This document shows, in pieces, positions 1 through 64,000 of a stretch of DNA of 64,000 nucleotides. The position numbers and the translations under genes were made by a program. The notes under the pieces were generated by a model. That model did no database searches. It saw nothing but the letters and a program-made list of their open reading frames with translations, and was not told the DNA's origin. The DNA is from Thalia democratica (taxonomy: Eukaryota): NCBI GenBank assembly GCA_965202585.1, contig OZ241829.1:72850001-72914000 (forward strand), written 5' to 3'. The first letter of the stretch is position 1; every line of letters starts with the position of its first letter.

Positions 1-3000
1 GAGGAAGGTCGTAGCTGTAGGATCAAATGAAATTTGATTTTAGTCGTTCAAAACAACTTTTAAAATTAGTACTTTCTGCTGTTTTGCAACTAGCTTTAAT
101 GCTTATCTTTTATCAAGTCATCACTTTATATATGAATCGTATTGTGGAACTAGCGTTGGTGATTTTTGTATGTAACGTCACTAAGTGAGAAGCTTGTAAC
201 GTGACGTAAAGTAAGTTGAAAAAGTCGTATTACGGTTCATTGATATGAGAACCAATATTGTTTTAAACTGTAATAATTATTGGTAATCAAATGTTACAAG
301 CATAATAAATAAAAATAATACTTTGAACTACAAACTAGTATTGGAATGAAGGTTTTTTTTTTGAAAAGAATTCATTTTAGACGTTTTTACTAACTAATAA
401 TACATTGTCTTTAAATTTTTAAATTTTAGTACAAATAAATCTAAAAACTTTAGTTTTATATAACCTCTGCTATATTATAATTTTTATTATTATATTGTTT
501 ACTATGCACTTCGGACTCAGGCATCAAAAACTAAAAGTTTTTTAGAAGACAAACAAGAAAGACAATTAAAATAAACACAATTTAAATAAAATGAAAAACA
601 AAAACAAAAATCTAAAACAATTCAAGTTATAAAGAACCAATATTAAGTTGAAACTTATCTGTTTAATATAAAACGCGATAACTTGTTACCTGCAAAAAAA
701 AAGCTCACATATATAAAAGTACAACTAAATGGATGATTTTCCAAAAGCATTTTTATAAGAGAAGACATATTTGAACAAAATTTATAAAGGTAAGTTGATG
801 GTCTGTTGGAGAAGACATATGAAAATAATAACAGATGAAAAGGTAAAAGAGTCAGCAGTAGTCTAGATGAAATAAAACTTATAGTTTTTTATTATACTTT
901 TTTTTTGTTTTTCAAGGAAGTAACTATAATTTACTGATGTTAAAATTTACTGTAAGTTAAATTTAGTAAATAACTTAGTAAAATTAAATTTACTAAATTT
1001 AGTAAACTCTATTTAGTAAATCTAAACGCAAGTACTTCACTTTTCAATACAATGCCATATCGTCAGGTAGTTTGTTTCATATTGTCTTTGCTATGTGAAA
1101 AAAAAACCTTGCTGCTGACTGATGTTAAAATTATGTGCATATTTATTTTTGATGTAATGTTCTATTAAATGATATATTATGATTAAAACTAATTGAAAAA
1201 ATCATTTTTTTGCCATCAACAACTTTAAAATGTTTATAAATCTAATTCCCATCTTCTATATTATAGAGATTTCAATTCAAGTTTAATTAATCTAACATTA
1301 TATGTTGTATTGGGTTTGTTACAAAGATTACATAAAAAAGAGTAAAATATCTTTGTAAAGACTTAATTTTATTGATGTTATTATTTAAATAAGAGGACCT
1401 AATTTTGGTATTGTTGTTACTATTGACTGTTGACTTCCTTTAAGCGGTGAATTATATTAAGGCGAACCTTGATTTATCACTTCACACTTAATAAAATTGT
1501 TTTAAATAATGTAACTATTAATAGTGCAAGTTTTTCTATTTGACACTAAAATTAACCTAAGATTTTTTGAAGATCTTATTGTGTTGAGCCGTTTTTGAAT
1601 TCTATAAACGAGTTTAAGTTTATCAGAACAGAATCTATGTTTTAGTATTTAAAAAGCGATAGTTAATTATTTTAAAGTAAATATTATTTTCAACCTAACA
1701 ATCAATACTTATAAGGCTGCTAATAAAATTGTTTGTCTTTGAGTCTTAAGCTTTAAGCTTTATTCAGTTGGTAAATATTATACTAACACTCTATGTAAAA
1801 TTTTAGAAGATTTAAAAAACCCAACATAGAGACTTTTTTGATTTTTTTAAAACAATCCCAATGTAAGTTGCATGAGACCAAAAAAACTCGACTTTGCATT
1901 TTTTTATTGAATTTTAGTTTACATGAATTTTATTTTACAATGATCTCATAAACACATTATGCATTAATAAAAAAATATATAAATAATTTTTTTGCACTTC
2001 TTGGTTTTGTAAAAAATTTTGAAAATTGAAGAAAACGTACACTAAGTTAAAAAAATTGTATAAAACTAAAAAAATTGCTAAAAACTTTATTAAAATTGCT
2101 TAAATTGTGCACAAAGTGCTTTACGTGATAATTGGCTACATGTTAAAAAGTTTCTCTTAAAAATTTTAAGGTCGTCATGTACGGCTATAAAGTAATCATT
2201 CATATAACAACCTGAATTCTTTATTTCGGTTTTAGGTCGAAACCCAACAATACATTCATGAAAGTTTAAATATATTTAATATCTTAAAAATAGCAAGCTC
2301 CTTGTTTACCTTTAAAAGTACTAAATAACCTTTGAATAGCAAGAAAAATCTAACTATTTGAAAATTAAAGTAACAACAAATCATATTGATAAAAAACAAC
2401 AATAAAAATGTCAGTCCTACTCAGTGGCTAATGAACAAATTTTCTAAACTTTATGTGGAACAAAAAGACTTATGAATTGTTGAAAGCAAAACTCTACAAG
2501 TAAAATTCATATTTACTTTTATATTGTACAGCCTTTTTGTAAGTACTAAAAGTCATATTATAAAAAAGGTCGCACCAAATAACAAATTACAACATATAGT
2601 ATTTTATAAACTAATTTAGGGGTCATTTTTTAATATATGACTTAAAATTAAAAAAAAATTTACTAAATTTTTAAATAGTAAGATTATTATAAAACAAATA
2701 ATAATTAAAATTGAACAATAAAAATAATATTTTCATTTACTATTAATAGCGGTGTTTTTGTTTATGATATTTAAAGCAATATGTTAATAATAAAGTGAAT
2801 TTGAACAAATAAAAATGTACTATAAAGTTGTCTTTATTTGTAATAAAAGAATTATCATTAAAAGAGACGGTATAAAACAATTCAAAACTCTCACACCTTG
2901 AATTAACTAATGCTATTCATAGTTAATTTTGTTTTTATCCGGCCAGATCTTAGCAATGATCCGGCTAAACTGAACTGAATGTTTTTTAAAAACAAAACCA

Positions 3001-3589
3001 GTAGAACTGCATCCTGTACTGTGTAACACTAAAAAGCAGTTGAAGTTACGAGTAGTTGAGGTAAAGCTATTGCGGGAAGTTTTATTAATAGTTAGCAGAT
3101 AAGTACATTGCTTACGCATAAGTAACAATGCTTTTACAAAATCAATTAACTTTATATTCTATCACACCTGATTTTTTTTAAATTTGATACGAAATAGGCT
3201 TCACGATTATTGCTATAATTTTTATACTGTCCATCAAATGAAAAGTCAAAAAATGAAAAGTCATTATCTTTCAAAAAAAAATAAAATTTTCTTGCAATTA
3301 TAACCACTGACCGATGGCTCGGTCGTAGTAAGGTTAGGTAATTGCTTGTTCTGGCTTTTCGCCTTTCGTTTTGACCGCTTAATGCGTTTTATGTCGTCCA
3401 TTGATAAGCGTTTGGACAACATGAAAAATTAAATTATATATATATAATGTTATAAAACGTTCTAACGGAACGCTTTAACTTTAATGTATGGAACTTACTA
3501 CTAAGCTAAAGTTAAAAAAACAACTTAAAGTTTTTGGTGATTTATATACATCATAATACAAAAACGATACATATACAATTACCTAATCT

Positions 3590-3749
3590 GATCAGATCCT
3601 ACTTGCATTACTGTCTCCCGTGATCAATTCCTGCATTCACAATTGCCTCCCGCAATCAATTCCTACATGCAAAATTCCCTCCCGCTTTTGTTTCATTCAT
3701 GCAAAATTCCCTCTCCTGATCAAATCCTATATGCACAATTCCCTCCCGT
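3590..3749. repeat. Tandem repeat, 5 x 32 bp (consensus gatcaattcctacatgcacaattccctcccgy)
   Basis: Units start at 3590, 3622, 3654, 3686 and 3718 (exact 32-bp period). Possibly a subterminal array of a DNA transposon (inference). Confidence 0.85.
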
Positions 3750-6700
3750 TATTAATTTAATATATTTCATAGTATTATACTATAAAATTAAACATAATTT
3801 TAGTTCGCAGTTATATACTCTGCTTTTTAAACTCTAAAAAATATTTGAACTAGTCTTAAAATCTCGTTTTTATTGATTGTAGTTAAGGGTGGACAACTAC
3901 TATAGTTAACGGGCAAAACTAATTAGAAAAAGTGTTATGCAGGCTGAGCTTGTTAAACAATTAAAAGACAAGCCGAGTAATTCTTGTAAAATTATAATTT
4001 AAAATAAAAGACAAAAAAAAAATTAAACAGTTTGATATGATGACTTAACCAACGCTACTTTGAGCTTGATGTAAAATTAAATGGAAATTAAAAAGTATTT
4101 GTTATTGAAAAGCTTAACTTTTGTTTTATACAAAAAAAGTTTAAAATTGTTTTGATGATCAAAGCTTAAAATAATTAGTTTATTTTCAATGAATTTATTA
4201 CATTCATAACCGATTGTACATACCTTTATATTTAAGCACTTAAAAACTTCTTAATTTTCTAAACTTAGTTCTAAGAAAAAAACACCAAGAATGAAATGAA
4301 CTTATAGAATTTTAAAATTAAGTAATTTTTTTATTAAGTTTATATATTTATATTCTAAAAGTGTTCTACAAAATAAATCTGTATAAACTTACTAATTCCA
4401 AGAAAAATTTCTAGATATTATTCATACAAACCTAATATATTTAAAACTTAAAAATTTCAAACAATATTCTTAGTATCTATACTTGTGAAGCAAAGTTTTA
4501 TATATTATTATTTGTATAAATGCATTTAATATATACTTTATGATATTTTATTTATATATAAAAAAAAAATCACTTGAAACTTACTTTACTGCAAAACAAC
4601 TAGTTTAAACTTTGAAATTATTAATTTACGTTTTTAAACATCTTACTTGGATTTTTTTTTTAATTAATAAATTTATTTTTGCAATTAAGTAAACGGCTTA
4701 TCAAAAAAGTTTTTATTTTATATCACCTAGTTTTACTGCAAGGTGATAAAGTTTAACTTGTTTTTTTTTTTTAATTCTTTTGATCTTTTGACTGATGTCG
4801 ACTAATAAACTTTTATGCATTTCATTCAATCTTGTAACATTTTTCTCAAAATTTTTCCCGATATAATTTAAAGTTCTCTAACATGATAAAATTAGACCGC
4901 AAACTCACAAACGCTCGTGTTCAGATACAAATTACTTTCAAATTTACGGTATCTACAATACTTGTTTTATTGCATGATCGTTTAGATGTTTATGGTAAAC
5001 ATTATTTATAAGTCGGCATGTACGACTATATATTATCTTACTGAAAAATGTTACAAATAAACTTGCTTATCAATCGCAAAAGCGGTTCTTTAAGTACAAA
5101 AGCTTTTAATTTTGCGGTTTGTTTTTTCCTGATTATTTTATTTCTACTCTGAGCTGATAATTGTATATTTATGAGCATTTTTCTTGTTATTTTATAAATT
5201 CTACTCTATCGACTATTTTGTACTTTTTTGAAGCCTCGAACGCAAAGTTTGCTTGTGACGTAAGACGACATTTTTTAGTAACAACTTAATCATCACGTTT
5301 TAGTTTGTTGTAATGTTGTTTTATTACCTAAGTAGAAATTACAACCTCTTACTTTCTAACCTTATAATGTAACATTCCATTTGCTAGAAAACAAATTCAC
5401 TCTATTCTGTCATTTATTTAGCATTGTATAATTATCTTCGGTTTTATGAAGTTAAATTTAAGTCAATTTACGATAACAACTCTCTGGGGCAGTTACAAAA
5501 TCCTCTTAATATTTTGTTTTTTGAAAGTTTTATCTGTTTCAACAAATAATATTTATTATGTGTTATTATTTGAAAGTTTTTTGTCGTAAGTAAATACCTT
5601 GGCAGCTTAAAAATAAAATAGTTTTATTTATTGTTAATTCGAAGCTTTTCGTCTTACTTCCAAAACTATCTACATGGGTATGCAACTCGATGACAGAGAG
5701 GTTTTTTTGCTATCCAGGTCATTGAACCAAAACATTTTTGAGCAATTTTTTTTTTCGCTTTTTGTTCAATAAACTATATAAACTACATACATTTATTAAC
5801 ATTCTAAATCTAAAATTGAATTAACAATGAACAAAACTATTTTAAAATTTACTTAATTTTTTAGTTTACCTACAGTAAAAGGGAAGCAATAACTTTTTTT
5901 ATCAAAATTAAAAAATCTTTTGCAGGCTCGACTTCTAAAAAACAAGTTTAGTAGGCTGAGTTGTTTGATGTCTTTACTACAAACGTTGAAACATTTTTAA
6001 AAGCAAAACTGTACTACAACACTTGTTTTCAAACCAAAATTAAAGGTACGTTTTATATTTTTTGTTATCAAATAGCCCTATCTTAATTGTTTTTTCAACT
6101 TGTTCATAAAAACAATACGTATCAAGTCGGATCTGGTTAGTTTACCTTACTAAAAATATTTTGTAAAACTAAATTTACCTAAAAACAGAAAAAAAGTGGT
6201 TTATACCATATTCTGAACTGTCAACTGTGTATATGAGCGATGTTTTTGGTTGGACTTTTTTTGTTTATTTTACACTTCTTTTAGTTTTATAAAGATGTAG
6301 TCTATCATACTAGACCATTTTTAGTTCATTGACTGATTTTTTATTGCTTAAAACTTATAACTATAGCTGCTTTAAATTGTGTGCAAATTTAAAGTTTTAC
6401 TGTTTCTGGTAATTGTTGTATTTCAATGAGCATTACCATCTCAATGAACGGTTTATATTTATAGTTTTTATACTTTCTTAAAAAGGCAACAGTAAAGCAA
6501 AAAATAATTTTTAAACCTTAGTTTTTTCTTAAAATTGTAATGTGCCTGATAGACAATGGAATTTTTTTAATATTTAATAAGCTACCTGTTTTATCGTAGT
6601 TTTTGAAAAAGTCTTATTGTATAATAGTATAATAAAACTTTAAAGAAATGTTTTTATCAAATGTTACAAAGTTTATTACAAATATATTTTTTTAAAGTGC

Positions 6701-7245
6701 TGAAGACCTAGCTTATAAGCATCAGATAAAGGAAAACACAACACCGTTATATATAATCAGGTTTGCTATTGGTTATTAAATGTTTTTGTTTAACTTCTAT
6801 TGGTTTTAATGTTTTATCACGGGCCCACGAATTTTTGAGAAAGTATTTTTAAAGATTTTCAAAAATTCTCACTAATTGTTTACTAACCAAAATTAGAGTA
6901 CTTATCAAACAGCTGGCTCGTTATTTGATAGTTTTTGTTGGATGTGTTGATACGAATACCCTCCGGCCGTATCATAGTTTTTAAATTTGTTCGAATACAG
7001 TAAATAAATAAACAAAATTTAAAATATAAAAAAATCAATTGAAAACAAGTTCATAGTAATATAATTAACAGTTTTATATTAAATTTCATTCTTTGTAGCA
7101 TTTTCAAGTTTGAATTGTGAAAAAATACATTGAATTTTAAAAGCTTTATGGCATTAATAAATGTGCTTTATAAAGAATTTTTTCATTATGTAAAAGATTT
7201 TTTTTTCTTAACTATGTTGAAGAGTGAAACCATTATTAACTACTT

Positions 7246-7311
7246 TTACGTCACAGGTCAGTTAAATCATTGACGTCACACCGAAGCCTCGTTGAACCAA
7301 CAATGACGTCG
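7246..7311. promoter_or_regulatory. Cluster of three CRE/ATF-like motifs
   Basis: ttacgtca 7246-7253, perfect TGACGTCA 7271-7278 and tgacgtcg 7304-7311, in a locally CpG-richer island. Confidence 0.3.
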
Positions 7312-9322
7312 TCGAACAGTTAGCTGAGTATGACCTCTTTCAATTGACTGTACAATTACTTATGTAGTTTTTTGTTAAATATAAGCTATACTTTTTGTAA
7401 AAAAACATTAAAATTATGTATAATTGATTATATTTTAGCTTAAAAAATTTTACAACATGATTAAAAATTTTTTAAGTTTCAGAAAAGTTAAAAAAGGCTT
7501 CTAGTATATTTATACTTGTGTACAATTTATCGTTAAAATTTTGGTTAATATTTATTATTACAGGTTCATTGACCGGAGGTTGCTCTGTCAAAGTTTGAAA
7601 AAACACCAGAGTGTTGTGAATCATCAGAATTTTGGCGTTATCTGCAAACAAAAATTTCATACTTATTATTTTGAGTTAAATTAAAGAAACACATAAGCAA
7701 TTGCCACTATTGTTCTTAATACTTCATAATAAGAAATAGCCAAAAAATAAGGGAATTCAATATGCTTTTTTTTAACTTTCAATTTTTTTTACTACTTTTT
7801 ACTTATAAATTAACAATGAACAGCAGTGCTATTAATAAGTATTTTAAACAATTTGTTATAAACAAATTAAAGATACTTTTGTGTAACACTTATAATGTTG
7901 TGTTTCAAGCGATTATATGTGAAGTATAACGGAAAATTTCAAACTGTAGCACAATTTTGTATTAAAAAAAAGTTTACTTAATAGCAATAGAAAATTTGGA
8001 AAAAAATGAATAAAATTAAATAATAAAAATAGTATTGTACTTATGTCATTTAAAAAACACCTTTATAAGACTGTTTTTTTTATGTATCTGTTTTAACTGT
8101 TGATAATATTATATGAATTTTAATAGCAAAAACCTATTTTCTAACAATAAAATTGTTAAAAAATAACAAAACAAGTATCAATTCAAAGTTTTTTGTTTTT
8201 TCCTGACGTTATTATTTATCTCTAAGCATAAGTGGACATGATTTTATATATTTTTTTTTATTTTAAGACATTTTTACCATGTTTATAAAACGCTATTTAT
8301 GCTATCAAAATATCTAAAAACATATATTTTCTAATCTTAATTTATAAAGTTTGTTAGAATCTGATTAAAATAATTTTAAAACTTTCCATATACAATTGTT
8401 TTTATTGCTATTGGTCCTTTGAACTTTTCGAAAATGGTACATTTATTTTTGTTATAAATAATGCTTATGGTGTGTTGTTATTAATGGTTTATAAGTTTTC
8501 AAAACTTTTAATTTATCTGTTTCAAAAACAATCATTTAAGTTTTTTTTTTACATTCGAGTCATTATAGATAATGTGAATGCAAACTAGTGACATCAAACG
8601 GTTCTTAATAAAGTAGTAGTTTACAATGGCATGTTAAAAATTTATAAAATGAATAAGCTGTATTAAGAATAAAATAAGTTGTATCATTACTCTATAACTT
8701 TTGGGAATTTATCGAAAGCTATTAGAGAATGTATAAAACACACTTTATGTCTAATTAAAAAATAAAAATATATCTTAAACTGTTTTTTTCTGAATTTTGT
8801 TTTTTTATTACTTATAAACTTTTTCAATCATTGCTTATATCAATACGCAAAATATCTAAACTTATGGATATTAAAAATTAATAGTTATTACTGTAACTGG
8901 TTTAAGTTTATGCATGTTAATTTAATTTTTGATCTAGAAAAGTTATCATTTTAAAGTTCATAAGTAGACAAAATATTCTATAATTGAATTATTTAAAAGT
9001 AACGTCTTTTGAGGTTGATTTTTAACAAGTTAATTGATTGCCTACTTATTGTTTTTATGACAACATTTTTTAGCTTTAAATATAATGAAAAGAATATTAA
9101 ATATTATTATTAAAGTAATTTATAGCGTTTGTTCACTCATAAACATTCTAAAAACTGTTTTGAAACAATAAATCGTGGTGTATAAAAGATTAAAAACTGT
9201 GTTTCAGTTCAAATAACAAATTTTGTTATCTTTTACTAGCTTACTCATAAATTTTCAAAAAAATACTATTGAAAATACTTGTTATATTTTAAAATTTAAG
9301 TCTCTAGGTTTCTTAAGAACTA

Positions 9323-11628
9323 TAGTTATCTATCAAATCGAAACTTTTTGGATTTGGCAGGGTCCGAATTCGAGTCTTATTTTCAAACTAGGATTCGGCC
9401 GAATCTTATTTTCAATGTAAATTTAGATTCGGCCTAATCCGAGTCCAAATCCAAATACTTTAATAGTTGGAATACTTAAGATTTAAGCTGATTGTAACTT
9501 AAATACAATCCAAGTTAATAAATAATAATTATTATTAAAATATTACTTAATTAGTAAATTAAGTCTTAAAAATATTTTTAACGTCTTAATAAATAAATAC
9601 ATTTTTATTTGAGAACCATTTATTTCAAAATTTAACAAAAAAACAAAGTTCTTGATGAAAAAAAATTATGCTACATACACAAAAGTTTAGTTTCAATATT
9701 TTGATTTAAAGCAAGCAACGTAACAATTAACTTGTATTTTTGTTATGCAAAATAAATGAATCATCGACTTTAATAAATGCTTAAAGCAGAAAACAAATCA
9801 CAAACAAAGTTAAAGCATTTTATGGTTAACTTAATAGTTAGTTTTTATTGTGACCAAAAACGAATTAGAACATAAACTTTTGCAAGTGTTCATATTTATA
9901 AAACAAAGTGCAATTGAAAATTACATAAAGCCGTAATAAATTGAAATATAATACCAACTGACGTGAAGGCCTAAAAATAACAGAAATTACAAATGTAATT
10001 AAAAGCTTTTAAGTTCCACTTAGGGTTACACTTTTACGATTACAAAAAGAAACCTAAATTGGACCTTAGCAACTGTTTGAAAATATAAAACGAACTGTAA
10101 TTGCAAAAGATGTCTTTTTTATAGTACAAAAGACTACTGTTGTTTTTACAAATTGTGGTAGAGAAATAAATATTTTTGCCAGTCTTTGGAAGCAACCAAT
10201 TACGGTTTTCCTCCTACAAATTACAATCTTCAGACAATTATCTTAAAGAATACAAATAATATTATAGTGCGGTAAGATATTTCCTTGCAAAGCAGGCATT
10301 ATGTTGGTATTTTGTCTTGTTCAAGTTCCACCAGTTTAAAACTTTGTCTACTTCAGTTTCTGCATTTAAACTCTCTGTAGCAAAAAAGCCCTATATTTCT
10401 GCTCCAGATTCTTCATCAATAGAATTCTGTTCCTTGTCCTCTTGTGAAGCTTTTTTTTATTCTATTTAAACCAAAGAGTAGTAGGGTGAAACTTTTTCTG
10501 ATCAAAACTTACAGATGGTTGTGGTGCTTCTCTTCCGGCAATATAGGAGAATCACTTTTTTGATCAGCCTGAAAGAGATATGCTTTTTTACATTAAATTT
10601 AAGCTGCTCTTTAAAGATGTTTTTGAGGTAAGAAAATAATGCGAAAGTCAATGTCGTGGGTCAACAGCTGTTCTGACTAGTAGTAATTTGTTGTAAATCA
10701 TGTTTGAATTGTTATTATTAGTACAGAATAAGGATTGGCAATGTACGGCTGGCGGGCGGAATCCGGCCTGCAAAAATCAATAGTACAAAATGTTTATAAA
10801 ACTTTGTATAGCATTTTTACAAGACAAAACTGTAAGATTTTGACTTAAAAACATGTTTAAAAACAGCTTTTCATATTACTATCTGCTAATAAAAAACCAT
10901 TTTGTCCCAATATTTTGTGGTGTTCAACTTAGTTGGAATACATTCTGGTCAAATTACCCAAAGAAAACTGTTTGTTTAAATCTGGTATTTTACTTACCAA
11001 TCTTTGTCAATTACCATGTCAATTCTAATTGTAGACATTACGTAAACATCTGACGTGTCTCAATCTATAGATGTTTAGAGAAAAAAATCCTTTTAAAGCC
11101 TGAGCTTGCAGATAAAAATTCACTGAACTGATATGACATAAGGAAAACCTTACTAAAATAAATAAATTAAATTACCTACAAGTATATTTATTTTTTATAT
11201 TCTCAAAAAAAAAATGTTGTTTGAACTGAAATAGGTTTACGAGCAAACCTAAAAAAATAAAAAAATCATGAATAAGTAAGACCGGTTATCAAAAAAGCTG
11301 AGTTTAAACGTCTTAACTGTGTACTTAGTTTCATTTAAGAGTCAAAAAAAAATAATTTATCACAGTAATCTTAGTTGGTGCAAAACTCTAGATTAAAGTG
11401 GAGAATGCTTTTATCAGTATGAAAAAGCACTGTTTTATCAACTCAAGTGTGAAACCATTAATTAGTTCTACATTTCATTAAACTTTTGACAAAAAGTTAA
11501 ATAAAATTCAAAAGTTTTAAAATGGTCTACCGGATCCGAAATTTTGGATCCGACTGAATCCGAATCCGAGTCCAAAAAGGCGGATTCGTTCGAATCTAGG
11601 TCTGAATCTTGGATTCGGTAGTTCACTA
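9323..11628 (-). mobile_element. Degenerate hAT (Ac/ZBED-type) DNA transposon with a nested hAT MITE fragment
   Basis: Ends tagttatctatcaaatc / ggattcggtagttcacta are imperfect inverted repeats with ggattcgg/ccgaatcc subterminal repeats. The segment is absent from the paralogous spacer at ~30.4 kb. A nested MITE left end starts at ~10729. No clear TSD. Confidence 0.55.
10130..10690 (-). pseudogene. hAT transposase C-terminal (dimerisation domain) remnant
   Basis: Minus-strand translation gives VDPR, EVDKVLNWWNLNKTKY, ACFARKYLTA and EENRNWLLPKT, typical of hAT/ZBED C-termini, with stops and frameshifts. Confidence 0.75.
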
Positions 11629-11689
11629 GAATTAAATATCAAACTGTGACTTATAATAAAAACTTCTTAGTTAAAATTTACTAAAGTAT

Positions 11690-11927
11690 CATTATATGTT
11701 TTGGTTTTAAGAAAACAAATAGAGAGATCTCAACTCCTGGAGGAGAAGAAATATATTTATTCTTTCGAAAATTTATTTTACAAACTAAGTTTCGGTCAAA
11801 AGCCTCGTCAGTGCTTAAATAAATCTTATTCAAATATAAATTGTACTTGAATAAAACTTATTTAAGCACTGACGAGGCTTTTGACCGAAACTTAGTTTGT
11901 AAAATAAATTTTTGAAAGAAAAAGTAT
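11690..11927. mobile_element. 238-bp insertion with 14-bp TSD containing an inverted dimer of a minimal hammerhead-like motif (Penelope-like/retrozyme-type)
   Basis: TSD atttactaaagtat at 11676-11689 and 11928-11941; empty site in the paralogous spacer (~17898). Perfect 55-bp inverted arms at 11768-11822 and 11858-11912. CTGACGA 11869-11875 and GAAA 11887-11890. Confidence 0.7.
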
Positions 11928-13028
11928 ATTTACTAAAGTATTTAAAAAAATCATTTCATTCAAACTACAAATTTAAATTAAATGAAATTTTAAGAATGAT
12001 TTTAAAAATACTTTTAAGGGTTTTTTTTGTGAAAAAGTAAAATTTTAACTTTTGGTTATTTTTATCTTTTTTATTTTAAACTAACTATCAAACGTTTTGG
12101 TACAAATTATTGCAATTATAATCCTTAAAAAAATGTTTTGACTTACAACTAAATATGTTACTGACTTTAATTTAAAAAGAAAGTTTAAGAGTTTTCTTTC
12201 AGTTATTATATGAATTTATTTATACATTACAGATTTTAAATGATATAAAACATATAAAAATTCAACAACATAGGTTTTTTTTGTTGTATACATTTGTTTG
12301 AAGTAAAAAAAAAGATAATTTCGTTATCTCTATCTTTTAAAAAAGCCTAGGTTTTCTGCCAGAAAGCTTTAACATATATTTTTGTTAACCAATAAAAAAG
12401 GTACACTAATAGATAATATTATAATAATAATATACTTAATAAAATTTTAATATAGTTTGTGCAAAAGACTTTTAATGAAGTTCATGATATTTTATTTGAT
12501 AAATGAAAATAAATGCAAAAAATAAAAAATATCTCACTATAGATTTTTTTTTAAGTTTATTAAAATTCAAAACTTTTATAAAATAAGTAACTATATATTT
12601 CTATTTTAAGTAAAAACCAATTTTAATTGTTTAAGTGGATAGTGAAAATTTTTTACCTATTATGTAAATTTAGAAAAAGTAGTACTTATTCAAAAATGCT
12701 GACAAATATGAAAGTAATTTAATAGAGAGTTATTCTTAGTTTAAATATATACCCTAGTTAGCTTATTATTGCAAACATACTACAACAAAAAACAATATTT
12801 TGTAATTTAGATATTAGTATTCAATAAGTTTAGATATTCGTTATACTTAAACACAAAAAGATTTTCTGCTTTGCTTAATTTCAAAATAAACTTTTAAAAG
12901 TTATTCTTTAATTTAAATATTTTTAATGGAAATAGATACTACCTTACGTCTGTAATTTAAAAGTTTTGAAAAGTTTTATCGTTTTTTGTTGTAATGTTAT
13001 ATTAAAAACATTTAATTAACATTTTAAG

Positions 13029-13059
13029 TTACAGGTGAGTAGTTAGTGAAGTTAGTAAA
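13029..13059 (+). promoter_or_regulatory. Acceptor|donor junction (ttacAG|GTGAGT) plus 25-nt leader, copy 1
   Basis: AG 13033-13034, GTGAGT 13035-13040, ATG at 13060; conserved before every paralog. Confidence 0.6.
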
Positions 13060-14781
13060 ATGATAAAACTTAGATTAAGTTTTGATGTCAGCTTAAGCAA
13101 AGTTTTTCTGGGTATAGCTGGTATATCTGCTACAACTTGTGCATTTCAGCATTTCATTTCAAAGAACAATAAACCAAAAGACTGTTTTAAATATGATTTT
13201 GTTCAAAATAAAATAGACTCTACGATAGACAATAAAGTGTCAAATCTAGTTTCTGCAAAACCAACAGTTGAGCCCAAACTCTCTAAGGATAAATCAGCTA
13301 AAGATGACTTGAAAACCAGCAAATCTATAAAAGAGTTAGATAAATTTCCACTGAAAACTAAAGGCTATATATCTTTTAGTAAAAAAGTCTTTAGAAAGAG
13401 ATCAGTTTTTAAAGGTCAATACAAGTCAATCTGTGATAGTTCTATCTCAAAATCTGAATCAAGTTATGAAAGACATATTTCAGAAAATAAAGCATACAAA
13501 GCGAATATTAACGAAGAAAGTTCAGGTCAATTAAAAGGTGAAAGCATAAACGCTCTTGATAAAAGAGCTGGGATAGGAGCTAATGCAACTACTTCTAATG
13601 ACGATTTACAAATTGTTAACGAAAAATCTAAAGTAGAAATTAAAAAAGAGCCTGTAAATGAGCGTAGTTCAGAACAACTGAATGAAAAAAGAAATAAGGT
13701 TCTTGATAAGGAAAGTAGTTTGGAAGCTGATACAAGTACCTCTAATGTCGCTTTCCAAAATGAAGAAGAAAAATGTTCAGTAAATATGAAAAAGGAGCCT
13801 GTAAATGAAGGTATTCCAGAACAACTGGATGAAAATGTAAAAGTTCTTGACGAAGAATTTAGTTCAGAAGCTGATACAAGTACTACAAGTACTTCTAATG
13901 ACGATTTGCAAAATTTTAAGGTGAAATATAAACTACATATCAAAAAGAAGCATGTAAATAAAAAAAGTCGAAAGCATTTGCAAGATGAAAAAATAAAAGT
14001 TCTTGGCAAACAAGCTAGATTAAAAGGTAATGCAAGTACTACAAAAGACGGTTTGCAAACTGTTAATGTGATACCTAAGAAGAACAAAAGAAAAAGATCT
14101 GAAAATAAAATAGATAAACTTCGTAATGACCTACTTCAACAGCAAAGTGTTTTTAAAGAAACTCTTAGATTTATAAAAACTGAAGAAGCTGAACTCTACC
14201 AAAATCTAGATCAACTGAAAAAGGGGACACCAGCAGTTACTTTGTATAACAAAGTTTGCAATCGTCAAATTGAAATCCGTGAAAAGAAGACTGACCAAAA
14301 TTACAATGAAATAATGACAGCTTTTTTTAATGATGTTTGTGATTTAAAGGAGAAAGTATGGAAAGAAGCGGGAAGTAAACCAAAATATTCCACTACTCAG
14401 TTATCAAACAAAAAACAGAAAAATCTCATGGAAAAGTTTGATTGTATACAAAATGTGTTAAACATATTTGGGCGCATAGTTGAGGTCGTTTTGAGAGAAA
14501 TTGAATGTATGCTTGAATATTTAGAAGTTGATAAATCTAAAACTAAACTTTTCTTTGAAGTTTCGCAGAATTTACATAATGAATATAAAGAATGGACGAA
14601 AAAAATTCACATAATGTTTGATGGTTATGAAAATAATTTTGCTGGAGAAGCTATATGGAAAAATTTAGCTGATATTGAGAAAAATTTTTATTGTTTATAT
14701 GACAAGTTTTTCTGTATTTTTGATAATAGCTATAAGACTTTAGTTGAAGATGAGTATCAAAAATATAAGGATAGAGGTTAG
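13060..14781 (+). CDS. Unrecognised tandem family protein, copy 1 (subtype A, 573 aa)
   Basis: Intact single-exon ORF with N-terminal hydrophobic anchor, ~4 units of the 49-aa repeat and a helical C-terminal domain shared with 26700 and 56196. AATAAA at 14904. Confidence 0.9.
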   Translation: MIKLRLSFDVSLSKVFLGIAGISATTCAFQHFISKNNKPKDCFKYDFVQNKIDSTIDNKVSNLVSAKPTVEPKLSKDKSAKDDLKTSKSIKELDKFPLKTKGYISFSKKVFRKRSVFKGQYKSICDSSISKSESSYERHISENKAYKANINEESSGQLKGESINALDKRAGIGANATTSNDDLQIVNEKSKVEIKKEPVNERSSEQLNEKRNKVLDKESSLEADTSTSNVAFQNEEEKCSVNMKKEPVNEGIPEQLDENVKVLDEEFSSEADTSTTSTSNDDLQNFKVKYKLHIKKKHVNKKSRKHLQDEKIKVLGKQARLKGNASTTKDGLQTVNVIPKKNKRKRSENKIDKLRNDLLQQQSVFKETLRFIKTEEAELYQNLDQLKKGTPAVTLYNKVCNRQIEIREKKTDQNYNEIMTAFFNDVCDLKEKVWKEAGSKPKYSTTQLSNKKQKNLMEKFDCIQNVLNIFGRIVEVVLREIECMLEYLEVDKSKTKLFFEVSQNLHNEYKEWTKKIHIMFDGYENNFAGEAIWKNLADIEKNFYCLYDKFFCIFDNSYKTLVEDEYQKYKDRG

Positions 14782-14944
14782 AATATACTGACTTTAAAAC
14801 GTTTTTAGTTTGTGATTTATCTTTGGATTAGCTGTGTTTTTTTTTTTTTTACTGGTTTTTTGTTAAATAACAACCATTCTTTTTCATTTTTAGTTGTAAA
14901 ATCAATAAAATAAATAGTTCTGGATTTTTTTTCGTTTGGTTTTG

Positions 14945-17300
14945 TTTCCATTGAGTTTAGTTTTTGTAAACAGTCTTTTTATTATAAAAAAAAGAACTTT
15001 AGTTTGTATTTAAACAATAAACACTGTGTTATATTGAGTTTTTTCTGATTTTATTTTATTAAATACTGTAAGAAAAAACTGGAACTTAAAATGTTAGATA
15101 GTTTAAAAGAACTAAAAATTTTTAAATTATATTGAATTGTGATTTCTTTAAGATTGTAAAATATTATAAACCCAAAAAACCAATTTTAGAATTATTACAA
15201 GTATAAAAAGTATTAATATTCAACAAACAAATCTCAGCAGGTAAAAAACAATTTTCAAATAGAAAAAGACCTCTGTTTCTAATTTATCAATTGTTTAGAT
15301 TTTGTAAATTTTTAACTTTTCAACTTTTAATATTTGGCACAGTGATTTTCATTACTAGATTGAAAAATGTTTTTTTTTCAGTAAAAACTTTAAACAAATA
15401 AATTACTAAACGAATAAATGTTTTTAACGATTTTTTCCGAAATTTAATTTTATGTAAATGACTGTTAGTTTTCCTATTGTATAATCAACTATACAATATT
15501 GGTTAATTTGTTCATCTTATAACTAATACATGTTTATAATATTTTACTATATCTTCAGTATATTAATACATATCATCTAAATTAGAAGCTAAAGCTTATA
15601 AAACCTCTAATAAATTTCATCTATAAAATGCGATTACTTTAGTAATCAACGTTATAAGCTCATTAAATATATTTTAAAAGTTGCACAACAAGCAACTTAC
15701 TTAGCTGACGACATAAATGAAAAATATGTAGAAATTTTATACTATACACTTATGCTATAACATTTAGGTGTAAAGTATTTAAACTGATTTTTTATACTTT
15801 TAAAATGAATTTATTTTACTTCTAACCATAGTTTCCTAGTAATCAGTTAGAAGCGGCAATAAATATAATAGTCAAAAAAAGCAATTTAACAGTTTCTCTC
15901 ATTATCATATTAAAAAAATTCTGCAAACTAAACATACAAAAAAATTAAATCAAAATCGATAACATTTATAAAAGAAATGTATTTTTACCAACTGTATTTC
16001 AGCTATTTTAATTAATATTAACTCAAATTGTTTTGTCAAAACAATTATGAATTAATGTTTAATTCAGAAAAATACAATTACTCTATCGCTTTATAAAATT
16101 TGAAATTATAAATTATTGAAAACTATAACAAAAACCATTTTCTATTTAAAATTTCAGCGAGTAGACAAATATTATAAATTTTTAGACTATCGACAGTGGT
16201 TTATATGGAATTAAGAAACTTTATGTTAGTATTTGTCAAAAAAAATGAAATTCTACATTTTTTATAATTAGTGATTAAACTAAAGCTTTTAAGAAAAATA
16301 AAAATTCTTAAAATGGGTTATATTAATTTTTATAAATGTATAGACTTATCTTTTAAAAACTAAAGTTTGAAATATAAAATGTAAATTTTTATTTTGATGA
16401 CAATTTTTATAGTTCCCTTCAACACGAAAATGTAGGCTTTTGCCGATTTTACAGCTACTGGTTTCTTTTATCTAACAAACATGTTGAACAAGTCAAAGTT
16501 ACAATTTAATGTCAATTGTAACCGGCACCTTTCAGTTAAGTTCAACTGATTATTTTATATTTTAAAAGTTTATTTATTTTTGATTTTTAAGTACAATTTT
16601 ATTTTTTATGTCAACTAATTTTAAACTAACTTGTCTTATCAAGTTAAAGTTCAGTTCGAAGCAAAAGTTGCATTCAGCCAAAACTAAGCCCTGCTATAAT
16701 CTTTGCTTATGTGAACGTTATAAAACTTTTTTGTTTATATAATAAAAACTAGGTAAATATATTTATAAATGCTTGAAGTTTGTGTAAGTTATAAACCTAA
16801 ATCGAGGTAACAAAAGAATAATATTCTATATTAACTATTGAAAATATTAAATGTTACTTAAACCTTAAAGAAATTCTTGCTTTTCATTTTGTAAAATTTA
16901 CCAGTTTTATATGTTAAAATTTTAAAAGTGTTAAAGTATTAGCCGAATAATTCATAAGTGAAGTTCACAAAGTTTTTGAAAACAAGGTGTATATTAAGCA
17001 CATTTCATTGAAACTTTTTCGTTGTACAAATTGTAATGACAAATGTTACAACTAGTTAGATATACGCATAATTCTGAATTATCATTAGAACAAAAAACAC
17101 GATGTATCGAAAGATAGTGATCTGAATGTTTAACTACAAATTAAATTAAAGCTAATACTGCTTGAGTTTTTATGGTGTTCTTTTTTAATACAGAGAAGTT
17201 TTGATAATTTTATATTTTTAAATAAAAATGATATTGTATAAGTTCATTTGATTTTTTGTAAAACAAAAACATTTAAAGTCGTTTTTAATAAATTTTAGAC
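14945..17300 (+). repeat. Segmental duplication, paralogous to ~59020-62060 (partial further copies at ~41440-42330 and ~46540-46990)
   Basis: Co-linear similarity read directly, e.g. aacactgtgttatattgagttttttctgatttt and tagttagatatacgcataattctgaattat. The 59-62 kb copy carries an extra hAT MITE. Confidence 0.8.
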
Positions 17301-17364
17301 CTTTAAGACAGTTTAGTTTAATGTATTTAAACGGTATGGTATTAAAATGGCATTGAAAATTTTT

Positions 17365-18990
17365 TTCTGAACTGAAATGATATGAGGAAAACCTTACTAA
17401 AATGAAATAGTTTAAATTACCTACAAGTATATTTATTTTTTATTCTCGTAAAAAAAAAACCAAAATGTTATTTGAACTGAAATAGGTTTACGAGCAAACC
17501 TTAAAAAAAAACATGAATAAGTAAGACCGGCAATCCTAAAAGCTAAATTAAACGCCTAACTGTGTTCTTAGTTTTATTTGAGAGTCAAACAAAATATTTT
17601 ATCATAGTAATTTTAGTGTGTGCAAAACTCTAAATCAAAGTTGATAACACTTTTATCAGTATGAAAAAGCACTGTTTTATCAACTCAAGTGTGAAACCAT
17701 TAGTAAGTTCTACATTTCATTTAACTTTTTACAAAAAGTTGAGCAAAATTAAAAAGCTTTAAAGTGGTCTACCGGATCCGAAATTTCAGATTCGACTGAA
17801 TCCGAATCCGAGTTCAAAAAGTCTGAATCTTGGATTCGGTAGTTCACTAGAATTAAGCAACAAATTGTGAATTATAATAAGAAGTTCTTAGTTTTAAGTT
17901 ACTAAAATATTAAAAAAATACATATTATTCAAACTAAAAATTTAAATTAAATATAGTTTTAAGAATGATTTGAAAAATATATTTATCTTCTTTTTTGTGA
18001 AAAATTAAAACTTTAACTACTGGGTTTTTTATCTTTTTTATTTTTAATTAACTATCAAACGTTTGGTACAAGTTATTGCAATTATAGTTCTTAAAAAAAA
18101 TTTTTTAAAGATTGCTTTGACATACAACTAAATATGTAATTGACTTTAATTTAATAGAAAGTTTAAGAGTTTTCTTTCAGTTATTGCATAAATTTATTTA
18201 AACATTACAGATTTTAAATGACATAAAACAAATAAAAATTTAACAGCATAGGTTTTTTTGTTGTGTTCATTTGTTCGAAATAATAAAAAAGATAGTGGCG
18301 TTAACTCTATCTTTTAAACAAGACTATGTTTTCTACAAAAAAGCTTTAACATATATTTTTGTTAACCAACAAAAAAGTTCACTAAGTAATAAGATACTTA
18401 CTAATATTCTTGTATAGTTTGTTCAAGAAACTTTTAATGAAGTTCATGATATTTTGTTTGACAAATAAAAATAAATGCAGAAAATATAATAGTTCAACTA
18501 TAGACTATTTTTTTAAGTTTATTAAAATTCAAAACTTTAATAAAATAAGTAACTATGTATTTTTATTTTAAGTAAAAACCATTTTTAGCTGTTTAAGTAG
18601 ATAGTGAAAATTTATTAGCTTATTTGTAAATTAAGAAAAAGTAGTACTTATTCAAAAATGCTGGCAAATATGAAAGTAAGTTAATAAAGAGTTATTCTTA
18701 GTTTAAATATTTACCCTAGTTAGCTGATTATTGCAAACATACTAAAACATAAAATAATATTTAGTAATTTAAATATGAGTATTTAATATGTTAGATATTC
18801 GTTATACTTAAACACAAAAAGATTTTCTGATTTGCTAAATTTGAAATAAACTTTTATAGTTTAAATTTTATTTAAATATTTTTAATGGAAATATTTACTA
18901 GCTTACGTCTTTAATTTAAAATTGTTGAAAAATTTATTCTTTTTTTGTTGTAACGTTTTACTTAAAACAGTTAATTATTATTTTATGTTA
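17365..18990 (+). repeat. Duplicate of upstream region ~11120-13030
   Basis: Co-linear match including the right end of the 9323-11628 transposon (ggattcggtagttcactag at ~17832-17849), without the 11690-11927 insertion. Confidence 0.85.
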
Positions 18991-19018
18991 CAGGTGAGTA
19001 CTTAGTGAAATTAGTAAA

Positions 19019-20582
19019 ATGATAAAACTTCAATTTCGTTTTTATGTTAGTTTGAGCAAAGTTATTCTGAGTGTAGCTGGTATATCTGCTTCTATTTGTG
19101 CACTTCATTATTTCACTCCAAAGACCAATAAACTAAAAGGCTGTTTGAAATATGATGTCGTACAAAATAAAATTGACTAAAAGAAACACAACAAAGCGTC
19201 AAGTCTAGTTTCTGCAAAACCAAACGTTGAGCCCAAACTCACTAAGGATAAATCTGCTAAAGATGACACCATAAACAGCAAACCTGAAAACAGCTTAGAT
19301 AAATTTCAAATTAAAAGTAAAGGCTATATATGTTTTAGTAAACCAGTCTTCAGAAAAAGATCAAATTCTAAAGTTGAAAACAATTTAAACGGTGAAAGAT
19401 TAATCTCAAAGTCTGATTTAAACTGTGAAAGACAATTCTTAGAAAAGAAAGCTAACAAAGCGAGTATTAACAAAGAAAGTCTAGACCTATTGGTAGAAAA
19501 AAGTGTTAAAGTTCTTAACAATAATGTTAGTTTAAGATCTAATAAAACTACTTTTGATGAAAACTTGCAAGCTATTGGACAAAAAACTGAAATGTATAGA
19601 AAAAACGAGTCTGTAAATAAAAAAAGTCCAGACGAATTAAAAGATGAAAATATAAATGTTGTTGGAAAGGAAAATAGTTTAGAAACTGATAGAAGTACTT
19701 CTAATGACGATTTGCACATTCTTGAGGAAAAATATAAAGTAAATATTAAAAAGAAGCTTGTAAATGAAGAAAGTCCAGACCAATTGAAAGATGAAGTTAT
19801 AAAATTTCTTGACAAGAAAGCTAGTTCAAAAGGTAATTCAAATACTTCCATTGATGATTTGCAAGTTAAGAAGAAATATATAGTTGATAATAAAAAGGAG
19901 GCTAACAATAAAGTTATAAAACTTCGTAATGATTTAAATCAGCAGAACAAATTATTTGTAGAGACCTTAAAACTAATAAATGATGAACTTAAAGAGCTGA
20001 AGAATGATCTTGGTCAGTTGGACGAAGTTTCTTCAATTAATGTATTATATGATAAAATGTTGAACCGGAAAACGGAAATCCTTAAAAACTTATATAAACA
20101 AAAACGTAGTGAAGTTTTAAAACAGTTTATCCAAATATTTTCAGTATTCAGTTTAAAGTTTGGAAAAAAGCTCGATACGTTATGGTAAAAATATAATTGA
20201 AAGAAATAAAAACATTATTGATATGTTTGTAATTGTGGAGGCTATTTTATCAAATATTAAGGACTTATTTACGACAACTTTAAAAAGAGTTAGCTTTATG
20301 CTGAAGTATATGGATGAAACAGACAATAACAAAACAACTCATATCTATTATACACTAGAACAGCTTAAAAAGGATGACGATGAATGTCAAAAGATGTGTT
20401 TAAATACATTGCGGGAATTTGCAAACCTAAATAGTACTTTAAAAGAAGATGTCAATAAATATTTAGAAAGTTTTTCAAACTTGTTTGAAAAGTTGTATTA
20501 CATATGTGCTAATAGCTACAGAACTTTAGTTGAAGATCAAAAAAGTAACTATGTTTTACCGCTACGCTCTATGTTAGTTTAG
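19019..20582 (+). pseudogene. Family copy 2 (subtype B), disrupted
   Basis: ATG 19019 follows ttacAG|GTGAGT (GT at 18994). TAA at 19178-19180 where a paralog has TCA. Relative to copy 7 there is a 1-nt deletion ~20130, a 10-nt deletion ~20171 and a 1-nt deletion in the terminal A-run. Explains ORF-track fragments 19490..20188 and 20160..20582. Confidence 0.85.
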
Positions 20583-21419
20583 TTTGTTTTCGTTCATACC
20601 GTTTAGTTTTGTTTGTTAATTGACTTTAGTTTTCGTGTATCATGAAAAAATATTTTTGTATAAATTAATAAATCAATGCACTACGTTCTGACTTTATATA
20701 GTGGATAAAAAAAACTTAGTGATATATTATTTTCTAACTAAAAAACTTATTTTTTTTTAATAAAGGTAAAACATCAAAAATACTGGAATAAAACTAGACT
20801 AAAACTTGTGATAGAACAACTTGTCTTAAATGTTTTAGTCTCTAGATGTAAAATATATAAACTGATAAATGTAACTTTTTATATGAATTTAAAGAAATAA
20901 TTTTAAATAACTTAAAAACTGATATCAAGTTAATAGTCATATTTTCCTGGTAATCAGTAAAATTATTGTATTATAATGTACTTAGTTTAGCCATCGTTGT
21001 GCATGAAGCACGACAGATGTCAAGACTTTGTATTATTAGTAGTAATTATTAGTAAGACCTATTTTGTATTTAAGATTGTGACAATCTGACACTAAAAGAA
21101 CATTATTAAGACATTTTGATTTGTAAAACTTGGTGTTTATTTGTTGTGTTTATATTCGCAGTTTTTTTCTACTGATAAATTGGCTGCTTTGTCATTCTAC
21201 TTTCTAGTTATCATACTAATATCACATATTCAATAAACTCACTTTATTAATTAAATTATTTGTATAAATGTATTACATACTTATTAATTACTAAGTTGAA
21301 CCTAATGAGTAAGTAAATTCAGTAAAAGCCTCAAAAGCTAAACGCGCTGAGCGTTTAGCACTAAAAAGGGGGCTTCCCCCAATTGAAGGTAGTTCATACC
21401 ACATGCCCTGGAGGACTAC

Positions 21420-21790
21420 ACCCAAACTTCACTTTTTTCACAGGTTGACTCATAGCTAATGAATTATTTCTTTCCATCTAGATATGAGCTGATTAGTAGA
21501 TGTATATTTCCTTTTACACCATATCATTCGAGTTTCCTTAGTAAGATATTTCTATGTACACTATCAAATGCTTTACTTGAATCCAAAAGACTGCATAGAC
21601 TGCTTTTTTTTTCATCAAACTTTAACACAACACCTTCAACAAACTAAAACAAAGCTAAGGTGGTGGAATAATTATGTCGAGAGCCAAACTCAGAATTATT
21701 TAAAACTTTATTAAAAAAACTGTGCAGGTGATTATGTAACAAAATATACATTTTGTTATTTTTTAAATGACCGCCAGGGGGTGTTAGACG
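21420..21790 (-). mobile_element. CR1/L2-type non-LTR retrotransposon RT fragment
   Basis: Minus strand reads LLDSSKAFDSVHRNILLRKLE plus an xGSRHNYST segment; paralogous to 50075-50400. Confidence 0.75.
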
Positions 21791-21903
21791 ATTTTTTAGA
21801 AAATAATACAACAAAACGTTAACAATGTTTGCTATAATGCTAATTAGCCTCTAGCATGCACACTACGCGTAGCTCAATATGTTGTTAGTTATTTTTGTTT
21901 TTG

Positions 21904-22195
21904 GCTCAGTTAGCTATAAGATCGTGCAAAAAGCACACTAATTTTAAAAACTTAAGACAATAATTAAATTTCAGAACTTTGATATGATTGTCATTTTATA
22001 AGAACTTTATTTTTTTTATAACTGTATTGTAATGTGCTTAGTTAAGCCATAAGACCGTGCGAGAGGCACACGAATTGATTTTAAGATTTTTTTTATTATT
22101 TTCGTTTTATAAGATCTTGATACTTATTTGCATTTTTGTATTATATTTGCTTAGTTCAGCAATAAGATCGTGCAAGAAGCACATAAGAACTTAAG
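21904..22195. repeat. Three imperfect copies of gcttagttnagcnataagatcgtgcaagaagcac
   Basis: Copies at ~21904, ~22036 and ~22149, between the duplicated blocks ~21050-21420 and ~22208-22580; probably retroelement UTR. Confidence 0.6.
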
Positions 22196-22589
22196 ACTCT
22201 GATTGACTAGTAAGACCTATTTCTGTATTTAAGATTGTGACTTTAAGAAACACTAAGACACTATTGAGAATAATTAAATTTGTAAAATTTGGTGTTTATT
22301 TGTTGTGTTTATATTCGCAGTTTTATTCTACTGATAAATTGGCTGCTTTGTAATTCTACTTTCTATTTTTCACATTAACTTTACGTTTTCAATAAACTCA
22401 CTTCACTAAAGAAATTATTTATATTAAGTTTATTACATACTTATTAATTACTAAGTCAAACCTAATGAGTAAGGTAAACTCAGTAAAATCCTTAATTGCA
22501 AAACGCTTAGAGCGTTTAGCACAAAAAAGGGGACTTCCCCCAATTGAAGGTAGTTCCTACTACAGGCCCTTTAGGACTACAATCATAAA

Positions 22590-25011
22590 TTTATTTTCAA
22601 TTATTTTTTAAAATTAGATAGAAGTGAAATGGGTCTATAATTTCCTGGTAAAGTTTTCAATCCTGATTTAAAAATTTGTATTACTTTTGAAAGTTTTATA
22701 CTACTTGGATAAACACCTTTAGAGAATGCCTGCTATAGTTAAAAAAAGCAAAAGTATAGTAAATCATCAGCAATCTTACGTTATCTGTAAACAGAACTTT
22801 CATATTTAATATTTTTAATTCAAATTAAAGAAATAAATTAGTTACAAAAGTAGTTTTCATCCATTTTATCATACTTCATAATAAATGAAAAAAAGTATAG
22901 AAGTTTAAAGTTTTCTTTTTAAACACTATGAGTTTTGTTTTTTACTACAACTTCTTATTAATTAATTTACACTTTAACACAGTGGTATTAAAAGTAATTA
23001 TTTTAAACAATGTTTTATAAATAAACTAAAAATATTTATCAACAACACTTACAATGTAGTATTTTAAACATTTATGTGTCTAGTACTAATGAAAATGTTT
23101 AACACAGTTTTGTATAATACAAAAATTATCTATCAAAAATATTTGTAATAAGCTGAACAAATTTAAATCGTAAAAAACCACTTATATTAACTTTATATTA
23201 AAAAACTTTTATGACATTGTGTTTAATATAATTTTTTTTACTGTTTAATTTATTTTTACAGTAAAAAGCATTTTATAACCATAAAATTGTACAAAAATGA
23301 CAAAACAATTACCGATTCAATGTTATTTATTTTCCTAGTGTTCCATTTTTTATTTAAGCATTATAAATTCTTAGAATTTTTATTATAATCTAAGTGGTCA
23401 TAATTGTATATTTTTCTCTTTTTTAAAACTTCTCCAATTTTTTTTTTAAATTGTTGTGCTTAAAATATTAATATAATCATCTAAGACACAAGTTTGTACA
23501 ATTTTTCTCAGAAACTGATTAAAATACTGCACAAACTTACTGTGTTTTATTTATGAAATAAATGTACAAGTTTCAAAAGTACAATGTTTTTGTTAATTGC
23601 TTATGAACTTTAAGTTTTTATTCTAACTGTTTTAAAATTAAGCAGTTTAATTTTATTTTAGCACATTACAAACAAGTCAGATGAGATGTATACAACCTAA
23701 TGAAGTTTTGTAAACCTTGTTGAAGCTAGTAACATATTTAATTATTAAAATCTGACAGTACCCCTTCAACATATTCAGACTGAATTGATTATATCGAAAG
23801 CCAAACTCAGAGTTGTTTAAAACTTTATTAAAAAAAAACTGTAAAGGCGATCATAGATTACTTTTTAAATTATTATTTTTTTAATTAGATAGAAGTGTAA
23901 TGGGTCTATAATTTCCTGGTAAAGTATTTAATCCTGATTTAAAAATTGGTATTACTTTTGAAAGTTTTAGACTACTTGGATAAACACCTTTAGAGAATGC
24001 CTGTTATAGTTATAACTATTATAATTAAAAATAAAAACAAAAGTATTTTAAATCATCAGGAATCTTACGTTATCTCATCTGTAAACAGTACTTACATATT
24101 TATTTGTTTTTTTTAATTTAAGAAATAATATAGTTACAAGAGCAGTTTTCATCCATTTTTTTCATACTTCATATTAAATGAAAAAAAGTATAGAAGTTTA
24201 AAGTTTTCTTTTCAAACACTATGAATTTTGTTAATATTATAACTTCTTTAACACAGTGATGCTAAAAGTAATTATTTTAAATAATATTTTATAAATAAAC
24301 TAAAAATATTTATATACAACAATTACAATGTAGTATTTTGAACATTTATGTGTGTATTACTAATAAAAATGTTTAGCACAGTTTTGTATAATACAAAAAT
24401 TATCTATCAAAAATATTTGTAATAAACTGAACAAAGTTAAATCGTAAAAATAAATTTAAATTATCTTTATTTAAAAAATTTTTTGAGACCTTGTGTTTTA
24501 TATAATTGATTTTACTGTTTTATTAATTTTTACAGTAAAAAGCATTTTATAACCATTAAATTGTACAAAAATAACAAAACAATTACACTTTAATGTTATT
24601 TATTTTCCTAGTGTTCTATTTTTATTTAGGCATTATATATTCTTAGAATTTTTATTTTACTTTAAGTAGTCATAATTGTAAAATTTTCTCTGTTTTAAAA
24701 ATTATTTACCATTTTTTTTTTAACAACTGTTGTGCTTAAGAATATCAATAAAATCATCTAAGACACAATTTTTTACAAATTTTTTTCAGAAACTGATGAA
24801 AATACTGCACAAACTTTCTGTGTTTTATTTATGAAATAAATGTACAAGTTTCAAAAGTACAATGTTTTTGTTAATTGCTTATGAACTTTAAGTTTTTATT
24901 CTAACTGTTTTAAAATTAAGCAGTTTAATTTTATTTTAGCACATTACAAACAAGTCAGATGAGATGTATACAACCTAATGAAGTTTTGTAAACCTTGTTG
25001 AAGCTAGTAAC
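22590..25011 (+). repeat. Tandem duplication, offset ~1.28 kb (22590-23733 / ~23870-25011); third partial copy ~50390-51160
   Basis: Co-linear diverged copies that end in a 194-bp identical block. Confidence 0.85.
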
Positions 25012-26699
25012 TTACAATACCAAGGTATAAGTTTATCAAAAGTTAATAAATAAAGTTTAAAACACACACTATTTATAGTTATACAAATTATCTAAAAATC
25101 TGAATACAATTTTCACTTAAAAACATTTGCAGGATTGTGCAAATACTTGTTTATGAAATTTAAGTTTGTTAAACACATATAGTACTTGTTGTAACTGGTT
25201 TCAGTTTATGCTATTAATCAAACTTTAGTTTCTTCAAAACTTAAAGTTTTGAAGTTAATAAAGAGAAAACTTAAATAAGTCCTTAAAAGCAATTATTTTT
25301 TTTTTTTAATTTAAAATAAATATATGAAATGAAATAATTAGTTTAAATCGTTTGAAGTCACTCATAAAAATTCTAAAAACTGTTTTTTGTATAACTTTTA
25401 AATATTAAGCCATAGTCTATAAAAAACGAAAAAATGTGTTTTCAGTTTGTAAAATATATGTTTTATGTTTTTACTAGTTTACCCTTAAATATTCAAAACA
25501 TTACACTATATATAAATATTTGTTATCTTATTAAATTAATAACTTATTGTTTGTTAACAAAAAAGTTAATATGTGTTTTTTTTAATGATTAATTAATAGA
25601 TTTTAAAAAAAAACTATATTTAAATCAAAAATTGACTTAAAAAAATTCTAAGAATGATAAATATTATATTTTAATACAAAAAATAATGATTGATTTTGTT
25701 TTTAATTTTTACCTTTTTTATTTTAAACTAATTTTCTAATATTTGTTAGACAATTCAATTATAACTCTTTACTTAGTAGTTTTTGCTTATTCTTTAATAA
25801 GTAAGTTTTGTGTAGACTAAACATAAATACGCTAGTTATATTGAATTAAATAAAAAGTTTAATAACTGCTTTTTACTGTAAAAAGTTATTGACGGAAAAC
25901 AGCTTTTAAATGACATAAAACATATATAAATTTAACAACATAGTTTTTGTAGTTTACACTTGTTTAATATAAAAACAATAAATAACGGAGTTATTTCCGT
26001 CTTTTGAACAAGCCTAGGTTAAAACTAAAAAAATATAAAATAGGTTGTTATAATTGATACAGTACAGAGCTCAATAAGATACATAGTAAAATTTTTGTAT
26101 TGTTTGATAAAGAGATTGAAAAAAGAGTTTGTTATATTCAATTAATCAAACGAAGATAAATGAACAAAATATGCTACTTCTTGGTATTGTTTAATTTTTT
26201 ATGTTTAAAAATATTTAAAAAAAAATTTGGAACAATTAAATATATATTTTGAATGTTAACAAAGACCCTTTTTTTTAACTTTAGTTTAGCTTCGATAGCT
26301 TTAATGTGTAGCATTAAAAAAAGGAGTAATTAATTAATAAAATTTCAAAAATAAGGTAAATTAAGTTAATTATCAGTCTTAACTTTATAACTTAAGATAG
26401 CTAAATGCTACAAAAATACTACAATCTTAAGTAATACACCTGCAATTTAAATGACAGTTTTCAGTAAGTTTAGATATTTTAAAACCTTAAAAATAGATTA
26501 TATGATTTGATGATTAAGTTTCAAAATAAACTGTTATGAATTTATTTTATTGTGATGATTTTGCAAAGAGATAGCTGCCAGCATATCTCTTTAATGTAAA
26601 AGTTTTGAAACATTTTTATCAATAAATTATTAATTGATTTTATTACAAACAGTTGACTAACATTCTACTTACAGGTGAATAGTTAGTATAACTGGTAAA

Positions 26700-28448
26700 A
26701 TGATAAAACTTAGATTAAGTTTTGATGTCAATTTGAGCAAAGTTATTCTTGGTGTAGCTGGTATATCTGCTACTACTTGCGCATTTCAGTATTTCACTGC
26801 AAACAGCAAGCTAAAAGAATCTTTAATGAACGATGTTGTACAAAACAAAACAGATTCAAACAAAGACAATAAAGTTTCAAACGTAGTTTCTGGCAAACAA
26901 ACAATTGAGTTTAAATTGAATAAAGAAAAAATAGCTAATGATAATCTTATAAATAACAAACCTAAAAATGGCTTGAGAGTTTGGATCGGAGCTAATGCAA
27001 GTACTTTTAATGACGATTGTCAAAATGTTAAAAAAAAGTTCAAGGTTGATATTAACAAAGAGCTTATAAATAAAGGAGGTCAAGACCAATTGGATGATGA
27101 AAGTATAAAAGTTTTTAACCAGGAAGCTAGTTTAGAATTTAATGCAAGTACTTCAAATGAAAATTTGCTAAATGTTGAGGAAAAATCTAAAGTGGATATT
27201 AGAAACAAGCCTGTAAACGAAGGAAGTCCAGAGCAATTGAAAGGTGAAAGTATAGAATCTCTTAACCAGGAAATTGTTTTAAGAGCTAGTGGAAGTACTT
27301 CTAAAGACGACTTGCAAACTGTTGAAGAAAAATCTAAATTGTATATTAAAAAGGAACCTCTTAATAAAGGAAGTTCAGACCAGTTGAAAGACAATAATGT
27401 AAAAGTTCTTGATGAGGAAGAGAGTTTAAAAGGTAATGCAAATACCTCTAATGACGATTTGCAAAGTTCTGAGGAAAAATCTAAAAAGTATATTAATAAC
27501 GAGACTGTAAATGATGGATGTCAAGATCAATTAAAAGACGAAAGTACAAAAGCTGTTGGTAAAAAAGCTAATTTTAAAGGTAATGCAAGTTTATCTAATG
27601 ATTATTTGCAAACTGTTGAGTATAAAAGTAAAGAAGTTATTGAAAATGAGTTTGCATATGACGAAAGTCTAGACCAAAGTATAAAATTTCTTGGTAAGGA
27701 AGCTAGTTTAATAGGTAATGTAAGTACTTTAAATGATGATTCGCAAACTGTTAAGGAAAACTCTAAGAAGAACAAAATTAGTAAACTTCGTAACGATTTA
27801 CTTCAGCAGCAAACTCTTTTTGAGGAGACTCTTAGACTGATAAAAATTGAAGAAGAAGAACTTGAACAAAACCTCGATCAGCTGAAAAAAGGGACATCAG
27901 CAATTTCTTTGTATAACAAAGTTTGCAATCGTCTAACTGAAATCCGTGAAAAGAAGACCAACCAAAATTACAACGAAAATATGAAAGCTTATTTTACAGA
28001 TGTTTGTGATTTAAAGGAAAAAGTATGGAAAGAAGCGGGAAGTAAACCAAAATATTCCACTACTCAGTTAACAAACAAAAAACAGAAGAATCTCAAGGAA
28101 AAGTTTGATTGTATACAAAATGTGTTAGAAAAATGTGGGGGCTTAGTTGAGATTATTTTGAGAACAGTAAAATCTATGGTTGAATTTTTAGAAGTTGATG
28201 AACCTAAAACAAAACCTTTTTTTGAAGTTACTTATAGTTCACATGATGAAATTGATAAGTATCAGAATAAAGTTCGCATAATGTTTGATGGATATGAAAA
28301 TATGTTTAGCAGTGATGCTATATGGACGAATTTAGATAATATAATTAATAGTTTCTGTTGTTTTATTGACAAGTTTTTCTGTATTTGTAAAAATAGCTAT
28401 AAGACTTTAGTTGAAGATGAGTATCGAAAATATGATGATAGAAATTAG
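26700..28448 (+). CDS. Family copy 3 (subtype A, 582 aa)
   Basis: Intact ORF preceded by branch-point-like tgactaac (26654-26661) and ttacAG|GTGAAT (GT at 26675). AATAAA at 28577. Confidence 0.9.
   Translation: MIKLRLSFDVNLSKVILGVAGISATTCAFQYFTANSKLKESLMNDVVQNKTDSNKDNKVSNVVSGKQTIEFKLNKEKIANDNLINNKPKNGLRVWIGANASTFNDDCQNVKKKFKVDINKELINKGGQDQLDDESIKVFNQEASLEFNASTSNENLLNVEEKSKVDIRNKPVNEGSPEQLKGESIESLNQEIVLRASGSTSKDDLQTVEEKSKLYIKKEPLNKGSSDQLKDNNVKVLDEEESLKGNANTSNDDLQSSEEKSKKYINNETVNDGCQDQLKDESTKAVGKKANFKGNASLSNDYLQTVEYKSKEVIENEFAYDESLDQSIKFLGKEASLIGNVSTLNDDSQTVKENSKKNKISKLRNDLLQQQTLFEETLRLIKIEEEELEQNLDQLKKGTSAISLYNKVCNRLTEIREKKTNQNYNENMKAYFTDVCDLKEKVWKEAGSKPKYSTTQLTNKKQKNLKEKFDCIQNVLEKCGGLVEIILRTVKSMVEFLEVDEPKTKPFFEVTYSSHDEIDKYQNKVRIMFDGYENMFSSDAIWTNLDNIINSFCCFIDKFFCICKNSYKTLVEDEYRKYDDRN
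27042..27629 (+). repeat. 147-bp (49-aa) coding tandem repeat, 4 full units plus flanking partial units
   Basis: Unit starts at 27042, 27189, 27336, 27483 and 27630. Same period in copy 8 (56766, 56913, 57060). Confidence 0.9.
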
Positions 28449-29734
28449 AATATACTGACTTTAAAACGTTTTGGTTTGTGATTTATCTTTATTTTGTTGT
28501 TTTTTATTGTGGTTTTGCGTTTTTTATTTTTGTTTCAAGAAAAACAATTTTTCGTTATTTTAGTAGTTAAATGCACAATAAATATAGATATATATAGTTA
28601 GCTTAATTGTTTTAGATATAATTTTAAGATGTTAAGTTTCAAAAACTTAGTTAGTTTAGTTAATTAAGAAATTTACTAGAGTGTTAGCTTTAACATTACT
28701 TACAATGTTAAATTTACAATTAAAATATAATGATGTTTAAAAATAAGTTAATAGATCAAGATTGAACTAAAAACCTGCAAGTTATTGTTACAACAAACCT
28801 TGTTTATATTAAATACACGAATGAATCGTTACTACGTTTTTAAATAAAAGTTATGCGTCATAATTCTTGATAAAATCCTTTACGCTTAGTCGAAAATAAT
28901 TGAAAAGAAATACATGATTTAAAATTTCTACTTGAATAAGAAAAATTATTAATTAATCTTTATAAAATACTTTATGTACGGGAAACCCAAATGTTTTTTT
29001 TCGCAACTTAGTGTATTAAGCTCAGTTCTTACTCAATAGTAAATTATTTTAAAATTTATTTTTATACTTACAACTTTGAAGTACGTATATTAATCTTAAA
29101 TTGATGAAATAAACGCATGTATTTTCTATAACTAGGTTTATTTATAGATCTTAAGATCAGTTCTGAATAAACAGAACAAATTAAATGATAAAAAATTATA
29201 TTTACTCATTATTCTTTAAAACACATTATAGAGGACTGTATTTTGAATATTTATTTTAATTTTACATACTGTAATTTAAGAAACTACACCAAAAAAGTAT
29301 TTTTTGACCGTTAAACTTCTAAAAAAACTAAACAAGTAGCAATTTGATGTTTTATTTTTATTTTATCTGACATTGTAACTCTTTTTTTAGCATTTTTTAT
29401 AATTTTTAATGGACATGATTGTATATATATATTCATTTTAAGACTTCATTACTAAATTTAAAAACTTCTGTTATCGTAAAACAAGAGTTTATCTAAGATA
29501 TAACTTTAAAATTTTTTCAGAAGCTGGTGAAAATACTGTACAAACTTATTATAAATATATATTTTTTTGCTCTTGTTTGTTCTAACCTTTTCAAAACTTT
29601 TGCACTTATTTATGTAATAAACCATACTTATGTTGTGTTGTTATCAATAGTTTAAATTTTTCAATTTTTTTATTATTACAGTTTTAAAAATAAGCATTTA
29701 AGTTTTTTAGTTTTTACAAACGAGTCAATATAGA

Positions 29735-29761
29735 TGACGTCAATGCAAATTAATGACATCA
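29735..29761 (+). promoter_or_regulatory. CRE + octamer + CRE-like composite element
   Basis: TGACGTCA 29735-29742, ATGCAAAT 29743-29750 and TGACATCA 29754-29761. The paralogous site at 8578-8596 keeps ATGCAAAC and TGACATCA. Confidence 0.3.
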
Positions 29762-31682
29762 AACGGTCTTTAAAAAAATGTAGTAGTTTACAATAAGAAG
29801 CTATAAGTTTATAAAAAGAATAAGTTGTTTTAAAAGGTAAATACAATGTATCATTAAAATATAACTTTAAAAAATTTACTAAAAGTTTATAAAAGAATTT
29901 TAAAACACACTTTATGTCTAGTTAAAAATGCAACTATTTAAACGTCTGAATCTTGTTTTTTTATCACTTACAAACTTTTTTAATGATTGTGCACATATTT
30001 ATTTATAAAGTTAAAGGTTATTAAGCATTTGTAATACTTTTTGTAACTGATTTGATTTTATGCATGTTAAACCAAATCTAAATTTTTAAGACTTTATCGT
30101 TTCAAAGTTTATAAATATAAATAAGGTTCTTTATAATAAATCATTTAAAAGGATTTTTATAAGTTTAATTTTTAAACAGCAAGTTAGGTGGTTTCCTATC
30201 ATTTGTTAATATGAAAACTTTTAGCGTTGAATACAGTTAAAAGAATATTAAAATAGATTGAAATCATTCATAAAAATTCTAAAAACTTTTTTTTTTAGTT
30301 TTAAAACAGTAAAACACGGAGTATTTTAAACGTAAAAATGTGTTTTCAGTTTATATAACAAAATTGTAAGGTTTTTACTTGCTAAGTCTTAAATGTTCAA
30401 AAATAAAACTATTCATAAAAACATTTGTTATATTAATAAATGTATATCTTCAGGTATGTTGAAAACAAAAATAAAGTTTTTATTTCAAATTATAAGTTTT
30501 TAGTCAATAACTATTAAATTATTTAATAATCAATTATACTCAAGTAAAAACTTGATTAAATGAAAATCCTTAATTAATAAATTCTTAATAAATACTTAAT
30601 AAATTATTTGTTTTGCAAATTTTATTTTTATTTGAATAAGCAACTTACAATTCAGTAGGTCGAGCAATTTTTTTTAGTTAAGACAATAACTATATAAATT
30701 TGAGATTAAAGATAAGTTTAATGATATACTTTTTTGTAAAAAAAATGTTTTATTTGGATTACTTCTTTAATTTTTAATAACTGTCAAACATTCTTTACAA
30801 CTTTATGCATTTATAGTTCTTTAGAATTTATTTTTTTTAAGTTTTGTATTGACTTACACCTTGGTATTACCAACTTTTTTTTAATTATCATTTAAATTTA
30901 TTGACAAAAACAGCTTTTAAATTACTTAAAGCATATAAAAATTTACAATTTTTTTTTGTATTATACACTCGTTTTATATAAAAACAGTAGTTAATGACAT
31001 AAACTTTATCGTTTAATCAAACTAAGGTATCTTACTAAAAACTGTAAAATAGTTATGATGAATATATAAGAGAGATGGATAAGATACTCAATATATTTGT
31101 TGTATAATTTTTCAACAACTTCATGATATTTTTTAAACAAATAAAGATAAATAAACGTAATATGATACTTCTTGCTTTTGGTTTTTAAGTTTAATGAAGT
31201 CCAAAACCTTTTTTAGTAATAATATATTTTAATTTTAAGTACGAAAAAAATTTAACTTTAGTTTACAATTGATAGTTTAAATGTATAGTCAATAATAAAT
31301 ATATTATTTTCAAAAAAAATCAAAATTAAATCTGAATAGAATAAAGATTAGTCTTAATTTTATTACCATATTTAGCTAATTATTACAAATACACTAAATC
31401 TTTACATCACATTTATTACTTAAAAATGATTTTCAATAGGCAGAAATGTTTATTACTAAATAAAAAAGTTTTATGTTTTAGTTATCGAGTAAAAAATAAA
31501 AAAGTTTCAGTTAAACTATTAAACGTTTAATTTAATATATTTTATTTTAATAAAAATAGCTGCTAGCTTACCTCTTTTAAATGAAAGTTTAGAAAAACTT
31601 ATTATTTATATCTGTAAAGGTTTATTGAAAACAGTTGATAAATGTCATAAAATAAAGGTTAGTAGTTATTAAAACTGGTAAT

Positions 31683-32238
31683 ATGATAAAACTTCGACTA
31701 CGTTTTGATGTCAGTTGGAGGAAAATTATTCTGGGTGTAGCTGGTATATCTGCTACTATTTTTGCATTGCAATATTTCACTTTTAAAAACAATAAACTGA
31801 AAGGCTGTTTGATATATGATGTTGTACAAAATAAAACAGACTCAAAGAAAAACAACAAAATGTCATACGTAGTTTCTGCAAAACCATAAAAATATTATGG
31901 ATATGTATGTAATTTTTAAGGCTATTATATCTAACAGTAGGGATGTATTTAAAACTACTTTGAAAACAATTGGCTTTATGCTGAAGTATATGGATGAAAC
32001 AGACAAAAATAAAATTATTATTATCTCCAATACACTGAGAATATTAAAAAAAGATGACGATGATAATGGGAAGATGTGTTTTAAAATATTGTGTGAATTT
32101 GCAAACCAAAATAATTCTTTAGAAGATGATGCAAAAAAACTTTTAAAAAGTTACTCAATCTTGTTTGAAAAGTTTAATTACATTAGAATTAATAACTACA
32201 AAACTTTTGTTGAAGATAAAAATAAATGCTTGCTTTAA
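31683..32238 (+). pseudogene. Family copy 4 (subtype B), internally deleted: 68-aa N-terminal ORF plus out-of-frame 113-aa C-terminal ORF
   Basis: 31683..31889 encodes the anchor and 31897..32238 the distal helical domain. The repeat region and proximal domain are deleted at aaaacca|taaaaa. Junction site is taaAG|GTTAGT. Confidence 0.8.
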
Positions 32239-33335
32239 GAAGATACTGATTAAAAAGCGCTTTATGTTAAGTTGTATTTGTTTACATGACTTTAGTTTTC
32301 GTGTATCATAATAACATATTTTTGTTATAACTAATAAATAAATGCACAAAAGAATGACTTTTTTATAGAATAAGATAGTTAATTCGTTGAAATACTTAAA
32401 AGAAATATTTAATAACTTAAAAAATTATTATTAACCGAAAGGTTAATTTGAGATTAAATTAAACTCGAAAGTATTATTCAAAGTTTGAAATACTTTTATA
32501 AGGTTAAAACAAAACTTAACATTGATGGTAAAACTATAATAGATAGTATGTCATAAAATACTAAAATATTAAGATGTAACTTAGACCATACTGAAAAAAG
32601 ATTTTTTTTTATTTTTTCTAAATGAATTTATACTTATCACCATAATTGTCTAGTTTTAAGCGCTACACTAAAATAAACGCTAAACAAACTACACATTAAC
32701 AATTTATTTTAAACCACATTAAAAATGATGGAAACAAAACATCTAGAAAAGTTATAATTAATCGATAAAATTAAAGCAAGACAAGTTTTGATTACCAGTT
32801 GAATTTTAATTAATTTAACATATTCTAAAATTGACTCAATTAGTCTTATTAAAACACAACGGAATTTTAGTTATAAAAGAAAAATAACTACTAATTTTTT
32901 GCTTCTAAAGCTTAAAAACAATAATTATTAAAAAATATAATTTTAGTTTTTTTAGTTATATCAAAATTTTTATAAAGTAATACATATTCACAGTAAATAG
33001 ATAATGACTAGTAGTTTATATTTGTATAAGTACAGCGTACTAATATTGGTGTGAAATACGAATTTATACGGATTTATAATTAGCGTTGTGAAACAAACTA
33101 CCATGCTTTTCAGCTGTTTGAGTATTTGTTTAATGGATATTTATTTATTAATATCCTTATTTTTTATTGATAAATGTATTAACTTATGTTTTATTAAGTA
33201 TAGTTTGCAATATTAAAATGAACACTGCTTATTTTATTATTAAAAAAAGCGATATAGTGTTCTTACGACACGTGAAAATACCGGCGTTGGATTTGATAAG
33301 TGTCGGCTATATATCCTTGATTATATGGTTTACAC

Positions 33336-34262
33336 TAGGGGTGGGCAACGTACGGCCCGCAGGCCGGATCCGGCCCCCGGAGTCAAAATGACCGGCCCCC
33401 AAACCTTTTTTAAATATAAACGGAATCTGGCCTGCGGACAAAATTTATCCGGCCCGCGAGTGGATGATTCGGCCCGTTAGCCATTTTCAAAATTTATATG
33501 AAATCCTACAAGCCAATGTATGTGTTACAAAATTTGTATAAAACATTTTAAAAATTATTTTCACAAAATAAACTTTAAGACTTTAACCTAAAAACGTTTT
33601 TAAAAGTTATTTTTAACTTTTGTAGTAATAAAAACACTCTTTTGTTGTAGTACCTTGTTCTGTTTCAAGTAAATTGAATTAATTCTATCACAAATTATCC
33701 AAAAACATTGTTTACTGTACTAACTTAGATGATCTTACCTATCATAATGATTTTCTTAAAAAATGACATGTAAAAAATTGATGTCTTTGCTAGATATGTA
33801 GTGAGCTGTTCTTATAAATGTTAAAAAAAGTAGTATAATTTCGAATAGTGAAAAACTTTTAATGTCTTAGGCTCGAGAAACTTAATTATTGTTTTTATAA
33901 AACAAACTAGTATTAATTCGTTTCAGAGTTGTAATAAATACAAATTATGAATACTTTATAAAATTTAACTTAAAGTTTTATACTTAAGAACCTTGGTAAT
34001 TAAAAAATTGATTAAAAGTTTTAAAACACCAGATAAATTAGCATCCAGCCAAGTTCAAGTCTTTTGAAGTTTATTCTATTCGGATACGAACCTTGTCTAA
34101 AATTAGTATTTAGCCGGATCTGGATAACATTTTTGAATAAAGATCCGGATTTAAAAAAGGATCCAACTGAATCCGGTAGATCACTTATTCGAAATGCTTC
34201 GGCCCGCTAAGGACTAATTTTTTTAGATCCGGCCCATTAACTATTTACGTTGCCCACCCTTA
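33336..34262. mobile_element. Non-autonomous hAT element (MITE), 927 bp
   Basis: TIRs taggggtgggcaacgta / tacgttgcccaccctta (16/17). 8-bp TSD gtttacac / gtttacat. cggcccgc subterminal motifs. Confidence 0.9.
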
Positions 34263-36343
34263 GTTTACATGTAAATCGAGTTAAATAACTTACTGTGACT
34301 AACGGCTTAAATTTATTAGTTAGTTTTTATTTTCTTTAGGTTTTTATAATAACTAAGTTTATACTGACTTGTCTTATTAAGTTAAATTCAAGTTCAATTT
34401 GTACATACAACAAAAAAACTAAACCCTGCTCACAACTTTGCTTATGTAAATATTATAAAATGTTTTTGTTTAGTACTGGTACTGTCTCTTAAGTAAAATT
34501 ATTTATAAGATGCTCAAAGTATGAGTAGAATAAATAGCTTAGAAGTTTGACAACATCTACTTCATGCCTTTTTACAATATGCTCAATTAAATCTGACTAT
34601 TTTAAAATCTACACTTCTTAGATCTTAACACTAACATCTTGACAAACTAAGTACGAACATCTTTAGTATCAATAACCGCTTTATTTACCACATACTTTAA
34701 CTTTTTGTTTTAAAGTATATCATAAAACAAGTAAATCATCTTAGGGATGGTAAACTTCTGTAGTCAAAGGACGAGATTTATACCAAGCTATAGTACCTTT
34801 ATGTGCACAGTTGATGACTTTCAAACTAATTATTTAACACTTGATTACTTATTTGGTAATGTTTGCTTTGTAAGCTAAATACTTAACGACTATCATTATT
34901 TCTACAAGCATTTTGAAAATTATTATAATAATAAATTAAGGCTTAAAAAATACAGTGAGTATGTTTTACAAACAGAAAGTCCTATAAAACGCAATACGTA
35001 CTACATTTAAATCATCGTTACTTAACCTATAATTAATTTTAAACAACGGTAACTTTTATTGCGGAGAAGTAGTCATTTATATCAACTTTTCCATGTTAGA
35101 CCACAGCTCTATGTATCAAAATACACTAATCAATTACTCTTCTGATACTTTAAAAATTCAGCATCAAAGTGATACAGACAGCTACTGAAAAGTTTAAATA
35201 GACAACAACATAAATGAAATTTTAATCGAAAGTTTTTTACAAAAAAAATACACTTAAAACATACAACGACAAAATAAAATAAATAAAAATGACAAAATTT
35301 ATGTCTAATAAAATGTAATATTATAGTTTTCTGAATATGTTATAATGAATTGTTTCAAACGTTAATGTTTTCTTCTAACATAAAATTAATTATAGTTTGA
35401 CTCTTTCGGGTAAACATTAAAACTAAAAAAATATTTTTGAATATTTTTACAAAAACTAATATTTCTAAATCTCATTATGTTAGAACTTGTGAGTTAGTAT
35501 TAAAAAAAAGTATATATTAACAATATAATTAAAAAAAATACTTTTTTTTTTTCTTTTAAAAAAATACTTACAGGTAAAACAAATAAATTCTAAAACTAAA
35601 AACTATTAGTAAGTGATAAAATATAACGAAAATGAGTTTAATTTTTTCATCAATAGTTATACATTTTTGTTTAATTAGGTTCAAATACATATAAATTTGT
35701 AAATTATTTAAAGAAATTTTAATTTTCAATCAAAATTAATGATTAAATTTACTTTTATGTCAGTAAAAAAATAACGTATGTATTTTTTTAACTTATACGT
35801 TCATTCGACTTAAAACTGAGCTTAAAAATAAACTAATTTCATAGTGATTTAGCATTTTTCCTTCTACTTTACTAAATGTTATGTTATGTCAAAAGTTTGT
35901 TAAAGTTCAAATCTTTTCTAAAATAAGTATATTTATGTTTCGATTTTAATAAAAAAAACTTTTTAATTTTTAATTTTGCTAGATTTTATATATTGCAATA
36001 AAAATGTAGTATTTACTCAAAAAACTATCAAATCAAAAGCTAAATTAAATAATAATGCTCAGTCTTAATCTTATAGCCTTTAAAAAATTCAAATATGAGT
36101 ATTCAGTATGTTTTAATGTTTCTTAAAATAAAAAACAATAAAGTTTTTGTTTTGATAATAAAGTTTTAAAATAAAACATTATAAGTTTAGTTTATTATGG
36201 ATACTTTTTCAAAGTAAAAGGCTGCTAGCTTATCTATTTTATTTAAAAGTTTTGTAAAAGTTTATTGTTAATTATTGTTAATTTTATTAAAAACAATAAA
36301 TTAATAATTTGTTAACAGGTGAGTAGTTAGTACCACTTGTAAA

Positions 36344-37960
36344 ATGATAAAACTTCGATTAAGTTTTGATTTCAGTTTGAGCAAAGTTATTCTGGGTGTA
36401 GCTGGTATATCTGCTACTACTTTTGCATTTCAGTATTTCATTTTAAATAACAATAAATTAAACGGATTGTTAGAGAATGATTTTGGTTTGAAGAAAAGCA
36501 TTTTAGTGTCAAATTTAGTTTCTTCAAAAACTTTGGTAGAGCCTGAAATCGGTAAAGATAACTTAGCTAAACATGAATTCAAAAACAGCAAAACTGAAAA
36601 TAGTTTAAGTTTGTTTAGAAATAAAAGTAAAAGTGTTGCCGCTCCAGTTGTAAGTAAGGAAGTAATCCGAAAGATAACGGTAAGTAACCGTGAATTCAAA
36701 TCAAACAGTGATAAGTCAATCTCAAAATCTGATCCAAACTGCGAAAAAACTATTTCAAAAATCGAATCAAGCTATGAAAAGTCAGCCTCGAAAATCGACT
36801 CAAACTGTGAGAAGTTAGTATCAAAAACTGAATTGAACTGTAAAATGCCAATCTCAGAAACTGATTTAGATTGTAGAAAATCAACTTTAAAGTGTGGATC
36901 AGACAAAACAAACGTTGATGAAGGAAGTTTAAACCAATTGAAAAACAAAAGTACAGAATTTCTTTACAGTAAAGTTTCAAGTGGGTTTAAGAAGATAGGT
37001 AACATAAAAGATGATAGCCAATTTAAAATGACGGATAAAAATACTGAATTGTTTGATAAGAATACTGATATAAACTATAAAAATTCAGTCTTAAAAACTG
37101 ATTCAAACTGCAAAAAGTCTATTTCAAAGTCTGTCCAAGGCAAAACGAATATTAATAAGGAAAGTCAAGACCAATTGTCAATTAAAAGTGTAAAAATTCT
37201 TGACAATAAAAATATTATAGCAGCAAATGCAAATACATTAAAAGAAGATTTTCAAACTTTTGAGAAAAAATCTAACGTGAATATTAAAAAAAAGCCTGAA
37301 AATAATAAAGTTGTAAAACTTCGTAATGAATTAAATGAGCAGTATATATTTTTTGAGAAGACCTTAAAACTCATAAATGCTGAACAAAAAGCACATGAGA
37401 ATAATATTGGCCAGTTGGAGAAAAATATTTCTGTTGCTTCGTTGTATAAAGTAATATCAAACCGTAAAAATGCAATTTTAGAAGATCTAAATAAACCAAA
37501 GGGTAACAGAATTTTGAAACAGTTTTTTCAAAGTATATTTAGCTTACAGCTAAAGGTTTGGAAAAAAGCGAGTGCATGTTTAAAATACAAAAGTAAATTA
37601 TCCGATGAAAAAAATAAAAGTATTAAGGATACGTTTGATAATATAAAAGCTTTATTAGACATATGTGATGATACAATCAAAATCATTTTGAAAAGAATTA
37701 ATATATCGCTAAAGTATATTGATGAAACTGATAAAAATGAAATAAATAATATTAATAAGTCACTTAATGAGATAAAAATGATGGTGAAGACTATGATGCA
37801 GAAGTTGAAAAATACATTTCAAGAGTTAGGAAAAGAAAATATTATTTTAGATGATGATATAAATGACATTTCAGATAGCTTGAAAAACTTGTTTTGCAAG
37901 TACAATCAAGTTTGTTCTAATTTCTACAAAATTTTATCTAAAGGTTTAATCACTAAATAA
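36344..37960 (+). CDS. Family copy 5 (divergent subtype B, 538 aa) with an expanded 11-aa Cys-periodic repeat
   Basis: Intact ORF; taacAG|GTGAGT 25 nt upstream (GT at 36319); same N-terminus and KLRN..L..Q C-domain start as the other copies. Confidence 0.9.
   Translation: MIKLRLSFDFSLSKVILGVAGISATTFAFQYFILNNNKLNGLLENDFGLKKSILVSNLVSSKTLVEPEIGKDNLAKHEFKNSKTENSLSLFRNKSKSVAAPVVSKEVIRKITVSNREFKSNSDKSISKSDPNCEKTISKIESSYEKSASKIDSNCEKLVSKTELNCKMPISETDLDCRKSTLKCGSDKTNVDEGSLNQLKNKSTEFLYSKVSSGFKKIGNIKDDSQFKMTDKNTELFDKNTDINYKNSVLKTDSNCKKSISKSVQGKTNINKESQDQLSIKSVKILDNKNIIAANANTLKEDFQTFEKKSNVNIKKKPENNKVVKLRNELNEQYIFFEKTLKLINAEQKAHENNIGQLEKNISVASLYKVISNRKNAILEDLNKPKGNRILKQFFQSIFSLQLKVWKKASACLKYKSKLSDEKNKSIKDTFDNIKALLDICDDTIKIILKRINISLKYIDETDKNEINNINKSLNEIKMMVKTMMQKLKNTFQELGKENIILDDDINDISDSLKNLFCKYNQVCSNFYKILSKGLITK
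36707..36904 (+). repeat. 33-bp (11-aa) coding repeat, 6 units, plus 2 more at 37076 and 37109
   Basis: Units start at 36707, 36740, 36773, 36806, 36839 and 36872, e.g. CEKTISKIESS, CEKLVSKTELN, CKMPISETDLD. Confidence 0.85.
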
Positions 37961-39822
37961 CTAAATATGTTGATATATAAGACTATAAAACGCTCTGTTT
38001 CGTTCTTTTTTGCTGTCTCGTTCTGTTTTTTGTTTACTTGTATTATTACAAAAAGTTTGCTTTTGTTTATAAATTCAATGCACAACAAGTGTAACTCAAT
38101 TTGTTAGAATAAATATAGGTTATTTAAAGACATTTTCGTCACATAAGTCAACGATTACAAAAATATAAATACTTTAGATACTTTACATAAACCTAAATTA
38201 TACTTAAATATGATTTTCAACATCGAAAATATTTTCTTTAACTCAACATAATTTATGGTTTAGGTTTAAGTAGAAATAAACATTTTAATCTCTAATTATG
38301 ATATATAAATATTATTAAATAACATCTTTGTGATGATTCTTTAGTTAAATTTGTTTATTTTAAGTTTTAAATGTTTACTAACTAGGTTCCATAAAATTAA
38401 AACATATCATCTCAGAAATAATGGCATTTTGTGTAACTACGCTTATAACAATTAGAAACTACTGTAAATCAATAATCATAAAACAATAAACATTATTATA
38501 AACATAATTTAAAATCAAATGCATTTTGAAAAATTGAGTCATTAAAATTTTTGTTTTATTTAGAATAGTGTTAATTCAATACTTTCTTTATAATTTAAAA
38601 ATAGATGAGCTTGATGAAAAATAAAATAGTGTCTAATTTTTATTTATTAAATATGGATAATTTATGGGCAGTATGATATGGATCGAGTCAATATTGTACT
38701 AGTGTTCGAATAAAGAAAATAAAATTAATTTTAACACTGATATAGGTAAAATTTATTTTCAAGAGTTATAATTGTTTAGTTTGATGAGTAAAATATTGAT
38801 AAATGCTTTGACTTCTTTTCTTACTTGAAATCTAAATAAATATATCGTTCTTTGTTGAGTTTATTCACAAACTAAATACAAGAATGATAAAGTATGTTAT
38901 ACAAAACATATAAACTTACAAAACTAATAAAAGAATTTGTTTTTTATCCAAAACACTTTTTGAGACTTAGATTTTTTTTAAATAGAAGCTGTCTTATAAA
39001 TGAATATTTTATACTGTCACAATATTGTAATATATACCTAGTTGTTCATTTTTTATTGAATATAAATTACCTTTGATATGAGCGCCCTTTTAAAAATAAT
39101 TAAAATGTTGAATTGTCAGAGCTTTAATTGCTATGTAACCATGGACGACTGTCTACTAAAGTGTTACAGTTTTGAAATTTACTCTCACTTAAAAACAATA
39201 TAAACTGTTTATGTTTTATCAAACAATACTTGTAAATAACTACTTATCATAATATTTAAAGGTACATGTGATAGTTATTGAAAACTTAAAAAATATATAG
39301 TTCTAAAGATATATTCATTTGTAAACTAGCACAACTGAAAAATTCTGTTCTAAAGTACCATGCAGAATTTTGTTAGAAAATATTCAAAAACAAAAAGTAT
39401 ATTTGATTGATTTCTCTCAAAAAAGGCTAAGTACGTTGAAAAATTAAAGTTAATTTATTTAAAAAACATTATTTTAAACATAAAGATAGATGTTAAAAAT
39501 TTGACTTTTTGTTTTTAATGAACAATTTGAACCTCAAGGTATGCATAAGCTTTTTATAAAATCTTCAACAGTAGATTGCCATTATAAGCTAGTTATAAAT
39601 GTGTACCTAATGCGCATTGTACCATTTCAAACATTATGAGTTCCTTAGTGTTCATTTTCGTAAGAAGTTGAACTTTAAAATCTTAATACTTTACCTATTT
39701 AAAATTTTTTTGTTGTGTCACTAATTTTTTGTAGGTTAACCAACAAAAAAAAAACAATTAATCAAAAGCTGTTATACATTAACAATTAAAGTTACAAGTG
39801 AGTAGTTAGTAAAGCTTGTAAA

Positions 39823-41353
39823 ATGATAAAACTTCGAATAAGTTTTGATGTTAGTTTGAGCAAAGTTGTTCTAGGTGTAGCTGGTATATCTGCTACATAT
39901 TGTGCATTTCAGTATTTAATTTCAACGAATAATAACCTTAAGGGCTCTTTAAAGATATATTTTGTACAAAATAAAACAGATTCTGAGAAAAACAAAAACA
40001 AATCATATCTAACTTCTGCTAAACCTACAAATGAGCCAAAAATGTGCAATAAGGCATCAGTTAGCAAGTATAAATCAAAATTAAACTGCGAAAAATTAAT
40101 CTTAAAAACTGATTTTAACTGTGAAAATTCAAACTCAAATTGTATTGCAGTAAATAGATATATAAATGAAGGTAGTCCAGAACAGTTGAAAGATAAAAAA
40201 TTAAAAGTAGTTAGTTTAGAAACTAGTGCATTTACTTCTAAAAATTTAGAAAAATCAAAAGAAACTAATGATGAAGACCAAAACAAAATGACGGCTAAAA
40301 CTATTAAACATCTCAATAAGAGAACTGATTTGAAATGTAATATGTCAAATTTGATGTCTAATTCAAACTGCGAAAAACCAATCTCAAATTGTGAACAAAA
40401 CAGTGAAAAGAAAATCTCAGAAATTTAATCCGAAAGAGTAAGTAATATGAATAAGGAAAGTGGTAAACAAATGACTTGAAAAAGTATGGAACCTTTTGAT
40501 AAACAGTTAGTAGCTATTACTAGTACTTCACATAAATATTTTCAAACCGATGCGAATTAAAATAGATCTGAGACTAAAAATCGAACTGAATTACAACTTA
40601 AAATTCTTCGTAAGGACTTAATGGAGCACAAAATATTATTGAAGCAGCTTTTTGAACTCATAAATAATGAAAAAAAAAGAGCTTGAGAACAATCTTGATC
40701 TATTGGAAAAAGGTACTTCAGTTGCTAAACTGTGTAGTAATATATGCAATCCACTTAAACTAGTCCATGAAAAATTTAATAATCAAAAGTCTAAGGAACT
40801 TTTGACACAAGTTTCTTTAAGTTTTTGTGATATAAAGCAATTAGTATGAAAAGAATCAGTACACCATTTAAAATATTTTTCCACTTTATCGGATTATAAG
40901 CATAAAAAAACCAAGGAATGTTTGACTGTATGAAAACTATATTGAAAAGCTACCTAACTCTGAAGATCCTTTTTTAGGTGAAACCGGGTTAGTAAAGTTG
41001 CAATTTTTGTCAATAAATTATTAATTATTGAAAAACTATGGGGATTTAGTTGAGATTGTTTTGTGATCATTTAAGTTTATGCTGGAATACATTAGTATAG
41101 ATGCGTCTAAAGCAAGCTTGTATTTTAAAAAACTCAATGATTTAAAAGCTTGTCAATCGAAACGTTTGAAATGTTTTGTAACTATAAAAGTTCAAGCCAG
41201 TATCCTTTTGTGAAAGACGTTGTTGAAAAAATAGAAATTGTTTTGCAAGGTTGATAAGTGAACTTAATTGCATTTCCGAAAGTTATTATTAAAGTTACTT
41301 TAGTTGCAGATGAATATGAAAAGTGTGTTGAAAATGAAGAAGTTATTGATTAG
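39823..41353 (+). pseudogene. Family copy 6, decayed (open for 201 aa, then many stops and frameshifts)
   Basis: N-terminus conserved; C-domain remnants continue to TAG 41351-41353. Upstream acceptor is mutated to ttacAA|GTGAGT. Contains a 77-bp insertion. Confidence 0.85.
40949..41025 (+). mobile_element. 77-bp insertion with 9-bp TSD carrying a degenerate minimal hammerhead motif
   Basis: TSD tattgaaaa at 40940-40948 and 41026-41034 interrupts the region homologous to QNVLEKCGGLVEI. CTGAAGA 40960-40966, cct/agg stem, GAAACCGG 40980-40987, ctaac/gttag stem I. Confidence 0.55.
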
Positions 41354-44300
41354 AAAATGTTATAATGGATTTTATTTTTGAATTTGTTTTTTTTTTTTTT
41401 TTGATTTGTTTTAGTTTATGTTAACAGTATTTTCATTATAATAACGTGAATCTTTAGTTTAAGTATGAACAATAAAAGTTGAGTGTTATGTTATGTTGAC
41501 ATTTTGCTGATTTTTTTTGATAAAAACAGTAAGAAAAACTGAGTCGTAAAATTTTATTGAAAGTTTAAATGAATTAAACTTTTAGTTGAACAGAAATGTG
41601 ATTTTTTTTTTAAATTGAATTTTATTCTAAAACCACAACAATTTTAGATTTTATTACTAATGTAAACAGATTTAATATTCAACATAAAAATCCCGACAAG
41701 TTATTAAAAAGTAGTTTTCGAACAGAAAATCATCTCAAAATAAGTCAAATTTATAAATTTTGCAAATTTATAACTTCTAAAGTTTTGCAAAGTGATTAAT
41801 TGAATAAATTAAAATGCATTTTTTCGAACAAAATTTAAATTGTAAACAACCTATGATTTTACCTATTCTATGAACTACTAGTATAATATTGGCTTGATTG
41901 TATTACTTTAATTAGTACACTTTTGTAGTATTAATTTAGTCTTCAGTTGGTTAACACATAAATCTAAATTATTAGCTACAACTTGTACTTTTTGTAGATC
42001 ATTTAAAATATTTTAGAACAATTTTTAGGTAGATCACCGATTTAACTATTAGTCTCAGCAAAGTAACAATAGATGGTTGTTTTTGTTATAAAATATTCAT
42101 ATTTAAATCCTAATGAAAACCAAGCAGTTTAGCTGACGCTTCAATTTAAATAAGATAAATTATTCAAATAATTTGCGTACTTAAGTAAACAACGTTATAA
42201 GCTCTTTACATTTTTTGTAGAAGTTGCACACCAAAAAACTTTACTAGGCTGATCGACACAAAAGAAAAATAAGTACTAATTTTATTCTTAAAAATGAGTT
42301 ATAATTCTTAAACTTGTAAACTTGTTTTTAAGGTAACTTAGCTAACTATTCTTTTTTTATTTCACCTCTGTTAACTTTTTATATTACAAAATAAAAGCAA
42401 ATGTTAATTTATTGTTAAAGTTTCAAAATTAACGTGTTTATAACTAAAAACTAATATATTATAAATAATAAATTCTTTTCCCATGCTAAAAAAAAATTTT
42501 AAAGAGAAACAACAATGAAAATAATTTGCACTTTTATTTTCTATAAAAAATTGAAATATGTTTTTTTGTGTTAAACAATTAACACAGCTCTACGGAGTTC
42601 TGTAAAAAATAATTATTGCAAATTAAAATGAAGATAAATACACGTTATTACTAATTATATGCCATAATTTATATTAAAAAAAACTAGAAGTAACCAACTT
42701 GGTTATTAGTAATACTATCAACGATCTTGTTTTGTCAGAATCTTTATAAGCAAGTTTTTTGCAATTTTTCTTAAGTATTGAAAAAGTAATGGATGTTTGC
42801 AAAGTAAATATATACTATGTATATACTTCAACTAAACGTAAACTTCCTGTGCATAATTAAAACATTTTATTTGATTATTCTTTATATCGATTATTATTAC
42901 AACTGATGTGTTCTTTTTAATTTATTGCAATAAGATAAAAATAATCATCTCTTAGTTATTGTAGTTTTTTATAACATTATTTTTCATTTAATGGTATCTA
43001 AATGCCACACTTGTTTTTATAAAAATTAACAATTTTATAATAGTTTTACAAATCATTTCTAATAAATTTAACTGTAACTTAATATTGATCTAATTAACAT
43101 AATAACGATAAAAATAAAGGTTTTAGTTGTAGGTAAAGGCAAGTTGCAACTAAATAAACAATTAAAATTATAATTTGAGCAGCTAGTTGAAAAAATCATT
43201 CCCATATTTTATTTCTTCAAAATTAAAAATTTTATTTCAAAAAAACAAAAAATATTATGTTTATAGAAATTTAACTTTTAGATTTTCATTTAAAATTTAA
43301 AACTATAATACTACTTCAAAGTAAAGTTACTAGCCTTTTTGTTTTAATTCAAACAGTCAATATATTTCCTTTTTCCAGTATTCGTTTAGTTAGATTAAAC
43401 AAGAAAAAAAAAACATTACAAAGTTATAAAAAACAAATTGCAGTGAGTTCTAACATCAGGGTATTAAAAACATTAAATACTGTATGTAGCACTGAACAAA
43501 TATAAGTTATAACTATAAGAGGGAGTGTAAAGTTAAAAACATCTACAAAACCTGATAAATAAGAAGTATTTATTTTGTAGCGTAATACTTACAAGTTTTC
43601 TAATTGGTACACATACTTGTGTTTCTTGCTAGATTCATTTAATAAAATTTGCTACTCAAAATATATTGTTTTTATATACTTATGTTTTGTAGTTTATAAT
43701 TTTGAGATTTCGGTGAGCAGTTTAACTTGTGCGTAATGATTGCTTGTTGGTATCAGTAATAACGTGCACTTTATAACTTAAAATTTTAAGGGCATAATGA
43801 TCAACTAACTTCTTTGACTATTCATATGAATGAAAAGCTAAACTTAATTTTATTTACTTAATTTTTCAATTTGACAAAAACATAAGTTTGAAAATTTAGA
43901 AATAATTAAGAAAAATTCAAAAATGTTTACTTTTTATAAGTTATTGTGTTTTAAAGACAAATCTACTTTATTTTTGTATATTTTGCAATAAAGCTTTTAT
44001 AAACTTATTTGTAGCTATTTTACAAGAATAAATTTTTGAATATTTTTTTTTATTGCTCTAATTCATTAAGTTTAATTTTTATCAGCAGCTTCAAAAAACT
44101 AATTTTCAGCTGTTTTTATATATATAGTTTTTATATATATAGTTTTTTTTTTTAAGTATTTAGATAAGGTTTTTAATCAAAAACTACAAAAATTTAATTT
44201 GTGGAAGCAAAACAATTTAAAAAATTTTATCATTTATTTTGCTTAAGAATTATAAAATTTAAGGTTTAAATAGAAACAAACTAATCTAAAATAATTTTAT

Positions 44301-44790
44301 GAACAGTAATAAGTCATGTGTAATATTATAACCTCTTGATTAATTCAAAAAATTTTAAGTTTTCAAATTTTAAGTAAATTAGATTTTAGCTATAATTTAT
44401 AAAAATTGCTTTAAAAACTACTGTTTTTTTTTGCACAATTTTGATAATGTACAATAGTTATATGTTTATAATTGTTTTTAATTCTAGCATTTTCATTGTT
44501 TCTAGAACGGTTATCAGTATTTAATGCCAAATCAAGTTTAATTGACATTTGTGATTGTTTTTCTATATTGCCTTTCAAACTATGCACATTAAGAATTTAT
44601 ACAAATAACTTAGAAAAATTTATCAAAAAGAAATAAAAATACTAGTACTTTTAGTAGTTATCTAGTTAATATATATTAAACATTATGTGTTCTTGGTAGA
44701 AATTTATCAATTTCAATGTTTGAGTACGTCATTTGAAATTTATCATTCAAATTTTAAATTACAGGTCAATAGTGTAGTAAAACTGGTAGA

Positions 44791-46155
44791 ATGATTAAAC
44801 TTAGAATAAGTTTTGATGTTAGTTTGAGAAAATTTATTCTGGGAATAGCTGGTATATCTGCTACTATTTGTGCATTTTAGTACTTTTCTTCTCAAAATAT
44901 TAAAATAAAAGGCTCTCTGAAGTACGATTTTGAAAAAAACGGAGAAGGTTCTAAGATAGACAAAAAAATGTCAAATTTAGTTTCTGCAAAATCGACAGTT
45001 GAGCCCAAACTCACCAAAGATAAAACCAAAAAACCTGAAAACGGCTTAGGTATATTTTCTAAAAGAAGTAAAGGCTACTTATCTTCTAGTAAACAAGTCT
45101 TCAGAAAGACAACAGATTGTAAGAGTGAATACAACTTAAACTGTGAAAGATCAGTCTTAAAATCTGATTTAAACTTTAAAGGACAAATCTTACAAAATAA
45201 ATCATACAAAGCGAATATTAATAAAGAAGGTCCGGGCCAATTAGCAGAAGAAAATATTAAAGTTCTTAATAAAGTTATTTTAGGATCTAACGAAAGTACT
45301 TTTAATGGAATATCGCAAGCAGTTGGAGAAAAAACTAAAATGGAAACTAAAAAGGATCCTCTAAATGAAGAAAGTTCGGACCGATTGAAAGATGATATTG
45401 TAAAATTTTTTGACAAGAAAGCTAGTTTAAAAGGTAATACAAATACTTCAAATGATGTTTTACAGGTTAAGAAGAAATCTAAAGTGGATATTAAAAAGGA
45501 GCCTAACAATAATAAAGTTAGAAAACTTCGTAATGATTTAAATCAGCAGCACAAATTATTTGTAGAGACCTTAAAACTAATAAATGATGAACTTAAAGAG
45601 CTGAAGAATGATCTTGGTCAGTTGGACGAAGTTTCTTCAATTAATTTGTTATATGATAAAATGTTGAACCGGAAAACGGAAATCTTTAAAAACTTATATA
45701 AACAAAAACGTAGTGAAAGTTTGAAAAAGTTTACCTCAAATATTTTCAGTATACAGCTTAAAGTTTGGAAAAAAGCCAGTAACCGTTCGATGCGTTATGG
45801 TAAATATACAATCGAAAGAAATAAAAACACTATTGATATGTTTGTAATTGTAGAGGCTATTTTATCAAATATTAAGGACTTATTTACGACAACTTTAAAA
45901 AGAGTTAGCTTTATGCTGAAGTATATGGACAAAAACAAAACAATTATTATCTATTATACACTAGAAAAGATTAAAAAGGATGATGATGAATGTCAAAAGA
46001 TGTGTTTAAATACATTGCGGGAATTTGCAAACCTAAATAGTTCTTTAAAAGAAGATGTCAATAAATTTTTAGAAAGTTTTTCAAATTTGTTTGAAAAGTT
46101 GTATTACATATGTGCTAATAGCTACAGAACTTTAGTTGAAGATCAAAAAAAGTAA
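44791..46155 (+). pseudogene. Family copy 7 (subtype B): one nonsense codon, otherwise intact 454-codon frame
   Basis: ATG 44791 follows ttacAG|GTCAAT. TAG at 44878-44880 where paralogs have CAG/CAA (Gln30). In-frame Met at 44968 opens the 395-aa ORF in the track. AATAAA at 46269. Confidence 0.85.
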
Positions 46156-47721
46156 CTATGTTTTACTGTTACGCTTTATGTTAGTTTGTTTTCATTTAAA
46201 CCGTTCAGTTTTGTTTGTTAATTGACTTTAGTTTTCGTGTAACATAAGTTAGTATTTTTGTATAAACTAATAAATCAATGCACAAAGGTCTGACTTTATA
46301 TAGTGTACAAAAAAAACTTTTTGATATATTATTTCTTAACTAAAAGTATTAATATTTTTAAATAAGAGATAAACTTGAATTTAAATTAAATATAAATTTG
46401 ATCTTTATCATCAAAAATACTGGAATAAAACTAGAATAAAATTTGTAATAGAATAGTTTGTGTTATATGCTTAAGTCTCTAAATGAAATAATTTAATATA
46501 ACTTATTAACTAATATTAAATTAATCATAATTTCCCGGTAATCAGTAAGAAGCGCTACTTCAAATAAACGTTTGGTATATTACGAAAATAAAATTAACAG
46601 TTTTTCTTATATCTATATTAAAAAATTCTGCAATTTAAAAAAAAAATAAGAAAATAAAATTTTATTTAATAATTTGATTTCAGTAATCCTAACTTAGATT
46701 GTTTGTACTTGTCTCGTCAAAACAAAAAGGAGTGAATGTTTAAATCAAGTAAAAACTATGTTTTGCTTTTAAAACTTTGAAATTATAAAATATTGAAAAC
46801 TATAGTAGAAATCTTTTATTATAAATAAGTTCAGCGGATAGAAAAAATATCTTCAGACTATCGACAGTGATTTACTCGGAAATAATAATCTTTTTATTTT
46901 TTTTGTAAAAATTTAAAAAAACATTCTACATTCTTAAAATCGGTGATTAAAATTTAGCTTTTTAGTTATTTTAATCTTAAAAATAGGGTAATTTTAAGAT
47001 TTGATTAACAACGTTTCAAAATATACTTTGTTCAGCATTTAATCTATATAACTTTATCAATTATGTTAAAATATTGACATAAACTGTTGTCTTATCCTTG
47101 TTATTTATTACTCACTAGTATCTAAAATCTTCATAATGTTCTTTTCATAATTTTAAAATTTATTAATTGAAATATTATCAATTACTAGTATTAGAAGTTG
47201 TTCAAAAATAATTCCACAATTAGTTTAAAGCACTGTATGGTTTATAAAGATTCAATACTCAGAAAGATTTTATACTTTGAAATATTTACATTTACAACAT
47301 TTTTATTTGTTTTTTAAGGTTTTAGAAAAAAATCGAAAGGGTGCCGATGTTGATACTCGTGTACTTTATAACTAAAATTTTTAATAAAAAATTATTATTG
47401 CAGTTTCATTGAACGGGTTTATATTGTTATTTGAGCGATAAACAAAAGCGCTCTAAAAAATTAAAGAAAAAAGTTTGGTATGAGGACCTGGTGTACAAAG
47501 GAACCTTATGGTTATTGAGTCGTACACCACATACTTGTAACATTTCTTACGAGCTATTAGAATTTATTTTTATCATTAAAATATTTAAAAATTTAGTAAT
47601 AGAAAAGTCAGTTAAACGAAATGAAGGTAAAAAAAGACTAAACGAAAATTAACTAAATTTTGTGTATAAAAACGTACTTAAAAAATTGTTTAGTAAGATA
47701 AGAACTAAAGAAATAGATATA

Positions 47722-48653
47722 CAGTAATCTCTCGCATCTTTACGTACTCATGACGTTACGCACTCTCGTTTAGTTACGCATTTTAAAACTCTAAAAAATT
47801 CAAACAATGAAAATTTTAGTTTTCTTCAATATTGCACAAATTAGTTTTATTGTATATTTTTAATGTAAAATATGTTTTTAAATACTAACTCACCTCTCTA
47901 TATCTTTATAATTTGTAAACTTATGTTCCTTAACTTATTGTTAAACATTTAATTATACCTCAGTATATCACAAATTTTGTTAGCAATAAGAGATTAAATT
48001 AAAATTCTGAAAGAAATATGACTGTGTAAAATAATGAAAGTATAATTTAAAAATGAGAGTTTGTAACACAAATAAATAATACAGTACTCTTGCCCTATAT
48101 AAAATAAACATCTAAAAAATAAACCTAATGAAACTTCCTAGCAAAAAGTAGCAGTGATACTTTATAAATATAGAGTTTGTACTTAACACAAATCTCGACT
48201 GTTTCTTTTTAGTAAACATATAAATAATTTTCACTTAACGTTTTTTTTTAGTTTAAGTTCTTCTTCGGTAACACTTCCCTTGCACAGCAATTTGTTAAGT
48301 AGTTAAGAATATAAATGTTAAGTATCAAATACGTCAGATATAATTAAAGATAAAGATAAAATCCACTTATTATCAAAATTATTAAAAAAATTTCTACAAG
48401 TATTAATATTTTTTTTAAAACTAAGTCCTTTTTTTCTATATGTATAGTTTTATTTTTTGTATTCATATTTATAAATTAAGTAAACAAATTGTTAAAAGTG
48501 AAAAAGTCCTCAGTCTGCTTTCAAGTAGAAGCAATACCAAAAAACAGCCATTATAGTGAATAAATTTGGTACCTCTCGTATCTTTACGATCTCTTGGATC
48601 TTTACGCACTTTTTTTGTTGACAGAATGTGCGTAAATAAGCGAGAGGTTACTG
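47722..48653. mobile_element. Tc1/mariner-superfamily (Tigger/pogo-like) MITE, 932 bp
   Basis: TIRs cagtaatctctcgc / gcgagaggttactg (13/14), flanked by TA at 47720-47721 and 48654-48655. Confidence 0.85.
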
Positions 48654-49229
48654 TAACTTGAAATCAATTTATAAAAGAAGATAAAAAATAATTAAAGCAA
48701 ATATTTGTTTACTTGAATGCAATGTTAAAAAACTTTTTAAAGAAAGCCAAAATGTATTACGCTTAAATATTTTTTCTTTTAATTTTATCAGTACTTTGCG
48801 TTTAAAGATTTAGTTTTATTTTATCGAATAATTTTTATGGAACAGTTTAAACAATTTTACTTTCCAATATATAAATAAACTATTGCGTAGTTTTTAATAA
48901 CTTTAAGATAGTGAATTTTACGATAACTCAACCTAAATTTTACAAATGAAAAAAAAATGATAAGTACTGTTAAATTTATATTTTTAATAAGGACATAAAC
49001 AATATTGATTTTAACAGCAACAAATTTCTTTTTTTTTGTATACTTTTTTATATATTGAATACTTGTCTGAGTTTAAAATGTTAACAAGTACTATTAACCC
49101 CTTATAAAAAAGTAAATAGACGAGTAGCAATGACCACTAATAACCTTGTTAATAACTGTATAATAAATAGTTTTTAAGTTCATACTGGAACTTTCCAAGA
49201 TGACTTTTATTTTTTCAACATAATGTTAG

Positions 49230-50400
49230 CTCAATCTATAACTTACTTCCTTGGTAAAATAGCGATTTATGACCTATTTTGCTGTTGAATCTGGGTAGGA
49301 AAAATTTGTTTTTGAGGACCTGGTATGATAATTATGGGTATTTCTTACAATTTTGTAGTAATTTTTAAAATTATCTGGTAACAAATTATTAGTAAACTTA
49401 ACATAAACAGACCTAATTTATATAGATACAAACTTTCAACATCTAATATTTTATTCTGAGTTTTTAATTCTTTTACACTATCACCATATTTCTTATAATG
49501 TATTTTGTAAAGTGTTCTGTTTATGGCACATTAATATCATTTATATTTCTTTAACTCTTTTATCTTTTTTTTCGTTTTAACAAGCCATATCTAACATTGC
49601 TCATACGTAAAGAATTAAAGATCAAGCACAATACTTGTTCATTTAAAAGTTTTAAGTTTTATATAATACACCCAATGTTTTTGTAACTTTGTTTTTATAT
49701 TTTCTATGTGTACTGACCATTTTAGTTTACTGTATATGATTATCCTAACATATTTATAGCTATTTGAGTTTGTTATAACTGTTTGACCTATTTTTACATT
49801 AGTATCTAAATTTTTCTAAAAAATATTTTTTCATTTTTCTAAAATCATGCTTCTAGTATTATTAAGATTTAGCTTAAGTTTTTTTCTCCTAAGCCAATGA
49901 TATAATCTGATATAGCTCTGTGTTATAATTTTTACTGTCATTTAGATATATGTTCTTTGTAAATGTTTTGTATATCATTGTATCATCTGCAAAGTTAAGG
50001 ACGTTAAGACTAGTATTATTCTGTAAGTCATTTATATGTTACAACGGTCATATTACTGAGCCTTGTGGTACCCAAACTTCATTTTTTTTCACATGTTGAC
50101 TCATAGCTAACGAATTGTTTTTTACATCTAGATATAAACTGATTATTAGCTGCATATTTCTTTTCACACCAAATCATTCCAGTTTCCTTAGTAAGATATT
50201 TCTATGTACACTATCAAATGCTTTACTTAAATCCAAAAGATTGCACAAACTGCATTTATTCATCGAAATTGGACAGAACCCCTTCAACGAACTCAAACAA
50301 AGCTAAAGTGGTTGAATGATTCTGTCTAAAGCCGACTCAGAATTTTTAAAATCTTTATTTAAAAAAAAAGTGTACAGGCAATCATAGATTACTTTTTCAA
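49230..50400 (-). mobile_element. CR1/L2-type non-LTR retrotransposon, decayed RT region
   Basis: Minus strand reads SGFRQNHSTTLALFEFVEGVL, LLDLSKAFDSVHRNILLRKLE, VPQGSV, INDL...FADDTMIY and HNYHTR, with stops. Confidence 0.9.
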
Positions 50401-51242
50401 TTATTTTGTTTAAATTAGAAGAAGTGAAATGGGTCTATAGTTTCCTACTTAAGTTTTTAATCCTGATTTAAAAAATGGTATTACTTTAAAAAATTTTAAA
50501 CTACTTGCATAAACATTTTCAGAGAATGTCCTCTATAACTATAGCTGTCATACTAAAAAAAAAGCAAAATTATTGTAAATCATCAGATATCTTAAGTTAT
50601 CCGTAAACACAACTTTCACATTTATTGTTTTTAATTCAAGTTAAAGAAATAAAGTAGTTACAAAAATAGTTTTCATTCATTTTATTTCATACTTCATAAA
50701 AAATGAAAAAAAAAGTATAGAAGTTTAAAATTTTCTATTTAATCACTATTAATTTTGTTTAATATTATAACTTTTCACTAATTAACTAACACTTAAATAC
50801 AGTGGTGCTAAAAGTAATTATTTTAAACAAATTATATAAATAAATTTAAAATATTTATGACAACACTTACAATGTAATATTTTAAACATTTAATTTAATG
50901 AAAAATTTTAAAACAGTTTTGTATAGTACAAAAGTTAGCTATCAAAAATATTTGTAATAATCTGAACAAAGTTTAATCATAAAAACCACTTATATTAATT
51001 TTATTTCAAAAAACTTTTATGACATTATGTTTTAAATAATTGTTTTTACTGTTTAGTTAATTTTTACAGTAAAAATCATTTTATCACCATAAAATTGTAC
51101 AAAAATAACAAAACAATTAGCAATTTAATGTTATTAAATTTTTCTAGTGTTCTTTTTTTAAAAGAGCGACAGTTTGTTTGTAAACTCGCTTCAGTACTTC
51201 GTACTTAAGCCCGCTTAGTTAGATCACAACAGCGGTTTCTCG

Positions 51243-51300
51243 CGACTATTCCTGCCTGATGAGTACTAATTAGGACGAAAGCGGTCGTAGGATTGACTCG
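51243..51300 (+). ncRNA. Minimal type I hammerhead ribozyme motif
   Basis: Stem I tcctgc 51250-51255 / gtagga 51287-51292; CTGATGA 51256-51262; stem II gtac-taatta-ggac (one A-G mismatch); GAAA 51277-51280; GTC triplet 51284-51286; helix III reduced to AGCGGT. Confidence 0.7.
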
Positions 51301-51496
51301 GATGCTGTTATTGTTGATCGTGCGGTGAAGTTCGTTGTTAATATTCAATGGCATAAAATATCTCAACTTGTTGATGATGGCTGAAATATATACTAGCTAA
51401 AACAAATTTATGAAATAAAAACAGAAAATTCTAATAGTTTTAAGTCACTTATAAAAAATTAAAAAATGATTTTTGCATAACTTTTAAATACTAAAC

Positions 51497-54400
51497 CAGG
51501 GTTTCCCAAAGTGGGCGATATCGCCCCCCTGGGGGCGATTTTAGTAATTTGGGGGGCGATAATTAGTAAGGGTGCGAAAGGGTGGGCGATAACTAGTAAG
51601 AGGGCGAAAAGGGGGCGATTTTAAAATTTTGGGCTGTCATAAGATTTTTACTTTTTTTCTTGCTATTTTACTAATTTTAGGTTGCTATTAATTATTTGAC
51701 CCTGAGGTAAAACTTAAACAAAAAAGATAATTTTATTTATGTAAAAAATATAAAAAAAAATCAAGTGCTTATGACTCCTACTTTCAAGTAAATACTATAT
51801 TTTCATTCATATATTTCCTTATTTAAAAATTACATAGATCATAGACGATTTGAATCCCTCTCACTATTTTATAACCAGACAGATATGTTATTTGGGATCA
51901 TAAATGGTAAAAATTTATGTTATTTATTTTTAACTATAACCTCATGATATTTCCAGTTGTTTTTTGAAAAGTCACTAAGTTAGACTAAGAAATAAAACTA
52001 TACAGGGTTGCCAACTTACCTAGAAACCTGGAATTTGACAATTTAGCCAAAAACAAACCTGGAAAAAATCTGGAATTTTTAACAATTTTAACATTTTAAG
52101 TAGTAAAATTTAGATTCGACACAAAAAAGCTATCATATAAATAAAAATATGGATTCCTTCGAGGCAGATACTCTTGAAGTAAACGACTAACAGAAAACCT
52201 TCTCAGACTTACAAACTGACCTTGAACTTAAAGTAAATTCTTCCAAAGAACGATATGTAAGCTTATGTACTCAACAAAAACTTAGGCAAAAGTATCCAAT
52301 CATTTGAGAGGCATTTAGATTGTTGTTTATAGCTTTTCCTTCTAGCTATATTGTTGAGAAAGCTTTCAGTTCAGTTATCAACATCTTGAGCAAAATATCT
52401 TATCTAGATATACATAAAGGAGGTGACTTAAGGCTCTATTTTACTGATTAAGAATCAGATTAGAAAAACTTGCAAGCAGTCATGAATCTCATCCTTCACA
52501 TTATATTAGACTTTAGTAGCAGACAATATTTTATGAAAGTATTTTAATTTTATTTGATCTTTTAAAACATTTCTTATTCAACCTGGTTTGTATTGTATTT
52601 AAGTAGTCTTTTTATAATAACAACTGTATTAAACTATTTATTCTAAAACAGGTTTGCATAATGCCTAATAAATATTAATTACGGTAAACTTCCTCTTGAG
52701 TTCAACTTTTTACCCAAAAAAAATTGCAAACTTATATTTTCTTAAATTTAACTAAAGTAAATCCTATTACTAGCTAAATATTAATAAAACAAATTATATA
52801 TAATATTTTATAGCTTATATAGATCTATTTTTTTAAATTAAAGTTTGTTTTATGTTTTAGTGGATTTCATGTTTTTTCATAACATTATTGCCTATAACAC
52901 ATTGAAATTTGTCATTTTGTAAAAAAAATGTGGTAATAATTTTTTAAGTTGCACTTTTTGATTTTTTTTAAAGTCCGAACTCAAGCGGAAGTCTACTATA
53001 TTTATTAAATGGTTTATGTTTTAAAGTTGTTAATAGTTTTATTTTGACCTGGTTAATTTTGTAGTTCATATTCGTCGTTTTACATTACACTAAAAGTTTT
53101 TATAGCATAGTGATTAAAATACTTGTTTGAAAGACCTTTATTTGACAGGTTTTTGTTATTACTTGTTTAATCTGTATATAAATTATATCACTGTATAACT
53201 ATTATCTGATTGTAAAATTTTGATAACCATTAAAGTTTTTGTTTCTAAAAATATTTTTTTGGTTTTAAAAGAGTATAAATTTAAGACCTTTATTTGAAAT
53301 GACTTCTACGTTTTCACTTAAAAGTTTCTTAAACTTAATATTATTTTCTAACTTAATTTACTATTGTTAAAATTTTTTTGTCATTTAAGGAGTTTTAAAC
53401 TGTTAATACAACTAATTTTTGTTTTATCTTAGTTCAATATTTATTAGCAATTGGAATATACTTAGTTTATTTAAATATTTCAACACTAGCTTTTAGTTTT
53501 TCACTATTTTTCTCTGTTAAACTATCATAGGCTAATAGCTAGAAAAAAAACTTTTTAAACAGAATAAAATAAGCCATAAAAAAGACTGCTACAATTACAA
53601 AACAAAATTTTACCTAGTTAAAAGTTTTTTTTAATTGATTACTTTCTGTTCACAGCATTAACTGTTAAACATTGGATTTTTTTTTTTGAATTTAAATAAA
53701 GAAAAAATATATTAGAATTAAGGTTTAGTTCCCTAGAGATTATTCCCAGTCAAATACTATTTCATGGTATTCTAATACGAAAGAAATAGTTTAAAAAGTT
53801 TAAAATTAAAGTTTTAACTTTACAACTAACTTGCTTACAATATATCTTAGCATTGAAATTAATAAATTTACTGCATTAACTTGATGAAACCACTTTTCAT
53901 GTGAGATAATCAACCAGTCGGTCAAACTTCCTCAAACTAGATCAGAAATTATTTTTCAATTTTTATTTTATTATGTGTAAAATAAATTGTTCATTTTTTT
54001 ATGGTTTTTAATCTCTGGTATAGTTATTTTAGAATATGCCTATTTATAAAGTAATTTAAGTATTTTGTTAGGGTTAAATAAGTTACTTAGTATTAACTTC
54101 TAAATATCCAAAATTCGTTATATGAGATATTATTATAATGTCAGGTTTCATTTAAGATTTCAGATAGGTAACGTACTGCTCAGATCCAGTCGCAGATCCA
54201 GTCGAATTTCGACCCGCTAAGTAAATTGAAAACTACTTGTGCAAAATAAATAAAATTTAGTTTTAGATACTTACTATTTTGAAATACACTTTCATTTCGT
54301 TTTCAGTTCACAATAGTATTTCCTAGATCACAATAATACTAAATAATTTTATTACAGTTTTGCTCGAGTTTTTTAATTTTCTTATTTGTTATTTTTTTAA

Positions 54401-54829
54401 ATCATGCAGCCCGAAACTACATTTTTTAACGAGTTGAAACTAGAAAAGATTTTTTAGTAAATATGAGTTGCTCACTACAAAAGTTGTCCACCACTGACCT
54501 AAAAGTTTTTATTAGTTTCAAAACAGTTCATATTTAAACAGGATTGATTACAGATTACACAAGGCTTTTTAATATTTAAGTATTTTAATACACTTTACTG
54601 GGCTTCTAAGAAAATAACTGTAAATTATTTTCTAAAGCACTGTAAACTACTTTGAACACATAAGTGCGTGCATGAGAAGTACTAGACTAAATTACATTTC
54701 GAACACAAATTTTTTTATCTCAAAAGCTTGTAGTAAAAAGAAAAACTACTTTGTAAAATCGTGGGGGGCGATTTTTTTTTCAAATTACTGAAAAGGGGGC
54801 GATTTAGTAAATGAGTTTGGGAAACCCTG
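51497..54829 (+). mobile_element. hAT (Charlie/Buster-like) DNA transposon, internally deleted with nested fragments, 3333 bp
   Basis: Perfect 14-bp TIRs cagggtttcccaaa / tttgggaaaccctg. Perfect 8-bp TSD tactaaac (51489-51496, 54830-54837). gggggcgat subterminal repeats. Empty site in the paralogous spacer at ~25403. Confidence 0.93.
52170..52503 (+). pseudogene. Charlie/Buster-type hAT transposase C-terminal remnant
   Basis: Reads LLFIAFPSSYIVEKAFSSVINIL...GDLRL...SHESHPSH with stops and frameshifts. Confidence 0.85.
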
Positions 54830-56195
54830 TACTAAACAATAGTGTATACAAAACAAAAAAATTATGTTTTCAGTTTTTAAAAAAAGTTTTTTAATGTTTT
54901 TTAATAGTTTACTCTTAACAAATACTATTAATACAATAAGTTGTTATCTTATTCAATTAATAACTTAGTGCTTGTTAATAAAAAAATTAAATTGTGTTTT
55001 TGTTTTAATTATTTAACAATGAATTAAAAAAAAACTTTATTCAAGTAAAAAGTTTACTAAAGAAAATTCTAAGAATGGTAAATGTTATATTTTTTTATAA
55101 AATACGTACTGATTGTTTTTTAGATAATTACCTTCGTTACATTTAACTATCTTTCTAATATTTGGTAAAAACGGGTACGTGGCAATGCAAATTTATATAT
55201 TTAAAATTTTTACGAATCTTAGTTGTCACTTAGAAAGCAACTATGAATAAATGTATTAAATATTATTTTGCAATTGAATATTTAATAATAAGAACAATAA
55301 AATCATTTATGTTTTTATCCAAAACACTTTTTAGGACTTTGATTTTTTTGTTAATAGAAGCTAATAGAAAAAATTAATACATTATACTGACACAATGTTG
55401 TAATATATACTAAGGTATCCTTTTTTTTTTAAATTCAAATTACCTTTGAATTTACGCTCTTTTAAAAATTATTAAAATATTAAACTGTCGGAACTTTAAT
55501 TGCTATGTAACCATGGGTAACTGTTCTCAAAAGTATTTTAGTTTAAAAATGTAGACTAGTACAAAAACAATTTAGATTGTTTACTTTGTATCTTATAAAT
55601 ATCTTAAATACTTAAAAATACTTGTAAAAAACTTCTTACTATTATGTTTAAAGGTACATGTAACAGTTATTAAAAAAAATAAAAAAAGTCAGTTCTAAAG
55701 ATATATTCCAACGTAAACTAGCACAAACTCTAAATGTTTTCTAAATTACCATGTAGAATTTTGTTAGAAAGTATTAAAACACAAAAAGTATATTTGATTG
55801 ATCTCTCTCAAAAAAGACTAAGTACGCTAAAAAATTAAAACTAATTCATATAAAAATATATTTTAAACATAAAGATAAGGGTTTGAAATTTTTTTTTGTC
55901 TTAATAAATTAATTAACCCTTAAGGTATGTATGTGTTTTTTATAAAGTTTTAATCAGTAGACTACAAGTATAAGTTACTCATAAAAGTGTATAATACGCA
56001 AGTCTAGTTATTTATCAAAGTATGAGTTCTTCAGAGTTTTTTCGTATTTGGGTAAGCTTCAAAATCTTAATAATTTATATATCAAAAGTTTTTTTTTGAT
56101 GTTAGTAGCTTTTTTAACGTTAGACAGGAAATTGTAAAAGTATAAATTACTTTAAAGCTTCGTGTTACAGGTGAGTAGTTAGTAAAACTTGTATA

Positions 56196-58067
56196 ATGAT
56201 AAAACTTAAATTTTGTTTTGATGTCAGCTTTACCAATATTATTCTGGGTGTAGCTGGTATATCTGCTACAGTTTGTGCATTGCAGTATTTCATTTTAAAC
56301 AAGAGCAATCTACAAGGCTCTTTAAAAAATGATGTTGTACGAAATAAAACAGACTCTGATAAAAAGAAAAAAGTGTCAAACCTAGTTTCAGCAAAACAAA
56401 ATATTAACTCAAAACTCAGTAAAATCACATCAGCTACAGATGACTTCAAAAGCAACAAACATGAAAATGACTTAGATAAGTTTTCAAATAAAAGTAAAGG
56501 TTTTATCACTCCTATTAACGTAGTTTTTAGAAAGTCATCAGATTTTAAAGGTAAATATAATGCAAACTTTGAAAAATCTATCTCAAGTTCTGATTTAAAC
56601 TGTGTTGGACCAATTTCTGAAAATGAATCATGCAAGGCAAATATTACTGAAGTACGTTCAGACCAATTAAAAGATGAAAGCATAAAGACTCTTGATGAGA
56701 TAGCTGGTATTAGAGCTAATGTAATAACTTCTAATAACGGTTTACAAACTGTTGAGGAAAAGTATAAAGTAGATTATAGAAAGGAGTTTGTAAATAAAGG
56801 AAGTCCAGACCAATTGAACGATGAAAGAATCGAGGTTCTTGATAAAAAAAATAGTTTAGAAGATGATACAAGTACTTCTATTGACGATTTGCAAAATGTT
56901 GAGGAAAAATCTAAAGTAGGTATTGAAAAGGAGCCTGTGAATAAAGGAAGTCCAGACCAGTTGAACGTTGGACGAATTGAGGTTTTTTGTGCGGAAAATA
57001 AATTAGAAGACGATACAAGTGCCTCTATTGACGATTTGCAAAATGTTGCGGAAAAATCTAAAGTAGATATTAAAAAGGAGCCTGTAAATGAAGGTAGTTT
57101 AGTACAATTAAAAGATGAAAATGTAAAAGTTCTTGACAAAAAAATTAGTTCAGAAACTGATACAATTACTACAAGTACTTCTAATGACGATTATCAAAAT
57201 GTTAAGGTAAAATATAAAGTAAATACTAAAAAGAAGCCTGTAAATAAAAAAAGTCAAGATCATTTGATAGATAAAAATATAAAAGTTCTTGGCAAAGATG
57301 CTAGATTAAAAGGTAATGCCAGTAATACAAATGACGGTTCGCAAACTGTAAAGGTGAAACTTAAGAAGAACAAAAGAAAAAAATATGAAAATAAAATAGA
57401 AAAACTTCGTAACGATTTAATTCAACAGCAACGTTTTTTTGAGGAGACTCTTAGATTAATTAAAATTGAAGAAAAAGAACTCGACCAAAACCTCAGTAAG
57501 ATGAAAAAAGGGACATCAGCACTTTCTTTGTATAATAAAGTTTGCAATCGTCAGATTAATATACGAGAAAAGAAAACCAAACAAAATTACAATGAAAATA
57601 TGAAAGCATTTTTTACAGATGTTTGCGATTTAAAGGAGAAAGTATGGAAAGAAGCGGGAAATAAACCAAAATATTCCACTACTCAGTTATCAAACAAAAA
57701 ACAGAAAAATCTCAAGGAAAAGTTTGATTGTATGCAAAATGTTTTAAACATATTTGGGCGCATAGTTGAGATTGTTTTGAGAGAAATTAAATTTATGCTT
57801 GAATATTTAGAAGTTGATAAATCTAAATCAAAACTTTTCTTTGAAGTTTCGCTAAATTTACATAATGAATATGAAGAATGGTCGAAAAAATTTCACTTAA
57901 TGTATGATGGTTATGAAAATAATTTTGGCAGAGAAGCTATATGGAAAAATTTAGATGATATAAAGGATAGTTTTTATTGTTTATTTGACAAGTTTATCTG
58001 TATTTGGGATAATAGCTATAAGACTTTAGTTGTAGATGAGTATCAAAAATATAAGAATAGAGGTTAG
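56196..58067 (+). CDS. Family copy 8 (subtype A, 623 aa)
   Basis: Intact ORF; ttacAG|GTGAGT 25 nt upstream (GT at 56171); ~5 repeat units; shares a 9-bp duplication (TTSTS) with copy 1. AATAAA at 58184. Confidence 0.9.
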   Translation: MIKLKFCFDVSFTNIILGVAGISATVCALQYFILNKSNLQGSLKNDVVRNKTDSDKKKKVSNLVSAKQNINSKLSKITSATDDFKSNKHENDLDKFSNKSKGFITPINVVFRKSSDFKGKYNANFEKSISSSDLNCVGPISENESCKANITEVRSDQLKDESIKTLDEIAGIRANVITSNNGLQTVEEKYKVDYRKEFVNKGSPDQLNDERIEVLDKKNSLEDDTSTSIDDLQNVEEKSKVGIEKEPVNKGSPDQLNVGRIEVFCAENKLEDDTSASIDDLQNVAEKSKVDIKKEPVNEGSLVQLKDENVKVLDKKISSETDTITTSTSNDDYQNVKVKYKVNTKKKPVNKKSQDHLIDKNIKVLGKDARLKGNASNTNDGSQTVKVKLKKNKRKKYENKIEKLRNDLIQQQRFFEETLRLIKIEEKELDQNLSKMKKGTSALSLYNKVCNRQINIREKKTKQNYNENMKAFFTDVCDLKEKVWKEAGNKPKYSTTQLSNKKQKNLKEKFDCMQNVLNIFGRIVEIVLREIKFMLEYLEVDKSKSKLFFEVSLNLHNEYEEWSKKFHLMYDGYENNFGREAIWKNLDDIKDSFYCLFDKFICIWDNSYKTLVVDEYQKYKNRG

Positions 58068-58780
58068 AATATACTGACTTAAAAACGTTTTTGGTTTGTG
58101 ATTTATCTTTGTTTTAGCTGTGTTTTTTTTATTTACTTGATTTTTGTTTAAAAAAAAACATTCTTTTCCTTTTTTAGTAGTTAAATAAACAATAAATATA
58201 GATATATAAATAGCCTTAATGTGTTTCTTTAGTTTTGAGAATTCGAGTTTGAAAAATTTAAACGAGTTTAGTGAAAAAAACTTGATTGTTAGCTTATACC
58301 TTAATTATATTTTGCTAAATTTATACCAAGTTTTAAATTATAGCAATTACCTTTAATAATAAATTACTAGACTAGGAATTTTCTATTAAATATATACATA
58401 TTCGTTATAGAAAGTTATCATAAAGTTATTTTAACAACAACTTTTAAATGTATAATTGAATTTAAATAACGTTTTTAAAAAAAAAAGTTTTACTTGGTAA
58501 GTCATGATAAAAATCCTTAACGTAATTATCAAAAAAAAATTGAAAAGAACTATATGATTTAAAACTACTACTTAGTTAATTAATTTAAAATCTTAAATGT
58601 TTGTTTTAGTAACTTAATGCACTTAGCTCAATTCTACTAAAAAATAAGTTAGTTATTTTAAAACTTATCTCTTAATTTTTAACTTGTAGCCACTTACTTT
58701 AAATTGTAATCTATACCGTTGTAAACTTAAAGGTTATTTTCACAACGACATTTATTAAACAACATAAGTTTTATTTAGGT

Positions 58781-58973
58781 CAGAAGCTCGTCAGGCGAAA
58801 TGTTTGGAAATGTTTTATAGTCATAAAAGTTCAAACCAATATCCTTTTGTAAAAACCGCTGTTAATTAAATAGAAAATACTGTTGCATGTTTTATCAGTG
58901 AACTTAATTGCATTTCTAAAATGTTGCAAATGAATATCAAAAGCATATTGAGGCTGAAGAAGTTGATGTTTAA
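58781..58973 (+). pseudogene. 3' relic of a ninth copy (copy-6-like C-terminus)
   Basis: Co-linear with 41145-41353, e.g. cagtgaacttaattgcatttc and gaatatcaaaagcatattgaggctgaagaagtt. Confidence 0.75.
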
Positions 58974-59510
58974 TAATGTTTTAGTTTTGGTTTTTTTGTT
59001 TGGTTTTGTTTTCATTGAGTTTGGTTTTTGTAAACAGTTTTTTCATTATAAAAACGTGAAAGTTTAGTTTGGATTTGAACAATAAATACTGTGTTATATT
59101 GAGTTTTTTCTGATTTTATTTCATTAAGTACTGTAACAAAAAACTGAAACTTAAAATGTTATGGATATTTAAAAAAAAAAAAATTTTTGAATTAAATTAA
59201 AATGTGATTTCTTTTAGATTGTAAAATATAATAAAACCACAAAAATTTTAGATTTATTACAAGTTTAAAAAGTATTAATATTCAAGACAATCTTAGCAAG
59301 TAAAAATATAATTTTTAAATAAAAAAAAAACTCGTTTCTAATTCATATATTGTTGAAATTTTTAAATTTTTAACTTTTAATGTTTGGCACAGTGATATTC
59401 ATGACTAAATAAACAAATAAAATTCGAAAAAATTTAATTTCATGTAAATGACTATTATTGTTGCCTATTGTACAATCAACAATATTTCTTAATATTTTCA
59501 TCTTATAATT

Positions 59511-60243
59511 CATTGCTTCTGAAATGGGGTTCCGCAACGCTTCTCAGGGGGTCCACGAAGCCTTTCAAAATTTAAAAAATAAATTTTAAGAATAGAAAAA
59601 CATAAATCATACAACTCCAAAAAAAAAGGAACACATAAATTGGAAAACGTATATAATTATAGCATTCATTGATCTGCTTAGTGTGTATCTAGCGGTAGAA
59701 CTTTTAATGGGTATTCATTATAATAGGTGTCTGGTTGCGCAAATTTTTGAAAACTTTTTGAATTTATACTTTTTGTGAAGTCATGAAAATACTGGTATTA
59801 TCACTAAAGCAAACAATGTAGGAGCAATCAAAACAAATTCTAAATGTTTACAAAGAAAAACTAAATAAAAAATCTTTATCAGAAACTTATTTTTGGTACA
59901 TTATATTATTTCAAGTGCTGTAAAAAAATTTAAAAAAACGTCTATAAGCTTGATTTAAAATATAACATTTAAACATTTTATGTTGAAATAATGGTTTTTC
60001 CATTATAAAAATCACAATTTTTTTTTTATATTAAAGTTTATTGCAAACAAACAAAATATAAAATAGAAGTACTTTTCGGAAGAGCGTGTCCGAAAAGTAC
60101 TTCTATTTTATATTTTGTTTGTTTGCAATAAACTTTAATATAAAAAAAATAAACATTTTATGTAAAATTAAATTAGAAGTTCCGCGAAAAAGTTAATTTT
60201 TGAAAAAGGGTTCCGCCATTAAAAAAAAGGTTCAGAAGCACTG
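59511..60243. mobile_element. Non-autonomous hAT element (MITE), 733 bp
   Basis: TIRs cattgcttctgaa / ttcagaagcactg (12/13). TSD ttataatt / ttataact. Single-copy empty site ttataact at 15517-15524. Confidence 0.9.
60020..60149. repeat. Perfect 61-bp inverted repeat with 8-nt spacer
   Basis: Arms 60020-60080 and 60089-60149, spacer agagcgtg, no mismatches. Confidence 0.95.
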
Positions 60244-63200
60244 TTATAACTAACACACTTTTATAGTACTGTACTATATCTTCAGTATGTTATTACATGT
60301 CATTTAAGTTATAAGCAAAAGTTTATAAAAACCTCAATAAATAAAATATATAAAATGCGATTAGTTAAGTAAAACAACGTTATAAGCTCATTACATATTT
60401 TGTAAAATTTGCACACCAAACAACTTACTTAGCTGATCGACACAAATGAAAAATATGTAGAAATTGTTTACTATACACTTTTATGCTATAATCTCTAGGT
60501 GTAAAGTATTTAAACTGATTTTTATACTTTTTAAATGAATTTATTTTACTTCTAACCATAGTTTCCTAGTAATTAGTTAGAAGCACTACACTACAATAAA
60601 CGTTCGGCGATAAATCTAATAGTCAATTTTTATATCTAATAGTCAATAGCAATTTAACAGTTTCTCTAATAACCGTATAAAAAAATCTCTGCAAACTAAA
60701 CATACAAAAAAAATAAATCATAATCGATAACATTTATAAAAGAATTGTATTTTTACTTACTGGGTTTCAGTTTTCTGTTTTCAAAACAAATATGCATTAA
60801 TGTTTAATTTAGGACAATGCAATCAATCTTTTGCTTTATAAAATTTGAAATTATAAATTATTGAAAACTATGTCAAAAACCATTTATTTATTAAAATTTT
60901 CAGCGAGTAGATAAACATTCAAAATCTATAGACTATAAACAGTGGTTTATATGGAGATAAAAAACTTCATTCTACTATTTGACAAAAAAATGAAATTCTA
61001 CATTTTTTATAATTAGTCATTCAACTACAGCTTTTTTGATAAATAAAAGTTATTAAAATGGGTTATATTAATATTTTTAAATGTATTGACTTATTTTTAA
61101 AAAAGTAAGGTTTGAAAAATAAAATGTGAAGTTTTTATTTTGATGACAGTTTTTATAGTGGCCTCCGACACGAAAATGAAAGCCTGTGCCGATTTTACTG
61201 CTGCCGCCTTACTGTTGTCGGTTATTTTATTGAACAAACATGTTAAACAAGTTAAATTTACAATTTAATGTCAATTGTAACCGGAAGCTTTCAGTTAAGT
61301 TCAACTGATTTTAATTTTAAAAGTTAATTTATTTTTAATTTTTAAGTCAAACTTAATTTTTTTTAAACTAATTTTGAACTCACTTGTCTTATCATATTAA
61401 ATTTCAGTTCAAAGCAAAATTTGCATTCAGGCAAAAACTAAGCCCTGCTATAATCTTTGCATATGTAAACATTATAAAGTTATTTTGTTGAAGTACTGAC
61501 AACTGAGTGAAAATATATATAAAAGATCTGATTATGGGTAAGTTATGAACTAAAATCGAGGTAATAAATGCAAAATATACTATATTAACTATTCGAAGTA
61601 TTAGATCTTAGTTTAACATAAAAAATATTTTGCTTTAAATTTAAAGACTTATCAGTTTTACAAGTTAAAATTTTAAAAGTTTTAAGGTATTAGCCGAATA
61701 ATTCCCGATTTAAGTTCACAAAATTTTTGTAAACAAGGTGTCTATTAAGCACATTTCATTGAAACTTTTTCATTGTACAAATTGTAATGTCAAATGTTAC
61801 AATTAGTTAGATATACGCATAATTCTGAATTATTATTCATAACAAAAAACACGATGTATCAGACAGATAGCGGTCTGTATGTTCAACTATAAATTAAAAC
61901 TAAAACTGCTTGAGACTTAATGGTGTTTTTTTTATTATAAATAGATTAGTTTTGATAATTTTATATTTAAAAAAAAAATGATATTGTATAAGTTTATTTG
62001 ACTTTTTTGTAAAATAAAAATATTTAAATTCGTTTTTAATATATTTTAGAATTTTAGAACAGTTTACAATAGAATCACAGAAAAGTTCTTCTATTTTAGT
62101 TTAACTTAATATATAAAATTAATAACCAAAAACAAGTAATACAGCAGTCAAAACTCTAGAACAATTTTACGAAAAACAAAATAAAAAGTTTTGTCAGAAG
62201 ACATTTTGTATTCTAAAAGTAGCATTCTCTATGTGTGAACAAAACATGAAAACGTGACTAGAGCTAAAACTGCGTGGGTAAACATTATTTATACAAATTG
62301 GCATACGGTCCGATGAAAACTTGAACTTAATAAAGCTTGTTAAGCTTTAAAATAATATATTGAGTATTAAGGTATTGAGCGTTTTTAATGAACAACATAA
62401 AGTGTTAGTTTAGTTAATTAATAAAAAAACAATTTTTTAAAAACATCTTTAAAAGCGTTTAGGTATTTATATATTAGTATTTTAATTATTAAAATAAATT
62501 TCTGACCAAAAAAAATGCATCTATTAGAAAAATAAGATAATATACTAATAATTGTTATAATTAAACAGTAAGGTTTCTGTCTATGGCCACTAAAATACTA
62601 AAACTAATCTTTTGTACTGTTAATTAAAATTTATTTGTTTTCTTTAAACAATATTTTTTTTAATAGTTTTTTAAACAAGTGTCTAGTTTTTTTATGCACT
62701 AAATGGTTTCATAACGAAGAACTTAAATAAATAACTAACTAAAGTAAATTTACTACCAAAATTTAAAAGTATATCTAGTAAACATTTAATAAGTAAAGTA
62801 TTTTACTTGTGATCAAATACATGATGTCTTGAACGCACAGTAATAAAATTAAGCCTAAATATATGTTGTACTCTTTTATTAGATGATATTTTATAGTTAT
62901 AAGTAAAACTATAACTGTAACTAAAGGCTGAAAAAACAAAAGCTGTAACTGTGACTAAAACTAAAACTGCGGTAATTTTTTTTTTCGTTTTCGACTTCAA
63001 AATAGCAGCTGAACATTTACACCAAAATCGCACAAAACATACTATTAGTTACCATTTTAGTGAAGTTTTGATCACAAATAAAAGAACAGGTTCTTTAACG
63101 TTGTATGATATTTATCAGTTAATAAACAAAACTCTAAAATGTTTCAATTTTTTAGAAGAAAAGCTCTTCTTTCAAAAATGACAAACTGTATATATATTAA

Positions 63201-63479
63201 GTTTCTTTAAAATTAATTTCAAATGAAATTTAACACTTTTTCAATTGTTATATTGAATTTTACATTTAGTTGGACAAATGAATAATACTCATTGTTAACT
63301 TAGGTTATAACATTATCCTAAAATATTGAAAAATAAGACTACCAATGTCTGCCAACCATTCTTTAGACTTATCTAAAAAAGTTCTAATGGTAATGAAATC
63401 ATACTTTTTTGCAGTTTTTTTTTCCTTAAGATTTTATGTACACAATAAAATATTAATGTACAAAAATTAAATATTTTTT

Positions 63480-63860
63480 TGTTTTATTTTTTTCTATGAA
63501 AAACGGGTACATGACAATGCAAAATTTCTATATTTGAAACTATTATGAGTCTTAATTGTCGCTTAAAAGCCACTATGACTAAACTTATTAAATATTCTTT
63601 TACTATTTAATAATCAGACCTAAAAAAACGCATTTATGTTTTTTAGACAAAAAATTTTTGAGACTTTTTTTTTAATAGAAGCTAACAAAATAAATGAATT
63701 CTTTTTACTGTCATAATATTCTAATATATACCCAGGTGTTCTTTTTTTTTTTAATTTAAATTACCTTTGATATGTGCATCCTTTTAAAAATTATTGAAAT
63801 ATTGAATTGTCAGAAACTCAATGGACAACTGTCTACTAATCAGTTATAGTTTTAAAACTT
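63480..63860 (+). repeat. Third copy of the upstream block preceding copies 6 (~38.9-39.8 kb) and 8 (~55.15-56.17 kb)
   Basis: Shared taatagaagct, tactgtcanaat, aaattacctttga and ggacnactgtctacta segments. Confidence 0.75.
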
Positions 63861-64000
63861 ACTCTCAGTGAAAATTAAAGTACTTCAAATCTTACTGATT
63901 AGATTAAGAGTAAGTACACAGTTTAACACGACACGAAAATATTGAATACAAACGCATAAAAAAGTTTAGTCAAGTATTCGTTTGTATATTAACAAAAGTT

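Follow-up and report, generated by a model that had tools for sequence, protein, structure and literature searches.

A tandem array in Thalia democratica belongs to an unnamed family of single-exon genes with a conserved N-terminal module, a repeat stalk and a helical head

What does a dense run of related reading frames on one strand of the Thalia democratica genome encode, and where would its products act in the cell? The window analyzed here, a 64-kb stretch of DNA, had been described in an initial annotation as carrying a single-strand tandem family of at least nine copies, four intact and five broken. A tblastn search queried with the four intact copies plus 18 other family proteins recovered nine copies in this arrangement, with family sequence on the + strand only and intact frames of 573, 582, 538 and 623 aa. 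All ORFs of at least 90 aa in the window are family members or antisense shadows of them, and the mixture of intact and broken copies bears out the birth-and-death pattern originally proposed.

The first copy (13060..14781, + strand, 573 aa) is intact and displays the complete architecture: an N-terminal module, a stalk with 147-nt (49-aa) tandem repeats (13578..13883, +) and a head domain of six long helices (14083..14778, +). Its DNA-conserved 5′ module (13035..13161, +), composed of a leader of ~25 nt after an acceptor-like TTACAG and of codons 1–34, also opens the copies at 19019, 26700, 31683, 36344, 39823, 44791 and 56196. The three other intact copies lie at 26700..28448 (+, 582 aa), with a 147-nt repeat tract at 26990–27619 in which TRF counts 4.3 copies; at 36344..37960 (+, 538 aa), in a divergent subfamily characterized by 11-aa Cys-containing stalk units and a head sharing ~30% identity with that of the first copy; and at 56196..58067 (+, 623 aa), with 147-nt repeats at 56727–57330 and near-identical counterparts at C5:72.504, 73.003 and 73.155 Mb. 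Among the broken copies, 19019..20582 (+) is interrupted by a stop (codon 54) and by a frameshift (near codon 385), and is a mosaic whose 5′ half is closest to the copy at 13060 and whose 3′ half is closest to the copy at 44791. The copy at 31683..32238 (+) is internally deleted, retaining the N-terminal 68 codons and the last ~113 codons of the head, and 39823..41350 (+) begins with 201 open codons followed by several stops and frameshifts. A single premature TAG at codon 30 interrupts 44791..46155 (+), the rest being open to the normal stop, and the ninth copy is a C-terminal stub (58783..58964, +). An AATAAA lies 85–148 nt past the stop codon in all seven cases checked, as the annotation had stated for most copies, but this is weak evidence because the motif is frequent (one per 237 nt on the + strand) and the flanks were duplicated along with the genes.

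The window covers part of a larger array, which spans 1.16 Mb (C5:72.43–73.59 Mb) and includes at least 55 loci with a head. Genome-wide, 92 matches to the N-terminal module were found, 29 of which are outside the array, on other chromosomes or far away on the same one; the earlier count of at least nine copies in 46 kb is accurate for the window and understates the family. All ten outside loci that we fetched are single ORFs of 414–738 aa, and nine have the full architecture, whereas L056 stops early and has an incomplete head. Outside heads are related to array heads in a profile-profile comparison (E = 6.8e-6), and superfamily proteins share an overall identity of only 16–32%. Within this genome-wide superfamily, the array forms one branch. 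Complete open frames were confirmed for 18 members, spread over subfamilies that are old and deeply diverged; over half of the loci are broken, and several copies are nearly identical (pS 0–0.04). The family is real, previously unnamed and made of single-exon genes. It would have grown by tandem and segmental duplication, with chimeras arising through exchange within repeats and copies being lost via stops and frameshifts.

Our searches for relatives agree with the initial view of an unrecognized, lineage-restricted family. A profile search of 1.84 billion proteins returned only 45 matches, all unnamed proteins; ten of them that were looked up, and five contigs that were traced, all have their origin in ENA marine metagenome assemblies, Tara Oceans for the most part, and open-frame relatives occur on metagenome contigs with only ~72% DNA identity to the T. 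democratica genome. In Pfam, 35 proteins (4 full-length, 17 heads, 5 divergent and 9 outside members) scored at best 13–19 bits against gathering cut-offs of 22–31. Queries of PDB sequence profiles, made with two alignments, brought up nothing beyond weak matches of coiled-coil type; the best, 3fle (E = 2.9e-4 over 70 residues), was judged spurious. Foldseek comparison of the head with the PDB returned nothing at E 0.001 or better (best E 0.056), and an ESM Atlas search by shape, two ESM Atlas feature searches and a wide VIA-align comparison retrieved generic helical bundles only. A word search with the N-terminal module of an outside member produced no match, and pattern scans of IMG/VR and JGI metagenome contigs produced no relative. 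A transposon or viral origin found no support in a Pfam match to an RT, transposase or capsid, in any other window ORF of at least 90 aa or in a relative in IMG/VR. No confident match to a characterized family or to a transposon or viral ORF thus emerged from Pfam, PDB profiles, Foldseek or IMG/VR. Exact look-ups of two intact proteins, made for expression, gave no record, and we found nothing on the family in the literature. The family is known so far only from the T. democratica genome and unnamed marine-metagenome contigs.

The last ~230 aa, which had been predicted to be all-helical, are indeed so when the head of the first copy is modelled alone with AlphaFold2 (pLDDT 83, pTM 0.82). The six helices form two consecutive three-helix units, between which no relation, and hence no internal duplication of the head, was detected. 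Cysteine positions differ between subfamilies, with 1 to 8 per head. This 230-residue six-helix bundle would be the working part of the protein, probably binding a ligand or partner. Its shape resembles PhoU (VIA-align Z 9.2 to 2i0m, 163 residues, rmsd 3.6) and the Habc domain of syntaxin/Sso2 (Z 8.0–8.3, 111–120 residues, rmsd 2.4–2.7), and the head profile matches syntaxin-1A weakly (E 0.05 or worse). Neither match is significant, Z scores of 8–9.2 being below the ~13 that the tool's own note gives as informative for helical bundles and the top matches being designed bundles.

The repeat stalk recognized in the initial annotation is real, disordered and charged, with 147-nt units encoding 49 aa; in the full-length model, residues 1–350 have a pLDDT below 50, with a helix at 13–35. 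Lys and Arg account for 15–21% and Asp and Glu for 12–19% of array-member stalks, and Pro, counted in eleven proteins (P0052 and ten outside members), for 1–4%. Array members show no excess of N-glycosylation sequons (110 observed versus 114 expected). The only sequon-rich case is the outside member L054, whose stalk consists of short repeats with many N-x-T sequons (23 observed versus 11 expected); sequon enrichment was judged uninformative as a test of topology. The Pro-poor, Lys/Glu-rich composition and the expected number of sequons in the array do not match a mucin-type stalked surface protein. The stalk, 170–450 residues long, may serve as a flexible spacer whose length shifts by gain or loss of 49-aa and 11-aa repeats.

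The N-terminal module of ~34 aa has M1, K3, D9, G18 and G21 invariant throughout the superfamily, and I2 and K14 nearly so. Residues 2–13 alternate between polar and hydrophobic; they are followed by a Gly/Ala/Ser-rich hydrophobic helix of ~18–20 residues containing G18 and G21, and then by a Lys/Asn-rich flank, with one to four Lys within ~8 residues past the helix in all members read. The annotation had described a conserved, moderately hydrophobic N-terminus, and the Kyte-Doolittle 19-residue maximum of 1.4–2.2 agrees with it; a segment of this hydrophobicity is borderline as a stable membrane span in the ER. As read from the sequences, the N-terminus also shows an n/h/c pattern, with a basic n-region, an h-region of 8–10 residues and I/T/V-C-A at −3/−1 before F29. 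Conservation continues beyond every plausible cleavage site and reaches into the basic flank. The module is a likely functional domain, its fixed residues being much more specific than a generic signal peptide would require.

Within the array, the ~25-nt leader and codons 1–34 are conserved at the DNA level, without any excess at third positions. As read by eye, an acceptor-like YAG occurs ~10–30 nt from the ATG in 29 of 29 leaders, whereas the GTGAGT after TTACAG, considered as a splice donor and rejected, is carried by only 10 of 29 modules; the site was therefore read as an acceptor. Rfam gave no match over the 5′ module. Given that folding yielded only a 5-bp hairpin, with z-scores of −1.8 to +1.4 for single sequences and −2.9 for the consensus fold, we do not invoke a structured RNA. 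Gene conversion, selection on the nucleic acid, or the two together may maintain the DNA uniformity of the array module.

Pairwise dN/dS values are 0.3–0.7 for the head, even where dS is saturated, and about 0.55–1.0 for the stalk, and therefore indicate relaxed or moderate purifying selection. The diversifying pressure invoked initially is not supported by these values, which do not demonstrate positive selection, and nothing points specifically to immunity or allorecognition, gamete interaction or a toxin-antidote system. One Tara protein nests inside a head subfamily of the T. democratica genome, indicating that heads are maintained and not merely churning; the head subfamilies seem to be older than a species split.

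Could the locus be amplified DNA that mostly lacks function? An ORF-bearing segment would then have multiplied through segmental duplication, or as a selfish or ampliconic element; its frames would be open only through the youth of the copies, and uncollapsed haplotypes could account for part of the copy number. The prevalence of broken loci, the near-identical copies, a stalk dN/dS close to 1 and the two proteins without record would all fit. This explanation is nonetheless highly improbable given that head constraint persists at saturated dS, that complete frames survive in 18 members of old subfamilies, that open-frame relatives are found on divergent metagenome contigs and on other chromosomes, and that transposon or viral domains and IMG/VR matches are absent. 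Nor are the duplicate blocks simple haplotigs, since they are of different ages and do not have the same copies broken. We favor, with a probability of roughly 0.55, the interpretation that the genes encode single-pass membrane-tethered display proteins, in which the N-terminal module would be a retained targeting and anchoring element, not cleaved, and the head would bind something. Its main rival is a cleaved signal peptide: the proteins would be secreted and soluble, with an unusually conserved signal and with stalk and head extracellular, for example in mucus, tunic, feeding net, or gamete or immune interfaces. Tandemly amplified, taxon-restricted families with an N-terminal hydrophobic segment are usually secreted, which counts against tethering, as do the fit of the segment to a textbook cleavable signal with small residues at −3/−1, its marginal hydrophobicity, the stalk of L054 and the generic nature of the fold match. 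Tandem amplification with birth and death likewise suits secretion. In conotoxin and amphibian antimicrobial-peptide superfamilies, the signal stays fixed and the mature part diverges; the T. democratica family resembles them in that its N-terminal hydrophobic module is conserved more than any other part, synonymous sites included, and in its multigene tandem turnover. It differs from them in encoding proteins of 400–740 aa without a cysteine framework, in not having the module on a separate exon and in keeping specific residues invariant superfamily-wide. The persistence of K3, D9, K14, G18 and G21 over very deep divergence and the conservation beyond the putative cleavage site argue against secretion, which we regard as doubtful; cysteines that are not conserved between subfamilies, a Lys/Glu-rich stalk that is Pro-poor where counted, and sequons not enriched in the array are hints of a non-secreted character.

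As to the membrane and the topology, an anchor in an organelle or the ER with the head facing the cytosol is possible, though we hold it at less than even odds, and a type II topology with a luminal or extracellular head is rather unlikely. A Tom20/Tom70-type signal anchor in the mitochondrial outer membrane (or peroxisomes), locations already raised in the initial annotation, is a tentative sub-case of membrane tethering in which stalk and head would be cytosolic. The N-terminal helix resembles those of Tom20, Tom70 and OM45 in being moderately hydrophobic and Gly/Ala/Ser/Thr-rich, with an aromatic end, basic residues next and the protein bulk C-terminal; the sequence hallmark of Tom20/Tom70, a moderately hydrophobic N-terminal span with basic residues just after, is present. 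Non-conserved cysteines, a charged disordered stalk and a helical head also look intracellular. Against such an anchor, the N-flank of 14 residues has a net charge of +2 to +3 as read from the sequences, so that an N-out orientation is not favored by the difference in charge between the two sides of the segment, and neither Arm/DUF634 nor another known cytosolic domain was found. Unlike Tom20, Tom70 and OM45, the family has no TPR or other shared domain, and its N-flank is longer and charged, with an invariant Asp. Armcx/Armc10 are lineage-specific, intronless, tandem genes of placental mammals, and the likeness to them lies in lineage-restricted, tandem, single-exon coding sequences whose proteins run from a basic-flanked N-terminal membrane anchor through a disordered linker to a C-terminal domain that is all-helical. 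By contrast, no T. democratica member gives an Arm or DUF634 signal, the head is a six-helix bundle and not an Arm solenoid, the stalk has 49-aa and 11-aa repeats, and the copies are many more.

Among the taxon-restricted gene families visible in the T. democratica genome, this is one of the largest, and searches by sequence, profile and fold gave it no relative. If its N-terminal module is a specific sorting or assembly signal, it would open a new way into the cell biology of a chordate lineage that has been little studied; if the proteins are simply secreted structural components, this would be an ordinary orphan family. The contrast within the array between a 5′ module frozen as DNA, a nearly neutral stalk and a constrained head provides a clean natural case for telling gene conversion apart from selection on nucleic acid. 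As a long shot, the 34-residue module could be a new lineage-specific anchor that both targets an organelle and oligomerizes, such that ~90 genes would coat one compartment with interchangeable helical heads on flexible tethers; the DNA identity of the array 5′ module could be a regulatory device instead of a by-product of gene conversion. For the coated compartment, mitochondria are one example and a secretory organelle in the feeding apparatus another; the regulatory device might be, for instance, a small-RNA target common to the copies, or a choice element close to the promoter that gives one-of-many expression.

We carried out a tblastn search of the window with intact members as queries and recovered nine family copies, all on one strand. 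Four are intact (13060-14781, 26700-28448, 36344-37960 and 56196-58067) and share this strand with the broken ones, which are 19019-20582 (stop at codon 54, frameshift further on), 31683-32238 (internal deletion), 39823-41350 (multiple stops and frameshifts), 44791-46155 (one TAG, at codon 30) and 58783-58964 (a C-terminal stub). The copy number, strand, coordinates and division into four intact and five broken copies given in the initial annotation are thus correct. All ORFs of at least 90 aa in the window, which has a G+C content of 24%, are family members or their antisense shadows. An AATAAA hexamer lies 85-148 nt 3′ of the stop codon at all seven stops checked, an observation that says little because this strand has one such hexamer per 237 nt and the flanks were duplicated with the genes.

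The family is nevertheless much larger than the initial annotation stated. A six-frame search of the animal's genome with the head gave 66 matches, corresponding to about 55 loci after merging, nearly all located at C5:72.43-73.59 Mb; the others are on unplaced contig C1297 and, in the form of a single decayed remnant, on C7. Among the loci fetched, 18 complete open frames were confirmed. The copies from 13060 to 44791 belong to a segmental duplication whose other part lies about 154 kb upstream, at G000:C5:72.70-72.75 Mb, where at least five window copies have counterparts (pS of 0.006-0.07 between partners, with a single intact partner in one pair). The 623-aa copy is repeated as well, at 72.504 Mb, at 73.003 Mb and in inverted orientation at 73.155 Mb. 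Although some duplicates may be haplotig artefacts, the array duplicates are of different ages (pS 0-0.07) and do not share the same set of broken copies, which argues against simple artefacts of this kind. The array genes are mosaic in structure. Copy 13060 most resembles copy 19019 in its 5′ half (80.6%) and copy 56196 in its 3′ half (84.8%); in the 3′ half of copy 19019, copy 44791 comes closest (84.2%). The remnant on C7 (locus L044, G000:C7:38988500-38991500, minus strand, approximately 1039-1729) is a frameshifted head relic, closest to the metagenome proteins P0002 and P0008 (28-29% identity).

The anatomy proposed earlier, a conserved N-terminus followed by a repeat stalk and an all-helical head, holds in the light of the repeat units and of AlphaFold2 models. 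The first 34 or so residues of all copies form a nearly identical module (N-module), whose Kyte-Doolittle maximum over 19 residues is 1.4-2.2, and the same measure revealed no second hydrophobic segment in family proteins. The stalk contains 147-nt (49-aa) tandem units and, in some subfamilies, also 11-aa units with one Cys each. In the full-length model, residues 1-350 have a pLDDT below 50, a helix spans residues 13-35 and the C-terminal domain is confident; a separate model of the last 232 residues, built with 17 homologues, consists of six long helices (pLDDT 83, pTM 0.82). The Foldseek comparison that the initial annotation had suggested returned no match to the head at E 0.001 or better, and shape comparison with the Atlas gave TM scores of at most 0.5, normalised by query. 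An exhaustive VIA-align search ranked designed bundles highest (Z 10.4), with PhoU at Z 9.2 and the Habc domain of syntaxin/Sso2, which matches the head's second half, at Z 8.0-8.3, scores that the tool's own calibration indicates are uninformative for helical bundles. A profile search of the PDB weakly echoed syntaxin-1A (E 0.05). No relationship between the two halves of the head was detectable when they were compared with each other. We therefore call the head no more than a six-helix bundle and assign it no affinity.

The family is real, and searches for relatives elsewhere indicate that it is undescribed in the resources covered. No Pfam family came near threshold for the members searched. 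With the head as query, a word search of 5.8 billion proteins recovered three matches. Full HMMER profile searching of 1.84 billion representatives yielded 45, mostly short fragments, to which a profile of full-length superfamily members added one. One of the 45, P0047, was rejected as an unrelated coiled-coil protein. All ten representatives looked up are unnamed ENA records, and all six contigs traced are marine metagenome assemblies (four in PRJEB4352, one TARA-labelled scaffold and one other ENA assembly); no relative emerged when IMG/VR and JGI metagenome contigs were scanned by pattern. The metagenome contigs do not originate from this assembly: L002 shares just 71-73% DNA identity with the array, and the DNA match of L049 is confined to the 130-nt 5′ module. 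A tree of the heads groups P0004, from a metagenome, with two array members (ultrafast bootstrap/SH-aLRT 100/99), so that the head subfamilies would be older than the species split if the P0004 contig comes from another species.

Within the animal's own genome, a whole-genome search using only the first 40 residues as protein query matched 92 places, 29 of them beyond the array: on C1 (39.1 and 89.0 Mb), C2 (4.36, 14.99 and 65.1 Mb), C4 (100.2 Mb), C5 (21.97, 67.45 and 77.2-78.8 Mb), C8 (57.1 Mb), C9 (23.5 and 43.8-44.1 Mb) and the unplaced contig C350. Ten of the 12 outside loci fetched contain a single ORF of 414-738 aa, and nine of these ten keep the family order of parts, L056 stopping before the head is complete; the ORFs of L063 and L064 are truncated (93 and 326 aa). 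When profiles of the outside C-terminal domains and of the array heads were compared with hhalign, they aligned collinearly across 127 columns (E 6.8e-6, probability 85%). Overall identity across the superfamily is 16-32%, with M1, K3, D9, G18 and G21 invariant and I2 and K14 nearly so; in residues 2-13, hydrophobic and polar side chains alternate, as read from the sequences. The 738-aa outside member at L054 (G000:C2:65133000-65136100, minus strand, ORF 597-2810) has a stalk of approximately 8-aa units of the type E-N-x-x-[ST]-T-P-V, with 23 N-x-S/T sequons compared to 11 expected.

The module is uniform as DNA within the array. Between array subfamilies, pN and pS are 0.137 and 0.139 over the first 34 codons, compared to 0.33 and 0.50 in the head. 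Variability among 29 distinct modules is 0.075, 0.056 and 0.067 at codon positions 1, 2 and 3, with no third-position excess, and at codons 35-40 third-position variability rises to 0.36; about 25 nt of leader also fall within the conserved tract. Distance from the consensus is no greater for the modules of broken or partial copies, pooled with two from metagenomes, than for those of intact copies (12.9 and 11.7 differences per 127 nt, respectively). In the L002 module, all three differences over 102 nt are nonsynonymous; the module of the more distant L049 has about seven synonymous and six nonsynonymous ones. A DNA search with the module gave no matches other than in the array, on C421 and at C5:73.74 Mb; beyond the array, the module is conserved as protein only. 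We found no convincing RNA structure in the 5′ module and no Rfam match over it. The most parsimonious explanation combines strong constraint on the protein with homogenisation by gene conversion within the array, to which a constraint at the nucleic acid level may be added. An acceptor-like YAG, usually TTACAG, was read by eye about 10-30 nt 5′ of the ATG in 29 of 29 leaders; an automatic tally placed AG exactly at −26 in 19 of the 29.

Nei-Gojobori estimates of head dN/dS are 0.31-0.67 between subfamilies, where dS is saturated, and 0.22-0.62 within them; for the stalk, comparisons with sufficient substitutions give 0.55-1.0. In the heads of the youngest duplicates there are a few nonsynonymous changes and no synonymous ones; these counts (1 to 5) are too small to interpret. 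Gene-wide positive selection is therefore not demonstrated, and these gene-wide tests do not bear out the diversifying pressure suggested earlier.

We favour the interpretation that the N-module is a retained, uncleaved anchor, with a probability of roughly 0.55. Specific residues are invariant though the rest of the superfamily has diverged, conservation runs beyond the putative cleavage site into the Lys-rich flank, and G18, G21, A24 and A28 form a small-residue face of the helix-packing kind. A cleaved signal peptide, which we consider rather unlikely, would fit the n/h/c layout, the small residues at −3/−1 and the marginal hydrophobicity of the module; amplified, taxon-restricted families are usually secreted, a prior that also favours cleavage. 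As to the side on which the head lies, cysteines are not conserved in family proteins, the stalk is Lys/Glu-rich and, where counted, Pro-poor, and sequons are not enriched apart from one outside member. These three features lead us to lean towards a head facing the cytosol, against which stand the net charge of +2 to +3 of the N-flank and the sequon-rich stalk of that outside member.

Other elements lie in the window, where an Rfam scan found nothing at gathering score. A long, near-perfect inverted repeat at 11764-11916 matched many unrelated miRNA-precursor models on both strands, all below gathering scores (maximum 60.7 versus 74 bits), and did not match any hammerhead model; its appearance is that of a MITE-type hairpin and not of a particular RNA gene. 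Inside a GC-rich island at 51161-51345, the segment 51250-51292 matched hammerhead ribozyme type I below threshold (20.2 bits versus a gathering score of 34, E 0.087). An interspersed repeat of about 600 bp sits between family genes at 7598-8199, 22741-23333, 24033-24606 and 50557-51144 (67-87% identity between copies), one copy stopping just short of the island at 51161. Short tandem repeats occupy 3615-3757 (32-nt unit, 4.5 copies) and 51552-51619 (G-rich 30-nt unit, 2.3 copies).
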